This document shows positions 1 to 64,000 of a stretch of DNA of 64,000 nucleotides, one piece after another. A program made the position numbers and the translations under genes. Positions within the stretch are counted from its first letter, which is position 1, and every line of letters begins with the position of its first letter. The DNA comes from a virus (Duplodnaviria; Heunggongvirae; Uroviricota; Caudoviricetes), in IMG/VR virus record IMGVR_UViG_646311924_000007, positions 32,001 to 96,000 of that record. One strand, written 5' to 3'. The notes under the pieces are model-generated. The model did not search any database, was not told the DNA's origin, and was given only the letters and a program-made list of their open reading frames with translations.

Positions 1-1138
1 TAAATGGTAGTTTTCTGACCTCTTTATACGAGAATTTCTTGTTCAACTCATTCGGCACCTTCTTAAAGGCAGCCAGGATCATTTCTTCAAGCTCTGACTG
101 GCTTTTATTTGGATGCCACCCTGAAATAAATATCTTATTGATATTCCGAACATTATAAGCACCATCTAATTTCTCTTGCTGGCCTTCGCCCCATGCCTTT
201 ACCCATGACAGTCCCGGGATGTTACGCACCAGAAAATACGTATAGTCCCCGCCCCATACGACCTGATCATCATAGGCAAGGTAATATTGTGCACGATTAC
301 GTGTGATCTCCGTTGTTTCGGCATCGGTACCTGCGGTTATGGGTGTCGTTGTCTTAACTGAAATCAAATTAGCTAAATTAGCCGCAGAATCGACAGGCGT
401 CAGATTTTGGCCAGCAACCAAGGTTATATCTCCGTTGGTGCACCATACCTTAAGTGTAATGGTCGAGCCTTCTGGCGGTATTTGCCCAATTAGCCCATCA
501 CCGAATCGAACCCCCAACTGCTCGGATGGTTTATAAAACTCAACGTAGACCTGGCTTTTACTTCCGGCTAACCGGAACATAGTGCTGGAAGACCACTGCG
601 TGGTCTTACCATCGGTCGTCACGAATACTTCCAGCTTATAGCAAACAGCAGTGAGAGCCTTTGATAACACGACTTCCAGAAATTCTTTAGCTGCCGTAAC
701 GGTATATGTCACCTCCTGGATTTCCAACTGTGCCACTTCTACCGTACCGGTGCCGTCAACCAACCTGCATACATCCATAGTCATGTAAGGATACTGGTCG
801 TCAGATATTAAAGGCATGTTTTTGGGGATTACCGCTGGGGCATCTTCACTTGTGGCGGTGATCTCAATCATCCCCGATGACGGTGTTGGCTTGGTACCAA
901 CGTAACTATTCGTTTCTGCCGCTGCCAGGATAGAAGAACGCCGCGTCGCGGTCGATATAAAGCCTTCAGCCAGCGCCGCATCGGCATACTGAAAGCACCT
1001 GTAGACAATCTGGGTAATAAACAATGTCAGCATCGAGACAAATTGAGAGCCGACAAACTTCGACCAGAATGAATCTTTCTCGACAAGCTCTTCAAACTCT
1101 GCACGAATACTGTCTTTAGTAGGTGTTGTTTTACTCAT
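1..1138 (-). CDS. phage baseplate/tail structural protein (J/gp6-like?), N-terminal part; gene runs off window start
   Basis: ATG at 1138-1136 overlaps the TGA of the upstream gene (ATGA); frame stays open to position 1. Family assigned from position in tail module only. Confidence 0.4.
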   Translation of the reverse strand, partial: MSKTTPTKDSIRAEFEELVEKDSFWSKFVGSQFVSMLTLFITQIVYRCFQYADAALAEGFISTATRRSSILAAAETNSYVGTKPTPSSGMIEITATSEDAPAVIPKNMPLISDDQYPYMTMDVCRLVDGTGTVEVAQLEIQEVTYTVTAAKEFLEVVLSKALTAVCYKLEVFVTTDGKTTQWSSSTMFRLAGSKSQVYVEFYKPSEQLGVRFGDGLIGQIPPEGSTITLKVWCTNGDITLVAGQNLTPVDSAANLANLISVKTTTPITAGTDAETTEITRNRAQYYLAYDDQVVWGGDYTYFLVRNIPGLSWVKAWGEGQQEKLDGAYNVRNINKIFISGWHPNKSQSELEEMILAAFKKVPNELNKKFSYKEVRKLPF

Positions 1139-1494
1139 AGCACCACGTCCTGTGTGATAGTTATATCCCTGATACGAATGGATATTTTCAACTTATCAAA
1201 AGCATCTCCCTCGGCTACTGACAAGCCAGAAATCGGTATGTCGGGTAAATCTACCGTCAGTTTTTGCAAAAGCATTGCCTCAACCGCAATTTGAACATGC
1301 GACAAGTTGGTCGGTTCGTGTTTAAACTGCGGTAAAACATTGCCCCATGACGGATCTCCGTATACCTCACCCTGATAAGTGTTTAGCCACTCATATAAAC
1401 GAGCGCCCCAGGCCTCCTCCTGGGACTCATACGTTTTTACGCCGGATAACTCCAGCGTCAGCAAAGGATCAATTTCGTTATTGTTGGCCATCAA
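1135..1494 (-). CDS. baseplate wedge protein (GpW/gp25-like)
   Basis: 119-aa ORF translationally coupled to both neighbours; size and the L.TY.GE..GDP.WG..LP motif resemble gp25/GpW-type proteins. Confidence 0.45.
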   Translation of the reverse strand: MMANNNEIDPLLTLELSGVKTYESQEEAWGARLYEWLNTYQGEVYGDPSWGNVLPQFKHEPTNLSHVQIAVEAMLLQKLTVDLPDIPISGLSVAEGDAFDKLKISIRIRDITITQDVVL

Positions 1495-4400
1495 TCAACT
1501 CTCGCGTAGTCATTCATCAACGGATCATCAATTGACAGTGGTACCGTGCGCATAACGCCCGGCTGAGGCGTGCTGACCTTTACGACAGTTCCCTGGCCTT
1601 TCGCCGAGTCTTTGGTGTGCTCTTCAATCCTGGCAAGCAATGAGGTCATCTGCGCAAACAGCCGCTTCGTTTCACCATCAAGTGAAACGGTATTATCAGC
1701 CAACTGCATTGTCGGCTTGGCACCGGAACCGCCAAGGTCACTAATAACCTGCCCGTCTATCTGCATACGACCGGTTGGTTGCTGCAAATCGTTGGCGGCA
1801 GTCGTCACCTGGGACGTGGAGGCTGGTTCAGGCGCATTATTTTTCCGCATCCCCGGCGAGTTGCGGAGTTTATCGAATAGTCCATCAATCCCCATTTGTG
1901 CGCCGAGCTGGTCAAAGTAACTTGAGTTGTTGGCCACCGGACGCGCCTCTTCAACTGGCATCGGGGTATCAACATACACATTGCCAGCTGCTGTTGCGGT
2001 CCCCTTCCCTCGTGCACGTTCTTCTAGCGTTCCCTGAACGACTTCCCGACGCATCCCCCGGCCATTCATGAATTTGTTGACCAGATCGTTAACGCCAACA
2101 GCATTGCCGATTTTGTCTACCAAACCGCCTTTCTCAAACGGGCTATCACCAGGGGTAAACGCCAGACCAGTAGACTGATCGATAACGGCGTTATCAGGTA
2201 GTGGTTCCCTCACTCCATATTGCGCCCCACCCTGTGCTCCTGCCCCAGGTGTATAGATTTCACCACCTAAATAGCGAGCACGATGAGTATTGACCTTGAT
2301 CGCGTACTCACGGTTTTCCTTCGATAAGTCACCGGTGCCTTTTTTCCACTTATTAATAGTGCCAAACCCAGCGTTATATGCAGTGATGGCCTCGTTTAAG
2401 TCTCCATTGGCTTGCTTCAGATACTTGCTCATGAGAAGAGCCGCAGCTTCTGCCGATTTCACAGGATCAAACGATTCACCTTCAGCTAAGCCAGTCTCTT
2501 CACGAGCAATGCCCGTGAACTGAAACATTCCTAGAGCACCAGTTTGTGATTTTGCGTACGGATTACCACCAGATTCAGTTGCAGCAATCGCGTAAAGAGT
2601 GCCTTCAGGAAGACCATATTTATTCTCCAGTTCAGCAAAATACGGAGCTAACTTATCGAGATTTGCCTTACCTTCAGCGCCAAGGCTTCCGACTTTTACA
2701 TCTAAGTTGCCATTATTGTAGGTATCAGCAGCTTTCTGAATGTCATTCCTGGTGCCGGTGGTATTACGCGACGATGATGACGAGCTATTTTGTCCAATAG
2801 CTGAATCAATTTTCCGCACCGCGCTATTGCCCGTTTCTACGGCATTTGCATTGATAATCTGATTGGCAGTTTCTTTAACTGTTTTATTGCTATCTTTCGC
2901 CGTGTCCAGTGCCGCATTTATCACGCGGGTAGCAATATTAGTCTGTTTAGCATCGGATTCAGTTTTAGAATCAGATGTCTCCTGGTGGCTATTAACCGGA
3001 GCTTTTAACTCTGGAGTGATTTCTTTTGCATTAGCCTCGCCGATCGGATTGGGTATTTTTGATACAATCATTGCCGCAGGGGTATTTTTAACGGCATCAA
3101 CCGCTGCATCTAATGCTTTACCGGGTAAATTTTTAACCCCATCCCAAATATTACCAGCCGCCTCTTTAATGTGTTTTCCTGGGTTCTTAATGAAGTCAAT
3201 TGCACTATCAATTGCATCACTGAAAACCTGTTTCAGGTTATCGACAGTAAAGAAGTCTTTTATGGCATCCAGCTTTTCAAGCAACTTATTAGATGTATCG
3301 CTAAACCATGCTGAAACAGCATCACCAATCTTTGCTGTGTAATCATCGAACTTGGTAGAAATGGTGTCGCCAAGGTTAGAAATATATGTTTCTAAGTTGG
3401 TAACCCCACTATCAATGGCCTGGGCAATACTTTCCGTCGAAAATGATTGCAACATATTGCCGATATCCTCAAATCCAAGTGATTTGAGAACATCACCAAT
3501 AGCACTGCTAATACCAGATACCAGTCCCCCCATATCGAGAACATTGGCTAACGTATAAGCGGCTTTTTGCTGGAATGATGGATCTTGTCCTGATTTAAGC
3601 CCAAACGCTCGACGTTGCGCTTCTGTATCATTCCAACCGGTTACCGCATCATAAATACCTCCAGCCACTGTGCCGACTAGGGGAATTGCGCGTAACGCCC
3701 CTTTACCAACTGCCTTTAATCCAAGTTTACCTGCTGCCCGGGCAGCCAAATCTCCGCCTTCATGGGCGAGAGTCTTCTTGCCACCACCGCGTAGCATTCC
3801 TACAAGTTTCTTTGCCCCCAGAGCGCCAAAAGCGAGTGCTCCAGCTTTTTTCAGCATGCCACGCCCCATTAACAACGACGCGACGCCACCGGCCCCCTTC
3901 CCTAACAGGCTAAATAGTTTGGACAGCAAGCCGCCCTTCTTTTTACCGGTGTTTTTGGCTATCTGATCAAGGGCGCGGAGAATCTTGTCATTGCCCTCTT
4001 TAATTTCGCTGGTCTGCTCCTGAAGTTCCTGAACCGTCCGTTTTTGGGTGTTAACCTGAACGACATCGGCACTATTTTGCGATTTACGCCTAAAAAAACC
4101 TTTTCTACGGCTGTTATCGTCATTGCCACGAATCACATCGGCAATAGACTTTCTGGCACCATTAAGCGATCCACCAACTTCTTTTGATATCCCGCCAAGC
4201 TCCTTCCCTGCTGCCCACAATGGACCAGCAACGGCATAACCTAACGCATCGACAGCACGAGTCTCTGAAGGGTTGCCTATGCCTTCAGCTACTTTTGACA
4301 GTTTTTTTAATAAACCTGATTCAGCATTTAGACGCTCATCATCCTCTTTGCGCCTGGCCTTTTCAGCACGTTCAGCACGGGCATCTTCCGCTGCGGCCTT

Positions 4401-4883
4401 ACTCCCTGACTTTCCAATAAAACGACCACGCGCATCGCGTTGGTTTTGGCTTTTTTGCGCACCGCCTTTTTGACCGAACATTTCGCGAGCGTGTTCGGCT
4501 GCTTCGGTCCGTTGCGCCTTTACATCTTCTGTTATAGCCTTCTTGCGTCGTTTTTTACCCTTTCGCGTAGTTGATTTGGCCTGCGGTTCCTGTAGAGCAA
4601 CATCCTCCTGAACTACACGAGAAACGTCCCCTAAATTAAGCCGTTTCATTGCCTCAACAATAGGGTCCACTGATGGCGCATTGGCCACAAAGTCTGGCCG
4701 GGAATTTTCGATTGTGCGATTTAATGCCGACACACTACGAGAGACAGGATCAACTGTAGCAACTCGCCCCCCTTTCAAATCTTCAACGGCTTCCCGAATA
4801 CCTGCAAGCTCTTCCAGCTCTTTTGCGCTGGCGGTTTCAACCGTCCTTATCACATCGTCAATGTTGGCGTTTTTTCTTTCCAT
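1491..4883 (-). CDS. sit: Sit-like tape-measure/internal virion protein with lytic transglycosylase domain
   Basis: 1130-aa ORF; SLT motif EGTLYAIAATESGGNPYAKSQTGALGMFQF; long Ala/Gly/Lys-rich central region; size close to P1 Sit. Confidence 0.85.
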   Translation of the reverse strand: MERKNANIDDVIRTVETASAKELEELAGIREAVEDLKGGRVATVDPVSRSVSALNRTIENSRPDFVANAPSVDPIVEAMKRLNLGDVSRVVQEDVALQEPQAKSTTRKGKKRRKKAITEDVKAQRTEAAEHAREMFGQKGGAQKSQNQRDARGRFIGKSGSKAAAEDARAERAEKARRKEDDERLNAESGLLKKLSKVAEGIGNPSETRAVDALGYAVAGPLWAAGKELGGISKEVGGSLNGARKSIADVIRGNDDNSRRKGFFRRKSQNSADVVQVNTQKRTVQELQEQTSEIKEGNDKILRALDQIAKNTGKKKGGLLSKLFSLLGKGAGGVASLLMGRGMLKKAGALAFGALGAKKLVGMLRGGGKKTLAHEGGDLAARAAGKLGLKAVGKGALRAIPLVGTVAGGIYDAVTGWNDTEAQRRAFGLKSGQDPSFQQKAAYTLANVLDMGGLVSGISSAIGDVLKSLGFEDIGNMLQSFSTESIAQAIDSGVTNLETYISNLGDTISTKFDDYTAKIGDAVSAWFSDTSNKLLEKLDAIKDFFTVDNLKQVFSDAIDSAIDFIKNPGKHIKEAAGNIWDGVKNLPGKALDAAVDAVKNTPAAMIVSKIPNPIGEANAKEITPELKAPVNSHQETSDSKTESDAKQTNIATRVINAALDTAKDSNKTVKETANQIINANAVETGNSAVRKIDSAIGQNSSSSSSRNTTGTRNDIQKAADTYNNGNLDVKVGSLGAEGKANLDKLAPYFAELENKYGLPEGTLYAIAATESGGNPYAKSQTGALGMFQFTGIAREETGLAEGESFDPVKSAEAAALLMSKYLKQANGDLNEAITAYNAGFGTINKWKKGTGDLSKENREYAIKVNTHRARYLGGEIYTPGAGAQGGAQYGVREPLPDNAVIDQSTGLAFTPGDSPFEKGGLVDKIGNAVGVNDLVNKFMNGRGMRREVVQGTLEERARGKGTATAAGNVYVDTPMPVEEARPVANNSSYFDQLGAQMGIDGLFDKLRNSPGMRKNNAPEPASTSQVTTAANDLQQPTGRMQIDGQVISDLGGSGAKPTMQLADNTVSLDGETKRLFAQMTSLLARIEEHTKDSAKGQGTVVKVSTPQPGVMRTVPLSIDDPLMNDYARVD

Positions 4884-4964
4884 GATCTTATCGCCTACCG
4901 CTTCGGTTTAAGTTTTTCTTCCAGTTTCTCCAACAGGAAAAACGCATAGGATTCAGTGAGACTT

Positions 4965-5846
4965 TCAGCGTCCTGAATCGGTATACCCCCATACAAAACC
5001 AGGTTGGACACTAAGGTCTGATAGCTTTTCAATCCCCACCTGTGGAATGAAGTCGGTAGCCCGAAAGGGCACCCACAGACGGGTATACGCACCCTCTGTG
5101 GACTCCTTTGTATCCTGGTTTGGGCATTTGTGCGGCGGGAGACGAAGACGCATTTCGCCTTTATCGATGTAGCACGGTAAACCATGTTCGAGCTTTTCAT
5201 GAGCCAGCCGGATGTGTGCCGCCAGCTTCATAAATTCAGTATCAATGGCCATCCGTTTGATCGTTTCATAACGACGCTCAGCCTGCTCTTCACGAGTACC
5301 GCTAACATCGTTATAAAGTTCACACTGATAAGCGAATTCCCAAAAACGCAAATCAACGATCGCTTCTTTGAATTCCGCGTCGTCTTCAGGTGGCAATGCT
5401 GCACGGCGCATCTCCAGCATTTCCATTGCCCAACCATCAAGCGGCACGATACGCCATTGATAAGGCACGCCCTCTACAGACACCTCAATATCGTCAATGA
5501 ACGGTTCCACTTCCAGGACCTGGATATCTTCAGCCAGAGCATTCATATCGCAATCGTAATAATGCTCTTTACCGCAATGTTTACAGGTGTAGGTGAATGT
5601 CTCGACCGGTGTTTCACGGGAGCCAGTAAATATCCACCATAACGCGGTAATCCGGTCCTGCGCCGTCCATGTCAGGGGATCATATTTCGCGGGTTCAGCC
5701 AGCAAGGCTTTTAAATACGCCGTTGTCTGTTGTTCTTGTTCCTCCGGTGTTATCGAGTTGAAACGCATCGCATCAGCAATATTTGGCTGACGGAACTGGA
5801 TCAATTCAGTTGGCCGCGATGGTAGCGGGAAAAGAGGTAAAAGCAT
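4965..5846 (-). CDS. hypothetical phage protein (Cys cluster CKHCGKEHYYDCD)
   Basis: 293-aa ORF in same orientation as sit operon; no family recognised. Confidence 0.45.
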   Translation of the reverse strand: MLLPLFPLPSRPTELIQFRQPNIADAMRFNSITPEEQEQQTTAYLKALLAEPAKYDPLTWTAQDRITALWWIFTGSRETPVETFTYTCKHCGKEHYYDCDMNALAEDIQVLEVEPFIDDIEVSVEGVPYQWRIVPLDGWAMEMLEMRRAALPPEDDAEFKEAIVDLRFWEFAYQCELYNDVSGTREEQAERRYETIKRMAIDTEFMKLAAHIRLAHEKLEHGLPCYIDKGEMRLRLPPHKCPNQDTKESTEGAYTRLWVPFRATDFIPQVGIEKLSDLSVQPGFVWGYTDSGR

Positions 5847-5860
5847 CCTTGCTCCTTAAT

Positions 5861-6472
5861 TCAAAGAGAAAAACTAAAGCCCAGAAGGGAAGCTAAAGAA
5901 CTTGAGGATTGGTTAAACGTGCTGTGCAATGCGAAGGTCATTGGGAATGACTTAAATTCCGTAACCTGATCCCGCGCATAGGTGACATCGCCGGTAGTGA
6001 CTGGGAATACCGTCATCTCATTTTCCAGTTTGGTTAAACCGGAGGACAGCAACCGATAAATACGCACATTGAGCAAATATTTAGACGGTATATTCCCGGT
6101 ACCGTCCGGATTGATCACCCGACCTTTTGCCGTCTTAAACCAGTCCAAAACGAGGCCATCAACGGTATCCCTGACCATCATTGTTATCTGCCCAGGCGAA
6201 CGCTCCGTTGGCTGAAGGATATTCCCTCCGCCGATTTTAATCGTTTCATATTCGATGCTGTAATCGTGGTAGGTAATGTCTTTAGCAAAGAAGTCTGCCC
6301 CCTCCAGACCATCAACTTCGACAGAGAACTGCCATCCTTGCGCGAACAGCATTTTGTTCATGATGATTGACGTCAGCTTACCAACTTCCCGCTCACCAAC
6401 GCCGGAGCCAAATAATGTCGTCGTTAATGCCGAAGATACATAAGACTTTACTGAAGCAACATTAAGCCCCAT
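5861..6472 (-). CDS. hypothetical phage protein
   Basis: 203-aa ORF, tightly spaced in minus-strand operon. Confidence 0.5.
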   Translation of the reverse strand: MGLNVASVKSYVSSALTTTLFGSGVGEREVGKLTSIIMNKMLFAQGWQFSVEVDGLEGADFFAKDITYHDYSIEYETIKIGGGNILQPTERSPGQITMMVRDTVDGLVLDWFKTAKGRVINPDGTGNIPSKYLLNVRIYRLLSSGLTKLENEMTVFPVTTGDVTYARDQVTEFKSFPMTFALHSTFNQSSSSLASLLGFSFSL

Positions 6473-6482
6473 ATCAGCCCCC

Positions 6483-7073
<591 letters not shown>

Positions 7074-7107
7074 TTAACCGATTCTACGAGTAGTCATTTG
7101 TGACAGG

Positions 7108-7584
7108 TCATTTTGCGCGCTTCAGGCAGCCATCTTCAGGTGCCGCGTTGAAAAGCTCTGCGGCCTTACGTAGCGTAAATGTTGCGATTTTTTTTCCGTC
7201 TACGTATGCATCGAATGTTTTAACTTCCATATCAGGGGTATCTGACCAAAAACCATACCAGTAACTATCACCCACAGAGGAACCGATAGAACTGATAGGA
7301 TATTCATCATCACCAACTTTCAGCGTTATTTGTTCTTTTTTAGCATCAAATGACTCACCACCTGGTTCTGTTTTCATGAGTGTGAGTAGTCGTGTTCCTA
7401 CTTGATTGGGATCCGTATTATTAAATCCAACATCGCACTCAAATGTAAGCGTATAATTATCTTTGCTGGAAACAGCATAAGAGCGAACACCATGAGTCTC
7501 GCTGGTGGACCATTTGCTTACATTTGCCATTGACGAAAAAGGAGTAAGCAAAGCAAGAATTAGAAAAAATCGTTTGATGCGCAT
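7108..7584 (-). CDS. secreted protein with N-terminal signal peptide
   Basis: Start chosen at ATG 7584 (MRIKRFFLILALLTPFSSMA) preceded by AGGAG; ORF track gives a longer frame to 7611. Confidence 0.55.
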   Translation of the reverse strand: MRIKRFFLILALLTPFSSMANVSKWSTSETHGVRSYAVSSKDNYTLTFECDVGFNNTDPNQVGTRLLTLMKTEPGGESFDAKKEQITLKVGDDEYPISSIGSSVGDSYWYGFWSDTPDMEVKTFDAYVDGKKIATFTLRKAAELFNAAPEDGCLKRAK

Positions 7585-7648
7585 TAATTTATCTCCTTTG
7601 TATATTAACAATTATTATCAATATTTTAATTAATTACCCATCATATAT

Positions 7649-8296
7649 TTACCATTCATAGGGTAAATTAAGCGCTTTTAAACCTTGCTGGAAGGTATTA
7701 AGTGAGCCGTTCTTTTGTTGTTCCATTTTTTCGCGTGCCGCTTTCTCATACTGCTCCATCCGTTGGTTATACTCTTGCAATTCTTCTGGAGAGAGGTTTC
7801 CCATTGGGGAGTTTGTACCCGGCCCCCTGGCCCGCTCTTCAAGCGTACCCTGAACGTTTTGATAGCGCATTCCTGGGGCATTTCTGATTGAGTCAATGCC
7901 ATTTCTTCCAACATCTTCTTTATTAACGGCATTGCTCGCCACCAGCACCCCCCAGCTAGGGATAGCAAAATCAGGAGCGGTTTCGCATGCCTTTACCATA
8001 TAATCGAAAGAGCTTCGATTGATCTCGTTTGCGTCGGGATTTAATAGGCGAGAATATTGATATTTAGCATTTTCGTTGGTTGCGACTTTATACAGTTCTT
8101 GCTGCACCATCGCTTCAGAAAGTTTAAGGCGTTTCATATCTGACAGTAACTTCTTGCGCATGGATTCGTCTTGACTGACAGCAAAGCCGTAAACGTGCCC
8201 AAGGTATTTCGTATAATCGGTACAAATCTCCTTTACGCTTGATGCTGCATTAACAGTCCCAGCCATAAATAATAACGGTAGTAATAGTTTTCTCAT
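7649..8296 (-). CDS. secreted protein sharing a GMR..VQGTLEERARG.GT motif with Sit
   Basis: Start chosen at ATG 8296 (MRKLLLPLLFMAGTVNAASS signal peptide); first gene of minus-strand operon diverging from operator at 8403. Confidence 0.55.
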   Translation of the reverse strand: MRKLLLPLLFMAGTVNAASSVKEICTDYTKYLGHVYGFAVSQDESMRKKLLSDMKRLKLSEAMVQQELYKVATNENAKYQYSRLLNPDANEINRSSFDYMVKACETAPDFAIPSWGVLVASNAVNKEDVGRNGIDSIRNAPGMRYQNVQGTLEERARGPGTNSPMGNLSPEELQEYNQRMEQYEKAAREKMEQQKNGSLNTFQQGLKALNLPYEW

Positions 8297-8402
8297 TATA
8301 ACCTCACCTGCCTTATAACCCATTTAGGGTACATATTTTCGCCTTTAAAAAAAAGAGGTTATTAGATCCAATTGTGTATTTATTAAGCATATAATGCTCT
8401 AA

Positions 8403-8419
8403 TAAATTTGTATTTTTAA
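8403..8419 (+). promoter_or_regulatory. C1 repressor operator-like site (AATGCTCTAATAAATTT)
   Basis: 16/17 match to recalled P1 C1 operator consensus ATTGCTCTAATAAATTT; in divergent intergenic region. Confidence 0.6.
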
Positions 8420-8723
8420 GTCGCGAATGCTATCTTTTCGCATCATATTGACCTTTTAATCGTTCAGGCTTATAGTTCCGCCGTCGTAGCAAATTCTGCG
8501 ACCGGGTTTAGCAGCCTGAATGATTGTGCGGACAGCCGCAGATATCCGATATTGCGGTATTTTTGTGTCCGTAAAACCGCGTTACGCCCAAATTATGGTG
8601 GGGCGTGATGGGGAGGCTTCGGCCTGCTGGTTTCACAATCGCCAGTCTGCTAACCCCGTCACGTCCTGCCACCTGTTTAGCAGCGGGTAGCAGGTTGTTA
8701 AACCTGATTGTGAGGCCGTAACT

Positions 8724-8945
8724 ATGGTTAATGCCAATCCTTGCGCACGCCAAGAATTCATCTGGCGTTTCTATTCCTGTAAAAAACACCACTATCACTT
8801 CGTTATCGCAGCAACAGAAGACGAAGCACGCTCTCAATTGCCTGATGGCCCCTGCATTTTTACTGCCCGTTTTTCAACTAACTCGCGCAATTCACTTAGT
8901 TACTGGAACCTCCCCTTCTCTGCCGACGTTCAGGGGGGTTTATGA
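8724..8945 (+). CDS. Icd-like small protein (host cell division inhibitor family)
   Basis: 73-aa ORF with EFIWRFYSC..HYHFVIAATEDEARSQLPDGPCIF; stop overlaps ATG of next gene (ATGA); paralog at 61646. Confidence 0.65.
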   Translation: MVNANPCARQEFIWRFYSCKKHHYHFVIAATEDEARSQLPDGPCIFTARFSTNSRNSLSYWNLPFSADVQGGL

Positions 8946-9979
8946 AAAAACCTCTCGTCACCCGTAATGACATAGCCGAAGCTATCGCCCTGCATACTGC
9001 CTGTATGCCGACACGGGAGATCCCCGGCGCAATTGCCAACTATTTCATGATAACCAGACGTTTTTATACCCGAACAGATAAGGCTGTGATCAACAAGCTA
9101 CTGATAGCCGAGATCAGGGATTATTTGATTGAACAAGGACGTCTACGTTACGCAACAGTGGCAGCAGAAATGAGAAAGGAGGCACATAGAATGACCGGTA
9201 ATAATTTGAATGTTGAAAAAACAGCACCTGTTACGTCAGCTACGCCAGCACCAGCCGTGAATATCATCCCCAACACCGGAGACACAATCGACAGCCTGAC
9301 ACTGTTAAAGATGGTCAATGAAGCGCGTAAGTTATGTGGGGAACCAGAGGTTCGGAACAACAAATTCATAGAAAAAATACTCGATGAGCTTGATGGTGAG
9401 CACTACACAAAAAGTGTAGTGGAAAAAATGAACAAAACATCAATGCTTGTCATAACCATGACCTACAAACAAGCCCTGCGAGTCGCCGCACGCGAATCAA
9501 AAGCCGTCCGCCGTTCGCTGATCGACAAACTGGAAGAATTGCAGCAGGCAAACTCCCCTACCCCATCGATCCCCCAAACATTACCAGAAGCTCTACGCCT
9601 GGCTGCCGAGTTGGCAGAACAGAAAATGCAGTTGGAACAACAGCTGGTGGCCGCAGCCCCTAAAGTCGATTTTGCCGACCGGGTATCAGCGGCTAATGGA
9701 ATCCTGATCGGGAACTTTGCAAAGGTCGTTGGACTTAAGCAAAACGCCCTTTTCTCATGGTTGCGCCAGAACGGCATTCTCATGGCTTTTGGTGCGCGCA
9801 AAAACGTACCGCGCCAACAGTACATCAACGCCGGATATTTCACGGTGAAAGAAGTGGTGCTGGATGATGAAGATGGCTACCAGATACGGCTGACGCCCCA
9901 ATTAACGGGTAAAGGCCAGCAGTGGTTAACTCGCAAGCTACTTGATGCTGGTTTGTTAAAACCAGTAGCAATAGGTTAA
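8942..9979 (+). CDS. antirepressor-like protein with KilA C-terminal (KilAC/ANT) domain
   Basis: C-terminus LPEALRLAAELAEQK..APKVDFADRV..GKGQQWL is near-identical in motif to the KilA C-terminus at 10144; translationally coupled to icd-like gene. Confidence 0.65.
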   Translation: MKKPLVTRNDIAEAIALHTACMPTREIPGAIANYFMITRRFYTRTDKAVINKLLIAEIRDYLIEQGRLRYATVAAEMRKEAHRMTGNNLNVEKTAPVTSATPAPAVNIIPNTGDTIDSLTLLKMVNEARKLCGEPEVRNNKFIEKILDELDGEHYTKSVVEKMNKTSMLVITMTYKQALRVAARESKAVRRSLIDKLEELQQANSPTPSIPQTLPEALRLAAELAEQKMQLEQQLVAAAPKVDFADRVSAANGILIGNFAKVVGLKQNALFSWLRQNGILMAFGARKNVPRQQYINAGYFTVKEVVLDDEDGYQIRLTPQLTGKGQQWLTRKLLDAGLLKPVAIG

Positions 9980-10057
9980 CAAAAGAAAAAAACCTGCCAG
10001 CAAACTGGCAGGTTTCTGAGCAGATCGACCAACCCGATCTGGATCGAGTCAGAAAAA

Positions 10058-10074
10058 TTTGCTCTAATAAATTT
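10058..10074 (+). promoter_or_regulatory. C1 operator-like site upstream of kilA-repL (Op53 position)
   Basis: TTTGCTCTAATAAATTT, 16/17 to consensus, ~70 bp upstream of kilA start. Confidence 0.65.
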
Positions 10075-10143
10075 CGTTTTCTAAGTGCAAAGAATCACCA
10101 TTTCGAGCTGGTGATTGAAGGTTGATGCAAATTTGGAGAAAAA

Positions 10144-10944
10144 ATGCAACAAACATTCAATGCGGATATGAATATATCAAACCTTCATCAAAATGTCGAT
10201 CCTTCAACCACTCTGCCCGTTATTTGTGGTGTTGAAATTACGACCGACCGCGCTGGCCGTTACAACCTTAATGCTCTACACAGAGCGAGCGGACTCGGTG
10301 CCCATAAAGCGCCAGCTCAATGGCTAAGAACGCTGTCAGCTAAACAGCTCATCGAAGAGCTTGAAAAAGAAACTATGCAGAATTGCATAGTTTCGTTCGA
10401 AGGCCGTGGCGGCGGCACTTTTGCCCATGAATTGCTCGCAGTGGAGTACGCTGGTTGGATTTCTCCCGCGTTTCGGCTGAAGGTAAACCAGACATTTATC
10501 GACTATCGAGCTGGAAGATTACAACCTGCTATTCCGAAGAGCCTCCCAGAAGCTCTCCGTTTGGCTGCCGACCTGGCAGAGCAAAAGCAACGGCTGGAGC
10601 AAAAAATGCTGATGGATGCACCTAAAGTCGAATTCGCCGAACGCGTTGCTACCGCCAGCGGGGTTCTAATCGGCAACTATGCCAAAGTGCTCGGCCTGGG
10701 CCAAAACTATCTCTTCACCTGGTTGCGTGATAACGGAATTCTGATCGCAACCGGTGAACGCAGGAACGTCCCCAAACAAGAATACATATCCCGTGGGTAT
10801 TTCACCCTTAAAGAAACCGTGATCGATACAAGCAATGGAAGCAGGATTTCTTTCACGACTCGTATAACCGGCAAAGGTCAGCAGTGGCTGATGAAGCGAT
10901 TGCTTGATGCTGGTGTGCTGGTACCTGTCGCGGCAGCGCGCTAA
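10144..10944 (+). CDS. kilA: KilA (KilA-N plus KilAC domains)
   Basis: 266 aa, same length as P1 KilA; conserved KilAC C-terminus; followed by a 281-aa gene as in the P1 kilA-repL operon. Confidence 0.8.
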   Translation: MQQTFNADMNISNLHQNVDPSTTLPVICGVEITTDRAGRYNLNALHRASGLGAHKAPAQWLRTLSAKQLIEELEKETMQNCIVSFEGRGGGTFAHELLAVEYAGWISPAFRLKVNQTFIDYRAGRLQPAIPKSLPEALRLAADLAEQKQRLEQKMLMDAPKVEFAERVATASGVLIGNYAKVLGLGQNYLFTWLRDNGILIATGERRNVPKQEYISRGYFTLKETVIDTSNGSRISFTTRITGKGQQWLMKRLLDAGVLVPVAAAR

Positions 10945-10973
10945 CAGACGTAGTAAGAACCACCAGCATTGTA

Positions 10974-11819
10974 ATGCTGGCTAAAGTCACTTTCCTGAGC
11001 TGTATAACGATGAGCGATTTTACTTTTTCTGGCTATGAATTGGCCTGCTTTGTAACACACTCCGGTCTATCCCGTAGCGCCGGGCATATCCTGTCGCAAT
11101 GTGCAAATCTCGCGGCAACAACCAGTGAATACTTCATTCACAAGCCTCACCGCCTGATCGCGGCAGAAACTGGTTATAGCCAATCAACCGTCGTTCGTGC
11201 ATTCCGTGAAGCTGTAAACAAAGGAATCCTGTCAGTAGAGATTGTTATCGGCGATCACCGTGAACGTCGCGCTAACCTGTACCGGTTTACACCATCCTTT
11301 TTGGCCTTCGCACAACAAGCAAAAAATGCGCTGATTGAAAGCAAATTAAAGATCTCTTCAGCGGCAACCAAGGTTAAAGCTGTTCTCGCTAAGACATTGG
11401 CTTTATTTAATTTTTTATCCACACCCCCATGTCAAAATGATACCCCCTCCCCCTGTCAGGATGACGTGGCAATAAAGAATAAGAAGTCACAATTTAAAAA
11501 AACAAAAAGATCAGTTTCCGGCGCTGCCGGAACGACCAAACTCAAAAAATTGACTTCATGGATCGCTGAGGCAAAAGCAAAGGCTGACAATCTGCGGTTA
11601 TCCAAAAAACGCGCTCAAAAACATGAGTTCAAGCAGAAAGTAGAGGCGGCAGCGCGGAAATATGCTTACCTGAAGAACAAGCGTTCTCCTGATATTGGCG
11701 GGGTATCAAACTTCGATAATCTGCCGCATTGCATGACGGTAAACGAAGCTCTTAATGCGGTTTTAGCCAAAAATAAAGATAACGAACAATGGGGTATACC
11801 GGCAGGATTCAGAGGGTGA
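10974..11819 (+). CDS. repL: lytic replication protein RepL
   Basis: 281 aa, same length and position as P1 RepL downstream of kilA. No sequence comparison run. Confidence 0.65.
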   Translation: MLAKVTFLSCITMSDFTFSGYELACFVTHSGLSRSAGHILSQCANLAATTSEYFIHKPHRLIAAETGYSQSTVVRAFREAVNKGILSVEIVIGDHRERRANLYRFTPSFLAFAQQAKNALIESKLKISSAATKVKAVLAKTLALFNFLSTPPCQNDTPSPCQDDVAIKNKKSQFKKTKRSVSGAAGTTKLKKLTSWIAEAKAKADNLRLSKKRAQKHEFKQKVEAAARKYAYLKNKRSPDIGGVSNFDNLPHCMTVNEALNAVLAKNKDNEQWGIPAGFRG

Positions 11820-12115
11820 TAGATTGCTCTAATCTGGAGTCACCTGGCGTTTTCAGTTTGAGGTCGGAGATGCAATCTGATTTTTTACAGTTAGCGATCG
11901 CTTTTGCAGGATATGTTTGTATTGGCTTCTGTGTATACATGATCAGCCGAAAAATGCTTGTCGATATCGACCGCAAAGAACAAGCAGAGGAGATCTTAGT
12001 ATGGATTTTCTTTGGCGCGGTCTGGCCATTAGGGATCATGTTTGCTGCAACATTTCTTCTGATGTGGATATTCACCCTTCCAGGTGATTTCTATAGAAAA
12101 AAAGCCAGACATTGA
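11789..12115 (+). CDS. small membrane protein (hypothetical)
   Basis: Hydrophobic segments (LAIAFAGYVCIGFCVYMI, ILVWIFFGAVWPLGIMFAATFLLMWIF); true start may be an internal Met. Confidence 0.35.
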   Translation: MGYTGRIQRVIDCSNLESPGVFSLRSEMQSDFLQLAIAFAGYVCIGFCVYMISRKMLVDIDRKEQAEEILVWIFFGAVWPLGIMFAATFLLMWIFTLPGDFYRKKARH

Positions 12116-12296
12116 TACAATCGTTGCGGGTGCTTGAGGCTATCTGCTTCAGGCATTACCCGAAAAGCAGATAGAAGAAAGCCCCAGATAACATTACGCG
12201 TCCTGCAAGACGCTTAACATTAATCTGAGGCCACATCTATGCTTAGCATACGTAGATTAGCCTCTTACCGACCAAAAGGTCAAGGAGAAGCAGGCT

Positions 12297-12452
12297 ATGA
12301 AGCAGCAAAAAGCGATGTTAATCGCTCTGATCGTCATCTGTTTAACCGTCATTGTGACGGCACTGGTAACGAGGAAAGACCTCTGCGAGGTACGAATCCG
12401 AACCGGCCAGACGGAGGTCACTGTCTTCACAGCCTACGAATCTGAAAGGTAA
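12297..12452 (+). CDS. hok: Hok/Gef-family membrane toxin
   Basis: 51 aa MKQQKAMLIALIVICLTVIVTALVTRKDLCEVRIRTGQTEVTVFTAYESER, close to Hok/SrnB/PndA; overlapping mok-like frame 12239..12445; GC-rich fold-back at 12459-12480. Confidence 0.8.
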   Translation: MKQQKAMLIALIVICLTVIVTALVTRKDLCEVRIRTGQTEVTVFTAYESER

Positions 12453-12531
12453 GAGACCTGGCGGGGAGAGATCCCCGCCACTCTTCGTGTGTCAGGTATC
12501 CTCAATGCACCCTTTCCTCTCCAAATAAAAA

Positions 12532-12547
12532 AGCTCCCGAAGGAGCT
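12532..12547 (-). terminator. rho-independent terminator (hairpin AGCTCC/GGAGCT), probably bidirectional
   Basis: Stem 12532-12537/12542-12547, A-run upstream and T-run downstream; 20 nt past stop of the minus-strand gene ending at 12569. Confidence 0.6.
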
Positions 12548-12568
12548 TTAAAATACAAGGGATTACTA

Positions 12569-13078
12569 TTAATCCCACTCAATCCAGTTGTAGACGATAC
12601 GAAGTGACGGGCGCACAGCGGCAGTCACATCTTCGGTACTAAAGTCGATTGCATCACTGTAGATTTTGCAGTCCAACATTTCAATTGTTGTAGCAGCTTT
12701 TGTCACAGCGTTAACCCCGGAAGATTTGGATTCAGGGGTAGCAGCCATCGTGATATCAACATAGTCCTTCGCCGCAATGCGATCCTTGATGAACTGAAGA
12801 ATATCGCCTTCGATAGTCTCCACGCACTGGACCTGGATTTCCCCAGAGTTTCGAATTGGTCCGTGCTGGTTGAACTTCACACCATTCGGACCATAGTCCT
12901 CCACATCCTCGCGGGTCATTTCAGGAATTTGCGACGTGCGAACCAGTACGCTGATATCTTCATGGCCTGCAACAGTGAGCTGGAATTCAGAAGATACCAG
13001 TCGTTCGCCTTTGGCCGCGTTGGCAGTATAGCGGCCCTTAATAAATTTACGGTTTCCCTTAGTGTTATTGTGCCCCAT
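12569..13078 (-). CDS. probable tail tube protein
   Basis: 169-aa last gene of structural operon; size typical of contractile-tail tube proteins. Context-based. Confidence 0.4.
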   Translation of the reverse strand: MGHNNTKGNRKFIKGRYTANAAKGERLVSSEFQLTVAGHEDISVLVRTSQIPEMTREDVEDYGPNGVKFNQHGPIRNSGEIQVQCVETIEGDILQFIKDRIAAKDYVDITMAATPESKSSGVNAVTKAATTIEMLDCKIYSDAIDFSTEDVTAAVRPSLRIVYNWIEWD

Positions 13079-13089
13079 ATAAAATCCTT

Positions 13090-13671
13090 TTACTGGAACG
13101 CCCGAACAATATCGGAGCTGTTATATATCGAAGAACCGGTCAACTGGAGGTTGACGGTGTTTTTCAGGAAATGCCCATTGCTGTCCCTGGGCGCATCGAG
13201 ATCGAAACTTATGTCCTGGATAGCGACATCAATGATGTTGATCTGGCGACCAATGTTTAGCGTCACACGCTCCGGGATTCGACCACCAATACTGGCATCT
13301 TTAAGTTCCGGGCTAATCATCGCTGACAATGCGGCGATAGCTCCTGAAACCTCCGTGAATGGATCAAACAAAGCGATGAAAGTTACTGGCAGCGTGAAAG
13401 TTGGCGGTGTTCCCCCCTCCCAAACCATTAAGCTGTTCCAACGGGCCACCGACGTTGTTTCAGTACCAACCTGCGCAAAACCACTGAAGGCACCAGCAAC
13501 AGACCCCATGGACATACCGGTAAACGGCGCTTCCCAATTCTGGGCCATGTTCATTGCTGCCCCCTGGCTGATATATCCGGTAACCTGGTACTGAGAGTTC
13601 GTTAAAGTAACTTTCAGAAATGGCGATACACCGTCAGCCTGGCTGTAAACCCCATAAGGTATAGGTGCCAT
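13090..13671 (-). CDS. phage structural protein (hypothetical)
   Basis: 193-aa ORF in structural operon. Confidence 0.45.
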   Translation of the reverse strand: MAPIPYGVYSQADGVSPFLKVTLTNSQYQVTGYISQGAAMNMAQNWEAPFTGMSMGSVAGAFSGFAQVGTETTSVARWNSLMVWEGGTPPTFTLPVTFIALFDPFTEVSGAIAALSAMISPELKDASIGGRIPERVTLNIGRQINIIDVAIQDISFDLDAPRDSNGHFLKNTVNLQLTGSSIYNSSDIVRAFQ

Positions 13672-13706
13672 TCAAGTTAAAGGCCGGAGTTCTCCGGCCT
13701 CCTCCT

Positions 13707-14522
13707 TTAGCCAAGGCGCTTACGGCGCAGTTTCATTGACTTTTTGCGGGCAAGTTTTGCCGCACCCGTCTGGGCTTTTCGACGCGCTTTTTTCAGCGCC
13801 GATTTTTGAGCCGCAGTCAGACGTTTTTTACGCAGGCGTTTACGGATGAGTTTGATCTCACCGTTACGAACAACCTTCTTAAATGCTTCAGTCAGCATTT
13901 CATCAGAAGTGCCAGCAACAACAAACGCCGCTTCCAGTTCGTCACGGTCGTCGCTATCTAAACCAGCGATAGAGGCACCAACATCAGCAGCTGCGTCGTC
14001 GTCTTCATCGTCAGCCAGTGCTTCGATCAGGTCATCATCTACACCGCATGCTGCGAGGAAGTCAGCAACATTTGCCCATGCTTCGTTATAGGCATCGTCC
14101 TGTTCTTCTGTAACTTCGGAGTCGTCGTCATCAGAGATACCAGCGATAGCCTGAACGAAACCATCAAGGGAGTCGAAAGTCAGATCACCGCTATCAGCCC
14201 AGGCGAAAACGGCGTCGGCCGCATCACTCAACGCATTCTGCATAGCACTTCTATTTGCAGCTTCCAGAATCATCTGGTGCGCCTGTTCGACGGTCCATTC
14301 TTTACCGTCTTTCCCTTCCAGGATTTGCTCAGGAGCCGGGGCAGATGGAACGTTATCGTTAGTCTGTGCCGCCGGTTCCGGATTATTATTAATAACCGGA
14401 TCTGTTGGCTGTTCGGCGCTTGCTCGGGCAGACTCCATCAGCTGCACAGGATCAGAGTTCAAAGCGAAACGAGACAGTCCATTCCCCAAAAATGCCCCGG
14501 ATTGAAAAAAGTTTTTGCTCAT
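13707..14522 (-). CDS. acidic protein with highly basic C-terminal tail
   Basis: 271 aa; Asp/Glu-rich centre and Lys/Arg-rich C-terminus (KKRLTAAQKSALKKARRKAQ). Confidence 0.45.
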   Translation of the reverse strand: MSKNFFQSGAFLGNGLSRFALNSDPVQLMESARASAEQPTDPVINNNPEPAAQTNDNVPSAPAPEQILEGKDGKEWTVEQAHQMILEAANRSAMQNALSDAADAVFAWADSGDLTFDSLDGFVQAIAGISDDDDSEVTEEQDDAYNEAWANVADFLAACGVDDDLIEALADDEDDDAAADVGASIAGLDSDDRDELEAAFVVAGTSDEMLTEAFKKVVRNGEIKLIRKRLRKKRLTAAQKSALKKARRKAQTGAAKLARKKSMKLRRKRLG

Positions 14523-14531
14523 TGTATTCCC

Positions 14532-16121
14532 TTACTTAATAAGCAGCGGTACGCCCTGGATACGACGGGCTACGCCAGTCGGGCAGCAGGCCCAGACTAC
14601 TTCCCATTTATCGAATTCCGCCTGCGTAACTTTCAGCACATACGGTTCTGTACCGTCAGCATCAGGATCACGAGGAGCCACCAGAGCGCCGGAGGCGACA
14701 AAGCGATCTAAAAGTTTGGTCATCCCTTTAGTCAGGCCAGCCGCAGTAATACCGTCCGGGCTATGCTTCATCTGTCGGGCTAACTGGACAAAGAAACGGC
14801 TGATTGCATTCATCAGGGATGGGACGTGCTGGAAGTGCAGATAGTTATCCTGCGTGCAGCAAGTTAAAGCATCGTCGATGATCATCTGGCCAGAGGTGCC
14901 AACAGATACTTTATTGAGACGGCCCTTGACCATTGCTTCTTCGTCCGGGGTATCTTCCGGATACAGCGGTTGAATTGACGCACGAGCAATGACGGCACGT
15001 TCTTCACCAGCCGGTGAGTAATGCCAACCGCCGACATCAGAGTTTTTCTTGACGCCACGAGCTTTCGCCGCATACGCCACGCCAGACAGACCAAAGACCA
15101 CACGGGATTGGGTCCATTTGTCTTTGCAGGAGAACGGGTAGTGATAGACAGCACAGCTTACATAATCGGTACCAAGTAAACCGGTATCTTCAACAGCAGA
15201 GAGCGCTTCCGTATACGTCAATGTCGGTTTGACATCAAAGAAGCCATCAATCAGGCGATCAGAACAGATATTACCTAACGCGGTGATCGCCGCATTGTCA
15301 TAGCAACCCAGGCCGAGAACAGCGGTGTACATGTACGGCGCATTGTTCAGCACCTTAACCGCACGCAGGTACGCAGCGGTTGAGATTTTCGACTGATCAC
15401 CGTTGGTACCACCAGTGAACGCCAGCGATTTTTTATTTGTTACTTTCGCCGTCGAAATCAGCTCTTCATTAACAACCGCGCGCAGATATTTAGAACGGGC
15501 TTCCAGAGCCGTAGGCAGATAACACAAGCGGCCCATGTCATCTTTCGCTTCTTCCGCCAAAGACACAGTGTGTGTCTCCAGGGTCGTTACCACGCCGAGC
15601 GAAGTCGTCTGGGTCAGTTTTAAGAGGAAGCGTTCATTACCCGCGCTGTCCGCTGTTGCCGTTTCGATGGTTAACTCACGGGTAGGTGAAATACACGGAT
15701 CACCATCATCAACGTAGATAGCAAAGGCTTCGCCACTATCAAGTTCAATTTCAGAACCGTATGGCAACGCACTGTAAGCCGGTTCGCCTGATTCATCGAA
15801 CATAATAATCGGGAACTTCGCATCATCCGGAACAGCACGAACAACATAACCTGACGTTTGCTGAATAGCTTCGTATACATGGCGAATTGGTTCGAACTGT
15901 GAGCCGGAAGACGGCTTCAGCGGTTCGCCGAGAACATCTTTGTAATTGGACTCAGTAACCGCAAGAACAGTAAACGGCTTGCCACGCGCAAATACGCCAA
16001 TACCAGCCCACAAGCTGCTATTTAATGCAACACCGGTAGATAACGTCGCATCGGCATTGATCGGGCTAACCGCGACGCCGGATGCATTACCTAATGACTG
16101 TTGAATTGAATATTGAGACAT
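14532..16121 (-). CDS. phage structural protein (possible sheath or head-associated protein)
   Basis: 529-aa ORF immediately downstream of putative capsid gene; family not resolved. Confidence 0.4.
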   Translation of the reverse strand: MSQYSIQQSLGNASGVAVSPINADATLSTGVALNSSLWAGIGVFARGKPFTVLAVTESNYKDVLGEPLKPSSGSQFEPIRHVYEAIQQTSGYVVRAVPDDAKFPIIMFDESGEPAYSALPYGSEIELDSGEAFAIYVDDGDPCISPTRELTIETATADSAGNERFLLKLTQTTSLGVVTTLETHTVSLAEEAKDDMGRLCYLPTALEARSKYLRAVVNEELISTAKVTNKKSLAFTGGTNGDQSKISTAAYLRAVKVLNNAPYMYTAVLGLGCYDNAAITALGNICSDRLIDGFFDVKPTLTYTEALSAVEDTGLLGTDYVSCAVYHYPFSCKDKWTQSRVVFGLSGVAYAAKARGVKKNSDVGGWHYSPAGEERAVIARASIQPLYPEDTPDEEAMVKGRLNKVSVGTSGQMIIDDALTCCTQDNYLHFQHVPSLMNAISRFFVQLARQMKHSPDGITAAGLTKGMTKLLDRFVASGALVAPRDPDADGTEPYVLKVTQAEFDKWEVVWACCPTGVARRIQGVPLLIK

Positions 16122-16181
16122 AACTTTCCCTGTTATGCGCCCCGCACGGGGGCGCTATGTTAAACGGAGAACTTCCCCTGA

Positions 16182-17909
16182 TTACTCAGAGTCACCGGCA
16201 TCAATCGTGTCGCCGCTTATGAAGTTAAGCCCGCCTTTTTTGGCCATTGTCAGCGTTACACGAGTGAAGTAATCAGCGCCGTTGCGTGGGTGCATATCGT
16301 TGATAGCCGAACCCCACAGTGTGGTACGGTTGACCAGCGCCGGAGTGGTCGGATGCTGGAACGGGATAGCCGGGACAGCATCACCAGTCACGAAGCCTGC
16401 TTTACCCGGATTTTCATCACGGACGTAGCACAGCACATCCATCGAGCTGAACTGAATGTTCTCTGTCGTTAAGTTCTTACAAATACCAGCAGGTACTTCG
16501 TACACTTTCACGTTACCGAACAGGGTACCGATGTAGTGAACATACGGAGTCTGGATATAGTCTTCGGCTGGCTGGAAGAAATCCTTCGGCAACTGTTTGA
16601 AGAAAGATGCTGCATCAGCACCAGCAAACATCCCCATCGCACCAGAAGATTTAACGCGCTCAATAATGTCGCGATATACAGTCTGGAATTTGCCACGAAT
16701 GATGGTTGCCCATACATTAAAGGACTGGTTAACCGGCAGAGCGATGTCAAAGGTGTCGGTCGCAAGAGTACGCCAGATCATGATGCGAAGACGCAGCATA
16801 TCCTGTTCATGAGACAGGTATTCCTTCAGGGTGCGGAACTGTAGGGAACCCAGGTCCAGACCAAATTCACGCTGTGCTTCATACGCCGCCTGTACCGTGT
16901 GCTCAGCCGCGATAACGAACTGACTTGGGAACAGGGTGTATTTCTTCATTTCGTGGTTGATCAGCGGGATCAGCTCAGGTGCGGCTTCAATATTGATTTC
17001 CGTCTCAATTGCGATCTCAGTGCCTTTATCCGGCGCTTTGGAGAACGACAGGGCAATCTGACCAATGTTGTAGTTCAGAGAGCAGGTAACAGTGATTTGC
17101 TCACCAGCAGCATTAGTAAACGAGTGAAGTAGGCTGCCGGAACCGTTATCAACAACAGACTTAATACGGTTAACGTAGATGTTAGTGCGACCTTTTCGGA
17201 TTGGTACATTCTGGCCTTCGAAGTCTTCCATCTTGAAGGTTGCGGTTTTGCTGGTGCCATCGGAGCTTGCCACCAGCACATAGCGGCGACGTAACTGGCT
17301 GTACACACCAACGGATTGCATGTCCAGAACATCACCAGCAGCATAAGAACCAAAAGAGGAACCTGCCACGTTAAAGACTTCATAGATGTCGGACTGGTCA
17401 CGCGTAACCGGAATGAAGGTACACGCATCAGCGGTAGCTGCCCCCAACTGAACAGGCAGGATCATCGCGAGGAATAAAGGCAGACGCATAACACCGTCAG
17501 AAACGCTCATCATCTCTGCTGCGACGGATTCCAGCATCGCTTTATTAGTGGCATCCATGCTATTGCGGGTGGACTCAATCAGGCAGTTTTCCAGCGTCTG
17601 GTGGCAGGAGGCCAGAATTTCCGGACGCGGCATAGATTTATGTGCTGCGGCGTAGTCAGCCAGTGCACTTGCCCACGCTGTAGCGATTTGAGCGGTGGCA
17701 TTATCAGAGATACCCGCAAAAACCGGGTCTTTACGTGCAGCTTCAAGGATAGATGCGGCACGCGCGGCATCATCTTTAATGAATTGGTTATCAGTACCGA
17801 ACTGCGCAGTGCTTGCCCAGCCAAGCACAGCTTTAGAGCGTTTTGCGATATCTGCAATACGATTCTGGTATTCGCGTAAGTTACTCAATTTACTCTTCCT
17901 TAAACACAA
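16182..17909 (-). CDS. probable major capsid protein precursor (P1 gp23 position)
   Basis: 575-aa ORF adjacent to parS/parB, where P1 carries gene 23. Confidence 0.5.
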   Translation of the reverse strand: MCLRKSKLSNLREYQNRIADIAKRSKAVLGWASTAQFGTDNQFIKDDAARAASILEAARKDPVFAGISDNATAQIATAWASALADYAAAHKSMPRPEILASCHQTLENCLIESTRNSMDATNKAMLESVAAEMMSVSDGVMRLPLFLAMILPVQLGAATADACTFIPVTRDQSDIYEVFNVAGSSFGSYAAGDVLDMQSVGVYSQLRRRYVLVASSDGTSKTATFKMEDFEGQNVPIRKGRTNIYVNRIKSVVDNGSGSLLHSFTNAAGEQITVTCSLNYNIGQIALSFSKAPDKGTEIAIETEINIEAAPELIPLINHEMKKYTLFPSQFVIAAEHTVQAAYEAQREFGLDLGSLQFRTLKEYLSHEQDMLRLRIMIWRTLATDTFDIALPVNQSFNVWATIIRGKFQTVYRDIIERVKSSGAMGMFAGADAASFFKQLPKDFFQPAEDYIQTPYVHYIGTLFGNVKVYEVPAGICKNLTTENIQFSSMDVLCYVRDENPGKAGFVTGDAVPAIPFQHPTTPALVNRTTLWGSAINDMHPRNGADYFTRVTLTMAKKGGLNFISGDTIDAGDSE

Positions 17910-18023
17910 GGCACTTGTGTGAATCCCTTTTCGGAAGAGATTTTATTGAAAGTCACTTGTTGACTTTCTCGTGACAAGCAATTTTTTTATTTTTTCGGGA
18001 GTAGGGGAGGAAGGTAAAATCCA

Positions 18024-18110
18024 AGGTGAAATCGTGGCGATTTCACCTTGAAATTTTAGATGGATTTACTTTAAAAACAGTAGGTTAATAGTGAAATTTG
18101 AATGGCGAAA
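18024..18110. promoter_or_regulatory. parS: parS partition site
   Basis: Box A heptamers (ATTTCAC/GTGAAAT at 18026, 18040, 18091) and box B hexamers (TGGCGA at 18035, 18104) flank an AT-rich IHF-like spacer, just downstream of parB. Confidence 0.65.
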
Positions 18111-18112
18111 GT

Positions 18113-19114
18113 TTAAGGCTTCGGCTTTTTATCGAGGCTCTTTCTAAGGATATGCCCAATCATCCTGTCGAGTTCTTCCTGTAGCTCTTTTGAAAGTCGA
18201 TTAAACTCATAAGAAAATGCACGGCCTTTCACGCGCTTCCTTGCAAAGCGATCCTTGTCCTCAAATTTCCATAATTCAGTAACTACGGACTTATCTTTAG
18301 AACCTTTATCCGTGAGTAGTGAGGCTTCCTTTGTTATCAAGCGCAGGATTTTATTTTTAACTTCATCTTCGGCCATTTCTTCAATGGATAAGATGTCGTT
18401 TATTTCCGGGGATATGTTTTGAATAAGCTGATCAAACTCTAAATTCTTGTTCCCCATTTCGTCGCCAACAGCACAAAGCGTTTTGTAGTCCGAAAAGGTT
18501 AATTCCGACTGCACAGGGAAAAGGGCGACTAATTCTTCCGGAGCACTCGCTGCCTGGAGAGCACGCGTGACCTTAGCCTGAGACAGCCCTTCTTTGGCTG
18601 CAATATCCTTCTGACTCATCCCATCATTTTTCATTCGCATCAAACGCAGACCTATTTCTCGAATGCTGTGCTGCAATGCTGTCTGAACGTCTTTCGCTAA
18701 ATTTTGCGCTTCCTGAACGCTGATCTCCTGGTCCGTGACTAAAACCCGCAACCCTACGTTCTCTAAGATGGCAGAAGCTCGACGCCGGGAACCATCCAAA
18801 ATTTCAATTTTCCCTGTACCCCGTCTAACACCTATTGCAGGGTAAAATTGCTGATGCTTAATAGTGCTTCGGATACTTTTTAATGATTTTGGCGTAAGAG
18901 ATGCCTGGTCACGCCCGTTGTTATGCTGATCAACAAAGGTATCGCTTTCTACCTGGTTCGGAGGTATTACCTCTTCAATAAATGTGGCCTGGCGACCAGT
19001 TGATAACTTGAATACCTGCTCGACTCGATCGCCAGAGGCTGAAGAACTATCAAATCCGCTTAATATTGAAGGATTAAGGGTTCGCCCAATTGTTGGTCTG
19101 TTTTTCTTTGACAT
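18113..19114 (-). CDS. parB: partition protein ParB
   Basis: 333 aa beginning MSKKNRPTIGRTLNPSILSGF, matching P1 ParB as recalled; HTH region; follows parA. Confidence 0.9.
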   Translation of the reverse strand: MSKKNRPTIGRTLNPSILSGFDSSSASGDRVEQVFKLSTGRQATFIEEVIPPNQVESDTFVDQHNNGRDQASLTPKSLKSIRSTIKHQQFYPAIGVRRGTGKIEILDGSRRRASAILENVGLRVLVTDQEISVQEAQNLAKDVQTALQHSIREIGLRLMRMKNDGMSQKDIAAKEGLSQAKVTRALQAASAPEELVALFPVQSELTFSDYKTLCAVGDEMGNKNLEFDQLIQNISPEINDILSIEEMAEDEVKNKILRLITKEASLLTDKGSKDKSVVTELWKFEDKDRFARKRVKGRAFSYEFNRLSKELQEELDRMIGHILRKSLDKKPKP

Positions 19115-19130
19115 GGGGGTTTCTTACTCC

Positions 19131-20327
19131 TCAGTTAGATCTGATAAATTCAATACGGTCAAAAACTGCTTTAGCAAAATCTTCCGCGGCAATTCGCGCG
19201 TTCTTCAATGCATCAGCACTACCAACATACGTTGCCGGGTTAGCTGAAATAACAGTGTCAAAAGACTCGCCGCAACGTTCAAAACCGTCAAGGCGAGGGA
19301 GGACGACATCGAGCATATCCCCACCGAACACTTCTTTAGCCAGGCTATGGCAATACTTATGATCTGCCTTGTTACTCAACTTGGACATAAAACCAATGTT
19401 AGTCGCAAGCTGGCACTCGCAGCCTTCATCCGAAATGAGTTTCACCAACTCAGGAAGGCGGGCAACGTATTTAAGCGATGAGTGGAAATCGACAGTTGCT
19501 GGCGGCAGAGGTGTAAACAGTATATTGGCCGAGGCCAAAGCATTTTTCAGGAAGGCGTCAAGGTGAGGACCACTATCAACGAGGATAAAGTCATAATCGC
19601 TCTTCAGCTTATCAATCACATTTTCTTTCAGGACAGCATGGATGTTCTGACCCGGTAGATGCTCATTGCACAGCTCTCTCCAATCGGATGCAATAAAGGC
19701 ATCGTCAATCGACGCAGGCATAACGTCAACCCCAGGTACAACAGAAGGAACAATAAACTCCTCTAACAGCTCTTCACGGCTTACATTCTGCAACATAGCC
19801 TGTGCAGATGTTGCGTTTACGATACCAATAGAGTGTTTATGGCTTAAAAACATCGTTGCTGAAGATTGCGGATCAAGGTCAATAACCAGAATCCTTAAAT
19901 CTTCCATCAGAAGATGAGGGTGAGCACGCATTGCATGCGCCAGAGAAACCGTCGATACAGTTTTTGACACACCGCCTTTAAGATTGGAGATGAAAATCAC
20001 ATACGCTTCGCTGTAGCGATCCCGGTATTTTGGCACTCCGCGATGTTCATATATGTCAATGATGTTCTGAATTGACATCGCATATTTCATTGAAGAGCCA
20101 GCAGGGCGTTTATCGAAAACATAACCCTTTTCTTCCATTTCACTTACGGCATAGTCAACGTTCGCTCGAGTCAGTAGAGGCAATTTTGCCAGTGCCGCTT
20201 TCGCATAGACCTGGTAAAACTCGTTCGCGTGTAGCTCATCCTTTTGCAACTGTACTTGTTCAGTCAGAACATTGAGCATTCTGTTTGCTCTTTGAGCAAC
20301 CTTGTGAAGCTGGCTGGAATCACTCAT
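19131..20327 (-). CDS. parA: partition ATPase ParA (type Ia)
   Basis: 398 aa with N-terminal HTH extension and deviant Walker A (NLKGGVSKT). Confidence 0.9.
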   Translation of the reverse strand: MSDSSQLHKVAQRANRMLNVLTEQVQLQKDELHANEFYQVYAKAALAKLPLLTRANVDYAVSEMEEKGYVFDKRPAGSSMKYAMSIQNIIDIYEHRGVPKYRDRYSEAYVIFISNLKGGVSKTVSTVSLAHAMRAHPHLLMEDLRILVIDLDPQSSATMFLSHKHSIGIVNATSAQAMLQNVSREELLEEFIVPSVVPGVDVMPASIDDAFIASDWRELCNEHLPGQNIHAVLKENVIDKLKSDYDFILVDSGPHLDAFLKNALASANILFTPLPPATVDFHSSLKYVARLPELVKLISDEGCECQLATNIGFMSKLSNKADHKYCHSLAKEVFGGDMLDVVLPRLDGFERCGESFDTVISANPATYVGSADALKNARIAAEDFAKAVFDRIEFIRSN

Positions 20328-20465
20328 CGAAAGTCATCCTTTATGCTGTATTTTTGAATTTAATTAAAAATGCTGCATAAAATAATAATGTATGCGTAGA
20401 TGCTTGTACATGGCATTCTCTGCATGTTTTGTTCATTTTGCACGATTGAGAGTTACAAGAAAGGC

Positions 20466-20488
20466 ACAAAAAAGCCCCGTTCAGGGGC
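20466..20488 (-). terminator. rho-independent terminator (GCCCC/GGGGC hairpin)
   Basis: Hairpin 20474-20488 with A-run on plus strand (T-run on minus); lies between upstream minus-strand genes and parA promoter. Confidence 0.45.
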
Positions 20489-20495
20489 ATCAGTG

Positions 20496-20900
20496 TTATT
20501 TGCTAAGAGCAGCGAATAATCGTTCGAAATCGATAGTATCTATAGCACGCGTAAGCGCCGGAAGTTCAGCCTCAAAGTACCCGTGTCGATCGTAAAAGAA
20601 GGGACCGAAGAGCGAGGCATGTTGGATTCTACTTCGCCCCAGCCCGGACACACAGTTAAGCCCATTACCGGCTAAAAGGCTAAAAAACTTCTCTGGATTA
20701 TCGTGGTAAAGCTGAGAATCAATGGTGGCGGTTAACTCTTCCATAGGGAAGCACACCCGCCCTGTCTCCCAGGGATATTTAGTCCGAAGCATAAACATTG
20801 CTTTCAGCAATTCACATTGAGCGCGGATCGCGTCCGGTTCATAGCCAGATATGGAGACATAAGCCACGTCCCTCATTCCTGCGTCATCTTTGAAAGTCAC
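20496..20900 (-). CDS. hypothetical protein
   Basis: 134-aa ORF between incA and parA. Confidence 0.45.
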   Translation of the reverse strand: MTFKDDAGMRDVAYVSISGYEPDAIRAQCELLKAMFMLRTKYPWETGRVCFPMEELTATIDSQLYHDNPEKFFSLLAGNGLNCVSGLGRSRIQHASLFGPFFYDRHGYFEAELPALTRAIDTIDFERLFAALSK

Positions 20901-20969
20901 GATAGAAGTAACATCCAGTTCTTTTTCGAAAGAGCGAGCAGCATCTACTGGACGCTGAAGTAAATCATT

Positions 20970-21305
20970 CTACTTAATGCGCTCGAGAATCCCTCCCCAC
21001 ATATCATTTAGATATTCGATATGAGCCAAAACCTTATCAAGACACTCTCGTGTAAACCATTCAGTATGCCCGCCACCGGCGCTTTTCTCCCACGGCGCAT
21101 TCCAGGGGAAAAAGGTTGCGTGTAAAGCCCGCTCAAGATTAACCATTGCCAAACGCGTACCACGATAGACCCGTGAAAGCGCAAAATCGGGACTCACTTG
21201 TAGCCCTTTAAACCGTGCCAATGGACCACATGAAATGCCGATTTTAAAAGTATCTCCGTTCTCCGGCACCAGAACGTAGAGGTAGTGTTGTTTCTCTTCT
21301 TGCAT
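20970..21305 (-). CDS. T5orf172/GIY-YIG-like domain protein
   Basis: 111 aa; N-terminal YLYVLV....FKIGIS and C-terminal HTEWF resemble T5orf172-type GIY-YIG proteins. Confidence 0.45.
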   Translation of the reverse strand: MQEEKQHYLYVLVPENGDTFKIGISCGPLARFKGLQVSPDFALSRVYRGTRLAMVNLERALHATFFPWNAPWEKSAGGGHTEWFTRECLDKVLAHIEYLNDMWGGILERIK

Positions 21306-21334
21306 ATCAATACCACTGCTTGATGAGAACCGCG

Positions 21335-21595
21335 CAAATGTTGACTATGCGCGAAAGTTAATGTGAATAGTTGACTATGCGCGATGTGACTACAGTCAAA
21401 AGTTGACTGTAGTCGATTTAACTCCACCAAAGATCGACTATGTAAGATATTGTCGGGAGAAACGTTGACTATACGCGATGAAATGACCCTAAAAGCCATC
21501 TCAATAGCGACTTGCAGAATATTGACGCCAGCAAAAATCCACCAGCGTCAACGAATGTCGCCTATAGTCAACTTCTCGCTATCGCATATAGTCAA
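21335..21595. repeat. incA: incA-like iteron array (about 9 copies, both orientations)
   Basis: Repeated ~19-bp units with core GTTGACTATGCGCGA / TCGCATATAGTCAA downstream of repA. Confidence 0.65.
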
Positions 21596-21597
21596 TA

Positions 21598-22539
21598 TTA
21601 TGGATTGCGCTTATGGATCTGAAAGCCGATTTTCCTGCCGTTTTTTATCTCTGAAAATTTAAGATATTCAATAGCTTCCAAATCTTTCATGGCTTTTCTG
21701 ATAACGCTATTTTGCACGCTAACGGATGATTTGAGATTAAGCCTTGCTCTAAGGCGCTCAATGCTGACAGGTGCCGGGTTGGCGGGTAGAGCCTCAAAGA
21801 ATGTATACAGTACCTTGGCCGTCTCTTTGCGCCCGAGCTTATCCAGCATCTTCAGCTTCAGGATTCGCTTATAGTCAACATAGTAAAGTTCAGATAGCTG
21901 TTTCTGCGGCTGGATCTCGATAACATCAAGCTCGGTATTCAGGCTGCTATATGCCAACAAGTTGACGTTAATGTTATTGAGATGACCTTTTGCCGCCGGG
22001 AAGCGGAATTTGACAACTGTCTGCTGAATGCGTGTCAGAGAGTCATCAATACTTTTACGGAACGCCTTTGAAAGGCGCTTACGTGGATAGCCGCATCGAT
22101 CGGCAAACTCGGAGAATGGCAGGGTGATTATGCCGTCATCATCAGGTGCGTAGTCAAACAACGCGGAGGTTATGCCCACCCACACCTTAAAATCAGTATC
22201 CATATCCAGGCGTGGACCATGAATTTCAATTCCCTCATAGCCTTCCTGCTCAACAATTTTGAGGCTTGATAGTTCTTCGGTTGCGTTCGTTGTGTTTGTA
22301 GTAACTGACGATCCGCGACGTAGTGCCACATTGGTAGATTTTAAGGTTGGCACAAACACACCTAAGCGCAACAAAGCAATGGGTTGTATAGTGCTATTGT
22401 TATTGGGTTTCAGGCTGTGGATTTCTCCTGTATTTCCTGCAACTTCTTCAACGCTAAGGAAGCCTTTATTTTCTTCCAGCATCGTGGTTTCTCCATATGT
22501 GGCGCGGCCTGGCGTCATCTGGATTGCAGTTATCAACAA
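21598..22539 (-). CDS. repA: plasmid replication initiator RepA
   Basis: ORF flanked by iteron arrays on both sides as in P1 oriR-repA-incA; true start may be an internal Met. Confidence 0.75.
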   Translation of the reverse strand: MLITAIQMTPGRATYGETTMLEENKGFLSVEEVAGNTGEIHSLKPNNNSTIQPIALLRLGVFVPTLKSTNVALRRGSSVTTNTTNATEELSSLKIVEQEGYEGIEIHGPRLDMDTDFKVWVGITSALFDYAPDDDGIITLPFSEFADRCGYPRKRLSKAFRKSIDDSLTRIQQTVVKFRFPAAKGHLNNINVNLLAYSSLNTELDVIEIQPQKQLSELYYVDYKRILKLKMLDKLGRKETAKVLYTFFEALPANPAPVSIERLRARLNLKSSVSVQNSVIRKAMKDLEAIEYLKFSEIKNGRKIGFQIHKRNP

Positions 22540-22557
22540 CTGTGAATAGTCAGGCTC

Positions 22558-22663
22558 TAAAATCGCGTACAGTCAATGTTTCTGTCGCATATAGTCAACA
22601 ATAAATCGCGTGCAGTCAACAATAAATCGTGCACAGTCAACATAAAATCGCGTATAGTCAATG
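22558..22663. repeat. incC: incC-like iterons (5 direct copies) / plasmid origin
   Basis: Five ~19-bp repeats AAATCGCGT(A/G)CAGTCAA(C/T) at ~21-bp spacing upstream of repA. Confidence 0.7.
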
Positions 22664-22815
22664 TTGATCCCATTTCAGGCCAGAAATGGCGCGGCTTACA
22701 GCGATCCGGGATCTTCTTTGGATCTTCCTGGGTTCTCTTTAGGATCTGTTTATTGGATCTATGCTGTGGATAAGTTGAATAAACCGGCCAACATAGCCGG
22801 TTGGAAGGAAGGGTA

Positions 22816-23208
22816 TTATTCTACGCTTTCGATAAGAAGACCATGTTCATAACATTTAAGCTCATCGCCTTCGTACAGGAATTGGTATCCAATACCACCA
22901 TTTTCATGGACATTAGGGAATAACTCATAACTCACTGAAGAGCAAATCACACCAATGCAGCGATCAACGCCTTCTCGTTCTTCAGTGCTGAAAAAATCCT
23001 CTTCGGTAAGAACATGAGTACATTGCTCATCAGCATAGGTCGGAAATACATGCTCGATGCAATCCGGGTGTTTTAAACCAAGCTGATCGGCAAGCTCGAA
23101 AGCATGACGGTATTGTTCAGATCCTGGCTTGCCAACAGTGATGTGCTCAATTTTGTAGATTGAAGTCGCTTTGTTGATAGTTTGCTTTACTGTTACTTTA
23201 TCAGACAT
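22816..23208 (-). CDS. hypothetical protein
   Basis: 130-aa acidic ORF adjacent to the replicon. Confidence 0.45.
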   Translation of the reverse strand: MSDKVTVKQTINKATSIYKIEHITVGKPGSEQYRHAFELADQLGLKHPDCIEHVFPTYADEQCTHVLTEEDFFSTEEREGVDRCIGVICSSVSYELFPNVHENGGIGYQFLYEGDELKCYEHGLLIESVE

Positions 23209-23219
23209 AAAAATCCCTT

Positions 23220-23471
23220 TTAGTTACCGCTGATAGCGCGGTTGTAATCATTAACGTTGCGATTCTTCCTGTTAATCCCCATCAGCATCGTTTCTGTATC
23301 GAGGATATACGCTGGCAGATCATCAAAATATTCACTGCTAAACTCTGGCATCCTGCACATAAACGCACTTTTGGGGGCAGGGTGGTTAACCTTTGTCGGC
23401 GTCGGCGTTAAATTCGCTGATCGACTCCCGGAGCAACCGCTGAGTGTCAGCAGGAATGCGCTGGCGAACAT
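23220..23471 (-). CDS. lipoprotein (mlp-like; possible o-spanin)
   Basis: Lipobox LTLSGCSG after Met at 23471; 5' part lies inside the overlapping TM/coiled-coil gene in another frame. Confidence 0.45.
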   Translation of the reverse strand: MFASAFLLTLSGCSGSRSANLTPTPTKVNHPAPKSAFMCRMPEFSSEYFDDLPAYILDTETMLMGINRKNRNVNDYNRAISGN

Positions 23472-23808
23472 TACCCGCCGCAACCAGTTGTTTCTGAACT
23501 TCAGCTTTTCGTTCCATTTGCCTGTCAGCATATTTGGCTTGTTCTGATTCATTTTTCACTTCCTGGCTGTGAAAATGTTGCTCTGCTTTGTTCATCGTCT
23601 CAATGGTCTGGTTAAGATCCATTATTGACTTATCACGTTCCTTAACAGCCTGATCAAGACTGCCAATTTTCTCCATGGCTTGCTTTAGCTGATGACGTTC
23701 CCATGCAAACCCAGCACCAACAAGTGCGCAAATCAGAACAAGAACACCAGTAGCAGCAAGTTTCTCCTTCAAAGACAAAGCTGTTTTTAACGTAGAAAAG
23801 AATGACAT
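23386..23808 (-). CDS. membrane-anchored coiled-coil protein (possible i-spanin)
   Basis: Start taken at Met 23808 (MSFFSTLKTALSLKEKLAATGVLVLICALVGAGFAW), TM then coiled coil; overlaps lipoprotein gene out of frame. Confidence 0.4.
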   Translation of the reverse strand: MSFFSTLKTALSLKEKLAATGVLVLICALVGAGFAWERHQLKQAMEKIGSLDQAVKERDKSIMDLNQTIETMNKAEQHFHSQEVKNESEQAKYADRQMERKAEVQKQLVAAGNVRQRIPADTQRLLRESISEFNADADKG

Positions 23809-23847
23809 GTCTTCCTCCTGAAGAAAAATTATCAATGAAGTCCTTTG

Positions 23848-24693
23848 TTACCGTGCCGCTTTGTTTAATTCATCAAGAACAGAATCAGGAACCAAAGCGG
23901 CGACTGCGCTGGCTGTGCTGGCCTTATTTGCTGATGCTTCCGCAAGCGCGGTACCGATAGCATGGTTATAAGCAGTTATGGCTACGTTGGCGCTTTCATT
24001 CGCTCGTTCATACTGCTGTTGTAACGCAGTTGTGGGTGCTGTTGTCTGGTTGAAAACAACCCCAAACTGTTCAGTTGCTACTTTCAGAGATTCAATTTGC
24101 TCTTCTGTTAGTGCTGGTGGGGGAGTGGCAGTGCCGCCGCCTGAACCAGAGCCTGACGAGCTTTCTGAGCCAGTGTTAAGGGCCTGGTTAATCTCCCCCA
24201 TTGCAGCGACTAAACTTGATGTATTAAGCGCGTTAACAGCGTCCTCAAGCGATTTAGTAATATTCACATCACCAATGGCAATAGAGATCGGCAGTTCTGA
24301 AACTTCTCGCTCATTAGCACGGCAGTAAACATCCCAACCAATATCGAGTTGAAGCAGCATTGACAGATCTGCATAACCAGCCAACAGGTCCGCGTGCTTA
24401 GTTGCCAGTTCTCCAATGTTCGTTAAGCCGGTTGTGGTTGTTCTGATCGTTGAAACATAGCTGGTAATAGTGTCGGGATAGACAATTGTATCCAGAATTA
24501 ATCCGGTCAATTCTTCTGCAAGCAGTTTTGCTGTGTTAGCACTGTTTCGTGCCGATGTTATGGCACCAGGTGTTTTCATCCCACCGGCGGCGGCCAATTT
24601 TTTATATGCGGATAACTGGTAGTCTTTTTCCAGCATGATATCTCCTAACTTACCTGAACCAGGCCGTCTCCGGACGCTACGGTAGATCCGCAT
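23848..24693 (-). CDS. hypothetical protein with Ser/Gly-rich linker
   Basis: 281-aa ORF downstream of PAAR-like gene. Confidence 0.45.
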   Translation of the reverse strand: MRIYRSVRRRPGSGKLGDIMLEKDYQLSAYKKLAAAGGMKTPGAITSARNSANTAKLLAEELTGLILDTIVYPDTITSYVSTIRTTTTGLTNIGELATKHADLLAGYADLSMLLQLDIGWDVYCRANEREVSELPISIAIGDVNITKSLEDAVNALNTSSLVAAMGEINQALNTGSESSSGSGSGGGTATPPPALTEEQIESLKVATEQFGVVFNQTTAPTTALQQQYERANESANVAITAYNHAIGTALAEASANKASTASAVAALVPDSVLDELNKAAR

Positions 24694-24929
24694 GAAACAG
24701 GGTCACCAACGCATACGATCCCTTTACCATTGACGGTAAACCATGCCCTGGTTGATATAGCTTGCCCACCGTGCGTACTGTTTCCATCGGTATGCTGTGC
24801 ATATTGCTTACCATCAACTAACACTTCGACTCCGTTGACTTTAAGTAGTGGTTCACTCTCTACAGGAGGCCTGGATGGGAATCCTCCGTGCCCCGAACAA
24901 ATGCTGTCTTTTGTTGCAATGCTTGCCAC
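24645..24929 (-). CDS. PAAR-like spike-tip protein
   Basis: 94 aa with SGHGGF, HTDGNSTHGG and VCVGDPVSCGSTV motifs typical of PAAR-repeat proteins. Confidence 0.5.
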   Translation of the reverse strand: MASIATKDSICSGHGGFPSRPPVESEPLLKVNGVEVLVDGKQYAQHTDGNSTHGGQAISTRAWFTVNGKGIVCVGDPVSCGSTVASGDGLVQVS

Positions 24930-25010
24930 GCCATCACCAATTATTTGCTCTGATTTTCGTTATTTTAACTTAGGTTATTTGTGGTCTGTATGGCGTTTAC
25001 TTATCGCAAA

Positions 25011-25027
25011 ATTGCTCTAATAAATAT
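25011..25027 (+). promoter_or_regulatory. C1 operator-like site (ATTGCTCTAATAAATAT)
   Basis: 16/17 to consensus, in divergent intergenic region between PAAR-like gene and uhr/hrdC/dmt operon. Confidence 0.65.
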
Positions 25028-25383
25028 TGTTTTTTATGTCGTATTTTCGGTACCATTCAGCCATCGCCCTTCAATGGGCATTTGTTTGGAGTCGTCAGAT
25101 GCAGATGGAGCTAATAAGCCGCAAAGAGTTCGATAGCCGTGTAACCAGCGGTGAACTCGACAACTTGCAGGCTATCAAGGTGAAAGAAGGCTTTTGCCTC
25201 ATTGGGAATCAGAGCGGAATAAATCGCGTTTTTATGCTTCGCCGTACGGATTTGAAGCCATTTGTCTGGAAGAACGAAATTGGTCCCAGCTCATACGCTC
25301 AAACGAGGGGGTGCCACAACCTGGCCTTTTTCTACAAAGACGAGCTTTCTGTGGTTGATATTCAAGGGTTACAACATGTTTAA
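25027..25383 (+). CDS. hypothetical protein upstream of hrdC (uhr position)
   Basis: 118-aa ORF; start uncertain. Confidence 0.4.
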
Positions 25384-26281
25384 GCACTGGAAAAACATTA
25401 CTATTTATAAACTTTCTCGTGAGGCGGATCTGACCGACTTAGAAGATAAAAAGAAAATGATCCTTTTCACGCCATGCGGTAGTCAGGATATGGCCAAGTT
25501 CGGTTTTGTATCGCCATTTGGTGATAATTCTGAAGTTATCGCTATGCATGGAAATGGTTTTATCCTTGTTGAAGCAAAGCGCGAAACAAAAATTCTTCCC
25601 CCGCCGGTTATCCAGCGAGCTATTCAAGAAAAAATTGAAAAACTTGAGCAAGAACAAGCGCGTAAACTGAAGAAAACAGAGAAGGACTCCCTGAAAGACG
25701 AAGTTCTGCATTCTCTTCTGCCACGGGCTTTTTCAAAGTTTTCTGTTATCCAGGCGATCTACGACGGTTCAACTAAACGTATCTATATCAATGCCAGCGC
25801 GCGGCAGGCAGAGGATATGCTCGCGCTTATGCGTAAGTCTCTGGGTTCTCTTCCTGCTGTTCCCCTGAGTGTTGAAAATCCCATTGAATTAACGCTGACC
25901 GACTGGGTACGTGATGGTAGTGCTCCACAGGGATTTCAAATGGGGGATGCGGCAGAACTTAAGGCAGTGCTTGAGGATGGCGGTATTGCCCGAGTGAAAA
26001 AGCAGGATTTGGGAAGCGATGAAATTTCCACACACCTGGAAGCTGGCAAGCTCGTCACTAAGTTGGCACTCGACTGGCAGAACCGCATTAAATTTACACT
26101 GGACCATAACTTCAGCCTTACCAGCGTCAAATTTGCGGATGAATTGCTTGAGCAGAACTCTGATATTGATAGTGAAGATGTTGCGCAGCGACTGGACGCA
26201 GATTTCTTCCTGTTGACCAGTGAAATTTCGTGCCTGGTTGATGCTCTGGTAAATGCCCTTGGCGGAGAGGCTAAGCAGTGA
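25376..26281 (+). CDS. hrdC: RdgC-like recombination-associated protein
   Basis: 302 aa from ATG 25376; long identity runs to E. coli RdgC as recalled ([45 protein letters not shown]). Confidence 0.85.
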
Positions 26282-29200
26282 AAGAGCTGTGCTATGGATC
26301 TGTTTGCAGTGGAATTGAAGCCGCGAGTATTGCCTGGGAACCGTTGGGTATGCGTCCGGCGTGGTTTGCTGAAATCGAGCCTTTTCCATCGGCCGTTCTT
26401 GCGCTCCGCTGGCCCCATGTTGCCAACCTTGGCGACATGAAAAAACTTGCCAAAAAAGTCTTGGCTGGGGAAATCGAATCCCCTGACGTGCTCGTCGGGG
26501 GAACACCATGTTTTACCGCGGGGCATATGGTTCTTTGTAAAAATGGCTATAAACCAATAGAAAATGTTTGCCCTGGTGATTACGTAGTCAGTCATCTCGG
26601 GCGGTTACAACAAGTAAAAAGAGTTGGTTCAAAAATAGCTAATACGGGGTTACTTAATGCCGTTGGGCAGCCTTTAGGTATAAGAACAACCAATGACCAT
26701 CCCTTCCTGGCTGTTCGGTGGAAAGCCCAAAACACCCGGAAAAATGGCACATATTTTAAGAGAGAGTTGTTGTCTGAACCGGAATGGCGAGCAGCATGTG
26801 ATATGCCGGGATATCAATGGTGCGCTCTAACTAATTTCAATATTGCATTTCCAGATATTTGTTCTCGGTTCTTGTCTGAAGAACAGGCTATGTATCTTGC
26901 GGGCGCTTATGTTGGCGATGGATATATTAGGAGATGGAGAGGTAAATCTAAGAAGGCGGTTGTTTTTGGCATAAATTGCCAGAAATTGAGAAAGTTTCAT
27001 TGCCGCATACCAGAAAACATATTTTCCGTGGCAAGCGAAATCCGAGGGAGCATCAAAGTAACCTTGAATGATACGTGTTATGCCAATTGGCTTAATGAAC
27101 ATTTTGGCGAGTTAAGCCATGCTAAGCGTATCCCTGCATGGGTGATGTCGCATCCATTGCGTCATGTGTTTTTACAAGGCTATCTTGATACTGATGGGAC
27201 ACCAAGTGGTAAAGCGGGATTTAGAATTAATAGTGTTAGTTCTGCGCTTGCTTGGGGCGTTGCGGGGTTGTCACAGACTTGTGGTTATGTTTCTTCGGTC
27301 AGCTTTATTGAAGTTGAGCCCAAAAAAGTGATCGAGGATCGCGTGGTAAATCAACGGAATTATTATCAGGTAACAATCTGCCCGCAGAAATTGTCACGTA
27401 AATCAAGATTGGCTCATGGAATGCTTTTACGAACAGTCAAAGAGTTTAAATCGGTAGGCCTAGATACTGTATACAACATAGAAGTCGAAGGTGATCATTC
27501 CTATATCCTCAATGGTGCGGTGGTCCATAACTGTCAGGCATTCAGTATCGCGGGATTACGTGGTGGGCTTGATGATGAGCGTGGCGCGCTAACTTTAAAG
27601 TATGTGGAGCTTGCAAATGCAATTGACGACAAACGGGCTGAGTCATTTCTCAAACCAGCCGTTATCGTCTGGGAAAATGTCCCAGGAGTCTTGTCATCGG
27701 CAGATAACGCCTTCGGATGTTTCCTTGCCGGATTGGCTGGAGAAGATGTGCCATTTGAACCAGGTGATCGACCTGAATCAGGAAAAAGCAACGCGTTCTG
27801 GCGGTGGGATGGCAAAACCGGTTGCCATGTTCCAAAGTGGCCGCAGTGTGGTTGTATTTATGGACCGCAGCGAAAAGTGGCCTGGAGAATCCTTGATGCC
27901 CAATACTTCGGAGTGGCACAACGACGCCGACGCGTGTTTGTTGTCGCAAGTGCTCGAACAGATCTCGATCCCGCAACGGTACTTTTTGAGTTCGAAGGCG
28001 TGCGCCGGAATATTGCGCCGAGCAGAGGCGAGGGGAAGGAAACTACCAGATATACTTCAAACATCGCTATCAGAACTTGCGATGATACAAACATAATTGC
28101 CATGGCACATGGGCAAGGAGGGGCTGAGATAAAAACCGATAATTCGGCACCAACTTTGACATGTAACCATGAAGCACCAATTGTATTGCTCGGCGACGGT
28201 AGAATGCGCCGTCTTACCCCTGTCGAATGTGAAAGGCTGCAAGGTTTTCCTGATTGGCATACGTTGATCCCTACGGAAAAGCGTAAAAAAGTTAATTCAG
28301 ATGAACTGGCATATCTGCACAATCACTATCCAGATTTAAGCGAAGAAGAGGCCGCAATGCTTGCAGCTGACGGACCGCGTTACAAAGCGATCGGCAATAG
28401 TATGGCAATACCAGTAATGCGCTGGATTGGCGATCGGATTACTAAGGCCGTATGTCGGCAGAAAGAAGGAAGTGAAACAAAAGAGCGAAAAGTTAAACCA
28501 GCGGCAGAATTCGAACGGTCCATATTCAAATGGGCTGGTGGAAAATTTGGTGTTCTGGAACAAATCTTTCGCTATTTGCCAGAAGGGAAGCGCCTGATTG
28601 AACCTTTCGTTGGTGGCGGAGCTGTCTTCATGAATGCCGGATACCAGGAAAATCTGCTAAATGATGTGAATGCTGACCTGATTAACTTTTACAAGACTCT
28701 GCAACGCGAGGCGCATTCACTTATCACTCTGGCACATCGTTTCTTCCAGGACTACAACACACAGGAAGGATACCTGGCAGTACGGAATGCGTTTAACAAA
28801 CAAGTCTATGATGATTTACATCGCGCAGCGGCGTTTTTGTTCCTGAACCGACATTGTTTTAACGGATTGACGCGTTACAACCAGGCCGGTGAGTTCAATG
28901 TCGGTTATGGGAAGTATAAAACTCCGTATTTCCCATTACAGGAGATGGAAGCCTTCCTCGGTGCGGAAGGGCGGTCTGAGTTTGTATGCGGTGATTTTGC
29001 AGCGGTGATTGAAGCTGCCGGAGAAGGAGATGTCATCTTTTGCGATCCGCCGTATGAACCGCTTCCAAATACAGAGGGATTCACGAACTATTCCGGTCAT
29101 GACTTTAAGTTTGAAGAGCAAAAACGCCTGGTGTCTCTGTTGACGGATGCTCATCGTCGAGGTGCAAAGGTTCTCATTACTAACAGTGGCGCGCCAAACA

Positions 29201-29319
29201 TCAGAGAGCTTTATCATGACAGTGGCTTCAGAGTGGAACCTCTTTTTGCCAGACGTTCTGTGTCTTGTAAGGGGGACACTCGAGGTGTAGCTCATGACGT
29301 TTTGGGTATATTGCTCTAA
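26278..29319 (+). CDS. dmt: bifunctional DNA methyltransferase Dmt (C5-cytosine MTase plus Dam-like N6-adenine MTase) carrying an intein
   Basis: GTG start overlapping hrdC stop; C5 motifs IV ([12 protein letters not shown], split), VI (ENV), IX ([16 protein letters not shown]), X (GNSMAIPV); Dam-like FKWAGGK and DPPY in C-terminal half. Confidence 0.85.
26509..27531 (+). mobile_element. intein with LAGLIDADG homing-endonuclease domain (341 aa) inside dmt
   Basis: Starts Cys (CFTAGHMVL), block B TTNDHPF, two LAGLIDADG motifs ([22 protein letters not shown]), ends [16 protein letters not shown] then +1 Cys; removal rejoins GGTP and CQAFSIAG. Confidence 0.8.
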
Positions 29320-29326
29320 TAAATTT
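29310..29326 (+). promoter_or_regulatory. C1 operator, perfect consensus ATTGCTCTAATAAATTT
   Basis: 17/17 match; overlaps last codons and TAA stop of dmt, upstream of tRNA/plp/ban region. Confidence 0.7.
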
Positions 29327-29500
29327 ATTAGTGTAATATCACCTCAATGAATCGTGATTTATAGAGCGATTTAGCTGTTAGCCGCGACAGGCGCGGCGGT
29401 AAGCATGGCTGGGCCTAGTCCTCCCAGACAAACCACCGAGTTGCCAGGTTGACCATGCGCCTAAGTGGCAACGCCGAAGTGCGTTACGAGCGTCCAGTTT

Positions 29501-29527
29501 GCCCATCTTCGGGTGGGCGTTTTTTTC
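29501..29527 (+). terminator. rho-independent terminator
   Basis: Hairpin GCCCATC-TTCG-GGTGGGC followed by TTTTTTT. Confidence 0.55.
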
Positions 29528-29991
29528 AGGGTTTTCGTCATGGTTAGCGACTTTGCGGCGGTTTAGAAACTGACCATTAAAGTAAATGCAAACGATGATC
29601 TGATGATGGTAGCGGCCTAAGAAGCCAGATGCCATGGGGTATGAGTCGTCCCCCGTCAAAAAATCGACCGCAGAGTGTCCCCGTCTGTGTATTAGGGAAC
29701 GGGGAGGCACAACAGGTAAGGGCGCTGGTGTGATTAACCAGATGAACGAGAAGGGGCCATCTGTTGGTCAGCGTCCTTTCCTGTTGCGTTTTCTTTTCAG
29801 CGTAACAGCGGTGCTTAACAGCACTTTGGGTACAGTTCCACGAATTTACGGGTATATCCCGTCATGCTGAAGGCGCTAATCACGCTGGAAGCCAGGGTTA
29901 TGCATCCCCTGTTACCGAATTGCAGCCAGGGCGCGGTGCGCCGAAAAGCATACGGAGGTGGAAGCCCTCGCCGGAGACGTACCCGGCAAGT

Positions 29992-30066
29992 GATGGTGTA
30001 GCTCAGCGGTAGAGCAGTTGGCTGTTAACCAACTGGTCGGTAGTTCGAATCCACCCACCATCGCCA
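29992..30066 (+). tRNA. tRNA-Asn (anticodon GUU)
   Basis: Hand-folded cloverleaf: acceptor GATGGTG/CACCATC, anticodon loop CTGTTAA, T-loop TTCGAAT, discriminator G, encoded CCA. Confidence 0.75.
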
Positions 30067-30071
30067 CTTTA

Positions 30072-30158
30072 GGGGAGTTAGTCCGTAGGGGTAGCGGGGT
30101 AGACTGTAAATCTACTGTCATTGCGACTCGGGTGGTTCGACTCCATCACTCCCCACCA
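30072..30158 (+). tRNA. class-II tRNA-like gene, anticodon GUA (Tyr-like)
   Basis: Acceptor GGGGAGT/ACTCCCC, anticodon arm GTAGA-CTGTAAA-TCTAC identical in loop to E. coli tRNA-Tyr as recalled, long variable arm, encoded CCA; D-arm region slightly irregular. Confidence 0.55.
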
Positions 30159-30162
30159 CATT

Positions 30163-30238
30163 GCCGATTTAGCTCAGTTGGTAGAGCAGTCGCTTTGTAA
30201 GCGAATGGTCAGCGGTTCGATCCCGTTAATCGGCACCA
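30163..30238 (+). tRNA. tRNA-Thr (anticodon UGU)
   Basis: Acceptor GCCGATT/AATCGGC, D-arm TAGCTCAGTTGGTAGAGC, anticodon loop TTTGTAA, T-loop TTCGATC, encoded CCA. Confidence 0.7.
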
Positions 30239-30240
30239 AC

Positions 30241-43279: not shown

Positions 43280-44166
43280 TGCCACTGCTGGATAAGCTGC
43301 GTGAGCAGTACGGGGTCGGACCGGTATGCAGCGAACTGCATATTGCCCCGTCAACGTATTACCATTGTCAGCAACAGCGACATCATCCGGATAAACGCAG
43401 TGCCCGTGCGCAGCACGACGACTGGCTGAAGAGAGAGATACAGCGCGTATACGATGAAAATCATCAGGTGTACGGTGTGCGTAAAGTCTGGCGTCAGTTG
43501 TTACGGGAAGGAATCAGGGTGGCCAGATGTACAGTGGCACGTCTCATGGCGGTTATGGGACTTGCCGGTGTTCTCCGGGGTAAAAAGGTCCGTACGACCA
43601 TCAGCCGGAAAGCCGTTGCCGCAGGCGACCGCGTAAACCGTCAGTTCGTGGCAGAACGACCTGACCAGCTGTGGGTGGCTGATTTTACTTACGTCAGCAC
43701 ATGGCAGGGCTTCGTCTATGTGGCGTTTATCATTGATGTGTTTGCCGGATACATCGTGGGGTGGCGGGTCTCATCGTCTATGGAAACGACATTCGTGCTG
43801 GATGCGCTGGAGCAGGCGTTGTGGGCCCGTCGTCCGTCTGGCACCATCCATCACAGCGATAAAGGCTCTCAGTATGTGTCACTGGCCTATACGGAGCGAC
43901 TAAAAGAAGCCGGATTACTGGCATCAACAGGGAGTACAGGCGACTCGTATGACAACGCGATGGCTGAGAGCATCAATGGTCTTTACAAAGCGGAGGTAAT
44001 ACACCGTAAGAGCTGGAAAAACCGTGCAGAAGTGGAACTGGCCACACTAACGTGGGTGGACTGGTATAACAATCGACGATTGCTGGGAAGGCTGGGCCAT
44101 ACTCCTCCGGCAGAAGCAGAAAAAGCTTATTATGCTTCCATCGGAAACGATGATCTGGCAGCCTGA
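43276..44166 (+). CDS. IS3-family transposase OrfB (DDE)
   Basis: 296 aa with DDE core; overlaps orfA in -1 frame at GGAAAAAATG. Confidence 0.85.
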
Positions 44167-44709
44167 GTTCACAGATAAAACACTCTCCAGGAAACCCGGG
44201 GCGGTTCAGACCGGATATAACCGATGATCTGTTCTATCTGGATTTGGACACGGTTATTGCCGGTGATATACGCCCAATCCTTGAGAATCCACCAACCTGC
44301 TTCACCATGCTTAGGGATTTTTACCATCCACAATATCGTGGTAGCGGTGCCCTGTGGATACCAAATAGTGTAAAAGCACATATCTGGAGTTCATTCTGGC
44401 AAGATCCGGAAGGTTGGATTGCTCGTTGTGTCACTACTGAGTGCTGGGGTGATCAGGGGTTCTTACGGAAGGTTATGGGCGATGATACACCAGCATTTCA
44501 GGATCTGTATCCAGGATGGTTTGTAAGTTACAAGGCCGATGTTGTGGAACCTGGTTCAAAATATGCGAGCGCGCGTTACTCCAGGGGGAATGGGGCATTA
44601 CCAAAGGACTGCCGAATAATCTTTTTCCACGGCAAACCGCGGCCTCGCGAAGTGTCAGAGGATTGGCTTCCCCTCATTAGCTCGTTTTTTGAGCGAGAAT
44701 CAGAATAAT

Positions 44710-44726
44710 ATTGCTCTAATAATTCC
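44710..44726 (+). promoter_or_regulatory. C1 operator-like site (ATTGCTCTAATAATTCC)
   Basis: 13/17 to consensus with perfect first 13 positions; abuts stop of upstream gene. Confidence 0.5.
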
Positions 44727-44734
44727 ATATTTTT

Positions 44735-44764
44735 AAAACGTGATGTACACTCATCACGTTTTTT
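44735..44764. terminator. palindromic hairpin with flanking A/T runs (bidirectional terminator)
   Basis: AAAACGTGATG-TACACTC-ATCACGTTTTTT; stem 44738-44745/44752-44759. Confidence 0.5.
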
Positions 44765-44775
44765 ATTAGAGCAAT
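44759..44775 (-). promoter_or_regulatory. C1 operator-like site in inverted orientation
   Basis: Reverse complement reads ATTGCTCTAATAAAAAA (14/17); forms an inverted operator pair with 44710 around the hairpin. Confidence 0.45.
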
Positions 44776-44789
44776 CTATAAGGTGCACT

Positions 44790-45008
44790 ATGTGGCCATT
44801 CCGACGGAAATATCACTACTGGCTGATCGCCTTTGTTACGCCGACCGGCGGTATCAGGCATGTCATCACCAGGTATCGCAACAAGAGACTCACCTTAGCC
44901 AGAATTTTACAGGCTGCCATAGGTGAGGGACTGGATACAAATTGCGTAGTCCTTCCACCTTCATACTTAGGAAAAATGACCGAAGCACAAGCTAATACGG
45001 AACTTTGA
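44790..45008 (+). CDS. small protein at the icd position of an immI-like operon
   Basis: 72-aa ORF ending 2 nt before next gene; not similar to the two Icd-like proteins elsewhere in the window. Confidence 0.35.
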   Translation: MWPFRRKYHYWLIAFVTPTGGIRHVITRYRNKRLTLARILQAAIGEGLDTNCVVLPPSYLGKMTEAQANTEL

Positions 45009-45009
45009 A

Positions 45010-46272
45010 ATGAGCACTTCAGCACAAAACCAATCAATCGAAAATGTTTCTATCCCTGATGTCCTGAATGCCGGTATCCCGGCCATTATCCAGAACATCC
45101 GAGCCGCGCAACGCCGCGTTAGTTGTGATGACCTCACAGCGCGTTTTTTTGATAATGCGGTTCAGTCAGCGGAGATGCTTCACGCACAGCTTATTGATGT
45201 TTATAACGCAGAAGCTGATAGCCATAACTCCCTGGTAGATGCAGCTGAAAATATGCAGTTGGATCTCGGTCTGAAGGGTAAAGAAATTGAAGAGCTTCAG
45301 CTGGAAATTGAACATTTGAAACGCCAGCAACAGGACGCGATCGAAGATGCGACGCATGACGCCAACCAGCGTGCTGATAATGCCGAACGTATAAGCATTG
45401 AGCTGGAAACAAAACTCAATGAAATGACCGCGATGGTTGTGCTGCGGAACTCACAGATTTCAACTCTAAAATCTCAATATAAAGAGATCATGAAACTTGA
45501 TCCTTTTAACCTTGAGAAACGCTATAACAAAGCCAAAAGCGAGCGACAGGAACTGCGTAAGCAGATTGTCGACCTTAACCAACAGCTCAAAAAGGCTATT
45601 AAAGATGCAAGCGAGGCGCGCGTGGCATTTGCTAATAAAAAAGCAGAGGTTACCGAGCTGGTTAATGAAAACGCCAAATTTGCGACGCTCAAGAAGGAAA
45701 TGTATGGCATTACTGAGCGCCGTTTCCCTGCAAGCAAACTCCATCCGACGTTAGGGCAAATCTCATTCTTCCCGCGCCTCCTGGCTTATGGGATCTCATC
45801 GCCTAAAGAGTTCAATAACGAGCGTCCTTATATCGTTTCTAAGCTGGACTTTGCTTATCAGTTCTGCTGCGACATGGGCTATGCCATTGATATACGTATC
45901 AACGAATGGTTGATGCCAAACTTCCAGCCGTTGGCCATTTTCCGCGAGTTCCAGCCGGAAGGTTGGGTAGAGTTCTTCCATGAAATGATCTGTAAAGAGA
46001 TGGAAAGCCGCCGCCCGGAACTGGTCCGCCGTGTCGAGTGGGCGCAAGAGGTTATGTTGGCAGATGCAGAGCTACCGTTCGAACCGGAATTCATTGATGA
46101 ACTGGCCAATAAAGGGCTGCATACCCTGTTTGATGTGGTTACCCGCCGTCATGAGCAGTTGGTTGTCGAATTGGGTTTAGAGGAAACAGCGGCAAGAAGA
46201 CTTCTCGATGTTTGCTATGCACGTAGCGATGCATGGGAAAAAGAGAACGGCGGCACTATTTACGTTCGCTGA
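45010..46272 (+). CDS. coiled-coil protein at the antirepressor position (Ant1-like?)
   Basis: 420 aa with long coiled coil; behind operator pair and small upstream ORF like P1 c4-icd-ant. Not verified. Confidence 0.4.
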   Translation: MSTSAQNQSIENVSIPDVLNAGIPAIIQNIRAAQRRVSCDDLTARFFDNAVQSAEMLHAQLIDVYNAEADSHNSLVDAAENMQLDLGLKGKEIEELQLEIEHLKRQQQDAIEDATHDANQRADNAERISIELETKLNEMTAMVVLRNSQISTLKSQYKEIMKLDPFNLEKRYNKAKSERQELRKQIVDLNQQLKKAIKDASEARVAFANKKAEVTELVNENAKFATLKKEMYGITERRFPASKLHPTLGQISFFPRLLAYGISSPKEFNNERPYIVSKLDFAYQFCCDMGYAIDIRINEWLMPNFQPLAIFREFQPEGWVEFFHEMICKEMESRRPELVRRVEWAQEVMLADAELPFEPEFIDELANKGLHTLFDVVTRRHEQLVVELGLEETAARRLLDVCYARSDAWEKENGGTIYVR

Positions 46273-46345
46273 TAGTTACAGTGTCACTTTTAATGCTGGT
46301 GGAGTGCGTCCCACCAGCATTTTTTTCGTCCAATGAGGAGGGCAT

Positions 46346-46852
46346 TTGAGTATTTTCAATAAACACGCACACCAGGAACGTCCGTATATCGTCATAGTCG
46401 ATATTGATGGGACGATATCAGAGGCAACGGAAGACAGGCTGCATTTGCTTCCACCACCTGGCAAAGGTGCATTAACAGAGCACTGGAACGAGTTTAACCT
46501 TGCCTGTGACACTGATGCTCCCATCACTCCAGTTATTGATATGGTGCGCCAGTTATTTAACGTTTACACGGTCTGGTTTGTAACCGGGCGCTGTGAGATA
46601 GCCAGGGATAAAACACGAGCCTGGTTGCGTAAGCACGTAACAAACGGGGCTGAGCCTTTGCTATCTATGCGTCCTGCCACCGATGACAGAAATGACGGCC
46701 CAGCAAAGATTGCTCTCCTTAAGAAAATTGGTCTAAGTAAAATCGCGTTCGCGCTGGAAGATAAGATTGAAGTGGCGCGTGTTTTCAGGAGTCACGGCGT
46801 ACTTACGTTAATGGTCAGGGAGTATGAAAACGCGCTTCTCCATCAACAGTAA
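46346..46852 (+). CDS. HAD-superfamily phosphatase-like protein
   Basis: Motif I VIVDIDGTIS near N-terminus; 168 aa. Confidence 0.5.
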   Translation: MSIFNKHAHQERPYIVIVDIDGTISEATEDRLHLLPPPGKGALTEHWNEFNLACDTDAPITPVIDMVRQLFNVYTVWFVTGRCEIARDKTRAWLRKHVTNGAEPLLSMRPATDDRNDGPAKIALLKKIGLSKIAFALEDKIEVARVFRSHGVLTLMVREYENALLHQQ

Positions 46853-46868
46853 TTGCTCTAATAAATCT
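46852..46868 (+). promoter_or_regulatory. C1 operator-like site (ATTGCTCTAATAAATCT)
   Basis: 16/17 to consensus; abuts stop of HAD-like gene, upstream of early-gene block. Confidence 0.6.
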
Positions 46869-46950
46869 TGATTTTTAAAACAGAGAAAGTGAAAATAAAA
46901 ACATGCCGCAAGGCGCGGCATGTATCCAATCAATCACAGGAGCTGAAAAT

Positions 46951-47037
46951 ATGAACACGGCATTCAAAATCATTATGGCCGCGATCTATTTCTGGCTGTT
47001 CTCTATCACTTTTGGCGGCATCGTCGCGCATGGGTAA
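46951..47037 (+). CDS. small hydrophobic peptide (28 aa)
   Basis: MNTAFKIIMAAIYFWLFSITFGGIVAHG with AGGAG 8 nt upstream; below ORF-track size cutoff. Confidence 0.3.
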   Translation: MNTAFKIIMAAIYFWLFSITFGGIVAHG

Positions 47038-47046
47038 GGGGGATGC

Positions 47047-47775
47047 ATGAAAGGCGAAGTGAAAGAGCGCGGCATGATTTTCAACGATGAGATGGTCCGA
47101 GCCATCCTCGAAGGAAGGAAAACGCAGACGCGGCGGATAATGAAAAATCAGCCTGCGGAAGTTGGTCCAGAAGCACCAGTGATGGTTAGGGAAATTGGTG
47201 CAGGTTTTCAGTGGTACGGGGCTGATGGTGTAAGCAGTGTTTTCAATTGCCCCTTTGGTATCGTCGGCGATCGAATTTGGGTTCGTGAAACATGGGCGAT
47301 ATTAGGCAATGAAGATGGTTGCAGTGTGGACTGGAACGACAACCTTTGTCGTGGCGATGAGAAGAACGCAGCAAGGATTTATCGGGCCAGTTGTGAGCAA
47401 AAGCCTGGTGATTACGGTTTATGGTCGATACCCGATGATGCCGACTGGAAACCTCACACTGTGAATGAAAAGTTTGATGGTGGGTGGCGTCCATCAATTC
47501 ACATGCCGCGATGGGCATCACGCATCCTGTTGGAAATTACCAACGTGCGCGTTGAGCGGTTGAACAATATCAGCGAATGCGATGCAAGGGATGAGGGCGT
47601 TCCGCCTGCTGGAAGTTTGCTTCCTGATCACCCGGGAACATTCCTTACTCCCAAGGGGGATTTCGCAATGGCCAAGGTTGCGTTCCAGCGCCTGTGGGAA
47701 TCCATCTATGGTGAAGAAAGCTGGAACGCTAATCCCTTGGTGTGGGTAATCGAGTTTAAGCGCATTCAGGAATAA
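47047..47775 (+). CDS. ASCH/PUA-like domain protein
   Basis: MIFNDEMVRAILEGRKTQTRR near N-terminus typical of ASCH-type phage proteins; alternative start at 47074. Confidence 0.45.
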   Translation: MKGEVKERGMIFNDEMVRAILEGRKTQTRRIMKNQPAEVGPEAPVMVREIGAGFQWYGADGVSSVFNCPFGIVGDRIWVRETWAILGNEDGCSVDWNDNLCRGDEKNAARIYRASCEQKPGDYGLWSIPDDADWKPHTVNEKFDGGWRPSIHMPRWASRILLEITNVRVERLNNISECDARDEGVPPAGSLLPDHPGTFLTPKGDFAMAKVAFQRLWESIYGEESWNANPLVWVIEFKRIQE

Positions 47776-47858
47776 ACCGTGAGTATGCATCAAATCGTCA
47801 GTTTTTCAGGTGGACGAGCATCGGCCTGTCTCGTTCATCTGTTCGAAGAGGTAGTGGC

Positions 47859-48062
47859 ATGACAATCGTAAAAACCCATACCGGCACCGTGATCACCAAA
47901 GACGGGCCGCAGGTAAAAAAACTGCACCAAACAGAGCGGATGTGGGTCGTCGGCAAAAATGAGTTTTACCACAAAGATACCGGACGCCGCCACTTTGCAG
48001 AAAATACGCGCCGTCGACTGCTGTTAGACACCATCAAGCCTATCGAGGTGAAGCATGTTTAA
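47859..48062 (+). CDS. hypothetical early protein
   Basis: 67-aa ORF in tightly packed plus-strand block. Confidence 0.4.
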   Translation: MTIVKTHTGTVITKDGPQVKKLHQTERMWVVGKNEFYHKDTGRRHFAENTRRRLLLDTIKPIEVKHV

Positions 48063-48294
48063 ACAGAACGAAAAAGCTATCGCTCAAATTGCTGATTATA
48101 TCCCGCGTGCGTGCCGGGGTATGCAGTTGCAGGAAGCCAAAGCGCGCCTGGAGAAAAAAATTGCGCTCTATATTGATGACGGCTGTGATGCTGCCGTTCT
48201 TAACGCGGCGTTCGCACCAGCTCTTAACAGTCATACTCGGGAGTCTTTTTTTTCGTGCATCGAAGCGCAACTCCGCAAAGGAGGCAGCCAGTGA
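48055..48294 (+). CDS. hypothetical early protein
   Basis: 79-aa ORF; stop overlaps GTG start of next gene. Confidence 0.4.
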   Translation: MFKQNEKAIAQIADYIPRACRGMQLQEAKARLEKKIALYIDDGCDAAVLNAAFAPALNSHTRESFFSCIEAQLRKGGSQ

Positions 48295-48992
48295 GCGAAA
48301 TTAATTACCGGGCACTGCGTGAGATAGCAAAACAGGCAACACAGGGCGAATGGGTCGCATTTATTTCGCCGGGTACTGGTACGTATGCGGTGCACACGCC
48401 CGGTGATGAACGATGTGAAGACGTTATCAAATGGACCGGCTTTGATGGACAGAAAAATGCAGAGAACAACGCTCGTCATGTTGCCGCGTTCAACCCAAAG
48501 GTTGCACTGGAGCTGCTTGGTGAAATTAAGTGCTTGGAGGACACAAATATTGATGCCACGTGCCGAATTTCAGAGCTTGAGACTAATCTCGCGGCGCTGG
48601 TGGCAGAGAACGCCGGGCTGAAACACGCAATGGCCGTAACTCTTGAGCATGTGTCGGTCACGGATGCAGGGCAGGCTGGTGTTGCTGCAATGATTATCAA
48701 CGATGCCCTACACCACAGCGAAACTCCAGCTACCGATGCTTTTCTGGCTGAAATTCGTGCGGAAGCACGCAACGAGGGGATTAACTATACCGCCAGCCGT
48801 CTTGCTGCTGCGTTCAATCACGGATTTATCAATAAGTCTTTGCGTGAAGTTTTCGACGTTACACGCATGATTTTGTCAGCGAAAGAAGAGTTGGCTAATG
48901 AAGCGCATCCGATTGATGGCCTGTCTGGTGAATATGCGGAGAAATCCCTTGAAGAATGGGCGGAACAGATTCGCAAAGGAAGCAGCCAGTGA
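48291..48992 (+). CDS. early protein, paralog A (Ead/Ea22-like?)
   Basis: GTG start after AAAGGAGG; shares ISELETNLAALVAENAGLK and TDAFLAEIRAEAR segments with paralog at 49276. Confidence 0.45.
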   Translation: MSEINYRALREIAKQATQGEWVAFISPGTGTYAVHTPGDERCEDVIKWTGFDGQKNAENNARHVAAFNPKVALELLGEIKCLEDTNIDATCRISELETNLAALVAENAGLKHAMAVTLEHVSVTDAGQAGVAAMIINDALHHSETPATDAFLAEIRAEARNEGINYTASRLAAAFNHGFINKSLREVFDVTRMILSAKEELANEAHPIDGLSGEYAEKSLEEWAEQIRKGSSQ

Positions 48993-49279
48993 ATATCGAC
49001 ACGACAATAACGATCGATACGCTCCTAAATACCGGTCTGGCACTTCTCGGTTGGCTTTACATCATGTCCCGTACATGGCGATGGCTGGGTTCCATTTTCC
49101 TAAAACAGTGGAAAAAACGGCGCAAACAGGAACTACGCCAGAAGGCATTAGAAGCGTTCTATGACGCATTTGAGCTTAGCCGCATTGAACCAGGTACAAC
49201 AGCCAGGATAGCGACAAAAGGCGACCTGATGATAGTGATGTTCCGACAGGAGAGAGCAGAGAAAGGGGAATCAGCATGA
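48989..49279 (+). CDS. small membrane protein (hypothetical)
   Basis: GTG start overlapping upstream stop; hydrophobic segment LLNTGLALLGWLYIM. Confidence 0.35.
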   Translation: MNIDTTITIDTLLNTGLALLGWLYIMSRTWRWLGSIFLKQWKKRRKQELRQKALEAFYDAFELSRIEPGTTARIATKGDLMIVMFRQERAEKGESA

Positions 49280-49968
49280 AATTTTCCAAATTTTCTGAGT
49301 TGGTGAATCGTATTTTGTCCAACAACCACAGCCATCGTCGCGATATGGATGTAACGATCGTTGTTCATTCGCCTGGCAGCATTGGTTCAACACCTTCAGT
49401 TGAGGTTCAGTCAATTCACGCTGGTTTTGATTGGGATTCCGGGAAAGTGCTTATTTTCCCATCACAGCCACTGACCACGCTAACACCAGAACAGATTACT
49501 GATATCACTGATAGTGTGCGCAAAGGTCAGTCTTGGCACGCATATCAGGAATACAAGAAGCATCAAGAGCAGTTGGAAAAATTGTCGATTGAACTGGATG
49601 CCGCAAAACAGCGCATTGCAGAGCTGGATGGTAATCGCACGGCGCTGGCAGTGGAGAATGCCTCAATGAAGCTGTTTATCAGGGGCTGTTGCTACGTGTT
49701 TGATGGCCAGCAGGATGAAATATCTGATGCGTATATCTGCGCAACAGACGGAGGGATGCCGCAAATTCCAGCCACCGACGCTTTCCTGGCTGAAGCTCGG
49801 GCGCAGGGGGTAGAGATGATGCGCGAACACCCATCAATCAAACTTTGCTCTTTGACGCACATATGTGATGAGTTAGCCGCCCAGCTTCGAAAAGGAGAGC
49901 TGCATATGATGTTTGACGCTGGCATTCACATCAAAGGAGAAGAGCATGGAAATAAAACCAGAAGATGA
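49276..49968 (+). CDS. early protein, paralog B (Ead/Ea22-like?)
   Basis: 230 aa; IAELDGNRTALAVENASMK and ATDAFLAEARAQG parallel paralog A. Confidence 0.45.
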   Translation: MKFSKFSELVNRILSNNHSHRRDMDVTIVVHSPGSIGSTPSVEVQSIHAGFDWDSGKVLIFPSQPLTTLTPEQITDITDSVRKGQSWHAYQEYKKHQEQLEKLSIELDAAKQRIAELDGNRTALAVENASMKLFIRGCCYVFDGQQDEISDAYICATDGGMPQIPATDAFLAEARAQGVEMMREHPSIKLCSLTHICDELAAQLRKGELHMMFDAGIHIKGEEHGNKTRR

Positions 49969-50305
49969 GTTAAGTAATATTGTTTTATTTCCGGTAAAAG
50001 AGGATGACCCACGTAATCAGGTTAATTTTCTTTATGAACCATCGGAAAGACCATATTGCCATCATGCCTCTGTCCGGGTTGATGAAAAAGAGCGTCAGGT
50101 CCGCTGTAAAATCTGCGGTGCAGTTGTGGAGCCATTTGACTGGATGCTCTCTGTTGCGAAAAGAGAAACCAGGCTGGCAGATGATGTAAAACTATTGCGC
50201 CAGGAGGAACAGGAAAGGCGAAAAAATATAGAAAAGCTAATTCAGATTGAGCGTAACGCGAAAGCGCGGATACGCAGAGCGACAAAATCCAGAACTGAAT
50301 ATTAA
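49946..50305 (+). CDS. zinc-ribbon protein (hypothetical)
   Basis: Start ATG 49946 after AAAGGAGAAG; CHH...CKICG cysteine/histidine cluster. Confidence 0.4.
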   Translation: MEIKPEDELSNIVLFPVKEDDPRNQVNFLYEPSERPYCHHASVRVDEKERQVRCKICGAVVEPFDWMLSVAKRETRLADDVKLLRQEEQERRKNIEKLIQIERNAKARIRRATKSRTEY

Positions 50306-50350
50306 ATCAGCACTGTAAATAAAATTTAATCCTTAACCGGAGGTATATCT

Positions 50351-50563
50351 ATGTTAAATACACAGAAAACCATTAACGCGGAAAAATATAACGAGTGGGT
50401 AAAAAAATTCTCTGAGCAGATTTTTAAAATTACTGCTGACGAGAATGTAGCAAAAAATGAATTAGAGCCGTGGACACCTGAAGGAACCGACCCAAATTAT
50501 TGCTGGTGGGAGGTTGATCCGGTTGATGCTGCAAATGAAGCCATGAGTTACCACAACGATTAA
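50351..50563 (+). CDS. hypothetical early protein
   Basis: 70-aa ORF with RBS GGAGGT upstream. Confidence 0.4.
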   Translation: MLNTQKTINAEKYNEWVKKFSEQIFKITADENVAKNELEPWTPEGTDPNYCWWEVDPVDAANEAMSYHND

Positions 50564-50818
50564 TGTCGGGATGCCGCCCGAAAGGGCGGTAATAAAAATG
50601 GCTGAACTAATCGGAGAACAAAACGATGAAAAACCGTAAAGCTAAGATGCTTATCTCCCGTGTATACAGATTTTGCTACCCCAGCCAGTGGTTGAGAGTT
50701 AGCAATCGCCGTGTGGTGTTGTTTTCATTTTCTGGAATTGCCAGAGAGGGAGGCCGAGATAAGCGCAGCGCGGCGCAAAACCGCTGGAAAAACCACTTGC
50801 GCACTAAAGGAGAGTGAT

Positions 50819-51028
50819 ATGGCTATTGCTGCAAGTTACACCATGCATCTCTATTGTGATTGCCTCCAGTGTACAGATGGCAAATATAAGTCGCCAGACT
50901 TCGGTGAGTATATAGGTACGTCATGGGCTGGCTGTGCAAAAGAGGCGCGCAAGGATGGCTGGCGAATAAGCAAAGACAAAACGCGTGCTTTTGCGCCCGG
51001 GCATAAAGTTTTGAGGATTAACAAATGA
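50819..51028 (+). CDS. small Cys-rich protein (hypothetical)
   Basis: Start ATG 50819 after AAAGGAGAG; CDCLQCTDGKYKSPDFGEY motif. Confidence 0.4.
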   Translation: MAIAASYTMHLYCDCLQCTDGKYKSPDFGEYIGTSWAGCAKEARKDGWRISKDKTRAFAPGHKVLRINK

Positions 51029-51867
51029 CCACTATTACCAAAGAGCGACTGCTGACAATCAAGCAGTGGCGCGAAACATACGGACCTGGTAGCAACGTTG
51101 TACTGCCAGCAGAAGAAGCGGAAGAACTGGCACGGATTGCTCTGGCAGCGCTGGAAGCTGAACCTGTTCTGTATCAGTCCTGCACTCGCCCCACTTGGAA
51201 TAGCGGTGTTCCGTGGACGGAATGGAAAGAACGTAGTCGTGAGGGCTACGAAAACGATTTGCGCTTTACAGACACGCCTGACCATGCCGGTTGGATAAAC
51301 AAATGCCGAAAACTATATACCACTCCGCCAGTTCCGGTAATACAGGCTGATGTCGCGCAAGCAATTGAAAACCTCAAGCAGAAGTTAGTGGAATGCAATC
51401 GCTATAACTACTGCGCAGATGCAGTTAAAGGCGTAGAGGATGCCTGCCGTGCTGTTAGCTATAGCCAAGCCGACAATCAACCAGCATCTGGCAACCAGGC
51501 TGCCGAATCCAATCGCGGTAATGAGTGGACTGGCAATCCTGATATTGATAACGCCATCATCATGCTCGACCGCATAGATACGCTGGAAAATTGCGATGAT
51601 GACCGTATTGAGGCTGTTAAGGCTGTTTTGCGTAGACTGGCTGGCAACTCTCCGGTAACTCCGGATAGTTGGATAAGCTGTAGTGAGCGAATGCCGGAAG
51701 AAACGGGTGACATTATTGTTGTTTCTGATGGCATTGTAATGTCAGGGATTTCTTATTCTCGTCGTGACGGGTTCTATATAGCCGCATTGGAGTACGACGA
51801 CGATGAGCCAATTGGCGGTGTAACCCACTGGATGCCGTTACCAGAACCGCCGCAGGAGGCAAAATGA
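51025..51867 (+). CDS. protein with DUF551-like C-terminal domain
   Basis: C-terminal WISCSERMPEE...THWMPLPEPP typical of DUF551 phage proteins as recalled. Confidence 0.45.
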   Translation: MTTITKERLLTIKQWRETYGPGSNVVLPAEEAEELARIALAALEAEPVLYQSCTRPTWNSGVPWTEWKERSREGYENDLRFTDTPDHAGWINKCRKLYTTPPVPVIQADVAQAIENLKQKLVECNRYNYCADAVKGVEDACRAVSYSQADNQPASGNQAAESNRGNEWTGNPDIDNAIIMLDRIDTLENCDDDRIEAVKAVLRRLAGNSPVTPDSWISCSERMPEETGDIIVVSDGIVMSGISYSRRDGFYIAALEYDDDEPIGGVTHWMPLPEPPQEAK

Positions 51868-52124
51868 TGGATGTAAAAGAGAAGGTTTTGCAGGTGATGC
51901 GTTCCCGTGCTGCCCTGCAAGAGAAAGCTCTCGGCGGGGAATATCCATTCAGGATGGCAACCTGGAATTTGCGGTTGGCAATGGAGAAGGAATTTCCTGA
52001 TGAAGAATGGCGTTCGGCAGATTTGCGCAAAATTCTTATGGAGCTGGCTAAAGACGGAGCAGTATCCAAAGATACCTATGCCAGCCGGATTGGTCAGGCG
52101 GTATGGAGACTGGAGGTGCGGTAA
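51864..52124 (+). CDS. hypothetical early protein
   Basis: 86-aa ORF overlapping both neighbours by a few nt. Confidence 0.4.
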   Translation: MMDVKEKVLQVMRSRAALQEKALGGEYPFRMATWNLRLAMEKEFPDEEWRSADLRKILMELAKDGAVSKDTYASRIGQAVWRLEVR

Positions 52125-52405
52125 TGGCTAACCTGCAACTTGCCGTTAAAGGTGAATACTTCGATGCCATGATTCGCGGGGAGAAAACGGAAGAGTATCG
52201 CCTGTGTAATGACTACTGGAATAAGCGCCTCGTTAACTGTAAGTATGACCGCCTGATTATCACAAAGGGATATCCGAAGCGCGAAGACTTCAGTCGCAGA
52301 ATTGACGTCCCGTATAACGGATATGAAATAAAAACAATCACACATCCACACTTCGGTGATAAACCGGTAAAGGTGTTCGCGATAAAAGTGAAGATTAATA
52401 GCTAA
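52124..52405 (+). CDS. ASCH/DUF3850-like small protein
   Basis: Start ATG 52124 overlapping upstream stop; MANLQLAVKGEYFDAMIRGEKTEEYR pattern. Confidence 0.45.
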   Translation: MANLQLAVKGEYFDAMIRGEKTEEYRLCNDYWNKRLVNCKYDRLIITKGYPKREDFSRRIDVPYNGYEIKTITHPHFGDKPVKVFAIKVKINS

Positions 52406-52428
52406 ATTTCAATTAACACGGAGTAATT

Positions 52429-52722
52429 ATGTGGCGCGGTAATAATCATGGCGGAAGTCAGATGATACTTACCGAATATACGTTCGACCACAAAACCAAT
52501 AAATCACGTTCAGTATATTTGCTTCGGCACAATAGCCGCGTAAGAAATACCGTTCTGGAGCAAAATCTGACCGTTGAAATGGATAATTTGGGAAACTTCA
52601 AGCCAACAATATCGCTTGATGATTTTCCGTGTGGTTTAAGCGAAAGAGAAGCAATGCTGAAATTAGCAGAATGGCTACAAAGATTAAGCATTGCTATTGA
52701 AGATAACTGGCCTGAACCTTAA
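52429..52722 (+). CDS. hypothetical early protein
   Basis: 97-aa ORF. Confidence 0.4.
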   Translation: MWRGNNHGGSQMILTEYTFDHKTNKSRSVYLLRHNSRVRNTVLEQNLTVEMDNLGNFKPTISLDDFPCGLSEREAMLKLAEWLQRLSIAIEDNWPEP

Positions 52723-52728
52723 ATTAAT

Positions 52729-53103
52729 ATGATGACACTAAAACATTTTCTTGACCGCCCATTATGGGCGGCAGCCGCAGGCTATGACTTTAATTATATG
52801 GATTGCATGTCTTATACTGCCAATGCATACGACCATTCGTTCAGCCTGCTGTTTAATTCTTTAAGAATATTGCCGGAAACAGAAGTTGGAGAGCTTCATT
52901 TATGGATATTGGGCTTTATCGCGGCTGGAGTTGGTATTGCCGTATGGCCTTTTATTTTCTGGCTGGTGGCTGTTGTAGTGTGGTTTAAGTGCAAGACGTA
53001 CCGGAAAAAGTATTTCTTAGGTGATGGAATGACTGATATTGCCAAAATGAACATTGAAAAATGGACTAAGGAATGTGAAAAGAAATGGCGCAAAAAGAAA
53101 TGA
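52729..53103 (+). CDS. membrane protein (hypothetical)
   Basis: Two predicted TM segments (LWILGFIAAGVGIAVWPFIFWLVAVVVWF). Confidence 0.4.
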   Translation: MMTLKHFLDRPLWAAAAGYDFNYMDCMSYTANAYDHSFSLLFNSLRILPETEVGELHLWILGFIAAGVGIAVWPFIFWLVAVVVWFKCKTYRKKYFLGDGMTDIAKMNIEKWTKECEKKWRKKK

Positions 53104-53774
53104 CTACTCTAACGACAGCATACTTACAGCAATTGGTATTTTTTGCAGGCGAGGCTACTTGTCATCCTGACGCAAACTATTTATTGGAATTTGAGAGGTT
53201 AGCGTCACCCGGTATCGTTCTGGAACTGGCCCAACAGGTGCTGGCCTTGAGACAAAAAGAGCAACATGAAAGTAATACGTGTAGATTGAATTTTGAGCAG
53301 TGGCTGGAACAGCAACGCGGAAAAATCGATGTGGACTGTGGTTGTGTGTCCACTGAAACATTCATGCACTGGCTGCGGGTAGCTTACGAGGCTGGCAACT
53401 ATCCGGATATTCCGGATATTCCGGATAGTTCGGTGCCAGCGCCAGGAAAGGGCGTCACAGGTGAGCGTATCCGCATTAAGCCGCATGTTTATCGCGAACT
53501 GGTTAACCGTCTCCACGATACAGCGATCAAGTGTGCAGGCACCCAGCAATTACGAGAAAGAATTAGCCGTGTTTTGGGCGACGTTATTACGCCAGACCAT
53601 CATAAACAAGCCGAGAAAAGTGACCTGGAAAGGTGTCACCTTGAGGCGGCATTAAACATTAAGCCGGGGCATACGCTTGGCATTATCGATGCTCTGTTGG
53701 TTCATAAGATGGCCAGGGCTTTATTGCCGCTGGTGGCTGAAAAGCATGAGGCGGACCATGCCAACGAAAGCTGA
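53085..53774 (+). CDS. hypothetical early protein
   Basis: 229-aa ORF; contains perfect tandem 9-bp repeat GATATTCCG x2 (53407-53424). Confidence 0.4.
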   Translation: MAQKEMTTLTTAYLQQLVFFAGEATCHPDANYLLEFERLASPGIVLELAQQVLALRQKEQHESNTCRLNFEQWLEQQRGKIDVDCGCVSTETFMHWLRVAYEAGNYPDIPDIPDSSVPAPGKGVTGERIRIKPHVYRELVNRLHDTAIKCAGTQQLRERISRVLGDVITPDHHKQAEKSDLERCHLEAALNIKPGHTLGIIDALLVHKMARALLPLVAEKHEADHANES

Positions 53775-54042
53775 GTTACAGGCGCGCATAGATATTCTTG
53801 AAAAAGAGAATGCGAGTCTAAAAGGAATGCTGGCGCGGGCGGAAAGGGAATTATCAGGCAAATTATTGCCAGAAGAGCTGCCACCAGCAGATATACCTGA
53901 TCGAGTGTCCTGGTGGATGAAGTATTTCCGTGCACCGTGGGAGGCGTTTTGGTGCTACGACCATCGCAGATGGTGTGATGAGCTTGATAGCAGTTTCCCC
54001 TATTTTGCGGAAGGGAACTCTTGCCCTGAATGTAGGAGTTAA
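53758..54042 (+). CDS. Cys-rich small protein, tandem paralog 1
   Basis: Start taken at ATG 53758 (MPTKAEL); C-terminal PWEAFWCYDHRRWCDELDSSFPYFAEGNSCPECR. Confidence 0.45.
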   Translation: MPTKAELQARIDILEKENASLKGMLARAERELSGKLLPEELPPADIPDRVSWWMKYFRAPWEAFWCYDHRRWCDELDSSFPYFAEGNSCPECRS

Positions 54043-54347
54043 TGATGACCGGCGAGCTTTATTTTAAAATGGCACGGGAGCGGCGTGTGCATCTGGATCG
54101 GATATTTCATCTCCAGAAGAGAGTAGAAGAACTGGAACGTCGTCTGAACTGTTATCCTGTTGATATGGTGTCTGCAATACCGCCGATTCCAATAGAAATG
54201 CAGATCCGCCTATGGATGGAAGAATATGGAATGCCGTGGGAGATATTTTTCTGCTTCGACCATAAACAGTGGGTAGATGAGCTGGATAATAGTTTCCCAT
54301 ATTTCACAGAGAACACATGCCCAGTATGCAGGAAGAACGGAATATGA
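54042..54347 (+). CDS. Cys-rich small protein, tandem paralog 2
   Basis: C-terminal PWEIFFCFDHKQWVDELDNSFPYFTENTCPVCR parallels paralog 1. Confidence 0.45.
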   Translation: MMTGELYFKMARERRVHLDRIFHLQKRVEELERRLNCYPVDMVSAIPPIPIEMQIRLWMEEYGMPWEIFFCFDHKQWVDELDNSFPYFTENTCPVCRKNGI

Positions 54348-54868
54348 CAAAATTTGGAAAGCTGGAAGCTCATTTGCTAACTCGTAACTACCGCCATGAT
54401 ATACACCCATATAGACAGTGGATCGATGAAAGTGAAGGAGTAGTTACATTCCCTCTATACAGGTTTGATGGGATGTTGGCTGGGTATCAGACATATAGAC
54501 CAGGTGCTCCTAAGCAGCATAGCAATCCGAAGATGGCCCGGTATTTCACGCGATCACATGGCAGACAGTTACTTTGGGGAACCTATCTTCCTTTAAAAGA
54601 TGGCCCAATATGGATAACTGAGTCTATTTTTAAGAGCGCAGCTGTACACAACGCGGGCGGCAATTCGTGGGCGCTGTTAGGTTCGACTTTCTCCGCAGGA
54701 TTACGCCGTCAACTTGCGATGCTGCCGTATGACTTTCGTGTAATAGGTGACAATGATGCGGCTGGTGAATTACTTGTGAAGTCTTTCGGAAAAGGTTTTG
54801 TGGCCCCGGATCTTGACGAGCTACAACCACATGAAGTGTCTCATTTGATTTTTAGCCATAGCCAATAA
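54344..54868 (+). CDS. Toprim-like domain protein
   Basis: Start taken at ATG 54344; conserved Glu (ITESIF) and DxD (IGDNDAAG) with Toprim-like spacing. Confidence 0.4.
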   Translation: MTKFGKLEAHLLTRNYRHDIHPYRQWIDESEGVVTFPLYRFDGMLAGYQTYRPGAPKQHSNPKMARYFTRSHGRQLLWGTYLPLKDGPIWITESIFKSAAVHNAGGNSWALLGSTFSAGLRRQLAMLPYDFRVIGDNDAAGELLVKSFGKGFVAPDLDELQPHEVSHLIFSHSQ

Positions 54869-54928
54869 GCATCTCTCCCCTTTGAGGCCACAATTAGTGG
54901 CCTTAAACAATGTGTTTTCTACCTCGAT

Positions 54929-55144
54929 TTAGCCTCTATTATCGTTTTGCATTTCTCTAATCCGGTTCAGAACTACTTCATGCTGGGCTTGGATAGCGGC
55001 TTTTTCGTTTTCAAGTCGGGCAATAGACATCTCTAATTCTTTGCTGTACCAGGCGAGTTGGGCCAGGTTCATCCGGTTGTGGTCGAGAGTTGGAGACACT
55101 TCGACGCGATCCCTTTCTTCCTGCTTTAATGAGAAGAGATTCAT
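54929..55144 (-). CDS. small coiled-coil protein (hypothetical)
   Basis: 71-aa ORF, convergent with early block. Confidence 0.35.
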   Translation of the reverse strand: MNLFSLKQEERDRVEVSPTLDHNRMNLAQLAWYSKELEMSIARLENEKAAIQAQHEVVLNRIREMQNDNRG

Positions 55145-55174
55145 CTCATCCCTTGAGGAAAATTCAGCAACAAT

Positions 55175-55510
55175 TTATTGTTGATGATCCGGTCGCTGCG
55201 GCATCCTCGCCAGTATAAATGGCGGTTCTTTTGAAAACATGAATGTCGGTTCAGACCGTGTTTTTACCCAGCTTGCCTGCTGTCTTTCGGCAAGTTCACA
55301 GGCTTCATCATAGTTATTTGCCAAACCAAGCACGGATGGACGGTCCCACGCGCCACCATTCAGACAATAAACAACAATTTTCCCGTCATGTTCTGTAACC
55401 CCATAGGGATGGTCCCACCAGGCGTCCAGCTGAGCTTTAGAGCGTTTCTCGTTAGGAGTGCAGTCAAAATTTTTGGGCAATACAGGATCGAGAGGAATGC
55501 GATTAGGCAT
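55175..55510 (-). CDS. hypothetical protein
   Basis: 111-aa ORF upstream of the 71-aa gene on minus strand. Confidence 0.4.
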   Translation of the reverse strand: MPNRIPLDPVLPKNFDCTPNEKRSKAQLDAWWDHPYGVTEHDGKIVVYCLNGGAWDRPSVLGLANNYDEACELAERQQASWVKTRSEPTFMFSKEPPFILARMPQRPDHQQ

Positions 55511-55646
55511 AGCTAATTCCTTATTAACTGATTGGCAACGAGGTTACGCTGATCCCGCGGTGATGAATAGTAGCAAAGCGCACAAAAATCATCAGCGGTG
55601 GTTGATGTACATAACGCGTTTGCACCAAAGGTGCTTCTTTAATGTA

Positions 55647-55666
55647 TACTGTACAGATAAACAGTA
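55647..55666. promoter_or_regulatory. LexA (SOS) box upstream of humD
   Basis: TACTGTACAGATAAACAGTA fits CTGT-N8-ACAG; overlaps likely -10 TATACT; ~20 bp upstream of humD start. Confidence 0.55.
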
Positions 55667-55684
55667 TTTTTGAGGTAAAACGCT

Positions 55685-56074
55685 ATGGGTTTCCCTTCTC
55701 CTGCGGCGGATTATGTTGAAAGCCGAATTTCTCTTGATCAGCAGATAATTAGACATCCATCAGCAACCTACTTCATGCGGGCAGCTGATAGCCATCACCG
55801 TGAGGGAATATTGCAGGGTGCTTTGCTGGTGGTTGATTCCTCGCTTACTCCGGTTGATGGTTCTCTGCTTGTGTGCGCTATGGAGGGTGAATATCGCATA
55901 AAGAGATACAGGAAGTATCCGCGCCAGCACCTGGAGGATTTAAGCACCGGGAAGAAAGAGGCGTTACCAGTAGATGACGATGGTTACACGGGTAGTAATG
56001 CTGTTTTTGGTGTGATCACTCATGTCATCAATGATGCCCGAAGTGGGGAATTTGATGATTGTCCGGTGATTTAA
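55685..56074 (+). CDS. humD: UmuD-like SOS mutagenesis protein
   Basis: 129 aa with S24 peptidase/UmuD-prime-like fold signature; preceded by LexA box. Confidence 0.75.
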   Translation: MGFPSPAADYVESRISLDQQIIRHPSATYFMRAADSHHREGILQGALLVVDSSLTPVDGSLLVCAMEGEYRIKRYRKYPRQHLEDLSTGKKEALPVDDDGYTGSNAVFGVITHVINDARSGEFDDCPVI

Positions 56075-56146
56075 GCTGCAAAGTGCTGGTGCTTTATGCC
56101 TGTGAAGTTTATAATTGTGTACACATAACGAGTACACGAGGTGTTT

Positions 56147-56368
56147 ATGCAATCCATTAACTTCCGTACCGCGCGTGGCAACCTTTCTGAAGTGCTCAAC
56201 AATGTTGAAGCCGGGGAAGAGGTTGAAATCACCCGCAGAGGCCGTGAGCCAGCAGTAATTGTCAGCAAGGCTACTTTCGAAGCCTACAAAAAAGCGGCGC
56301 TGGATGCTGAATTTGCATCCCTGTTTGACACCCTGGACTCCACCAACAAGGAACTGGTTAACCGATAA
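56147..56368 (+). CDS. phd: Phd antitoxin
   Basis: 73 aa [39 protein letters not shown]..., P1 Phd as recalled; palindromic GTGTACAC/GAGTACAC sites at 56117-56140 upstream. Confidence 0.9.
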
Positions 56369-56748
56369 TGAGGCATATATCACCGGAAGAACTTATTGCG
56401 CTTCATGATGCGAATATAAACCGCTACGGCGGCCTGCCGGGAATGTCAGATCCGGGTAGGGCAGAGGCCATTATCGGGAGAGTTCAGGCCAGAGTTGCCT
56501 ACGAAGAGATCACCGACCTTTTCGAAGTCTCCGCCACCTACCTGGTGGCTACAGCGAGAGGGCATATATTCAATGATGCCAATAAGCGTACCGCGCTAAA
56601 CAGTGCGCTGTTATTTCTACGCCGTAACGGGGTGCAGGTATTTGATTCACCTGAACTGGCAGACCTTACCGTAGGGGCTGCGACCGGAGAGATATCTGTA
56701 TCTTCTGTCGCCGACACGTTACGTAGATTGTATGGTTCCGCGGAGTAG
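56368..56748 (+). CDS. doc: Doc toxin (Fic-family kinase)
   Basis: 126 aa, overlaps phd stop; Fic motif region [15 protein letters not shown]. Confidence 0.9.
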
Positions 56749-56752
56749 ATTA

Positions 56753-56932
56753 ATGGCACGTAAATACAACAAATTGTCCCGTGAAGCGTTAAAGATGCTT
56801 CTTGATGGCGTGAGTCGCCGCGAGGTAAAGCAATACCTGGTTGGTAAGCAAATTGGTGCCAGGACCGCTATTGCTGTGTTATGCCGTCAGGAAATGGTAG
56901 TGCTTAAACAGAGAATGCCGGGCAGCAGATAA
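56753..56932 (+). CDS. small protein downstream of doc (pdcA position)
   Basis: Start taken at ATG 56753 (MARKYNKLSREALKMLLDGV). Confidence 0.35.
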   Translation: MARKYNKLSREALKMLLDGVSRREVKQYLVGKQIGARTAIAVLCRQEMVVLKQRMPGSR

Positions 56933-56959
56933 AGCCCAATCAGTGATTAAAGGTGTGAT

Positions 56960-58003
56960 GTGAAAGCCGTAATTACTCCCTTTGTACAGAAAGAGCTTGG
57001 CCTCGCCACGTTCAAAGTGGATCAGGAGGTCAGAAAGCTGGTGGAGGCTGGCCGTAAATTTATTATGGAGCCGGTGCCGCGTGAGTTAATCGAGCACATG
57101 GAAGACGGCCTCGTTGTTACCGAGCAAACCATGGCAACAAATGAGGCGTTGCAGCCGTTTTTTAACAGCGATGAACTGTTTCGCCGTATTGGTGGAATTG
57201 ACGCGCTGGTGGCGTGGTTGCGCAGGAAAGAGGGGCAATGCCAGGCCGCAGATCGTAGCTGGTGTGACAACCATATTGTCCACGCAGAACGAGACAATAG
57301 CGCGGTGTTGTTGTGCTGGCATCACGATAACCATTACCGGATGCGTGGTTTTAATGAGCTGAAAGAAACGCTGCATAATAATCGCGTTAACTGGATACTG
57401 GATGTCGCCCGTCAGGAAATGGGGCTTTCAGATGGCCATGATTTAAGTATTCAGGAACTGTGCTGGTGGGCTTTCATGCGCAACATGATGCACCTGATGC
57501 CGGAAGAAGTTTGCCGTATATCAATAAATAAGATGAAAGCCGCAACGCAGGATAGCGGACCTCTGAAAGAGGCGGATATTCGCCCGTATGACGATCGCGC
57601 TACAGCATATGTTCAGATGATGGAAGAACGCGCCGCGCCGATGCGTGCAAAAGTATGCCCTGTGGATGTTGACTCCGACCCAGGTATGGCGCATTTCAAG
57701 ATACCAAAACTTCAATCGCTAAAATTACCTGAGTACATGGACTTTGTTGCTTCCCGTCCATGCTGTGGGTGTGGAGCGGCGGGAGCTGGCGCTCACATTA
57801 CGCCTTATATCGTTCGTCATAGTCGATTATGCGCGCATGACATTTACGCAATTCCTCTGTGCCAGTCATGCCAGCGTGATATTGAGCGTGACCGCGATAA
57901 TTGGGAGAAGACGCACGGTAGGCTGGCGATGCATCAACGATTGTTCTTTGATTACGCGCTTGGAGTCGGCGCTATCACAAGTCACTCGTCGAGCGTTAGA
58001 TAA
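56960..58003 (+). CDS. Cys-rich protein downstream of doc (pdcB position)
   Basis: 347 aa with [12 protein letters not shown] and CQSCQRD clusters. Confidence 0.45.
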
Positions 58004-58004
58004 A

Positions 58005-58021
58005 ATTGCTCTAATGTATTG
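58005..58021 (+). promoter_or_regulatory. weak C1 operator-like site (ATTGCTCTAATGTATTG)
   Basis: First 11 positions match consensus, 3 mismatches in 3' half; upstream of lpa. Confidence 0.35.
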
Positions 58022-58091
58022 CTATTTCTTTAATAGAGGGTATTATATTCCACGTTGATTAGTTGACATGGGCTAATCAGTAGGTGACAGG

Positions 58092-58544
58092 ATGTTACTT
58101 AACTGGCAGGGACGCCACTTCATGGAAATAAATCACTCACGAATAACATCGTATGAGATTGCGGATTACATGATCCGCACTAAGTCTTTTCTATCAGCGA
58201 AAGAACTCGCAGCAATCCTTGAAAAGGAATACCCGCATCTGGATGTCGATAAGCGCGATGTTTATCTGCGCTTAAAGGCTATCGCTGTGTCTAAGTATTC
58301 GTCTGTTTTGATTGATGACAGTACACGCCCACGTAGATTTCAGATCCACTCTCTGAATCCTGAATTCTTTCGCCGTAGCCGCGCTCCGCGCCGGTTTGAT
58401 GAAAAACTCCAGAACGAACTCTATATGACGCAGGACGAAAAGGAACGCCGGGAGCACCAGCCTTGGGTAATGGCGCGTCAACTTTTCAATAAGGTGGCCC
58501 GTCAGCACCGTCATTACGGTAATGCCACATCCGCACGTATCTGA
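58092..58544 (+). CDS. lpa: late promoter activator Lpa-like protein
   Basis: 150-aa ORF immediately upstream of pacA as in P1. Assignment by position and size. Confidence 0.6.
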   Translation: MLLNWQGRHFMEINHSRITSYEIADYMIRTKSFLSAKELAAILEKEYPHLDVDKRDVYLRLKAIAVSKYSSVLIDDSTRPRRFQIHSLNPEFFRRSRAPRRFDEKLQNELYMTQDEKERREHQPWVMARQLFNKVARQHRHYGNATSARI

Positions 58545-58629
58545 TTGATTGCTTGCCCGTTCCGGGCCTTTTGACATGTGACTTTCGTTACCCTCGCGTC
58601 AAAAAGAGTTTTTACGAAAGGAAGCATAA

Positions 58630-59823
58630 GTGACCTGGGACGATCACAAGAAGAATTTTGCTCGCCTGGCGCGAGATGGTGGTTACACCATCGCACAGTA
58701 TGCCGCCGAGTTTAATCTTAACCCTAATACCGCACGTCGTTATCTCCGTGCCTTCAAAGAAGACTCCAGGACTGCGGACAGCCGCAAGCCAAATAAGCCA
58801 GTCAGGAAGCCACTAAAAAGCATGATCATTGATCACTCTAATGATCAACATGCAGGTGATCATATTGCGGCTGAAATAGCGGAAAAACAGAGAGTTAATG
58901 CCGTTATCAGTGCCGCAGTCGAGAATGCGAAGCGCCAAAATAAGCGCATAAATGATCGTTCAGATGATCATGACGTGATCACCCGCGCCCACCGGACCTT
59001 ACGTGATCGCCTGGAACGCGACACCCTGGATGATGATGGTGAACGCTTTGAATTCGAAGCTGGCGATTACCTGATAGATAACGTTGAAGCGCGGAAGGCC
59101 GCGCGCGCTATGTTGCGTCGGTCCGGGGCCGATGTTCTGGAAACCACTCTTCTTGAAAAGTCTCTTTCTCATCTCCTTATGCTGGAGAACGCCAGGGATA
59201 CGTGTATTCGCCTGGTGCAGGAAATGCGCGATCAGCAAAAAGACGATGATGAAGGTACTCCGCCTGAATACCGTATCGCGAGCATGCTAAACAGCTGTTC
59301 CGCGCAGATAAGCAGTCTGATCAACACCATTTACAGCATCCGGAATAACTATCGAAAAGAAAGCCGGGAGGCGGAAAAGCACGCTTTATCTATGGGGCAA
59401 GCTGGCATTGTTAAGCTGGCATACGAACGAAAGCGTGAAAATAACTGGTCAGTGCTGGAAGCAGCTGAATTCATCGAGGCGCATGGTGGGAAAGTTCCGC
59501 CCCTGATGCTGGAGCAAATCAAAGCCGATCTGCGTGCTCCTAAGACCAATACCGATGATGAGGAAAGGCAAACAGCCGTCGGTGGCCCTTCTCTTGAAGA
59601 TCTGGACAAAGTTGCGCGAGAACGGGCCGCCAGCCGCCGCGCTGATGCCGCATTGTGGATTGAGCATCGTAGAGAAGAAATTGCCGATATCGTCGATACA
59701 GGTGGTTATGGTGATGTCGATGCGGAAGGCATATCAAACGAAGCATGGCTTGAACAGGATCTGGACGAAAACGAGGAGGAAGACGAAGAAGTTACCCGCA
59801 AACTGTACGGGGATGATGATTAA
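58630..59823 (+). CDS. pacA: terminase small subunit PacA
   Basis: 397 aa, GTG start; contains pac hexamer clusters; followed by terminase large subunit. Confidence 0.8.
58823..58981. other. pac: pac packaging site (two clusters of TGATCA/G hexamers)
   Basis: Four TGATCA at 58823, 58830, 58842, 58857 and three TGATC(A/G) at 58953, 58965, 58976 within pacA, each containing a GATC. Confidence 0.65.
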
Positions 59824-61307
59824 TGGCCAGAAGTTGCGTAACGGACCCACGTTGGCGCGAGCTGGTGGCGCTATATCGTTATGACTGGATTGCGGCCGCT
59901 GATGTGTTGTTTGGGAAGACACCAACCTGGCAGCAGGATGAGATCATTGAGTCCACGCAGCAGGACGGCAGTTGGACAAGTGTGACCTCCGGCCATGGTA
60001 CTGGTAAGTCGGATATGACGAGTATCATTGCAATACTCTTCATCATGTTTTTCCCCGGCGCTCGCGTTATTCTGGTCGCTAACAAAAGACAGCAAGTCCT
60101 TGATGGTATTTTCAAATACATAAAGAGCAATTGGGCTACTGCTGTTAGCAGATTCCCGTGGTTGTCGAAGTATTTCATTCTTACAGAAACGTCTTTTTTT
60201 GAGGTGACTGGCAAGGGTGTTTGGACAATATTGATAAAGTCCTGTCGCTCCGGAAATGAGGAGGCGTTGGCTGGTGAACACGCCGATCATCTCTTGTATA
60301 TCATCGACGAAGCGTCGGGTGTGAGTGATAAAGCATTCAGTGTGATAACAGGTGCGCTGACCGGTAAGGATAACCGTATTCTGCTTCTTTCCCAGCCTAC
60401 GCGACCTTCAGGCTATTTCTACGATTCACACCACAGACTAGCTATTCGCCCGGGAAATCCTGATGGATTGTTTACTGCGATAATACTGAATAGTGAAGAA
60501 TCTCCGCTTGTAGATGCAAAATTTATACGAGCAAAACTTGCGGAGTATGGCGGTCGTGATAACCCCATGTACATGATCAAAGTACGTGGTGAATTTCCCA
60601 AATCTCAAGATGGCTTTCTTCTTGGTCGTGATGAGGTTGAGCGGGCGACGCGGCGAAAGGTCAAGATTGCCAAAGGATGGGGCTGGGTTGCATGTGTTGA
60701 CGTTGCTGGTGGCACAGGACGAGATAAGTCCGTTATTAATATCATGATGGTGTCCGGCCAGCGAAATAAACGCCGTGTAATCAACTATCGTATGCTGGAA
60801 TACACAGACGTTACAGAAACGCAGTTAGCCGCCAAGATTTTCGCAGAATGTAACCCAGAACGGTTCCCGAACATAACCATAGCTATTGATGGCGATGGCT
60901 TGGGGAAATCGACGGCTGATCTGATGTACGAACGCTATGGTATTACCGTCCAGCGTATCCGCTGGGGTAAAAAGATGCACAGCCGTGAAGATAAAAGCCT
61001 TTATTTCGATATGCGCGCTTTCGCGAATATTCAGGCGGCAGAAGCTGTAAAATCAGGGCGTATGCGGCTTGATAAGGGGGCTGCGACTATAGAGGAAGCA
61101 TCAAAGATACCGGTAGGGATAAATTCCGCAGGTCAATGGAAGGTGATGTCAAAGGAAGATATGAAGAAAAAACTCAACCTGCACTCACCGGACCATTGGG
61201 ATACATATTGTTTCGCTATGTTGGCGAACTATGTTCCCCAAGATGAAGTGCTTAGCGTCGAAGACGAAGCGCAGGTTGATGAAGCTCTGGCATGGCTTAA
61301 TGAATGA
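59823..61307 (+). CDS. pacB: terminase large subunit PacB
   Basis: 494 aa; Walker A-like region and C-terminal nuclease segment ([11 protein letters not shown]). Confidence 0.85.
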
Positions 61308-61310
61308 ATA

Positions 61311-61327
61311 TTTGCTCTAATAAATTG
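61311..61327 (+). promoter_or_regulatory. C1 operator-like site (TTTGCTCTAATAAATTG)
   Basis: 15/17 to consensus, 4 nt after pacB stop. Confidence 0.55.
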
Positions 61328-61645
61328 TGTTTTTTAACTACCGATGTTACATTGAGCCTGACCTCTTGCGCCTTGAGGCATTTTCGGTTTATGCTTATCA
61401 GGCACCTCATTAAAACGGGTGCCGGGATTGGCCTCCCGCTTAAGTCTAAGGCGATACAGACGCCGCTCGCGTCTTTTTTTGTATCGGCGTACACGCACAC
61501 CTCTACAATGGTGGGCTGTATGGGGCTACCTTCGGGTAGGCTGGTTACCTTGGACGCCAGTAAGGCCAACTCCGTACAGTCCACCGCCAGCAAGATTGGT
61601 CTCTTCTGCGGTGGTTACATACCAACGTCTAAGGAGGCTGCCAAT

Positions 61646-61867
61646 ATGGCTACTATCCCTACCCCAACTCATCCTGAATTTATCTGGCGCTTTTACTCCT
61701 GCCAAAAACGTCACTATCACTTCGTTATTGCACCAACAGAAGATGAGGCTCGCTCTCAGCTTCCTGACGCCCCATGTATTTTCTCTGCCCGTTTTTCCAC
61801 TGATTCACGCAATTCTCTCAGTTACTGGTGCCTCCCTGTTAACGCTTCTGCTCAGGAGGGACTATGA
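61646..61867 (+). CDS. Icd-like small protein, paralog 2
   Basis: 73 aa MATIPTPTHPEFIWRFYSCQKRHYHFVIAPTEDEARSQLPDAPCIF; stop 61865-61867 sits 3 bp before the IS end. Confidence 0.65.
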   Translation: MATIPTPTHPEFIWRFYSCQKRHYHFVIAPTEDEARSQLPDAPCIFSARFSTDSRNSLSYWCLPVNASAQEGL

Positions 61868-61912
61868 GAATGAACCGCCCCGGGTTTCCTGGAGAGTGTT
61901 TTATCTGTGAAC

Positions 61913-62803
61913 TCAGGCTGCCAGATCATCGTTTCCGATGGAAGCATAATAAGCTTTTTCTGCTTCTGCCGGAGGAGTATGGCCCAGCCTTCCCAGCAAT
62001 CGTCGATTGTTATACCAGTCCACCCACGTTAGTGTGGCCAGTTCCACTTCTGCACGGTTTTTCCAGCTCTTACGGTGTATTACCTCCGCTTTGTAAAGAC
62101 CATTGATGCTCTCAGCCATCGCGTTGTCATACGAGTCGCCTGTACTCCCTGTTGATGCCAGTAATCCGGCTTCTTTTAGTCGCTCCGTATAGGCCAGTGA
62201 CACATACTGAGAGCCTTTATCGCTGTGATGGATGGTGCCAGACGGACGACGGGCCCACAACGCCTGCTCCAGCGCATCCAGCACGAATGTCGTTTCCATA
62301 GACGATGAGACCCGCCACCCCACGATGTATCCGGCAAACACATCAATGATAAACGCCACATAGACGAAGCCCTGCCATGTGCTGACGTAAGTAAAATCAG
62401 CCACCCACAGCTGGTCAGGTCGTTCTGCCACGAACTGACGGTTTACGCGGTCGCCTGCGGCAACGGCTTTCCGGCTGATGGTCGTACGGACCTTTTTACC
62501 CCGGAGAACACCGGCAAGTCCCATAACCGCCATGAGACGTGCCACTGTACATCTGGCCACCCTGATTCCTTCCCGTAACAACTGACGCCAGACTTTACGC
62601 ACACCGTACACCTGATGATTTTCATCGTATACGCGCTGTATCTCTCTCTTCAGCCAGTCGTCGTGCTGCGCACGGGCACTGCGTTTATCCGGATGATGTC
62701 GCTGTTGCTGACAATGGTAATACGTTGACGGGGCAATATGCAGTTCGCTGCATACCGGTCCGACCCCGTACTGCTCACGCAGCTTATCCAGCAGTGGCAT
62801 CAT
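61913..62803 (-). CDS. IS3-family transposase OrfB (copy 2)
   Basis: Translation identical to copy 1 OrfB. Confidence 0.85.
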
Positions 62804-63126
62804 TTTTTCCAGAGGCGGTCGAACTCCGCCTTCGCAAAATAAGCGGAAGCCTGGCGAAGGATATCGTTACTGCGGCGCAGTTCACGATTTTCACGTTCCA
62901 GCTCTTTCAGACGCTGACGTTCAGCGCTGGTGAGCCCACCATCACCGCCCCCGGTATCCCGCTCATGCTGGCGAACCCAGACACGCAGAGTCTCCGGCGT
63001 ACAGCCAATCTTTGGGGCAATGGAACAAATTGCCGCCCACTGTGAGTCATATTCATCCTGACTTTCCAGAACCATACGAATCGCCCGCTGACGGACTTCG
63101 GGGGAAAAACGAGTATTTTTAGTCAT
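62800..63126 (-). CDS. IS3-family transposase OrfA (copy 2)
   Basis: Translation identical to copy 1 OrfA. Confidence 0.85.
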
Positions 63127-63206
63127 CCTGTTTACCTCTTTCTCAGGGAGTTTAGTCTCCAGGATTTCCGGGGCGGTTCAGAACGTCATTAGTCACCCGT
63201 GAAGAG

Positions 63207-64000
63207 ATGATCGAGGCAATTGAACAGCACACAATCTGTATCAGCACCAGGGATATACCTGGCGTTATTGCCAACTACTTCATGATCACCAAACAACTTT
63301 ACCGGAGAAAGGACAAGAACGCGGTTCACCGTATCCTGTTGTCTGATATCCGCGAATACCTGCTCGAACAGGGTCATCTGAATTACGCAACCGTCGCAGC
63401 CGAAGCACGCAAGGAGGCACACAGAATGAAAGCAAATAACGTTAAATTAGAAAAAATTCATGCACCTTCAGTTCAGGAATCGGAGCTGGTGGTTGTTCAG
63501 AATCAGTCTGATGAAATTCCCGTTCTGGAATGGCAGGGAGTGCGTGTAGTGACAACCGAGACTCTTGCGAGAGGGTATGGGACAGAAACAATCCGTATTC
63601 GCCAAAATCATCATGAGAACAAAGTACGCTTTGTTGAAGGGAAGCACTTTTTCAAAGTTGAAGGAGAATCATTGCGCGAGTTGAAGCACAGAGTAGCTTT
63701 AAACTACTCTGTAAAAATTGCTCGCAATGTTCGCTCACTCACCCTCTGGACAGAACGCGGCGCAGCCCGCCACGCTAAAATGCTCGAAACCGATCAGGCA
63801 TGGGCATTCTTTGAAAAACTGGAAGACAGCTACTTCCGACAAAAAGAACAGCAACCGATCGCAATCCCCCAGACGCTTCCTGAAGTCCTACGCCTGGCTG
63901 CCGAACTGGCTGAACAAAAGCAACTTCTGGAACAGAAAGCCCACCAGCTAAATCAGCAGCTGGTGGCCGCCGCTCCTAAAGTCGATTTTGCCGACCGGGT
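63207..64000 (+). CDS. antirepressor-like protein with KilAC domain, paralog of 8942..9979; runs off window end
   Basis: ATG 63207; N-terminal CISTRDIPGVIANYFMITKQLY parallels CMPTREIPGAIANYFMITRRFY; C-terminal LPEVLRLAAELAEQK...APKVDFADR matches KilAC. Confidence 0.6.
   Translation, partial: MIEAIEQHTICISTRDIPGVIANYFMITKQLYRRKDKNAVHRILLSDIREYLLEQGHLNYATVAAEARKEAHRMKANNVKLEKIHAPSVQESELVVVQNQSDEIPVLEWQGVRVVTTETLARGYGTETIRIRQNHHENKVRFVEGKHFFKVEGESLRELKHRVALNYSVKIARNVRSLTLWTERGAARHAKMLETDQAWAFFEKLEDSYFRQKEQQPIAIPQTLPEVLRLAAELAEQKQLLEQKAHQLNQQLVAAAPKVDFADR

Follow-up and report, generated by a model that had tools for sequence, protein, structure and literature searches.

P1-like phage-plasmids have a rigid backbone and a well-documented exchange of cassettes at fixed hot-spots. 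Hypervariable regions D-H were delineated among 54 P1-like phage-plasmids, for which swapping between IncY and p0111 replicons was also described (PMC9603915), and an ant gene inserted between pacB and c1 was reported for pTZ20_1P and RCS47 (PMC6906374). The DNA analyzed here, a 64,000-nucleotide stretch of a virus record (hereafter the window), fits this picture, and its five gaps correspond to regions D-H. We assign it, with a probability of about 0.93, to the P1 family (Punavirus) as a phage-plasmid of the p0111-replicon sublineage that keeps the P1 gene order and differs from P1 by cassette swaps, an extra immI-like module, an intein and IS629 insertions. The mosaicism is that of the family at large. 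As a p0111-type P1-like phage-plasmid the window is typical, and its significance beyond correct annotation is slight. Its features are listed in Table 1.

Table 1. Features of the window, with positions counted from its first nucleotide.
Feature	Position	Strand	Remarks
Backbone: bplA (cut by window start), pmgA, sit, pmgB, tub, pmgC	1..7101	-	collinear with P1 39498-46628; 97.1% nucleotide identity, proteins 96-100%
sim-region replacement	7102..8156	-	simC, simB absent; hypervariable region D (PMC9603915)
immI module	8393..9979	+	Oc4 (C1 operator) 8393-8409; a1/b1 targets 8470-8522; C4 antisense RNA 8591-8676
immI gene icd	8724-8945	+
immI gene ant1/2	8942-9979	+
Lytic replicon	10058..11819	+	OrepL 10058-10074; kilA 10144-10944; repL/oriL 10974-11819
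hok/sok type I toxin-antitoxin cassette	11834..12526	+	replaces rlfA-rlfB-pmgF; hypervariable region E
Backbone: bplB, pmgG, 21, 22 (sheath), 23 (capsid), parS, parB, parA	12527..20429	-
p0111-type replicon cassette	20430..22678	-	replaces incA-repA-oriR
Backbone: upfA, mlp, ppfA, upfB, upfC; Odmt operator, uhr, hrdC	22679..26277	-; +	upfA to upfC on -, Odmt to hrdC on +
dmt	26278..29319	+	1013 aa; C5-MTase and Dam-type N6-MTase; carries 341-aa intein
Dmt intein	26509..27531	+	LAGLIDADG type, in frame
tRNA-Asn, tRNA-Tyr, tRNA-Thr	29992..30238	+	tRNA-Tyr absent from P1
tciA-tciB-tciC replacement	31087..32174	+	hypervariable region G
Backbone: ban, dbn, 5, 6, 24, 7, 25, 26, pmgL-P, ppp, 5' part of pmgQ	32175..42898
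IS629 copy 1	42899..44208	+	1310 bp; in pmgQ; 3-bp target duplication GAC
Backbone: 3' part of pmgQ, pmgR, pmgS, pap, 5' part of pmgT	44209..47741	+	operators OpmgR a/b, OpmgT
Accessory cluster of small lambdoid-prophage-type genes	47742..54942	+	replaces pmgV-hot; hypervariable region H
Backbone: lxr, humD, phd, doc, pdcA, pdcB, lpa, pacA, pacB	54943..61305
Second immI-like module	61311..64000	+	between pacB and c1 (c1 outside window)
IS629 copy 2	61871..63180	-	in second ant; 3-bp target duplication GAA

Alignment placed window positions 1-61305 on P1 39498-93204 along a single strand with strictly increasing coordinates. Twelve blocks (minimum length 300 bp, minimum identity 80%; 46.7 kb) were shared with P1, all on the plus strand and strictly increasing in P1 coordinates, and the 10 blocks shared with P7 were likewise plus-stranded and strictly monotone. 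Every one of the P1 genes found in the window (57 of the 70 tested) was in P1 order and orientation; the other 13 were absent and replaced. Collinearity extended to phage Ro157c2YLVW and to the complete plasmid p7_33_80A-2, and it covers the 64-kb window; a further ~30 kb of the element, with cre-lox, c1/immC, res-mod and the tail fibres with their cin-invertible segment, lies outside. In 255 complete E. coli genomes, 80% or more of the first 25 kb lies in one place, so the layout is common.

These results contradict the original prediction, which had described an arrangement unlike the P1 map and had named collinear alignment with a P1-family genome as the observation that would speak against it; such collinearity was found with P1, P7, Ro157c2YLVW and p7_33_80A-2. 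The features that had seemed odd are native to P1. The distance of ppp from repA was one of these, and ppp starts 18.1 kb past repA in the P1 annotation and 19.5 kb past it in the window. A separation of kilA-repL from the immI-like module had also been perceived; kilA-repL directly follows ant, as in P1, with kilA starting 168 nt after ant in the window and 165 nt after ant1 in P1. Baseplate genes at two places had been counted as a third anomaly, and P1 itself has three such sites (bplA, bplB and 5/24/26), which are matched in the window at 2-1138, 12572-13078 and 34952-39700. The same layout is present in the annotations of both P1 and P7. The apparent rearrangements came from an incorrect picture of the P1 map, and the scattered baseplate, immunity and replication genes of P1 should not be taken for rearrangement.

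Physical reshuffling of modules by translocation or inversion, giving an order unlike that of P1, is therefore extremely unlikely given the monotone, same-strand blocks against P1 and P7 and the shared order of 57 genes. It was backed only by the map assumed in the original prediction, although two features of the window could in principle suggest it. One is the second icd/ant module, distant from immI; it is an insertion at a site known in other P1-like plasmids and not a displaced immI. The other is the pair of IS629 copies, which are identical in sequence and mutually inverted and so could permit rearrangement. Each copy keeps its own matched 3-bp target duplication, however, and the 17.7 kb between them is in the P1 orientation, which rules out an IS629-mediated inversion between the copies. 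Both copies are 100% identical to annotated IS629 copies, encode ORFs of 108 and 296 aa and contain the ALIL frameshift pseudoknot, and their excision in silico restored pmgQ and ant.

The gene content identified in the original prediction proved sound. Protein identities to P1 were 100% for parA, parB, phd and ban, 99% for kilA and doc, 98% for repL and 97% for pacA, and pacB was present as a 494-aa ORF (59823-61307) whose DNA is 98% identical to that of P1. The hok locus was confirmed as a hok ORF (12297-12452) with an Rfam sok match at 12128-12302. The prediction's reading of a recombinant P1-like phage-plasmid that is neither P1 nor P7 also stands, on the grounds of 73% coverage by P1, mixed alleles and identity tracts that switch between relatives, and not on the gene order on which it had been based.

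The window has the features of Punavirus P1 subgroup 1. Backbone genes are in P1 order, kilA-repL/oriL lies under a C1 operator, a p0111-type replicon is combined with parABS partition, and both a C1-repressor regulon and an immI antisense C4-icd-ant unit are present. Twelve matches to the 17-bp C1 operator were found at the operator positions of P1, where 0.34 would be expected by chance. There is next to no probability that the element is simply P1 or P7 with a few insertions. The shared backbone, at 97-98% identity, would agree with such a view, but P1 aligns to only 73% of the window (at ~97-98% identity) and P7 to 69%, the initiator that replaces repA is only 41% identical to it, and 13 P1 genes are missing, with other sequence in their place. 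The par type is unlike that of P7 and the c4 type unlike that of P1; species-level identity with either phage is thus excluded by coverage and by the combination of p0111 rep, P1-type par and P7-type c4.

The window represents about two thirds of a P1-family phage-plasmid that departs from P1 in four ways, namely allelic cassette replacements at the known hypervariable hot-spots (sim, rlfAB-pmgF, repA, tciABC and pmgT-hot), an extra immI-like cassette between pacB and c1, an intein in dmt and what appear to be two recent simple IS629 insertions. The sim replacement contains two secreted or lipoprotein-like ORFs (7108-7611 and 7649-8323). In the replicon cassette, RepA' (21598-22482) has Rep3 WH1/WH2 domains and 41% amino acid identity to P1 RepA, and it matches JL22 gp58, annotated 'p0111', at 294 of 295 aligned positions. 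The MOB-suite label 'IncHI1B', given to plasmids with the same rep cassette, was not adopted, since an identical gene has been typed as p0111 in the literature. The cassette also encodes a T5orf172/GIY-YIG-like protein (20970-21305) and a further ORF (20496-20900). The tciABC replacement encodes a small membrane protein (31112-31348) and an SPFH/Band-7 lipoprotein (31329-32156), and a further tRNA(CAT) lies at the trnI position of P1 (32184-32259). The accessory cluster in the pmgT-hot interval includes Ead/Ea22, DUF551 and other genes, with a 5.6-kb lambdoid-like gene cluster at pmgT and a short pmgT-3'/pmgU remnant (53384-53739), and is 99.8-100% identical to plasmid p7_33_80A-2. No Pfam family was assigned to most of the small ORFs of this 47.7-54.9 kb cluster.

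Alleles characteristic of different relatives are combined in the window. The parAB genes are P1-type, with ParA and ParB 100% identical to those of P1 in amino acid sequence, and the P7 par region did not align to the window in the P7 alignment. The c4/immI region is P7-type, and repA' is p0111-type. In the identity profile, from which a patchwork history was deduced with four reference sequences only, Ro157c2YLVW matched at 100% in the ~12-33 kb interval and p7_33_80A-2 did so at 28-36 and at 48-64 kb; between 36 and 47 kb, all four references reached only 94-99%. Because of the mixed par, c4 and rep alleles and the alternation of 100% and 94-98% identity tracts to different relatives, we infer that repeated homologous recombination among related P1-like elements over the conserved backbone probably swapped cassettes and left their order unchanged. 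No match to the whole window was present in the phage, plasmid or complete-E. coli collections, where the best right-hand match had 89-90% coverage, and no record among 5,426 genomes covered at least 80% of the query at either IS629 junction; hence, this exact combination is unsampled. An unsampled mix of P1 par, P7 c4 and p0111 rep illustrates recombination between co-circulating P1-like elements.

The same patchwork could be an assembly artefact in which reads of two P1-like plasmids resident in the same host were combined as a chimeric contig. Abrupt shifts between tracts that are 100% identical to different references would be expected of such a contig, as would a combination found in no database record. 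Plasmids that share par and rep types are incompatible, however, so two elements that both carried P1-type par and p0111 rep would probably not have been co-resident. ORFs are unbroken across the switch regions and the duplications at both IS629 insertions are clean. Patchworks and hot-spot exchange of the same kind are on record for P1-like plasmids with finished, closed sequences (PMC6906374, PMC9603915). A chimeric contig is thus very unlikely, and a genuine recombinant is the preferred reading. Judging only from IS629 and the hosts of the nearest relatives, the background of the element was most probably a Shiga-toxin-producing E. coli.

The insertion in dmt is a class 1 intein with a LAGLIDADG homing endonuclease, for which splicing is predicted from its sequence motifs. 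These include Cys1, a block B TNDH, two LAGLIDADG motifs, a terminal His-Asn and a +1 Cys, which is the catalytic Cys of the host PCQ motif; the junctions read GTP/C...VVHN/CQAFS. Domain matches were to Hint, Intein_splicing and LAGLIDADG_3, and the GC content of the intein was 42.7% compared with 49.2% for the rest of dmt. The in-frame position and the intein junctions rule out an insertion sequence or a foreign gene as the identity of this ~1,020-bp insertion. Cytosine methyltransferases from Mannheimia (48% identity), from Propionibacterium, and from jumbo coliphages and mycobacteriophages contain homologous inteins, and the deposited P1 isolate OP279344 carries the Dmt intein at 99%, which weakens any view of it as new to science. 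A literature search of incomplete coverage found no papers tying inteins to P1-like elements. About 3% of complete E. coli genomes have the Dmt intein, which is not annotated as such.

Extra icd/ant modules had been predicted in the plural, and exactly one was found (61311-64000). It comprises a C1-operator-like site (61311-61327), an isrK-like leader (61402-61479), a C4 RNA (61504-61591), an icd-like ORF (~61646-61867) and the start of ant (61864), which is broken after 7 nt by IS629 and runs off the window end. At the resident immI, the C4 RNA and the a1/b1 targets scored above Rfam gathering thresholds, the c4 recognition bases were those of the P7 allele, and the c4 region was identical to that of P7. 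Heteroimmunity between P1-like elements may be influenced by such a second C1-operated C4-icd-ant cassette. Calculated RNA duplex energies favoured cognate C4/leader pairs by ~10 kcal/mol, in a duplexfold calculation that ignores loop accessibility, and duplexfold gave uninformative values on the upstream C4 targets. It is possible, though on balance doubtful, that the module is a complete second immI circuit of the dual heteroimmunity type, with an antisense specificity orthogonal to that of the resident P7-type C4. If so, the sublineage would have two antirepressor switches, each gated independently by antisense RNA, and IS629 would have silenced the second ant here and left its C4 RNA and icd intact.

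Among described systems, P1 (NC_005856) shares with the window the genes from bplA to pacB in identical order and orientation, DNA of 97-98% identity, identical parA/parB proteins and C1 operators in the same positions. Unlike P1, the window has p0111 repA' instead of IncY repA, a P7-type c4 allele, replacements of simBC, rlfAB-pmgF, tciABC and pmgV-hot, and added elements in the immI-like module after pacB, the Dmt intein, tRNA-Tyr and two IS629 copies. P7 (NC_050152) has a collinear backbone and an identical c4/immI leader region, and its pap-humD hot-spot is likewise occupied by an Ead/Ea22-type accessory cluster, but its par is unaligned, its repA is IncY-type, a module between pacB and c1 is lacking, and its insertion sequence is IS903 instead of IS629. 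The p0111-type P1-like phage-plasmids have the same hypervariable regions as the window; one of them, JL22 (ON018986), shares repA' and the same neighbouring ORF, but has an IS1380/IS5-blaCTX-M-55 insertion that is absent from the window, and no resistance genes were seen in the window segments examined. In pTZ20_1P and RCS47, ant also lies between pacB and c1, whereas the inserted ant of the window is knocked out by IS629. The nearest sequenced relatives are vB_EcoM-Ro157c2YLVW (NC_050153), with a continuous match of 28,023 bp at 99.43% (window 1-28023) that includes the hok, p0111 rep, intein and SPFH cassettes, and p7_33_80A-2 (NZ_CP074817), which has 99.8-100% identity from 47248 to 64000, a span that takes in the second immI-like module, and in which c1, coi and cre directly follow the second ant. 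Both differ from the window in lacking the two IS629 insertions and in being only 94-98% identical over 36-47 kb; in addition, Ro157c2YLVW is without the 50.9-61.7 kb segment of the window, and p7_33_80A-2 has an IS91 in dmt.

The original prediction held that the gene order of the window is mosaic relative to that of Escherichia phage P1 (NC_005856). Alignment with the complete, annotated P1 reference by blastn placed window positions 1-61305 on P1 39498-93204 in blocks that were all on the plus strand, with P1 coordinates only rising. Restricting the alignment to blocks no shorter than 300 bp and no less than 80% identical left 12 for P1 (46.7 kb) and 10 for Enterobacteria phage P7 (NC_050152; 43.3 kb), strictly monotone and on the plus strand throughout. 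Translations of 70 P1 genes, spanning bplA to pacA in the annotation, were searched against the window by tblastn; 57 were found, all in P1 order and orientation and most 96-100% identical. Escherichia phage vB_EcoM-Ro157c2YLVW (NC_050153; hereafter Ro157c2YLVW) gave a single unbroken match of 28,023 bp (99.43%) followed by more collinear blocks, and the complete, circular E. coli plasmid p7_33_80A-2 (NZ_CP074817) was collinear with the window throughout. Collinearity, which the original prediction had itself named as evidence against a mosaic order, was thus found with four P1-family genomes, and mosaic gene order is not a genuine feature of this DNA. The arrangements that had seemed odd are those of P1. 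The start offset of ppp from repA is 18.1 kb in P1 and 19.5 kb in the window; kilA-repL, thought to be displaced, directly follows c4-icd-ant1/2 in P1 too (the gap from ant to kilA is 165 nt there, against 168 nt in the window); and the baseplate genes, regarded as scattered, occupy three sites in P1. The P7 annotation has the same layout as P1 for all of these genes. The supposed differences in order were errors about the P1 map.

Coordinates of features in the window and in P1
Feature	Sequence	Position	Strand	Remark
Baseplate sites	Window	2-1138; 12572-13078; 34952-39700
Baseplate sites	P1	39.2 kb; 53.5 kb; 73.7-78.5 kb		bplA; bplB; genes 5/24/26
repA	P1	61771-62631
ppp	P1	80760 (start)
Exported-protein cassette	Window	7102-8156		simC and simB replaced by two other exported-protein ORFs
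immI c4 region	Window	8440-8730	+
hok/sok cassette	Window	11834-12526		Toxin-antitoxin, replaces rlfA-rlfB-pmgF
hok	Window	12297-12452		51-aa ORF
parA/parB	Window	18116-20327	-
rep cassette	Window	20430-22678		incA-repA-oriR replaced by Rep3-type initiator and T5orf172/GIY-YIG-like ORF
Nuclease gene	Window	20496-21305	-	T5orf172/GIY-YIG-like
dmt	Window	26278-29319
Intein in dmt	Window	26509-27531	+	1,023-bp in-frame insertion, 341 aa
tRNA-Tyr(GTA)	Window	30072-30158	+
Membrane-protein cassette	Window	31087-32174		tciABC replaced by small membrane protein and SPFH/Band-7 lipoprotein
Lambdoid cluster	Window	47742-54942		pmgV, upfM-O, hot replaced and pmgT split by small lambdoid-prophage-type genes (Ead/Ea22, DUF551, others)
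IS629 copy 1	Window	42899-44208	+	In pmgQ; GAC duplication (3 bp)
IS629 copy 2	Window	61871-63180	-	7 nt into second ant; GAA duplication (3 bp)
Second immI-like module	Window	61311-64000	+
C1-operator-like site	Window	61311-61327		2 mismatches vs consensus
isrK-like leader	Window	61402-61479
Second C4 antisense RNA	Window	61504-61591		75.9 bits vs gathering score 45
icd homologue	Window	after second C4		Protein 80% identical to P1 Icd
Second ant	Window	61864 (start)		Interrupted by IS629

The window was searched in three thirds against 50,697 phage records by megablast, and P1-family genomes matched throughout all three (P1 39498 to 93204 and P7 42378 to 100063, always on the plus strand). 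The closest phage was Ro157c2YLVW, with 99.4% across the first 25 kb. Of the complete E. coli genomes, 255 contained 80% or more of that 25-kb stretch in one place, almost always on plasmids of about 90-100 kb, and 13 contained 80% or more of the final 24 kb. Together, the phage and complete-genome matches show that the window is a segment of a P1-like phage-plasmid. Every membership feature of this group that lies inside the window was found: backbone order, kilA-repL, an IncY/p0111 rep with parABS, the C1 operator network (12 matches in the window vs 0.34 expected) and immI. The remaining features (c1, cre-lox and cin) belong to the last third of the element, beyond the window.

The element is distinct from P1 and P7 at the strain level, as had been predicted, with mixed alleles and a p0111 plasmid replicon. 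Its description as a recombinant P1-like phage-plasmid stood for the alleles (par, c4 and rep), not for the gene order on which it had been based. ParA and ParB had 100% amino acid identity to those of P1, and the P7 par region did not align to the window. The immI c4 region was the P7 allele base for base, including the recognition bases that separate P7 from P1; this combination of P7-type c4 and P1-type par is absent from both phages. A 1-kb sliding identity profile against four references only revealed a patchwork, with 100% identity to Ro157c2YLVW at about 12-33 kb and to p7_33_80A-2 at 28-36 kb and 48-64 kb. Identity at 36-47 kb (genes 24 to pap) was only 94-99% to all four, and this lower identity between 100%-identical flanks implies a donor lineage outside these references. 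Neighbouring tracts showed 0% and then 2-5% divergence from one relative. Homologous recombination between related elements would leave such alternating tracts and is the mechanism we infer for the patchwork; that a chimeric assembly produced it instead is very improbable.

Gaps in the blastn alignment to P1 were local replacements or insertions. All five replacement sites correspond to hypervariable regions, D-H in a scheme of eight drawn up from 54 P1-like phage-plasmids, for which IncY/p0111 replicon alternation was also described (PMC9603915); the same low-GC hot-spots have been described elsewhere, and P1 and P7 recombine readily (PMC6906374). The predicted hok locus was present, together with an Rfam match to sok (114.8 bits). 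The Rep3-type initiator was only 41% identical to P1 RepA and matched gp58 (labeled "p0111" by its depositors) of the p0111-type P1-like phage-plasmid JL22 (ON018986) at 294 of 295 aligned positions; the rep cassette was present in 391 PLSDB plasmids. An identical rep cassette is on the NZ_AP018798.1 plasmid, which MOB-suite/PLSDB types as 'IncHI1B', a probable database mislabel because the published typing of the initiator is p0111. Between parA and repA', the p0111-type initiator gene, was a nuclease gene that comprised two ORFs (134 and 111 aa) but is annotated as a single 810-bp gene in Ro157c2YLVW; this may be a homing-endonuclease-like gene in decay that travels with the rep cassette. 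The lambdoid cluster was 99.8-100% identical to that of p7_33_80A-2. An extra tRNA-Tyr was located between tRNA-Asn and tRNA-Thr, the only two at this site in P1 and P7, and the P1 plp gene was fragmented beside it.

The insertion in dmt matched Hint, Intein_splicing and LAGLIDADG_3. As its junctions show (GTP/CFTAGH...AVVHN/CQAFS), it begins with Cys1 and ends in His-Asn, and the +1 Cys is also the catalytic residue in the PCQ motif of the C5-methyltransferase. With a block B of TNDH and two LAGLIDADG motifs, the insertion has the sequence hallmarks of a canonical class-1 intein whose LAGLIDADG endonuclease is of the double-motif type. Its GC content was 42.7% vs 49.2% for the remaining dmt. 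Among 5,426 complete E. coli genomes, 151 contained the intein (147 of its 152 places were on plasmids), and the annotation among the intein-bearing records listed was methyltransferase only, never intein. Cytosine methyltransferases of Mannheimia and Propionibacterium, and of unrelated phages (jumbo coliphages and mycobacteriophages), contain homologous inteins; it belongs to a known intein lineage. The sole PDB relative by sequence was a DnaX mini-intein (E = 0.0015). We found no paper on P1-like elements that mentions the Dmt intein.

Two identical 1310-bp elements in opposite orientation, 17.7 kb apart, were 100% identical to annotated IS629 of Stx phages, and each contained an IS3-type frameshift pseudoknot. 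Neither segment was present in any relative, and excising a copy with one duplication restored a full ORF at both sites. An IS-mediated inversion was ruled out because the duplications match for each copy and the intervening DNA is in P1 orientation. Neither junction occurred in any of the 5,426 complete E. coli genomes, so both insertions are unique to this element and were probably acquired recently. Interruption of pmgQ, a putative morphogenetic gene, might impair virion production. Judging by IS629 and by the hosts of its closest relatives, the element most probably has a STEC origin. All cassettes were present in public records at 99-100% identity, and only the allele and cassette combination and the two IS629 insertions are unsampled.

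The match to P1 stopped after pacB (end at 61307), where a second immI-like module repeats the architecture of immI (Oc4, a1/b1, c4, a2/b2, icd, ant). Extra icd/ant modules had been predicted; tblastn detected just one in the window. IS629, inserted seven nt past the start codon, knocks out the ant of this module. The second C4 has a fold like that of the first but differs in loop and target sequences, and the recognition sequences of the module are unlike those of both P1 C4 and P7 C4. By predicted duplex energies, each C4 favours its own leader by about 10 kcal/mol, which is suggestive, not proof, of two orthogonal C4 RNAs. The same module is present in p7_33_80A-2, where c1, coi and cre follow directly. 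Insertion of ant between pacB and c1 is already known, since it was reported for pTZ20_1P and RCS47 (PMC6906374).

Follow-up and report, generated by a model that had tools for sequence, protein, structure and literature searches.

A secreted SimA-family protein of a P1-like phage shares a conserved short peptide with the tape-measure protein Sit

Exclusion via tape-measure proteins is already established. T4 Imm binds its own tape-measure protein (bioRxiv 10.64898/2026.03.06.709160), and S. thermophilus TP-J34 Ltp and HK97 gp15 are cited in PMC10883804 as exclusion proteins acting on tape-measure proteins. These three phage-encoded proteins are located in the envelope as membrane proteins or lipoproteins, and they stop genome entry at the tape-measure step by binding the tape-measure protein while sharing no sequence with it. 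T4 Spackle (Sp), a small, helical, secreted protein, is a periplasmic inhibitor of the gp5 tail lysozyme, and the translocation epitopes of colicins (TolB and TonB boxes) are natively disordered. The passage of DNA of contractile-tailed phages, including P1, over the periplasm and the inner membrane is poorly understood, and so are the contacts of the ejected tape-measure C-terminus. In P1, simA-simB-simC occupy a slot flanked on one side by pmgC and the late promoter LPsit and on the other by the C1 operator Oc4 and c4-icd-ant, and simC is annotated "superimmunity"; hypervariability of the sim region among P1-like phage-plasmids is known (PMC9603915).

We analysed a 64,000-nt window of a P1-like phage (Punavirus; positions 32,001 to 96,000 of IMG/VR record IMGVR_UViG_646311924_000007), whose sim locus encodes a predicted secreted protein, ORF215. 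As with T4 Imm, Ltp and HK97 gp15, the protein is linked to a tape-measure protein, in this case by sequence, since it carries a segment of the tape-measure protein Sit; in contrast to these membrane-associated binders it is predicted to be soluble, and no homology to them was found in Pfam, NCBIfam or PADLOC or by fold in the PDB. To carry a copy of a tape-measure segment would be new. By analogy with Spackle, ORF215 is small, helical and secreted, and would meet an incoming muralytic tail component in the periplasm. The likeness to the colicin boxes lies in a short peptide, conserved and set in a disordered stretch of a protein that crosses the periplasm, which would presumably recruit a periplasmic partner, although the peptide has no sequence resemblance to TolB or TonB boxes and there is no evidence of Tol or Ton use by P1.

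Over positions 7000-9000, the window is 96.7% identical to Escherichia phage vB_EcoM-Ro157c2YLVW, in which the counterparts of ORF215 and of its neighbour ORF158 are both annotated "hypothetical protein", and the match of this region to P1 and P7 is restricted to the flanks. ORF215 occupies the place of P1 simB/simC, and the equivalent slot of P7 contains upf50.5 and upf50.0; signal-peptide proteins are encoded by every cassette variant that we compared at the locus. The likeness to the P1 sim operon comprises the same slot (from pmgC/LPsit to the C1 operator and c4-icd-ant), the same strand, products with signal peptides and the upstream DNA, which is nearly identical between P1 and the window including the operator and the predicted PsimA region. 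The downstream border, right before LPsit, is common to the window phage, P1 and P7. In contrast, ORF215 has no similarity to SimB and no BLASTP alignment to SimC better than E=28, and SimC has no similarity to Sit.

Table 1. Features of the sim locus and of sit in the window (position 1 is the first letter of the window; aa, residues of the protein concerned).
Feature	Window position	Strand	Basis
C1 operator-like site AATGCTCTAATAAATTT, 1 mismatch, equivalent to P1 Oc4/Op51, in the divergent intergenic region	8393..8409	+	operator search
ORF215, full-length SimA-family secreted protein, 215 aa, PHROG 3933	7649..8296	-	translation; phrog_3933 match
ORF215 signal peptide, aa 1-17, MRKLLLPLLFMAGTVNA, cleavage after VNA	8246..8296	-	read from sequence: basic n-region, hydrophobic core, AxA-type site
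ORF215 conserved helical N-domain, aa 19-130, invariant Cys25 and Cys104	7907..8242	-	AlphaFold2 (AF2) pLDDT 87-96
ORF215 Sit-like module, aa 122-173; 23-aa core NAPGMRYQNVQGTLEERARGPGT, aa 139-161 (window 7814-7882)	7778..7933	-	BLASTP to Sit
ORF215 C-terminal helix, aa 170-196	7709..7789	-	AF2 secondary structure
ORF215 end-peptide LKALNLPYEW, aa 206-215, beyond the C-terminal helix span	7652-7681	-	conserved in L004 and distant P0050
ORF158, secreted, YfjT-family-like, conserved downstream partner of SimA-like genes	7108..7584	-	phrog_3429
sit, tail tape-measure protein with lytic transglycosylase domain, 1130 aa	1491..4883	-	96% identical to P1 Sit
Sit SLT (lytic transglycosylase) domain, aa 748-857	2313..2642	-	PF01464 E=7e-27; AF2 pLDDT 80-94
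Sit motif copy 1, aa 927-969; core NGRGMRREVVQGTLEERARGKGT, aa 940-962 (window 1998-2066)	1977..2105	-	BLASTP
Sit short second copy NSPGMRKNN, aa 1008-1016	1836..1862	-	E=0.014 pairwise

The ORF215 gene has a strong Shine-Dalgarno sequence (AGGTGAGG) 5 nt upstream of its ATG, and its product starts with MRKLLLPLLFMAGTVNA followed by AS, by inspection a Sec-type signal peptide devoid of a lipobox, which is conserved throughout the family. The protein matches phrog_3933 over residues 1-215 (E=2e-136) and has 27 homologs (47-99% identical). The N-terminus of the 52-aa P1 SimA matches ORF215 (MSYKAGEVIMRKLLLPLLFMAGTVNAASSVKEICTDYTKYLGHVY...), and the whole P1 protein, MSYKAGEVIMRKLLLPLLFMAGTVNAASSVKEICTDYTKYLGHVYAFAINDY, agrees with ORF215 over ~36 residues from the start and then ends in a few unrelated ones. 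Because of this match, together with the near-identical upstream DNA and the common downstream border, ORF215 is the full-length form of P1 SimA and the 52-aa simA of P1 its 5' remnant; in P1, most of the full-length gene has been replaced by the simB/simC cassette. The orphan simA of P1 is thereby explained as a gene remnant. By tblastn, 266 P1-like plasmids from the genera Escherichia, Salmonella, Klebsiella and Shigella were found to carry the gene or its 5' remnant; simA is full-length in 83 of these 266, and most of the others listed match aa 1-48 alone. Four apparent 205-aa variants (P0002, P0004, P0007 and P0017) were discarded as frameshifts into an overlapping +1 ORF, not real alleles. 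Neither the similarity between SimA and Sit nor the view of simA as the remnant of a longer gene is mentioned in the literature searched, a scope that leaves out the P1 genome paper (PMC523184).

ORF215 received no assignment from the Pfam, NCBIfam or PADLOC defence models. A candidate match to the PTP-like phytase family (PF14566) proved spurious: it scored 26.6 bits versus a cut-off of 27 and covered profile positions 46-132 only, neither of the two cysteines (C25 in CTDYTKY, C104 in CETAPDF) has an arginine at +6, so that the PTP C-x5-R loop is missing, and the all-helical model did not resemble the PTP fold in searches of the PDB. In this AlphaFold2 model, built with 19 family sequences, the N-domain had no structural relatives (Foldseek, E>1 against the PDB and E>0.3 against BFVD), and the linker that bears the Sit-like peptide (aa 139-166) is predicted to be disordered, with pLDDT<50.

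The similarity between ORF215 and Sit, which the preliminary description had noticed from the sequence between a signal-peptide protein and two strings of Sit, was confirmed, and local alignment of the two proteins showed it to be significant: BLASTP aligned them with 23/47 identities at a pairwise E=9e-9, or E=4e-7 when all six-frame ORFs of the whole window were searched. Consistently, the Sit family HMM phrog_2533 matches ORF215 aa 129-171 at its positions 929-972 (E=3e-7), and alignments of ORF215 with Sit proteins of D6-like phages reach up to 55 bits, with 56% identity over 48 aa. The shared conserved peptide spans 25-50 residues and has the consensus F-x-N-x-x-G-M-R-x-x-x-V-Q-G-T-L-x-E-R-A-x-G-x-G-T; among the six-frame ORFs of the window of >=50 aa, the core N..GMR occurs three times, once in ORF215 and twice in Sit. 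The relation is not confined to this phage: in four diverged phages, from lineages with the full motif, the SimA-like protein matches its cognate Sit with E=9e-9, 3e-10, 5e-9 and 8e-8, and in a fifth lineage (P0048 with P0043) the motif is kept in both proteins. Judged by the features of the Sit family (long helical ruler, hydrophobic glycine-rich segments, SLT, and a conserved C-terminal end ..DDPLMNDYARVD), ORF215 is not a member of it, as it matches the phrog_2533 profile of 1130 positions over no more than its aa 129-171 and has no SLT domain.

Sit is the tape measure of P1, with an SLT domain at ~aa 750-900, and in the P1 cryo-EM maps it is seen only as weak density inside the baseplate hub (PMC9024508, PMC12810830). 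The motif had been placed in the N-terminal region of Sit, which is wrong: low window coordinates correspond to the C-terminus because sit is on the minus strand, and the two copies (aa 940-962 and 1008-1016 of 1130) come after the SLT domain, the first ~80 residues past it, in the C-terminal fifth of the protein. This C-terminal part is situated at the tail's baseplate end and precedes the rest of Sit into the periplasm on infection. The second copy sits in a ~45-aa insert that is absent from D6-like Sit proteins, and a distant Sit (P0046) has two fuller copies, KAEGMRHQVSAGTLAARS and DAEGMRHQVATGEGS. In an AlphaFold2 model of Sit aa 730-1130 the SLT domain is confident, and pLDDT stays below 50 for the motif and for all other residues beyond ~aa 874.

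We compared a 64-position profile of the module by HMMER with 1.84 billion (1.84e9) representative proteins. At E<=1e-3 this gave 10 matches, all of them Sit-like tape-measure proteins, SimA-like proteins or fragments thereof, and no host protein with a related motif. The possibility that the peptide is a common low-complexity pattern of unrelated proteins was thus dispelled, the search having returned two families alone. The peptide is also conserved in homologs: Sit proteins of 55%, 44% and 32% identity retain it (e.g. FMNSRGMRHEVVQGTLAERAYGKGT and ARNAPGMRHQVATGSMADRAYGMGT), 13 Sit homologs, the most distant with 32% identity, show no variation in its G, M, R, G, R and G columns although the region is otherwise loosely conserved, and it is kept by SimA-like proteins of four further lineages, including the distant P0045/P0048 (APGMRHQAVKGSMAERARGDGT). 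In Sit variants with a different SLT module (P0039, P0034 and L008) the motif is unchanged.

Members of the SimA family share the N-domain and N[AS][PR]GMR[HQ]Q, of which N[AS][PR]GMR is nearly invariant across all SimA-like proteins, and differ in modular fashion beyond it. V(Q/E)G(T/S)L.ERARG.G comes next in some alleles; many others have the N..GMR.Q half only and switch right after it to unrelated Cys-containing tails, which replace VQGTLEERARG and had no match elsewhere in their own loci. Some SimA-like alleles at least can therefore do without the full motif. In ORF215, the motif is the sole conserved island in an otherwise variable, disordered linker. This combination of a conserved island in a disordered variable region, purifying selection and restricted distribution is what would be expected of a short linear motif, and it partly supports a function of the peptide as a short linear interaction motif. 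Of the earlier proposal of a common interaction or anchoring motif, the interaction part is thus favoured by a peptide that appears private to two families, conserved, selected and disordered, and the anchoring part found no specific support.

The two copies in the window, in ORF215 and Sit, are 61% identical in nucleotide sequence, and their third codon positions match at 12/30. Across lineages, Nei-Gojobori pS was 0.64-0.87 (saturated) versus a pN of 0.19-0.29, and synonymous divergence was no smaller in cognate SimA-Sit pairs than in the others. On these grounds we rejected a recent duplication, or gene conversion, linking the two genes sit and ORF215. Because pS is saturated, pN low and cognates no closer synonymously, the copies are old; purifying selection maintains the peptide, and no recent gene conversion has homogenised them. 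In two distant P1-like phages the tail genes from bplB to pmgC are contiguous, without the sim/immI insertion, and Sit still has the motif; one of the two encodes a SimA-like protein elsewhere in the genome, far from sit, in which the motif is kept (L015 and L016, 100% identical over 5.6 kb, are one phage). Since distant phages with no sim locus at that place keep the Sit motif, the genomic comparison indicates that the motif is ancestral in Sit, and its capture by SimA from Sit is the most likely course of events.

Cognate pairs were slightly more alike than others at the peptide level, with a diagonal identity of 83 versus a mean of 74.6, which 1 of 120 permutations reached in a post hoc comparison of 26 residues in five lineages. 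Under other scoring or with a longer window, 3, 5 and 10 of 120 permutations reached the diagonal, and a matrix of BLAST bit scores gave no clear preference for the cognate SimA-Sit pair. Lineage-specific covariation of SimA and Sit is therefore a weak signal, to be taken as a lead only.

Regarding expression, the window contains 12 C1 operator-like sites (0.34 expected), one of them 97 nt upstream of the ORF215 ATG. The preliminary description had assigned the gene to a C1-controlled operon. This is not established, as the adjacent operator corresponds to Oc4/Op51, annotated in P1 and P7 as controlling the divergent c4-icd-ant operon; if it also repressed the ORF215 gene, the latter would be silent in lysogens.

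Because the peptide is private to an ejected virion protein and its second carrier has the signals for export to the same compartment from a locus annotated for superimmunity, the most economical explanation, which we hold tentatively and at somewhat less than an even chance, is that the SimA-like protein would act in the periplasm as a decoy or competitor, its copy of a docking peptide of Sit leading to superinfection exclusion. ORF215 would be exported as a soluble protein to the periplasm of the lysogen (both the location and the expression in lysogens are presumed), where it may display the Sit-type peptide on a flexible linker behind the helical N-domain. On infection, the Sit peptide would dock on a putative partner on which genome delivery depends. 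This partner may belong to the host periplasm or inner membrane, or be a further ejected protein of the phage. By offering the same peptide in excess, the resident SimA-like protein would compete for it, and DNA entry of superinfecting P1-like phages would be blocked after adsorption through mimicry of the tape measure. Significance of the match, restriction to two families, conservation, saturated pS, disorder of the peptide in both proteins and position of the locus all speak for such a decoy, as do the ancestral presence of the motif in Sit, the slightly greater likeness of cognate pairs and the precedent of Imm, Ltp and gp15. Against it count the alleles with the GMR half only, the weak covariation, the lack of a PADLOC match and the fact that SimC, the annotated superimmunity protein of the locus, shares nothing with Sit or ORF215. 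Mimicry does therefore not extend to the locus as a whole: P1 SimB, SimC, P7 Upf50.0, Upf50.5, ORF158 and the YfjT-like proteins matched neither Sit nor any ORF of the window, and the notion that sim-locus proteins generally mimic Sit was rejected. That the exclusion would be self-mimicry, a secreted copy of the phage's own docking peptide saturating the partner, of host or phage, that every incoming relative needs, is a possibility that we regard as rather doubtful.

Homology, conservation and disorder would be equally fitting if the Sit motif were an element of self-association or assembly, between Sit molecules or with hub, spike or tube, and the SimA-like protein, as a poison subunit, bound proteins of the incoming phage through the natural partner site of the motif and so jammed formation of the envelope conduit. 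Such an element is often repeated, as the motif is in a number of Sit proteins, P1-type Sit and P0046 each having two copies; T4 Imm offers the precedent of direct binding to its own tape-measure protein; and the suggestive lineage-specific covariation would suit a phage-encoded, lineage-variable partner. That covariation is nevertheless weak, the AlphaFold2 Sit monomer has no intramolecular docking of the motif and the cryo-EM of the P1 baseplate (PMC12810830) does not resolve Sit, and we consider this explanation unlikely. We give a similarly low probability to a role outside exclusion, in which the peptide would be a handle, common to both proteins, for a host envelope component (peptidoglycan, a periplasmic chaperone or a protease), ORF215 serving lysogenic conversion or the envelope, or competing as a substrate of a protease that processes Sit at GMR. 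Periplasmic targeting combined with a disordered conserved peptide is compatible with it, what stays invariant in all alleles, irrespective of the tail, is a short core (N..GMR.Q), as in a recognition or cleavage site, and the tape-measure protein of HK97 reportedly requires a periplasmic chaperone (Cumby 2015, as cited in PMC10883804). However, the profile search returned no host protein bearing a related motif, processing of P1 Sit at the motif is not documented in PMC9024508 or PMC12810830, and the genomic position favours exclusion.

Less probable still is that the motif is a relic: a piece of sit would have entered simA, close by, through recombination and been kept with no shared function. 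The two genes are indeed close (~5 kb) and in the same orientation, and mosaicism is evident in the sim cassette and in the C-termini of SimA, but both families conserve the peptide across five lineages in spite of saturated synonymous sites, it stands as the only conserved island of a variable disordered linker, and it is kept in the lineage where the SimA-like gene lies far from sit. Very improbable, finally, is that the peptide past the SLT domain occupies or regulates the transglycosylase and that its secreted copy inhibits the incoming Sit enzyme, as Spackle does with the gp5 lysozyme. The ~80-residue spacing from the SLT domain and a small, helical, predicted periplasmic protein with two conserved cysteines would fit such an autoinhibitor; in contrast to Spackle, ORF215 has no fold or sequence match to solved structures, and the Sit motif stays constant where the SLT module is swapped. 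Docking of the motif on the SLT domain is not supported by the model of Sit aa 730-1130 either, which leaves the motif unplaced.

Were the decoy explanation true, superinfection exclusion would gain a new logic, mimicry of the delivery protein of the invader, and a function would be assigned to a gene found in many P1-like phage-plasmids of E. coli, Salmonella and Klebsiella; in the case of self-mimicry, the peptide would point directly to the envelope factor for P1 DNA entry. A conserved peptide copied into a secreted prophage protein is a concrete experimental handle on genome delivery.

The gene downstream of ORF215 is also shared with other phages: ORF158 is 57% identical to the PF27224 (YfjT) gene of one D6-like prophage (L010) and 34% to that of another (L004), and YfjT-family genes follow SimA-like genes in D6-like prophages, a gene order held throughout L004-L011.

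The sim cassette, the variable region between pmgC/LPsit and the C1 operator, has sharp borders, at window positions ~7050-7105 and ~8190-8400. The window, P1 and P7 have identical sequence from the LPsit hairpin region on; at the other border, homology stops within simA codon ~37 when the window is compared with P1, and directly past the C1 operator when it is compared with P7. We found that P1 simA (52 aa, L002:8413-8571) is a truncated 5' remnant of the window's 215-aa SimA-family gene, ORF215, the part compared being window 8180-8296 (minus strand). Since most P1-like plasmids among the matches listed kept this remnant alone (aa 1-48), the 5' end of simA is suggested to anchor the recombination that exchanges cassettes. 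C1 operator-like sites were observed 12 times in the window, against 0.34 expected (≤3 mismatches), at 8393-8409 and 11 other positions, an abundance resembling that of P1; two of the sites, on opposite strands, overlap each other (29310-29337).

Prophages of the D6- and P1-like kinds (L004-L011) carry SimA-like and YfjT-like genes as a conserved pair, with the SimA-like gene first. One distant P1-like phage-plasmid, represented by both L016:10001-10531 and L015:9618-12992, does not have its SimA-like gene beside the tail genes; the gene lies close to rdgC, DNA methylase and dnaB-like genes. Despite this separate location, its product retains the peptide motif common to Sit, the tail tape-measure protein, and SimA-like proteins (core N..GMR).

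Features of the window discussed in this part
Feature	Position	Strand	Description
~45-aa insert of P1-type Sit	1836-1990 (aa ~965-1016)	-	second, truncated motif copy LRNSPGMRKNN
ORF158	7108-7584	-	secreted; phrog_3429; related to genes of the YfjT family (PF27224)
Overlapping +1 ORF	7678-7968	-	96 aa

Within Sit, the ~45-aa insert is absent from the D6-like proteins, and a distant Sit (P0046) carries two fuller motif copies, so that the motif unit duplicates inside tape-measure proteins. The lytic transglycosylase (SLT) module is swapped independently of the flanking motif region: P0039, a P1-type Sit, is near-identical outside aa ~700-900, but inside this interval its SLT module differs and belongs to the type found in P0034 and L008. 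Sit is mosaic in this respect; in the window the SLT region lies at 2313-2700 (minus strand). A Sit C-terminal fragment, P0037, bears the source label 'Bacillus altitudinis', probably through contamination or a mislabelled assembly.

At the ORF215 C-terminus (window 7652-7681, minus strand) we observed a second conserved end-peptide, LK[AS]LNLP[YF](EW/KLY), which recurs in L004 and in the distant P0050. Although the VQGTLEERARG half of the motif is missing from P0050, the end-peptide is present there; it may be another linear element. The C-terminus of P7 Upf50.0 is likewise aromatic (..SSWW). Four 205-aa database 'homologs' (P0002, P0004, P0007 and P0017), in which frameshifts lead from ORF215 into the overlapping +1 ORF, were considered as a real alternative product and rejected; they are assembly errors or pseudogenes.

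Follow-up and report, generated by a model that had tools for sequence, protein, structure and literature searches.

The heteroimmunity of phages P1 and P7, which is determined by two c4 alleles, is the classic case of antisense-RNA specificity. Related arrangements are found in P4, with its CI RNA and the seqA, seqB and seqC sites, and in the immA region of N15, where a small processed leader RNA pairs with repeated targets in the same transcript and thereby keeps lytic or anti-immunity genes off. P4 has no antirepressor and relies on transcription termination, and the immA antirepressor operon of N15 also contains an icd gene.

A further described system is the IsrK-orf45-AnrP locus of Gifsy-1, in which IsrK acts in trans to activate the downstream antirepressor more than 100-fold, and G28A is among the IsrK mutations that abolish this trans-activation (PMC4825925). 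Hfq binding and trans-activation of a downstream antirepressor are described for the IsrK of Gifsy-1 only, and in the same study P4 SeqA was called a structural homolog of IsrK (PMC4825925). There the C4-homologous stretch was read as a coding ‘orf45’ and IsrK as an activator, with c4 and P1 going unmentioned (Hershko-Shalev et al. 2016, PMC4825925). Among P1 relatives, an extra ant gene and a second c4/icd region have received passing mentions in the literature: the second c4/icd/antirepressor regions of D6 and D6-like elements and the ant insertion of RCS47 and pTZ20_1P are each noted in a single sentence of annotation, where neither the RNA level nor the specificity is analysed (PMC6799933, PMC6906374). 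The stacking of differently keyed cassettes is thus far little studied in these relatives, though it is common.

Here we analysed a stretch of 64,000 nt (the window) that is part of a P1-family phage-plasmid; it holds no c1 and ends inside the antirepressor gene that we call ant3. An earlier sequence-only reading had proposed three immI-like modules in this element. We find that modules 1 and 3 fit that description and that module 2 does not, so that the window most likely carries two C4-antisense-gated icd-ant cassettes, each behind a C1 operator, rather than three. What it holds is one textbook immI, one common accessory cassette with an IS-split ant gene, and one locus that is not a cassette, and of these module 1 and module 2, the latter an annotated P1 operon, were already known.

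Module 1 is a canonical immI region

Module 1 (8393-9979) is a textbook immI made up of a C1 operator, a1/b1, the C4 RNA, a2/b2, icd and ant1/ant2, all on the plus strand. It is 95% identical to the immI of P1 and has a counterpart for each feature annotated there, although its C4 loops are those of P7 and unlike those of P1. The operator Oc4 (Op51, AATGCTCTAATAAATTT, 8393-8409) has one mismatch to the consensus and agrees in sequence and position with the annotated Oc4 of P1. Downstream, the constitutive promoter P1c4 (P51b, TTGACC-17-TATAGT, 8448-8476) was found by promoter scan with 10/12 matches and is annotated in P1, as is the a1/b1 element (8470-8529; Rfam c4-a1b1, RF03163, 55.5 bits), within which our site map places a1 (TTAGCAG) at 8508-8514 and b1 (GATTGTGC) at 8522-8529. 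The C4 antisense RNA (8591-8676), of P7-type specificity, scores 69.6 bits against the Rfam C4 model and adopts the canonical fold at -45.4 kcal/mol, with b' (TCACAATC) at 8633-8640 and a' (CTGCTAA) at 8647-8653. Its two targets, which are annotated in P1, are exact complements of these sites: a2 (8677-8683) and b2 (GATTGTGA, 8706-8713), which overlaps the icd Shine-Dalgarno. The complementarity between 8633-8640 and 8706-8713 that had been noticed from the letters is real, and is that between the b' loop of C4 and b2, its target.

The icd gene (8724-8945, 73 aa) passes the NCBIfam Icd-like model at 52.7 bits, shares 95% DNA identity with that of P1, and is coupled by an ATGA overlap to an intact ant1/ant2 with a KilAC domain. 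Here ant1 (8942-9979, 345 aa) carries the C-terminal KilAC (Pfam ANT, 3.4e-31), belongs to phrog_63 (anti-repressor Ant) and agrees with the P1 annotation, with the in-frame ant2 start lying inside it at 9191. Beyond the module lie Op53 (10058-10074, plus strand), a C1 operator ahead of kilA, and kilA itself (10144-10944, plus strand; KilA-N and KilAC by Pfam; annotated in P1).

Module 2 is the pmgR-pmgS operon

Module 2 (44710-46272) is the known P1 pmgR-pmgS operon with its operators Op86a/b and is not of the immI type. It is 97.4% identical to P1 82152-83714, annotated operators included, and comprises OpmgRa (44710-44726, plus strand) and OpmgRb (44759-44775, minus strand), each with 3 mismatches, followed on the plus strand by pmgR (44790-45008, P1 annotation) and pmgS (45010-46272; phrog_1660, head morphogenesis, 1e-192). 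That C1-operator-like sites occur at all three modules was correctly seen, with 17-mer matches of 1, 3 and 2 mismatches at modules 1, 2 and 3, respectively. Such sites are plentiful in the window, which holds 12 of them against 0.34 expected by chance.

The order of C1 operators, a small ORF and a larger ORF, together with a faint likeness of PmgR to Icd around KKHHYHFVIA/RKYHYWLIAF, could be taken to mean that pmgR and pmgS occupy the icd and ant positions of a third immI-like antirepressor circuit, but we regard this as highly improbable. The leader is 64 nt long, and not the 200-300 bp that had been claimed for it, and no Rfam C4-like RNA was found in module 2 even at E <= 10. Neither protein has an ANT domain (Pfam) or an Icd domain (NCBIfam Icd-like), and PmgS, as noted, falls in a head-morphogenesis PHROG. 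PmgR was considered as an Icd relative in its own right and rejected, its resemblance not being significant (E = 0.89) and the protein failing the NCBIfam Icd-like model. Moreover, P1 itself has this operon, with annotation, among its many C1-controlled operons. Module 2 is thus not immI-like, given its short leader, its lack of a C4-like RNA and its unrelated proteins, and the count of three is wrong since this module is an annotated P1 operon.

A second cassette lies in the pacB-c1 gap

Module 3 (61311-64000) is a genuine second cassette and lies in the gap between pacB and c1, which is 25 bp in P1 and P7. Here a P1-type icd-ant unit stands behind a leader of the IsrK type known from lambdoid prophages. 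Similar to the immI of P1 and P7, it presents a C1 operator, a1/b1, C4, a2/b2 covering the ribosome-binding site of icd, an icd stop over the ant start and nested ant1/ant2 starts; it differs from them in its position in the pacB-c1 gap, its IsrK-type leader with an intrinsic terminator, its loops (AGGCCAA and CCTTGGAC), the ORF6N middle domain of its Ant and its IS-interrupted ant gene.

The operator-like site (TTTGCTCTAATAAATTG, 61311-61327, plus strand) starts 4 nt past the pacB stop codon, has 2 mismatches that are both at end positions, and is followed by about 30 nt resembling those after Op51. It is kept in all pacB-c1 cassettes and missing from D6-type loci. Each of the cassettes on P1 backbones, which occupy five genome positions, has a C1 operator 190-215 nt upstream of its C4, whereas the D6-type loci compared have no C1 operator upstream of C4. 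By sequence match, C1 would be expected to bind the operators of both module 1 and module 3. A putative constitutive promoter (TTGCGC-18-TATGCT, 61367-61396, plus strand) was placed by alignment and by the IsrK start position; its hexamers are kept in P1-type and D6-type loci despite differing flanks, and its placement fits Rfam isrK position 1 at 61402, although scanning the plus strand of the module 3 leader for sigma-70 promoters gave no call. This IsrK-fitting promoter sits some 40 nt downstream from the operator, so that in module 3 the control by C1 may be limited to a weaker promoter further upstream, as with Op51/P51a of P1; the scan called neither of the two.

The leader RNA (61402-61479, plus strand) matches the whole of the Rfam isrK model (RF01394, positions 1-77), including the terminator, and scores 60.8 bits where the cutoff is 50; module 1 has the c4-a1b1 match in its place. 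It carries a1 (TTGGCCT, 61428-61434) in a hairpin loop, as seen in the fold and the site map, b1 (GTCTAAGG, 61444-61451; site map), and an intrinsic terminator with its T run at 61458-61474 (terminator scan). The C4 antisense RNA follows on the same strand (61504-61591; Rfam C4, RF01695, 75.9 bits), with a canonical fold at -41.6 kcal/mol, b' (CCTTGGAC) at 61548-61555 and a' (AGGCCAA) at 61563-61569. The targets are a2 (TTGGTCT, 61596-61602), facing a', and b2 (GTCTAAGG, 61627-61634), overlapping the Shine-Dalgarno AAGGAGG of icd. These RNAs are predicted to be expressed and processed. In a scan with the Rfam C4 model, for which the gathering score is 45 bits, modules 1 and 3 are both above the cutoff, and module 2 gave the null result described above. 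Together with the site maps and the covariation below, these matches support the c4-type antisense reading that had been proposed, which is right for modules 1 and 3.

The icd paralog (61646-61867, plus strand, 73 aa) scores 49.8 bits with NCBIfam Icd-like, and its stop overlaps the ant start (ATGA). As had been suggested, modules 1 and 3 encode paralogous Icd-like proteins, both passing the model and 81% identical to each other, and Ant1, Ant3 and KilA share a KilAC/ANT domain (Pfam), the KilA C-terminus being 61% identical to those of Ant1 and Ant3. In an uninterrupted homolog of module 3, icd is coupled to an intact nested ant1/ant2 with KilAC, and the full-length Ant3 homolog contains ORF6N (2.5e-19) and ANT (4.7e-31) by Pfam and falls in phrog_63. 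Identity between Ant1 and Ant3 is 61% in the N-terminal extension, 29% in the middle domain and 86% at the KilAC end.

Module 3 might instead be an IsrK-type activator circuit whose antirepressor acts beyond C1, on lambdoid prophage repressors or some other host or phage factor, and would thus mediate cross-talk. The same type of leader is found in Stx phages, SfV, phiP27 and a Salmonella phage directly before Rha/ORF6N-type antirepressors, and the N-terminus of Icd3 (MATIPTP) resembles the N-termini of those lambdoid antirepressors. With only 29% identity between the ORF6N middle domain of Ant3 and the middle domain of Ant1, Ant3 might have a target other than C1, and in Gifsy-1 AnrP turns on antQ (PMC4825925). 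We nevertheless consider this reading quite unlikely: a P1-type C1 operator stands before every such cassette on P1 backbones and is absent on D6 backbones, Ant3 retains both the N-terminal extension specific to Ant1 and the KilAC end and matches phrog_63 over its full length, and in the related intact locus of NZ_CP027575.1 the cassette immediately adjoins c1, which directly follows the ant3-type gene. From these features we infer that Ant3 antagonises C1.

The module 3 ant gene is split by an insertion sequence

In this element ant of module 3 is interrupted behind its second codon. The first 7 nt of the ant1-like gene (ATGAGAA, 61864-61870, plus strand) are followed by an IS1203/IS629-type element of the IS3 family (1310 bp, 61871-63180, minus strand), delimited by its ends (TGAACCGCC...GGCGGTTCA) and by a GAA target duplication at 61868-61870 and 63181-63183. 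The element has terminal inverted repeats beginning with TGA, ORFs of 108 and 296 aa and an ALIL frameshift pseudoknot (Rfam, 121.5 bits), and the records that match it annotate the IS1203 family. The remainder of ant (63184-64000, plus strand) covers the ORF6N middle domain and the start of KilAC and is cut by the window end. A second, identical copy in inverted orientation (42899-44208, plus strand; GAC target duplication) interrupts pmgQ just upstream of module 2. The junction between IS and ant was found neither in PLSDB nor in 5426 complete E. coli genomes. The insertion itself, the IsrK-type leader and its terminator, the a', a1 and a2 sites and the ending of the window inside ant3 are all absent from the sequence-only reading.

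With this insertion, cassette 2 has probably lost the regulated output of its antirepressor and kept its C4 RNA and icd. One could go further and regard module 3 here as a dead remnant, in which the insertion abolished function and the remaining C4 and icd are drifting without a role. In favour of this, the IS separates most of ant from the promoter, from C4 control and from the coupling to icd, and the disruption of pmgQ by the second copy of the same IS would fit such a build-up of damage in the element. This we think unlikely, if somewhat less so than a target beyond C1. When the IS is removed, ATGAGAA joined to 63184 onward gives an open frame with 0/824 mismatches to the intact gene of NZ_CP027575.1, and the leader and icd are 100% identical to that record, so that the insertion is recent. 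The C4, leader and icd of module 3 are intact, an ant2-like start with its Shine-Dalgarno survives at 63426, and C4 alone could still confer immunity against a matching incoming cassette.

Loop specificity and covariation

Modules 1 and 3 have a1, b1, b', a', a2 and b2 in the same order and at near-identical spacing. Cognate duplexes have energies of -7.2 to -10.1 kcal/mol, compared with -3.7 or weaker for cross-module pairs, and with their different loops the two C4 RNAs should not cross-react. Covariation supports the pairing in both types. Across 8 IsrK-type leaders, all 120 of 120 cells pair, in both the a1b1:C4 and the C4:a2b2 duplex, with compensatory changes in 10/15 pairs; slid controls pair in 22-52% of cells and 0/500 shuffles reach the observed covariation. 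For the P1 type, a pattern search of viral contigs returned at least 118 loci. Among the matches listed, all 111 of 111 P1-type C4 genes have exact complements of a' and b' both upstream and downstream at fixed offsets, and these 111 span at least 12 allele combinations; non-cognate b targets were found in 0/666 cases among the same matches. At least 2 a' alleles are crossed with at least 7 b' alleles among the matches listed; at least 7 more a'/b' combinations come from the IsrK type.

Whether co-resident cassettes avoid shared specificity is a related question, on which the data are suggestive only. Among the matches listed, the (a', b') combinations are distinct in 10/10 multi-cassette genomes (p ~0.055 against random draws), but for b' alone the distinctness of co-resident cassettes is not significant (p = 0.25), and it is for these two values that we word the orthogonality so cautiously. 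One contig reuses the b' ATGTAC, in combination with a different a'.

Relation to other cassettes

The second cassette occurs in about 273 PLSDB plasmids, against about 588 with a P1-type pacB end, and is thus present in about half of P1-like plasmids. It follows that the ‘unusual immunity layout’ suggested for this element was overstated, with module 1 being a textbook immI and the second cassette this common. A pacB-c1 cassette is also found in the phages RCS47, JL22 and 673R5, those of RCS47 and JL22 having loop alleles other than those of module 3. The number of cassettes per element also varies, with two in phage D6, three in p95JB1A and five in an E. albertii plasmid. In the elements with three or five, every cassette has an operator and a specificity of its own. 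As in this window, one of the two D6 cassettes is of the P1 type and the other of the IsrK type, although D6-type loci are without the P1 C1 operator, unlike module 3.

The full match of the module 3 leader to the isrK model ties it to the Gifsy-1 locus, and IsrK G28 maps by Rfam position to the a1 loop of module 3. A C4-family RNA and an antirepressor likewise come after isrK in other phages, at a distance of no more than about 25 nt, as in the IsrK-type cassette. In the lambdoid loci compared, Gifsy-1 not among them, the antirepressor directly follows without an icd, unlike in module 3.

Discussion

Taken together, our observations suggest a mechanism in which the transcript of each cassette would present, in order, the decoys a1/b1, the C4 RNA and the targets a2/b2 over the icd ribosome-binding site. 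Once processed, C4 would use the loop of its hairpin (b') and the single-stranded stretch beside it (a') to pair with a2/b2, blocking translation of icd and, by translational coupling, of ant, and the antirepressor would thereby be kept off in the lysogen. Since the loop sequences of the two C4 RNAs differ and should not cross-react, the element would hold two independent locks on two antirepressors. Each C4 should likewise silence a matching cassette that a superinfecting relative brings in, a predicted benefit that would widen immunity. Because the leader of cassette 2 has an intrinsic terminator at its end, transcription should often stop there and yield a short IsrK-like RNA with a1/b1, and such an RNA could titrate C4, similar to the way that IsrK acts in trans in Gifsy-1. 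This terminator has no counterpart in the immI of P1, for which reason the dynamics of the two cassettes may differ. That IsrK might serve as a decoy for a C4-type RNA is our own proposal.

Combining these elements, we tentatively put forward a wider model, which we consider plausible though short of probable, in which P1-like elements carry C1-operator-fronted, C4-gated icd-ant cassettes at different genome sites, in stacks of one to at least five, with distinct co-resident a'/b' combinations and reassorting loops, each acting as both key and lock in an arms race of which the stack is a record, and in which IsrK acts as a decoy. If this is true, a cassette would be a key in that its antirepressor is not silenced by a resident without the matching C4, and a lock in that its own C4 silences incoming cassettes of the same type, while the stacks would be the trace of an arms race over immunity between related plasmid prophages. 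The IsrK/‘orf45’ locus of Gifsy-1 would then be re-read as a c4-type circuit with a short leader as the natural decoy of C4, which would tie this Salmonella sRNA to the c4 system and offer a simpler reading of the published IsrK genetics. If several keyed c4-ant cassettes are routine, immunity and induction would be combinatorial rather than binary. P1-like plasmids are common carriers of resistance and virulence genes, and under this model the coexistence, exclusion and induction of plasmid prophages might be predictable from short loop sequences.

Results

The window matches P1 and its relatives throughout the region around the proposed modules: 8300-10100 is 95% identical to P1 48047-49852, module 2 (44710-46272) is 97.4% identical to P1 81842-83839, and the 3' end of the terminase gene pacB, directly 5' of module 3 (61311-64000), is 99.7-100% identical to P1 and P7, so that the window belongs to a P1-family phage-plasmid. 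C1 controls many operons in P1, and we counted 12 C1 operator matches in the window against 0.34 expected by chance. Near one overlapping operator pair (29310-29337) lie four tRNA matches, at 29992-30235 and 32184-32256, three strong and one weak (41.9 bits, 30072-30155). The sequence-only reading had proposed that a unit of C1 operator, leader, small gene and antirepressor-position gene occurs three times, at 8403-9979 and in modules 2 and 3. Modules 1 and 3 are very probably c4-type cassettes, and module 2 very probably is not; two of the three units thus stand, one of them with its antirepressor gene broken by an insertion sequence (IS). The Rfam C4 model gave matches in modules 1 (8591-8676, 69.6 bits) and 3 (61504-61591, 75.9 bits, with the canonical fold) and not in module 2.

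Module 1 (8393-9979) is the canonical, textbook immI operon, in which every immI feature annotated in the P1 record has a counterpart. Mapping the P1 annotation places the operator Oc4/Op51 at 8393-8409, the constitutive promoter P1c4 (TTGACC-17-TATAGT) at 8448-8476, the sites a1 (8508-8514) and b1 (8522-8529) with which C4 RNA pairs upstream, their downstream counterparts a2 (8677-8683) and b2 (8706-8713), icd at 8724-8945, and ant1 at 8942-9979 with the ant2 start in frame at 9191, while Rfam recognizes c4-a1b1 at 8470-8522 (55.5 bits). The complementary pair TCACAATC/GATTGTGA remarked on earlier proved to consist of the C4 b' loop and the matching b2 target, the latter overlapping the icd Shine-Dalgarno. 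When aligned with P1, P7 and D6, the two loops, a' CTGCTAA and b' CACAATC, turn out to be the P7 alleles, whereas those of P1 are CTGTCAA and CACTAAC. The operator Op53 (10058-10074) stands ahead of kilA, which comes after module 1 and whose product, as had been claimed, has a KilAC domain of the same kind, joined to KilA-N. Just 3' of repL, an Rfam sok antitoxin RNA match (12128-12302, 114.8 bits) points to a hok/sok-type toxin-antitoxin locus adjoining the lytic replicon, and plasmid p95JB1A has a sok match at the equivalent place.

The second cassette, module 3, is genuine. A convergent c1 lies 25 bp past pacB in P1 and P7; in the window the 17-mer TTTGCTCTAATAAATTG, mismatched to the C1 operator consensus solely at its two end positions, begins 4 nt past the pacB stop codon, and the ~30 nt that follow it are similar to the stretch past Op51. 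The leader consists of a full-length isrK match (61402-61479, 60.8 bits against a cutoff of 50), which ends in an intrinsic terminator (61458-61474 plus a T run), and the C4 gene. The 73-aa icd (61646-61867) is 81% identical to Icd1 and scores above the NCBIfam Icd-like cutoff, bearing out the proposal of paralogous Icd-like proteins, and its stop codon is overlapped by the ATG of an ant-type gene (61864). The site maps of modules 1 and 3 run in parallel: in module 3, a1 (TTGGCCT, 61428-61434) folds into a leader hairpin loop and is followed by b1 (GTCTAAGG, 61444-61451), the C4 loops carry b' (CCTTGGAC, 61548-61555) and a' (AGGCCAA, 61563-61569), and the downstream targets are a2 (TTGGTCT, 61596-61602) and b2 (GTCTAAGG, 61627-61634), the latter overlapping the Shine-Dalgarno AAGGAGG. 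Sites a1 and b1 are spaced 14 nt apart in module 1 and 16 nt apart in module 3; for a2 and b2 the spacing is 29 and 31 nt, respectively.

We rejected module 2 as an immI-type cassette, as it is the pmgR-pmgS operon of P1, with the P1-annotated operators OpmgRa and OpmgRb (formerly Op86a/b). The immI reading is excluded because only 64 nt separate the first operator from the pmgR start codon, Rfam finds no C4-like RNA in the module even at E ≤ 10, PmgR falls below the NCBIfam Icd-like model and matches Icd by BLASTP at E = 0.89, and PmgS, which is assigned to the 'PmgS-like head morphogenesis' PHROG (1e-192), has no ANT domain. In a long inverted repeat (44705-44775; fold -30.8 kcal/mol, z = -6.9), the two pmgR operators are the outer arms around a perfect 11-bp hairpin with a T run after it, and the whole could be a pmgQ terminator doubling as an operator pair.

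The ant gene of module 3 is cut after codon 2 by a 1310-bp IS3-family element of the IS1203/IS629 group (61871-63180, minus strand, GAA target duplication). Removal of the IS and one GAA copy reopens the frame, and the restored ant3 differs at 0/824 positions from its intact counterpart in plasmid NZ_CP027575.1, a 372-aa gene with c1 32 nt past its end. Because of this identity, and because the IS/ant3 junction occurs in none of the PLSDB plasmids and in 0/5426 complete E. coli genomes, we consider the insertion recent and private to this element. Intact Ant3 and Ant1 each match phrog_63 'anti-repressor Ant' along their full length; they share 61% identity in the Ant1-specific N-terminal extension and 86% in the KilAC end, the middle of Ant3 is a Pfam ORF6N domain with 29% identity to that of Ant1, and the ant2-type internal start with its Shine-Dalgarno is conserved in ant3 (63426). 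The IS leaves the leader, C4 and icd intact. Since it splits ant3, and the P1 record annotates ant expression as dependent on icd translation, the regulated antirepressor output of module 3 is probably lost in this element. An identical inverted IS copy, about 17.7 kb away at 42899-44208, disrupts pmgQ (target duplication GAC), and recombination between the two could flip the pmgR-to-pacB segment.

The aligned sequences show selection on the antisense pairing. For cognate loop and target the predicted duplex energies lie between -7.2 and -10.1 kcal/mol, and for all cross-module combinations they are -3.7 kcal/mol or weaker. Among eight distinct IsrK-type leaders (the window, RCS47, JL22, two plasmids, D6, a Salmonella phage and Stx phage P13374), a1b1:C4 and C4:a2b2 alike were paired in 120/120 cells, with both-sided changes in 10 of 15 pairs for each interaction; none of 500 shuffles reached the observed pairing, and slid controls were 22-52% paired. 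For the P1 type (c4-a1b1 plus C4), all 111 C4 genes among the viral-contig matches listed, which comprise at least 12 allele combinations, were flanked upstream and downstream alike, at fixed offsets, by exact complements of a' and b', and non-cognate b targets were present in 0/666 cases. Among the matches listed (viral-contig loci L020-L137), at least two a' alleles are crossed with at least seven b' alleles, and all five common b' alleles are found in combination with both a' alleles; one such reassortment requires matched changes at three sites (a1, a', a2 or b1, b', b2) over a span of ~200 nt. Co-resident cassettes had distinct (a', b') combinations in every multi-cassette element examined, a distinctness that is marginal against random draws (p ~0.055) and not significant for b' alone.

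Multiple cassettes had been thought an unusual immunity layout; the arrangement is in fact common among P1 relatives. The module 3 leader plus icd matched 428 PLSDB plasmids, with a coverage of 80% or more in 273, and a P1-type pacB 3' end is found in ~588; from these two separate counts, roughly half of P1-like plasmids carry a second cassette. Phage 673R5 has a module 3-type cassette at 95.8% identity, and RCS47 and JL22 at ~85%. Two leader types recur, the P1 type and the IsrK type (isrK plus C4), and D6, like the window, has one cassette of each. Plasmid p95JB1A carries three cassettes and the E. albertii plasmid p06-3542 (NZ_CP034163.1) five, at five different backbone sites, each with a C1 operator ~200 nt 5' of its C4 (perfect consensus in 3/5) and all five with unlike b' loops. 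The same plasmid has three genes of the TnpB RNA-guided endonuclease family, two of them adjoining cassettes. A C1 operator was present in every cassette examined on P1 backbones and no P1-consensus operator at the D6-type loci examined; D6-like elements have only a homologue of the C1 repressor (PMC6799933).

Discussion

Many Stx-converting and other lambdoid phages, and also SfV and phiP27, have the isrK plus C4 leader. At the two lambdoid loci we examined it lies directly 5' of the antirepressor without an icd, and both loci show the a1/b1/a'/b'/a2/b2 logic and offsets of module 3 in further specificities. The start of Icd3, MATIPTP (61646-61675), resembles the lambdoid antirepressor N-termini MATIPVL and MATVPTL, and the remainder is P1-type Icd; the N-terminus marks a recombination junction within the first ~10 icd codons. 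Because of these shared features, module 3 looks like a chimera of a lambdoid-type leader and a P1-type icd-ant behind a P1 C1 operator. In P13374 the regulator gene after isrK/C4 is separated from a second anti-repressor gene by an interval with an Rfam sRNA-Xcc1 match (L017, 2823-2906, 79.6 bits), which overlaps the short CDS antB2.

The IsrK leader of Gifsy-1 is terminated after 77 nt and its read-through yields isrK-orf45-anrP, a ~80-nt processed 'orf45' RNA (STnc1160) accumulates, and IsrK in trans raises anrP translation >100-fold, an effect abolished by G28A and G31A (PMC4825925). Transcription of both RNAs in Gifsy-1 lysogens is reported to be high in every condition assayed (PMC7067206). 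The Rfam alignment places isrK position 28 at window position 61430, within the a1 loop. RefSeq 'ash family protein' CDSs sit exactly on the C4 gene, and 39-aa examples occur in the IsrK-type cassettes of four comparison loci (L010 1722-1841, L012 1471-1590, L015 29278-29397, and L019 23418-23537 in NZ_CP034163.1); JL22 gp120 and gp121 and the 'putative antirepressor' CDS of Salmonella phage 118970_sal3 likewise overlie isrK/C4. These are probably ORF calls on an RNA gene, and Gifsy-1 'orf45' may be another. We infer that 'orf45' is a C4-family RNA and short IsrK its a1/b1 decoy. The Gifsy-1 IsrK paper mentions neither c4 nor P1 (PMC4825925), a 2025 review handles IsrK and c4 separately, and we found no paper connecting them in the searchable literature library.

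The extra cassettes are already known at the annotation level, since Venturini et al. remarked on the ant insertion in RCS47 and on icd-ant1/2 homologs at another site of pSvP1 (PMC6906374), a second c4/icd region was noted for D6 and D6-like plasmids (PMC6799933), and C4 and isrK stand next to each other in the annotation of one GenBank record; we found no literature description of their RNA-level anatomy, distinct reassorting specificities, conserved operators or stacking to five. That Ant3 would act on C1, that C1 would bind the module 3 operator and that stacking would widen immunity is, taken jointly, evenly balanced in our judgment, because the putative promoter fitting the IsrK start is downstream of the operator and the middle of Ant3 differs from that of Ant1. 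Our overall reading, which mixes a firm cassette identity with this less sure function, we regard as likely. Its interest comes chiefly from the stacked, differently keyed cassettes and from the connection between IsrK and c4.

Follow-up and report, generated by a model that had tools for sequence, protein, structure and literature searches.

A complete hok/mok/sok module is carried by a P1-like phage-plasmid in the gap between the replication gene repL and the tail gene bplB, and its standing as a genuine member of this family is very well supported. The module was found in a stretch of 64,000 nucleotides (the whole stretch of DNA that was analysed is called here the window), where the region 12094-12552 is very likely a complete type I cassette of the hokW/hokD subgroup, which would act by post-segregational killing. 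An earlier note on this DNA had proposed a hok/sok-type toxin locus at this place in addition to phd-doc; its observation is confirmed and its interpretation supported, with a modest correction of the Sok coordinates and with the GC-rich hairpin and the fold-back inhibition element (fbi) now separated. The components of the cassette and of its surroundings are collected in Table 1.

Table 1. Features of the hok/mok/sok cassette, its surroundings and the phd-doc module (positions in the window).
Feature	Position	Strand	Details and basis
ORF of 81 aa, predicted membrane protein	11870-12115	+	phrog_3772, 3e-54; the same CDS is called by PGAP
Putative hok promoter	12094-12121	+	-35 TAGAAA (12094-12099), 16-nt spacer with TG, -10 TACAAT (12116-12121)
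Predicted full-length hok mRNA	12128-12552	+	fold; start of the Rfam model
hok mRNA leader	12128-12302	+	Rfam RF01794; ends at the hok AUG
tac (5' translational-activator box)	12128-12139	+	GGGTGCTTGAGG; pairs with 12500-12512
Predicted Sok antisense RNA, ~71 nt	12247 to ~12177	-	transferred by alignment from the annotated sokW of 933W
mok	12239-12445	+	68 aa, ATG; Shine-Dalgarno (SD) GAGG 12227-12230, 8 nt upstream
Predicted Sok promoter	12254-12283	-	-35 TTGACC (12283-12278), 18-nt spacer, -10 TAATCT (12259-12254)
hok	12297-12452	+	SD AAGGAG 12282-12287; PF01848, PHROG 251; PGAP name hokD
GC-rich hairpin of the 3' UTR	12460-12479	+	GGCGGGG-AGAGAT-CCCCGCC; sequence, fold, pairing in homologues
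3' inhibitory region	12491-12512	+	12491-12499 pairs with the mok AUG/Sok target 12239-12247; the rest is fbi
fbi (fold-back inhibition)	12500-12512	+	CCTCAATGCACCC; pairs with tac
Bidirectional terminator hairpin	12530-12549		P1 backbone, downstream of bplB; common to reference P1
phd-doc type II module	56147-56748	+	PF02604 3.1e-13; PF02661 2e-9

The toxin gene and the mok frame

The toxin gene is an ATG...TAA open reading frame of 51 amino acids with the product MKQQKAMLIALIVICLTVIVTALVTRKDLCEVRIRTGQTEVTVFTAYESER. Its membership in the Hok family, as claimed in the earlier note for 12297-12452, was borne out by Pfam PF01848 HOK_GEF (E 2.4e-22, 78.7 bits against a cutoff of 22, full profile 1-42) and by PHROG 251 'MokW-like host killing' (4.9e-32). 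With the NCBIfam Hok subfamily model the toxin scored 49.5, under the curated cutoff of 73, and the PADLOC models gave no match; neither result affects family membership, because of the Pfam, PHROG and Rfam scores. The locus is flanked by repL (10974-11819, plus strand) and by the tail-tube/baseplate gene bplB (12569-13078, minus strand), so that the position ascribed to it, between repL and the terminator next to a tail gene, proved right. The terminator hairpin is strong on the minus strand and weak on the plus strand, where it has a short U run only.

The overlapping mok-like frame that had been described is present as well, open for 68 codons and provided with a Shine-Dalgarno sequence of its own. 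It starts 58 nt ahead of the hok ATG in the +1 frame, overlaps nearly the whole of hok and stops 7 nt short of the end of the hok ORF. The same spacing of 58 nt was found in two near-identical contigs, in two more distant relatives whose mok is shorter (55-56 aa) and in the R1-type locus, whereas in most other relatives, like in 933W, the spacing is 57 nt. A spacing of 58 nt makes mok an overlapping +1 frame (68 aa in the window, 70 aa in R1), and a spacing of 57 nt places 'Mok' in frame with hok, as an N-terminally extended Hok. The state of the frame is toggled by a single-base difference, GGTCAAGG in the window versus GG-CAAGG in 933W. By this shift of the mok frame the window departs only slightly from its closest tested homologue, and the family pattern is kept.

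Predicted Sok antisense RNA and its promoter

An Rfam scan of the whole window, which had been proposed as a check, returned one match to RF01794 'sok' and no other, at 12128-12302 with 114.8 bits (gathering score 59, E 2.2e-25, full model 1-157), and this is far beyond chance. The model follows the sense of hok mRNA, with its end falling on the hok AUG, and the match therefore marks the leader of this mRNA; the Sok RNA is complementary to a part of the matched leader. The predicted Sok comprises a single-stranded 5' tail of 15 nt, followed by a long hairpin and a U-rich tail (-29.1 kcal/mol, z = -4.8), and its 5' tail is complementary to 12233-12247 and covers the mok AUG.

The Sok promoter was defined by alignment to R1, to 933W and to a published promoter mutant. 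Its hexamers align with TTGCGC/TATCCT of the R1 type and TTGCCT/TAACCT of 933W. In the work of Takada et al. 2021 the -10 hexamer of sokW was replaced with primers YO-421/422, resulting in a promoter-less sokW (PMC8621323), and TAATCT of the window aligns exactly with the hexamer mutated there (PMC8621323). This promoter was not picked up by a sigma-70 consensus scan and escaped the earlier note too, because its -10 matches only three of the six consensus positions. The expectation of a Sok gene around 12200-12290 on the minus strand was right as to the strand, while the RNA body is now placed a little further upstream, at about 12247 to 12177, with the promoter at 12254-12283. A Sok gene with its own promoter and a terminator hairpin, complementary to the mok initiation region as is characteristic of the family, can thus be read from the window.

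Folding of hok mRNA

The putative hok promoter was found by the consensus scan, and a comparable promoter occupies the same position in 933W. Its -35 hexamer is contained in the 81-aa ORF, close to the 3' end of that frame, and the promoter ends 7 nt before 12128, the approximate transcription start suggested by position 1 of the Rfam model. The mRNA probably extends at least through fbi (12512) and ends at the shared terminator of the backbone.

The minimum free energy (MFE) fold of 12128-12552 has -168.7 kcal/mol (z = -8.75 versus shuffles). In this fold tac, that is the first 12 nt (GGGUGCUUGAGG), pairs with fbi (CCUCAAUGCACCC), the duplex 12128-12139/12500-12512 having -21 kcal/mol, and the stretch which contains the mok AUG and the Sok target is paired with the nine nucleotides directly ahead of fbi. 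The predicted fold is of the R1 architecture, a self-closed full-length molecule out of reach of the ribosome and of Sok. When the RNA was cut just after the GC hairpin, the 5' end was predicted to refold into a local hairpin. The MFE of the truncated RNA fails to reproduce in detail the tac-ucb helix of the Rfam/R1 model and serves as a qualitative indication only, so that the predicted refolding fits the R1 model qualitatively. The GC-rich 3' fold-back described in the earlier note is indeed there as a hairpin at 12460-12479; the element of fold-back inhibition is a separate one, and the two are distinct features. By its likeness to R1 the GC hairpin may be the barrier which defines the processed 3' end.

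Compensatory changes among 30 homologues of several genera (Escherichia, Kluyvera, Photorhabdus, Pantoea and Citrobacter, with R1 included) support the predicted fold. For this comparison 47 hok loci were taken from one-genome-per-species contigs, tac and its best 3' partner were located in each of them, and the 30 distinct mRNAs were aligned with MAFFT, whereupon the MFE structure of the window was mapped on the alignment and the pairs were counted. The tac-fbi duplex recurs in nearly every complete locus, where sequence changes on the two sides compensate each other: GGGUGC/GCACCC in Escherichia and Kluyvera is replaced by GGGCGC/GCGCCC in Photorhabdus and Pantoea, further swaps are GAGG/CCUC to GAGA/UCUC to GAAG/CUUC, and R1 has GGCGC/GCGCC. 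In the mapped structure 86.3% of cells were paired, against 39-44% in controls with 3' partners slid by 1-3 columns, a contrast inflated by the derivation of the structure from one member of the alignment, which affects less the counts of pairs changed on both sides (44, against 15-23 in the slid controls). The covariation score was 0.172, against 0.06-0.08, and on four of five measures none of 500 column shuffles reached the observed value. All cells of the outer tac-fbi helix are paired (100%), one position being U:A in 18 sequences, C:G in 11 and U:G in one, and the helix of the Sok hairpin (helix 6) shows several compensatory swaps between A:U and G:C. The GC hairpin is helix 19 of the mapped structure. 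Helix 2, the inner half of fbi, is paired in 81% of cells, a value lowered by a column shift which a bulge causes in the MAFFT alignment, and the duplexes look better when taken sequence by sequence.

Comparison with known systems

The closest tested relative is hokW-sokW of 933W/Sp5, which has 88% nucleotide identity with the window from the -10 of the hok promoter to fbi (GenBank AF125520) and whose HokW is identical to the window toxin in 47 of 51 residues (92%). The two agree in the position of Sok, its length of 71 nt, the position of its promoter, tac, the GC hairpin and fbi, and both cassettes reside on temperate phages. Apart from mokW, which is in frame with hok, the differences concern the bulged base of fbi (U in the window, C in 933W) and the host element, since the window comes from a plasmid prophage and 933W/Sp5 are integrated lambdoid prophages with unrelated flanking genes. 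In the Stx2 prophage Sp5 hokW-sokW consists of a toxin and an antisense antitoxin that needs its own promoter, RNase III and Hfq; HokW was shown to be toxic and is 44% identical to R1 Hok (PMC8621323).

The archetype, hok/sok (parB) of plasmid R1, has the same long-range pairing of tac with fbi as the window, the same GC hairpin after hok, an out-of-frame mok 58 nt ahead of hok and a Sok which is complementary to the start of mok and has its promoter within the leader. The GGCGC/GCGCC of R1 stands against GGGUGC/GCACCC of the window, a compensatory difference by which tac and fbi stay paired. Between the two only conserved blocks align (three-way mean column identity 74%), the leader of the window has a shorter first hairpin and an extra extension of the Sok hairpin, and its terminator is, unlike in R1, supplied by the P1 backbone. 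The chromosomal hokA-E genes of E. coli belong to the same toxin subfamily, and it is hokD after which the window gene is named by PGAP. An insertion of IS186 beside or downstream of hok is shared by several chromosomal hok loci and sister P1-like plasmids, whereas the copy in the window has no insertion sequence and keeps all regulatory elements.

Genomic context

The window comes from a P1-like phage-plasmid and the region of the cassette is 99-100% identical to many non-mobilizable E. coli plasmids of ~90-100 kb, as well as to phages vB_EcoM-Ro157c2YLVW and phi456 and to the 'P1' isolates MH422554 and MH445380. P1-like phage-plasmids are clinically relevant and some of them carry resistance genes. 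Reference P1 (NC_005856) and P7 share repL with the window and then diverge from it. In reference P1 rlfA, rlfB and pmgF (~1.8 kb) stand ahead of bplB, and hok is lacking; in the window these genes are absent between repL and bplB, and the 81-aa ORF and hok/sok are found there instead. Homology to P1 ends at ~11834 and resumes at ~12526, which gives a replacement of ~690 bp. The left breakpoint falls directly after ATTGCTCTAAT (11823-11833), the kept half of the C1 operator found behind repL in P1, and because the right breakpoint is at ~12526 the terminator next to bplB is backbone sequence. The 81-aa ORF occurs in P1-like phages only and is not a part of the hok cassette of lambdoid phages, as homology to lambdoid and Rac-type hok loci starts at ~12116 and stops just past fbi. 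The gap between repL and bplB is a variable cargo spot in P1-like elements.

The same element carries phd-doc, likewise a plasmid-addiction module of P1, at the place where it had been reported (phd 56147-56368, or from a GTG at 56141, and doc 56368-56748, adjacent and overlapping), and the view that two unrelated addiction-type modules coexist on one element holds. In contrast to hok/sok, phd-doc belongs to type II, its antitoxin being a protein and its toxin a kinase of the Fic family, and the two have neither sequence nor mechanism in common.

Prevalence and disruption by IS186

In PLSDB repL was found in 515 records and the P1-type rlfA-rlfB-pmgF block in 101 of the database's records, while 661 records match the hok region and 216 records are intact across the 3' UTR; when intact and IS186-split copies are counted together, the hok arrangement is far commoner in natural P1-like plasmids than rlfA-rlfB-pmgF. 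Hundreds of plasmids carry the sequence of the hok region with 99-100% conservation. Of 5,426 complete E. coli genomes, 229 (~4%) have the 691-bp segment over at least 80% of its length, and 4,738 (87%) have a hokD-like copy, mostly chromosomal.

The module is already known, its exact sequence being annotated as hokD or MokW in hundreds of plasmid and phage records: for hundreds of P1-like plasmids the PGAP/RefSeq label is 'type I toxin-antitoxin system toxin HokD', and the same gene is MokW in MH422554. A literature search on hok in P1-like, IncY or phage-plasmid elements yielded no dedicated study, the hok papers found being concerned with other plasmids. The substitution was noted by Venturini et al. 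2019 with a passing remark on an 'antibacterial toxin', and an IS186B insertion with the direct repeat GGATCTCTCC was described in the same work. This repeat is the reverse complement of 12465-12474 of the window, a stretch made up of the loop of the GC hairpin and the inner part of its stem. In CP057381 an element of the IS4 family (IS186/IS421) is likewise inserted at the GC hairpin, with 12464-12475 duplicated and hok cut off from fbi.

Split copies were counted with a 171-nt probe across the insertion site, as IS186-split loci still cover >80% of a 901-nt query. In an evenly spaced sample of 40 of the 636 records matching the probe, which gives approximate proportions and not a census, 14 were intact, 13 were split at the GC hairpin and 10 had the backbone terminator only; IS186 thus stands between hok and fbi in about one in three of the plasmid records sampled. 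Another variant keeps 12100-12262 and has a 198-aa minus-strand ORF where hok would be. No insertion sequence is present within the hok/sok locus of the window, unlike in many sister plasmids. IS186 favours GC-rich palindromic targets, and on the K-12 chromosome several hok genes reportedly have IS186 or IS150 beside them and are inactivated by it. The route by which chromosomal hok genes decay thus operates in P1-like plasmids too, and the frequency of IS186 insertion in sister plasmids shows the module to be dispensable for maintenance of P1-like plasmids.

Proposed mechanism and possible roles

If processing, translational coupling and killing are carried over from R1 hok/sok and Sp5 hokW-sokW, a weak constitutive promoter would give a stable hok mRNA of about 390-425 nt, in which tac would pair with fbi, and the mok start with the Sok target would pair with the adjoining 3' segment; because both are held by the 3' end, the full-length RNA would be neither translated nor bound by Sok. 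Slow trimming of the 3' end to the GC hairpin would strip away the pairing partners and let the RNA refold, after which mok could be translated, and hok along with it by translational coupling. The short-lived Sok of ~71 nt, made from its own promoter in the mok/hok leader, would pair across the SD and start codon of mok, and the paired mRNA would be cleaved by RNase III. Plasmid-free cells would exhaust Sok first and be killed by the membrane toxin. By the same analogy the default role in a P1-like element would be post-segregational killing added to phd-doc, and hok/sok would provide a second stabilising system. The assignment of the closest tested relative, hokW-sokW, to phage release (PMC8621323) was counted against a stabilisation role.

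That assignment raises another reading, in which the module acts mainly in the lytic cycle, and induction would lead to loss of Sok, production of Hok and membrane damage which advances lysis and release. In Sp5 sokW vanishes after mitomycin C and HokW appears in a RecA-dependent manner, and Sp5 deprived of the hokW-sokW locus releases half as many phages (PMC8621323). In the window the trigger could be read-through of the C1-repressed kilA-repL operon colliding with transcription of sok: hok directly follows PkilA/Op53 (10042-10074, one mismatch to P1), kilA, repL and the 81-aa ORF in the same orientation, only three weak 5-bp hairpins lie on the plus strand between the operon and hok, and the C1 operator core mentioned above is retained behind repL. 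The argument is, however, purely positional, P1 and P7 lyse efficiently without hok, and a lytic role would be compatible with post-segregational killing; as the main function it is considered unlikely. Coupling to induction is conceivable because the cassette is downstream of and co-oriented with a C1-controlled operon and no strong plus-strand terminator lies between them, and yet it is improbable that expression of Hok is wired to the lysis-lysogeny switch, with derepression driving transcription across the sok promoter against its own orientation and depleting Sok. Were it so, Hok would be an early lysis or timing factor, or a fail-safe killing cells with an aborted induction, and recurrent IS186 insertions which uncouple hok from fbi would be selected escapes from its cost.

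Abortive infection or exclusion, by which lysogens would be protected from other phages as an infecting phage stops transcription in the host, the unstable Sok is lost and the cell is killed by Hok, is given a similarly small chance. Surveys based on DefenseFinder count Mok_Hok_Sok among the defence systems and the cassette occupies a variable cargo spot, but the PADLOC models found no match. R1 hok/sok on a high-copy plasmid is reported to have lowered T4 plating and plaque size, yet the effect was modest and obtained at high copy number, whereas P1-like plasmids are low-copy. Such a function would, moreover, be compatible with the other roles. It could also be supposed that the cassette is a selfish or decaying passenger from which the element gains nothing, intact in sequence and effectively silent like most chromosomal hok loci of K-12, and the IS186-split copies, the records without a hok ORF and the mainly chromosomal abundance of hokD-like sequences would agree with that. 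This is very unlikely for the window, where both promoters, tac, mok, hok, the Sok hairpin, the GC hairpin and fbi are intact and in register, all elements conform to a fold kept by compensatory changes, and the sequence is almost invariant in hundreds of plasmids. Post-segregational killing is retained as the preferred reading of the cassette.

Significance

The value of the module as a discovery is small, as it belongs to a textbook family and is already annotated. It can be said, nevertheless, that laboratory P1 is atypical in this respect, since the segment with the 81-aa ORF and hok outnumbers rlfA-rlfB-pmgF in natural P1-like plasmids. Public records annotate the toxin CDS only, and the coordinates of Sok, its promoter, mok, tac and fbi given here are transferable to them. 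Intact and IS186-split copies of the cassette constitute a natural experiment on a possible contribution of hok/sok to plasmid stability, lysis timing or phage exclusion.

Surroundings of the hok cassette

The type I toxin-antitoxin cassette hok/mok/sok is preceded by an ORF for a predicted membrane protein of 81 aa, and its putative promoter lies directly downstream of that ORF, with the -35 element within the 3' end of the coding sequence and the stop codon adjoining the -10 element. The 81-aa protein is restricted to P1-like phages and plasmids; in SJ46 a homologue with 44% identity is located in the equivalent position. Just 3' of repL stands a C1 operator core, ATTGCTCTAAT, which occurs seven times in the window against 0.08 copies expected. 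This copy is the conserved half of the P1 Op55/Orlf operator, and homology to P1 ends directly after it. The operator half which in P1 stands upstream of rlfA is found here upstream of the 81-aa ORF.

Variation of hok in the family and in sister plasmids

In the alignment of 30 hok mRNAs (columns 133-195; window 12239-12299), the interval between the start codons of mok and hok contains an indel of 1 nt which toggles the mok frame across the family. The window and plasmid R1 have 58 nt between the two starts and mok is out of frame, whereas in 933W hokW, Photorhabdus and most others the interval is 57 nt and the in-frame mok start yields an N-terminally extended Hok. HokD-like sequences were present in 4,738 of the 5,426 complete E. 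coli genomes (nucleotide identity of at least 80%), with a median of 2 and a maximum of 9 copies, chromosomal for the most part.

The GC hairpin 3' of hok is a recurrent target of IS186/IS421 in sister P1-like plasmids, and the insertion parts hok from the 3' fbi element of the mRNA. Of the matching PLSDB records sampled at even spacing, about one third were split at this site. In another sister plasmid (L054), the part that corresponds to window 12100-12262, with the promoter and leader of hok and the region encoding Sok, is retained; beyond it, a hypothetical ORF of 198 aa on the opposite strand is found instead of mok/hok.

Features of the window and of sister plasmids
Feature	Position	Strand	Remark
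81-aa predicted multi-pass membrane protein	11870-12115	+	phrog_3772, 3e-54
C1 operator core copies	11823-11833, 25011, 29310, 44710, 44765, 46852, 58005
IS186/IS421 insertion in GC hairpin	L053 (CP057381) 2860-4220		duplication of window 12464-12475
Variant with mok/hok replaced	L054 (NZ_CP059910) 2501-3300
Four tRNA genes	29992-32259	+	Asn-GTT, Tyr-GTA (87 nt), Thr-TGT, CAT anticodon
ALIL frameshift pseudoknot, copy 1	43234-43350	+	121.5 bits
ALIL frameshift pseudoknot, copy 2	62729-62845	-	121.5 bits
immI C4 RNA (the expected one)	8591-8676	+
a1/b1 targets of immI C4 RNA	8470-8522	+
Second C4-type antisense RNA and isrK-like sRNA	within 61402-61591	+	75.9 and 60.8 bits

Other elements of the window

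Since four tRNA genes are found here and reference P1 presumably has three, the Tyr-GTA gene may be extra. The two ALIL pseudoknots are identical and mutually inverted, which implies two inverted copies of one IS3-family element about 19.5 kb apart; the segment flanked by them, with phd-doc inside, may form a composite transposon or be capable of inversion. Close to the window end, the second C4-type RNA lies immediately 3' of the isrK-like sRNA, and this pair suggests a second antirepressor-control module.

Follow-up and report, generated by a model that had tools for sequence, protein, structure and literature searches.

A T5orf172/GIY-YIG family gene at the edge of the p0111-type replicon cassette of P1-like phage-plasmids is interrupted by a single nonsense mutation in one sublineage

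What lies between the control iterons and the partition genes of a P1-like replicon, and how did it come to stand there? In P1 the first incA iteron is approximately 270 bp from the start of parA and the space in between is free of genes, in line with a first-pass annotation of the present locus, which had the incA iterons of P1 followed closely by parA. P7 lacks a gene at the same place; it is colinear with an IncY/P7-par plasmid that is likewise gene-free there. In the window analyzed here, a 64,000-nucleotide stretch of a P1-like phage-plasmid with its repA-to-parA modules all on the minus strand, two open reading frames (ORFs) occupy this interval. The first-pass annotation took them to be two genes of accessory cargo, a T5orf172/GIY-YIG-like gene and a 134-aa gene of unknown function, inserted between the incA iterons and parA of P1. 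The features of the locus are as follows.

22816-23208, minus strand: upfA, first in the minus-strand gene order
20430-22678: p0111-type replicon cassette, in place of the P1 IncY cassette (blastn against P1)
22558-22665: origin (incC-like) iterons, five copies at 21-22-bp spacing (repeat families D1 and D5)
21598-22482, minus strand: repA, p0111 type, Rep3 family (Pfam Rep3_N and Rep3_C)
21336-21596: incA-like iterons, an array belonging to the p0111 replicon and distinct from P1 incA (repeat families D2-D4)
20496-21305, minus strand: T5orf172/GIY-YIG gene, 269 aa if intact, interrupted here (one frame, one internal stop)
20973-21305, minus strand: N-terminal fragment of this gene, 111 aa, with the complete T5orf172/GIY-YIG domain
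20970-20972, minus strand: premature TAG at codon 112 (TCG to TAG, changed base 20971; alignment with pEC190329_2 and phage 673R5)
20496-20969, minus strand: C-terminal part, linker and winged-helix-like domain, including the 134-aa ORF at 20496-20900
20474-20488, minus strand: intrinsic-terminator-like hairpin and T-run 3' of the gene (scan)
20382-20410, minus strand: Ppar promoter, P1-homologous, just beyond the cassette edge (P1 annotation transferred through a 98.9% alignment)
19131-20327, minus strand: parA, P1 type, 100% amino acid identity, flanking the cassette on the outside
18113-19114, minus strand: parB, downstream of parA, 100% identical to P1

Both ORFs are present as such on the minus strand, one of 134 aa (20496-20900, GTG start) and one of 111 aa (20970-21305). 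They share one reading frame, with only the TAG at 20970-20972 between them, and translation of 20496-21305 gave 270 codons with one internal TAG, at codon 112. Alignment showed that codon 112 is TCG in pEC190329_2 and in phage vB_EcoM-673R5, and RefSeq lists a single 810-nt CDS in relatives, encoding a 269-aa 'GIY-YIG nuclease family protein' (WP_032247076). The family phrog_2876 spans residues 1-269 of the joined protein. A 63-nt probe centred on codon 112 matched 399 plasmid records; its TAG form was exact in 11 of these and had one mismatch in 388. We also sampled 70 full-length copies from phage, plasmid, viral-contig and metagenome collections, and found the gene intact in 59, with TCG at codon 112 in every intact copy, and disrupted in 11. 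Six of the 70 copies carried TAG112, among them the window and plasmid NZ_CP027223.1, which is 100% identical to it over the cassette, and these carriers differed from one another by 0-2 nt. The two closest intact alleles (L057 and L059) were one base away from the window, at exactly the base that creates the TAG.

We conclude that the interval holds one gene, which a single-base nonsense mutation of very recent origin has split in one sublineage, and that the window copy is a fresh pseudogene of which the two ORFs are the halves. The 134-aa ORF, first annotated as a gene of its own, is the C-terminal portion of the same 269-aa protein, which is why it has no Pfam match. The protein encoded in the window stops after the nuclease domain and lacks the putative targeting domain, so its function has probably been lost here. 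RefSeq lists two CDSs at this locus in NZ_CP027223.1. In the same plasmid (L004, locus 1683-3066) parA is not annotated and tblastn aligned ParA residues 116-356 only; its parA may be disrupted, while that of the window is intact.

Comparison with P1 by blastn showed that the gene belongs to a larger block of sequence. The window is 98.9% identical to P1 across 14301-20429 and 96.1% identical across 22679-26511, and between these tracts, at 20430-22678, similarity to P1 was nil except for a 59-nt patch. Here 2249 bp of the window (2.25 kb) replace the 1491-bp (1.49-kb) IncY cassette of P1, comprising its incC iterons, repA, incA and spacer. The left homology break (20429/20430) lies 67 bp past the stop codon of the gene, just upstream of the Ppar -35 box, and the right break (22678/22679) falls within oriR, separating the iterons from the shared part containing the GATC and DnaA-box sites. 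As the tracts shared with P1 end at 20429 and begin again at 22679, the iterons and repA of the window are not those of P1. The window RepA is 41% identical to P1 RepA, and relatives have this repA annotated as an 885-nt RepB-family initiator. The iteron core of the window cassette is TCGCGYATAGTCAAC, unlike the P1 iterons. The incA-like array is built from repeats D2-D4 with the core TCGCG(Y)ATAGTCAAC in both orientations, and the core octamer is over-represented (7 copies found, 1.3 expected). P1-type RepA and 19-bp iterons, which characterize the IncY replicon, were looked for in the window replicon and not found. The ORF-calling program opened repA at a TTG at 22539 (313 aa), whereas annotations of relatives begin at the ATG at 22482 (294 aa); the extra segment (window 22483-22539) runs into the promoter/iteron region, and its translation is unlikely.

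The window cassette and the IncY replicon of P1 and P7 share a common plan, with origin iterons, a Rep3-family repA and downstream control iterons followed by Ppar-parA-parB; the window differs in its RepA, in its iterons and in the extra 810-nt gene with its terminator. The cassette was found in 403 plasmid records, and window positions 20300-21650 were 98.7-99.3% identical at the nucleotide level to JL22, SJ46, RCS47 and others. The replicon of JL22 has been typed as p0111 (PMC9603915), and the window cassette was near-identical to the p0111 repA' region (98.9% to JL22, ON018986.2, over 1351 nt). The p0111 replicon of P1-like phage-plasmids has already been described, with this gene given as an unknown protein and without domain analysis or function (PMC9603915); the window carries that same locus with a nonsense mutation in the gene, the allele seen in 11/399 records. 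The first-pass observation was real but mis-parsed, as a single base change has split what is one gene of the known p0111 replicon. Presence of the genes in P1 at this position would have refuted the first-pass annotation, and P1, like P7, lacks the coding sequence. The array it had named P1 incA is not P1 incA, and its proposed insertion into the P1 maintenance module gives way to replacement of the whole IncY cassette as a unit. As to accessory cargo, the gene is dispensable and repeatedly inactivated, but it was not dropped into P1's own module and belongs to the p0111 cassette.

Directly after the stop codon of the gene, at 20488-20474 on the minus strand, is the hairpin GCCCC-TGAAC-GGGGC followed by TTTTTTGT. 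It separates the gene from Ppar, for which a scan gave the promoter-like match TGTACA-17-TATTAT, in agreement with the initial description of a terminator insulating the parA promoter. The hairpin was unchanged in three aligned relatives of the window locus and a comparable one lies 3' of the homolog in locus L080, but none was detected after the homologs in loci L005 and L078, and we rejected the terminator as a conserved feature of the gene. At the other end, the start codon of the gene is 30 bp from the last iteron, and a search between the iterons and the ATG detected no sigma-70 promoter of its own. The absence of a detectable promoter-like site upstream of the gene suggests read-through from repA. 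Base composition gave no signal of foreign origin (47.5% GC in the gene and 47.9% in the window).

The N-terminal half of the protein belongs to a recognizable nuclease family, as the first-pass annotation had proposed. The 111-aa ORF matched Pfam T5orf172 (PF10544, GIY-YIG clan) over residues 8-86, scoring 30.3 bits (cut-off 20; E 6e-7), and matched phrog_681 'endonuclease' with an E-value of 5.5e-9. The 134-aa ORF gave no match to Pfam. Four lineages of the full-length protein (25-44% identity) have invariant Y8, Y10, K21-x-G23, R31, E58, H62 and T81-E82-W83-F84, and by analogy with GIY-YIG nucleases these residues are putatively catalytic. We used an AF2 model of the window's own lineage (P0001); the model of lineage P0009 was too poor in its C-terminal half (pLDDT below 50). 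In the model the nuclease domain has the GIY-YIG fold, and the C-terminal domain is a winged helix with a possible resemblance to the WH1 domain of plasmid Rep proteins, at modest structural scores. WH1 is the dimerization and iteron-binding domain of Rep proteins such as pPS10 RepA and RepE. The closest matches to the model in BFVD were phage T5orf172 proteins, homing endonucleases and CapR-homology proteins. Searches of the C-terminal domain against Pfam at E 10, NCBIfam, PADLOC and a PDB sequence profile returned no meaningful known family, and neither Rep3 nor RepA_N was matched in Pfam even at E 10. We rejected sequence kinship of this domain with Rep of the same elements, as comparison with the five Rep proteins by hhalign gave a probability of 0.2%.

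We searched 5.8 billion clustered proteins, and 1.84 billion representatives by a full HMMER scan, for homologs. Only four full-length lineages were found: P0001, which includes the window, P0004 (44% identical), P0009 (approximately 28%) and P0011 (approximately 25%). All other matches of the HMMER scan were to the T5orf172 N-terminal domain alone, and no relatives with the C-terminal domain only were found among the 1.84 billion representatives. A scan of species-representative genomes gave one locus, and viral and metagenome scans gave the same P1-like arrangement and no other genomic context. In all four lineages the gene lies between a Rep3-family repA and parA on a P1-like backbone, and the order upfA - repA(p0111) - gene - parA - parB was seen in all 70-odd fetched loci. 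The Rep partners are of three types: p0111-like (the window and L005, 84% identical), IncY-like (L078, whose RepA is 83% identical to P1 RepA) and a third type (L080). With homologs at the same position in four lineages, one of which has an IncY-like RepA, P1 and P7 are, within the wider group, the versions of the locus without the gene. The family is tiny, and the comparative signal consequently rests on few independent events.

At this single locus, genomes that are otherwise homologous either have the gene or lack it. An alignment of P1 with L078 runs through repA/incA and parA at 76% nucleotide identity, and the 882-nt gene of L078 stands where P1 has about 214 bp. We looked for a gene remnant in the 170-bp incA-Ppar spacer of P1 by local nucleotide alignment and tblastn and obtained only flank matches, with nothing above shuffle level; the lack of a detectable remnant in this spacer is compatible with either loss in P1 or gain elsewhere. 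Between lineages with RepA 84% and ParA 89% identical, the nuclease protein was only 44% identical. A pair of elements with nearly identical backbones, L005 (Logan ERR2144811) and L078 (Salmonella GCA_007478465.1), had ParA 100%, ParB 98% and gp23 99% identical, whereas their cassettes were divergent, with Rep 41% and the nuclease protein 28% identical. Their break points lie inside oriR and 63-84 bp past the stop codon of the gene. This pair is a clean natural case of a replicon-cassette swap. In both independent comparisons, of the window with P1 and of L078 with L005, the gene lies at or next to the boundary of a recombination tract. The nuclease gene is thus the terminal element of an exchangeable replicon cassette; it is a fixed passenger of the p0111-type cassette, which takes the place of the IncY cassette as a block.

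The gene has been inactivated repeatedly. The 11 disrupted copies among the 70 full-length aligned copies represent five independent mutations, and counting one further locus outside the 70, disrupted by an insertion sequence, there have been at least six independent disruption events. In addition to TAG112, we observed TAA at codon 228 at two loci (L032, a 103,445-bp viral contig, and L063), TAG at codon 68 (L047) and one-base deletions in two frameshifted copies, phage vB_EcoM-673R5 (L002) and L077, for which sequencing error is also possible. The locus outside the sample, a viral contig (L045:8277-10040), has a 1.76-kb insertion in the nuclease gene with nt 295-523 lost. The insertion contains ORFs for a 389-aa TnpB-like and a 141-aa Y1-transposase-like protein, and from its sequence looks like an IS200/IS605-family element.

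Across the sampled alleles, piN/piS of the nuclease gene was 0.30 as a whole, 0.24 for the N-terminal half and 0.33 for the C-terminal half, compared with 0.02 for repA, 0.01 for parA and 0.05 for parB. Selection on the nuclease gene is weak purifying selection. A ratio of 0.30 is still purifying, and also fits a function that benefits the host. Since the gene is repeatedly inactivated in nature it is dispensable, and the sequence data together indicate a gene that is functional yet dispensable and fast-evolving. Degenerate copies within populations are a feature of free-standing homing endonucleases, and were present here.

T5orf172 genes have been described as free-standing homing endonucleases that sit beside essential genes, at the boundaries of genetic exchange between phages (PMC10448857). 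The cassette-edge position, the presence/absence polymorphism, the fast divergence, the recurrent decay, the apparently intact active site and the predicted winged helix, taken together, are best fitted by a site-specific nuclease acting on co-resident P1-like elements. We infer nuclease activity, DNA binding, a target and homing for the intact protein, which would be a site-specific DNA endonuclease of the free-standing homing type. Targeting would fall to its winged-helix domain, which would bring the GIY-YIG domain onto a site in a co-resident P1-like element with another cassette, and repair from the nuclease-bearing copy would carry the gene and the adjacent replicon into the rival. With its targets exhausted, the gene would decay. 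For the whole of this, the anatomy of the p0111-cassette gene together with a homing-endonuclease-like, replicon-linked site-specific nuclease, we put the chances of being right at about even. Against this reading, co-inheritance with repA may come from physical linkage alone, the purifying selection would equally suit a host-beneficial role, and the four lineages supply few independent events.

The resemblance to the T5orf172 homing endonucleases of ICP1 and T5-like phages (Barth et al. 2023, PMC10448857) is broad: a T5orf172 domain with its conserved motifs, a free-standing gene between conserved essential genes where a recombination tract ends, variable presence among genomes, and copies that often degenerate. 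There are also differences. The window gene is in a plasmid-maintenance module and not near lytic essential genes, and its C-terminal domain is not a zinc finger, CapR or DUF723 domain and belongs to no Pfam family.

The strongest alternative, though an unlikely one, is a weapon of incompatibility that works without homing and benefits its own element: a C-terminal domain mimicking Rep WH1 would guide the T5orf172 nuclease to a competing replicon, at its iterons or origin, and that replicon would be destroyed. The competitor might be a second P1-like plasmid, a satellite, or an iteron plasmid of unrelated kind. A nuclease of this kind has precedent. Odn (Gp88) of phage ICP1 cuts the origin of the satellite PLE in an iteron-dependent manner (PMC8263062), and gp5, a second ICP1 gene combining T5orf172 with a Rep-type domain, is frameshifted in most isolates (PMC10448857). 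Odn, Gp5 and their homologs in coliphages Inny and Muut have, as the present protein may, T5orf172 joined to an initiator-like winged-helix domain, which in Odn and Gp5 is RepA_N; the frameshifts of Gp5 in more than half of isolates resemble the many inactivated copies of the present gene. A repA/iteron set accompanies the gene in every case.

However, the Rep-like domain of Odn is N-terminal and 42% identical to the RepA_N of its target, whereas the domain here is C-terminal, so that the domain order is reversed, and may be Rep3/WH1-like in structure only, with no sequence similarity detected to any Rep. Homology in sequence to the DNA-binding domain of the replication initiator, as in Odn, was not found here, given the hhalign probability of 0.2% against Rep of the same elements. 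No relatives with the C-terminal domain only were found among the representatives searched, which leaves the capture of a Rep specificity without any sign. The modest structural scores also count against a mimic of Rep. Further, Odn sits in a lytic phage that attacks a satellite, whereas the present gene adjoins a replicon. In a variant of the same idea, which seems to us no less doubtful, a Rep-mimicking nuclease inside the replicon would practice 'replicon homing', with the WH1-like domain recognizing the iterons or origin of rival P1-like elements and the T5orf172 domain cutting them. If this were true, nucleases would shape replicon type by eliminating competitors or driving their gene conversion, which would explain near-identical P1-like backbones with swapped repA cassettes edged by a nuclease gene.

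A second alternative, distinctly improbable, is a domesticated regulator of the replicon, in which the WH1-like domain would bind iterons, Ppar or RepA and tune copy number, handcuffing or par expression. The role of WH1 in Rep proteins would suit such a function, as would the conserved position straight after the incA-like iterons, the suggested read-through from repA and the purifying selection on both halves. The GIY-YIG domain would then, with similarly low probability, bind or nick DNA in the manner of CapR, a PLE protein and a precedent for domestication of a T5orf172 protein (PMC10448857). Three observations speak against regulation. The invariance of the putative catalytic residues argues for an active nuclease; the approximately 400 plasmids include many inactivated alleles and are evidently still maintained; and the IncY replicons of P1 and P7 work without such a gene.

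A nuclease for anti-phage defence or superinfection exclusion, to the benefit of the host, is more improbable still. GIY-YIG and T5orf172 domains occur in defence contexts, and the gene is accessory and fast-evolving. PADLOC gave no match and there are no partner genes, however, and the gene is strictly tied to the replicon cassette and is not found in the variable cargo regions of P1-like elements (PMC9603915). Least probable by far are two separate accessory cargo genes, for a small GIY-YIG protein and a 134-aa protein, inserted between P1 incA and parA: both ORFs exist in the window, have RefSeq CDSs in NZ_CP027223.1 and are absent from P1 and P7, but they share a frame broken by one TAG that 388/399 plasmids do not match exactly, 59/70 copies encode an intact 269-aa ORF, the nearest intact allele is one base away, and the flanking repA and iterons are not those of P1.

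The new elements here are few: the domain analysis, a position conserved across four lineages, and the association with the cassette edge. These make a hypothesis of a homing or origin-directed nuclease testable. For the window itself, a known replicon variant with a freshly inactivated gene, the practical implications are modest. Resistance genes are commonly carried by P1-like phage-plasmids, whose typing relies on the replicon (IncY or p0111). If the nuclease gene at the cassette edge drives cassette exchange, or if it removes competitors, it would provide a mechanism for replicon switching and escape from incompatibility. The concept of Odn and the homing endonucleases would then extend from conflicts between lytic phages and satellites to plasmid maintenance modules.

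Two further observations concern the typing and the modular structure of these elements. The replicon named p0111 by the literature and by PlasmidFinder is labelled 'IncHI1B' by MOB-suite (PLSDB), which affects approximately 400 records. In two E. coli plasmids (L081 and L082) the IncY repA is paired with parAB of the P7 type (ParA 401 aa, ParB 321 aa), and in the first of these IS1, a hok-family toxin gene and IS26 are found immediately past repA. In these plasmids the replication and partition modules have reassorted independently.

Follow-up and report, generated by a model that had tools for sequence, protein, structure and literature searches.

Why should a tailed phage encode a PAAR-like protein next to a plasmid replicon? 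The question is raised by a short minus-strand gene in a 64,000-nucleotide stretch of viral DNA (positions 32,001 to 96,000 of the IMG/VR record IMGVR_UViG_646311924_000007), referred to below as the window. An original prediction, made from the letters alone, saw in this gene a 94-residue protein with PAAR-type motifs that opens an operon diverging from an operator, and judged its placement to be unusual. The evidence as a whole is best explained, and in our view almost certainly so, if the gene is taken to be upfC from a P1-like phage-plasmid and its product to be a bare 94-residue cone of PAAR repeats. This finding is correct but ordinary, with both the gene and its role already described: the link to T4 gp5.4 appeared in the 2004 annotation, the spike-tip role was predicted in 2022, and cryo-EM followed in 2025-2026.

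Identity of the gene and its reading frame

The reading frame runs on the minus strand from a GTG at 24929 to a TAG at 24645 and consists of 94 codons and a stop. In both length and start it agrees with P1 upfC (AF234172, 64779..65063), which is stated in the 2004 annotation of that record to be 31% identical to T4 ORF 5.4, and its counterpart in the RCS47 record is labeled 'UpfC (PAAR motif)'. Over the surrounding region, 22500..26500, identity is 100% with Escherichia phage vB_EcoM-Ro157c2YLVW and 95-98% with P1, P7, RCS47, and SJ46, and this near-identity to phages of the P1 family places the window, by its sequence, within a P1-like (Punavirus) phage-plasmid. P1-type UpfC also occurs in plasmids, where tblastn finds it at an identity of at least 95% in 541 plasmid records, mostly from E. 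coli. The structural and genetic data discussed below all come from P1 itself, of whose upfC the window copy is a 99%-identical relative.

Fourteen of the 15 codons that differ from those of P1 and RCS47 are synonymous. In the comparison with the more distant upfC of Cronobacter phage JK004, third codon positions take 54 of the 80 nucleotide differences, and in D6, whose protein is 57% identical, the frame and the length are still kept. The pattern of differences marks upfC as a real gene under purifying selection.

PAAR similarity and the metal site

The original prediction had named a PAAR profile search as its check and the lack of any match as grounds for giving it up; the search was run, matches are present, and the assignment of a 94-residue PAAR-like protein stands. 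The PHROG 281 profile ('PAAR motif') matches UpfC over residues 1-93 with an E-value of 2e-30. The Pfam family PAAR_motif (PF05488) covers residues 51-91 only, with an E-value of 8.5e-6 and a score of 26.4 bits, which is 0.6 bit below its gathering score of 27. When PDB sequences are searched with phmmer, UpfC is 93/94 identical to 9vyi_A, a chain that is itself named 'UpfC', and there are further hits to a T4-like tip (9f4b_BA, E = 5e-10), to T4 gp5.4 (4ku0_D and 5iv5_ZA, E about 1e-7), and to VCA0105, a T6SS PAAR protein of Vibrio (4jiv_D, E = 3.7e-4). The nearest relatives outside the P1 group are the spike tips of T4-like phages.

Four residues of UpfC, H14, H46, H53, and C80, are invariant in an alignment of the P1-type, JK004, and D6 proteins with two T4-type tips, and they align with the metal site of T4 gp5.4, which is made up of three histidines and one cysteine. 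In gp5.4 this site, which includes H14, coordinates Fe tetrahedrally and is needed for folding (preprint, PMC12407873). By analogy, the His3Cys site of UpfC may bind Fe or Zn and would then staple the tips of the hairpins.

UpfC in the P1 virion

On the basis of HHpred, Gonzales et al. (2022; PMC9024508) predicted that UpfC corresponds to gp5.4, the spike-tip protein of T4. In the same study, deletion of upfC caused no plaquing defect, and LC-MS/MS of P1 virions did not detect UpfC, a miss that was attributed to the small size of the protein and to its single copy per virion. Both upfC and upfB were also non-essential in a genome-wide CRISPRi screen, where upfC had an efficiency of plating of 1.1 (PMC10695390). 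In a 2026 cryo-EM study (PMC12810830), a monomeric UpfC was built on the trimeric gp5 spike in the map of the P1 baseplate, and the P1 gp5/UpfC assembly was found to have a 'striking structural similarity' to T4 gp5/gp5.4. An independent preprint also locates UpfC at the tip of the needle. In addition, UpfB was assigned to three trimeric 'tripod' densities that are attached to the spike tip (PMC12810830), for which an AlphaFold3 model was fitted to a map of medium resolution. Virion proteomics, which the original prediction had put forward as a second check, was thus already in the literature with a divided outcome, mass spectrometry having missed UpfC and cryo-EM having found it in the virion.

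The pair gp5.4/UpfC is the only one among the tail proteins of T4 and P1 that BLAST can detect, and T4 gp5.4 reportedly contributes to fitness and to the infection of LPS-truncated hosts (PMC12407873). There is only one histidine in P1 gp5, and the HxH motif is missing, which is described as a characteristic of spikes that need a separate tip protein (PMC12407873).

Gene order around upfC

The original prediction confined the baseplate genes to the two ends of the window, and this proved to be wrong. Those for the wedge and the tube, bplA, pmgA, sit, pmgB, tub, and pmgC, occupy 2..7049, and the final 14 kb of the window matches the pacA/pacB/lpa/ant region, but genes 5 (spike), 6 (hub), and 26 (plug) are in the middle of the window, at 34952..39700. 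The product of gene 5 matches the PDB chain 9vzk_q ('Gp5') with an E-value of 7e-136, and after the gene come hub gene 6 and genes 24, 7, 25, and 26, which extend as far as 39700. The distance from upfC to the spike gene is about 10 kb, not tens of kb.

The immediate neighborhood is as it was first described. The gene is the first of a minus-strand cluster in which upfC, upfB, ppfA/mlp, and upfA are co-directional (Table 1), and the terminator-like hairpin just past upfA is likely to be the end of the cluster transcript. Beyond this hairpin come oriR/incC and then repA, so that the neighbors are indeed spanin-like genes on the one hand and plasmid genes on the other. The order of upfC, upfB, and an Rz-like spanin gene is common to P1, P7, RCS47, SJ46, JK004, and D6, even where the proteins have diverged; identity to the window is 78% for UpfC and 58% for UpfB in JK004 (gene_27/gene_26) and 57% and 27% in D6 (orf57/orf56). 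The D6 cluster adjoins plasmid partition genes. Judged by these gene orders, a position beside the replicon is the normal, old, and conserved layout of P1, and the description of it as unusual has to be given up. Moreover, since the adjacent upfB encodes the reported physical partner of UpfC, upfC is not isolated from structural genes.

The start of upfB deserves comment. In the P1 reference, UpfB has 281 residues and its gene starts at 24693, which produces a 49-nt overlap with upfC. The ATG at 24636 lies 8 nt past the upfC stop and has an AGGAG 7 nt before it, the PHROG 1559 alignment begins at residue 20 of the long reading frame, and the homologous genes of D6, JK004, and MH160767.1 have their starts at the corresponding place. 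The start in the P1 reference has probably been mis-set, the true start being the ATG at 24636 for a product of 262 residues, and upfB is probably translationally coupled to upfC. A sequence search for relatives of UpfB in the PDB found none. Further along the cluster, ppfA is 423 bp long in P1 and its ATG in the window, at 23808, has an AGGAGG before it; the P1 record also carries an mlp annotation that matches the mlp of the window.

Table 1. Coordinates of features in and around the upfC cluster (positions in the window)
Feature	Position	Strand	Description
upfC	24645..24929	-	94-aa PAAR-type spike-tip protein; GTG start, TAG stop
upfB	23848..24636	-	262 aa from ATG 24636; PHROG 1559 (E = 1.6e-137)
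ppfA	23386..23808	-	Rz-like (i-spanin-like), third gene of the cluster; PHROG 89 'Rz-like spanin' (E = 1.5e-25)
mlp	23220..23552	-	Lipoprotein / Rz1-like, overlaps ppfA; PHROG 30284 'Rz-like spanin' (E = 2.2e-77), PHROG 15803 'lipoprotein'
upfA	22816..23208	-	Last gene of the cluster; PHROG 1453 (E = 2.4e-61); P1 annotation
Terminator-like hairpin	22788..22804	-	T-rich run (6 T in 10 nt); match to consensus only
C1 operator Odmt (Op68)	25011..25027	+	ATTGCTCTAATAAATAT, one mismatch to the operator consensus; P1 annotation
Weak Lpa-box-like late-promoter candidate	24962..24980	-	Upstream of upfC; AAATAACCT-aagt-TAAAAT; PWM score 10.2, rank 15
Weak late-promoter-like candidate	23828..23846	-	Upstream of ppfA; AAAGGACTT-catt-GATAAT; PWM score 10.8
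gene 5	34952..35581	-	Trimeric beta-helical spike; tblastn with P1 gp5, 98.6% over 210 aa

Operator, promoter, and timing

The operator from which the upfC operon had been said to diverge is a genuine match to the C1 operator, but the operon that it serves is the rightward uhr-hrdC-dmt, not that of upfC. In the P1 annotation, Odmt abuts the -35 element of Pdmt, which reads rightward into uhr-hrdC-dmt, and no promoter is annotated for upfC in the P1 record. The RNA-seq data for P1vir (PMC8201110, Table S1), expressed as log fold change over time zero, separate the two sides. The five genes of the upfC cluster stand at 4.8 at 10 min and 10.9 at 30 min, close to known late structural genes (3.9 and 11.2), whereas the divergent uhr-hrdC-dmt genes have already reached 8.95 at 10 min and stand at 11.4 at 30 min. 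The upfC cluster has late-gene kinetics and uhr-hrdC-dmt is early, and therefore the operator belongs to the divergent side. Control of upfC by the C1 operator was rejected on both grounds, the abutting rightward -35 element and the different kinetics of the two sides.

Neither a sigma-70 scan nor a weight matrix (PWM) for late promoters reveals a strong promoter in front of upfC. One 9/12 match (24968..24940) came out of the sigma-70 scan, the counts of which were no higher than those in shuffled sequence. The late-promoter matrix was built from 8 annotated P1 late promoters and consists of a 9-bp -22 box (AAGTGACTT), 4 nt, and a TANNAT -10 element; the promoters from which it was made score 12.3-20.8, and about 128,000 positions of the window were scanned. 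It recovers LPsit (7099..7081), LP26 (39748..39730), and two more strong sites, all four of which score 19-21. The Lpa-box-like site upstream of upfC scores well below these and is partly conserved, its AATAAC core and TANNAT hexamer being kept in JK004; it is a candidate for the promoter that drives upfC. The similarly weak site upstream of ppfA has its -10 element in common with P1ppfA, a sigma-70 promoter predicted in the P1 record. Apart from LPsit and LP26, strong to moderate matches to the matrix, with scores of 13.5-21, are found at 10974..10992, 17940..17958, and 38025..38043 on the minus strand and at 58576..58594 on the plus strand.

The rightward operon has features of its own. Its first gene under C1 control, uhr (25027..25383, plus strand), encodes a protein that matches PHROG 2213, 'nucleoside triphosphate pyrophosphohydrolase', with an E-value of 5e-63; Uhr has no match in Pfam, and the P1 record lists its function as unknown. 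The Dmt methyltransferase reading frame (26278..29319, plus strand) encodes 1013 residues, compared with 754 in P1. It contains an intein-like insertion of 341 residues (26509..27531) that begins with CFTAGHMV, ends with VVHN, and is followed by CQAFS, and the insertion lies exactly at the catalytic cysteine of the C5-methylase PCQ motif, which is uninterrupted in P1. Pfam searches find Hint_2 at residues 77-126, with 28.2 bits where the cut-off is 28.4, and LAGLIDADG_3 at residues 298-361. Long forms of dmt (3288 bp) are also present in RCS47 and in vB_EcoM-Ro157c2YLVW. A second difference lies between the methylase domains, where about 185 bp at 28022..28207 take the place of about 431 bp of non-aligning sequence in P1, leaving the window Dmt about 82 residues shorter than that of P1 in this part, intein aside. 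The window also differs from vB_EcoM-Ro157c2YLVW at 28022..28207.

A proposed mechanism for the P1 spike tip

The mechanism we propose begins at the center of the baseplate, where one monomer of UpfC caps the gp5 trimer at the blunt far end of its beta-helix. The tetrahedral metal site formed by H14, H46, H53, and C80 would clamp the tips of the UpfC beta-hairpins together and thereby produce a sharp apex. Contraction of the sheath would drive the gp6 hub, the gp5 spike, and the UpfC tip through the outer membrane, and homology suggests that the cone would sharpen and stabilize the membrane-attacking end as this takes place. The tip would also be the attachment point for UpfB, the trimers of which may form the 'tripod' at the end of the tail. 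Transcription of upfC-upfB-ppfA/mlp-upfA is late, like that of other virion and lysis genes, and independent of the C1 operator, and the tip is dispensable for plaque formation in the laboratory.

A broader version of this mechanism can be imagined, although we consider it improbable. Here upfC-upfB-ppfA/mlp would make up a single 'envelope-crossing' module, the PAAR tip would serve mainly as an adaptor that carries the UpfB tripod, and the tripod would be a conditional device for sensing the outer membrane or LPS on particular hosts. The position on the replicon side in P1 and D6 would then be that of an exchangeable host-range cassette. The model for the adaptor is provided by T6SS PAAR proteins, which carry effectors, and that for a host-dependent tripod by gp5.4, which matters for T4 on LPS-truncated cells. 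No sign of an exchange of the upfC-upfB-ppfA/mlp module was found.

A role for UpfC at the tip of the phage spike must also be weighed against the proposal that it is a 'moron' of the plasmid prophage, namely a PAAR protein of the T6SS type that lysogens would make and that would cap the host VgrG spike or modify T6SS activity. The best NCBIfam match of UpfC is T6SS_PAAR_dom (NF033420; E = 4.5e-9), the category given to PHROG 281 is 'moron, auxiliary metabolic gene and host takeover' even though UpfC is a virion protein, the gene adjoins plasmid maintenance genes, and plaques form without it. The NCBIfam score, however, is 36.3 bits, against an equivalog cut-off of 124, and alignment shows the 94 residues to be a bare PAAR core with neither an effector nor an adaptor extension. 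A T6SS neighborhood (VgrG, Hcp, or sheath) was looked for around upfC and was not found, the neighbors being P1 plasmid, spanin-like, and methylase genes and the spike partner being the phage protein gp5. With UpfC seen by cryo-EM on the virion's gp5 spike, RNA kinetics that are those of late structural genes, and T4-like spike tips as the closest relatives outside P1, a T6SS-directed role is very unlikely.

Much the same can be said of membership in the lysis cassette. UpfC would in that case act together with PpfA and Mlp to disrupt the outer membrane from within, and it is true that upfC is co-directional and tightly packed with the Rz/Rz1-like genes, that this gene order is kept in JK004 and D6, and that the late kinetics are the same. 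In P1, however, virion and lysis genes are normally transcribed together from late promoters. The Pfam search of the protein gave the PAAR profile alone, a membrane anchor is not evident in its sequence, and both homology and structure point to a cap for the spike, so that a part in lysis from within hardly seems credible.

The idea that the frame is open by chance, for which its shortness, its GTG start, and its omission from the gene tables might speak, is practically without weight, refuted as it already is by the strong PHROG and PDB matches, by the model of UpfC in cryo-EM maps, and by codon-level conservation (synonymous to non-synonymous changes of 14:1 against P1, and mostly third-position differences against JK004).

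That omission is where the practical value of a spike-tip assignment lies. The gene is unannotated in MH160767.1, the GenBank entry for the nearest phage, and the PLSDB tables of P1-type plasmids do not list it, so that upfC is absent from the tables of hundreds of such plasmids. Copies of the D6 type are annotated, under the name 'PAAR domain-containing protein'.

Comparison with known systems

The closest known protein is UpfC of P1 (AAQ14038; 9vyi_A), which is identical at 93/94 positions and whose gene has the same position, GTG start, and neighbors. The one difference is a conservative substitution, with A86 in P1 and S86 in the window, and is accompanied by 14 synonymous changes. The element around the window gene is closest to vB_EcoM-Ro157c2YLVW, a relative of P1, and is not P1 itself.

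T4 provides the best-understood parallel. T4 gp5.4 (4KU0, 5IV5) has 97 residues to the 94 of UpfC, and the two are about 31% identical over their full length. They have the His/His/His/Cys positions in common, and both cap a trimeric gp5 beta-helix as a monomer. Dispensability in plaque assays is a further parallel between them. The systems differ in their surroundings: gene 5.4 is close to gene 5 in T4, whereas upfC is about 10 kb from gene 5 in P1; P1 gp5 is without the lysozyme domain, unlike T4 gp5; and the UpfB tripod on the P1 tip has no counterpart in T4.

Homology extends in sequence to VCA0105 (4JIV; PF05488), where it is still detectable at an E-value of 3.7e-4. According to Shneider et al. 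2013, as cited in PMC12407873, PAAR proteins of the T6SS sharpen a trimeric beta-helical spike, and this is a role that UpfC would have in common with them. Unlike the T6SS proteins, UpfC has no T6SS context and no effector extension, and it scores below the NCBIfam equivalog cut-off. Closer to the window in organization are D6 and JK004, in which a PAAR tip, a UpfB-like gene, and an Rz-like spanin gene follow one another in the same order, although the proteins themselves are divergent.
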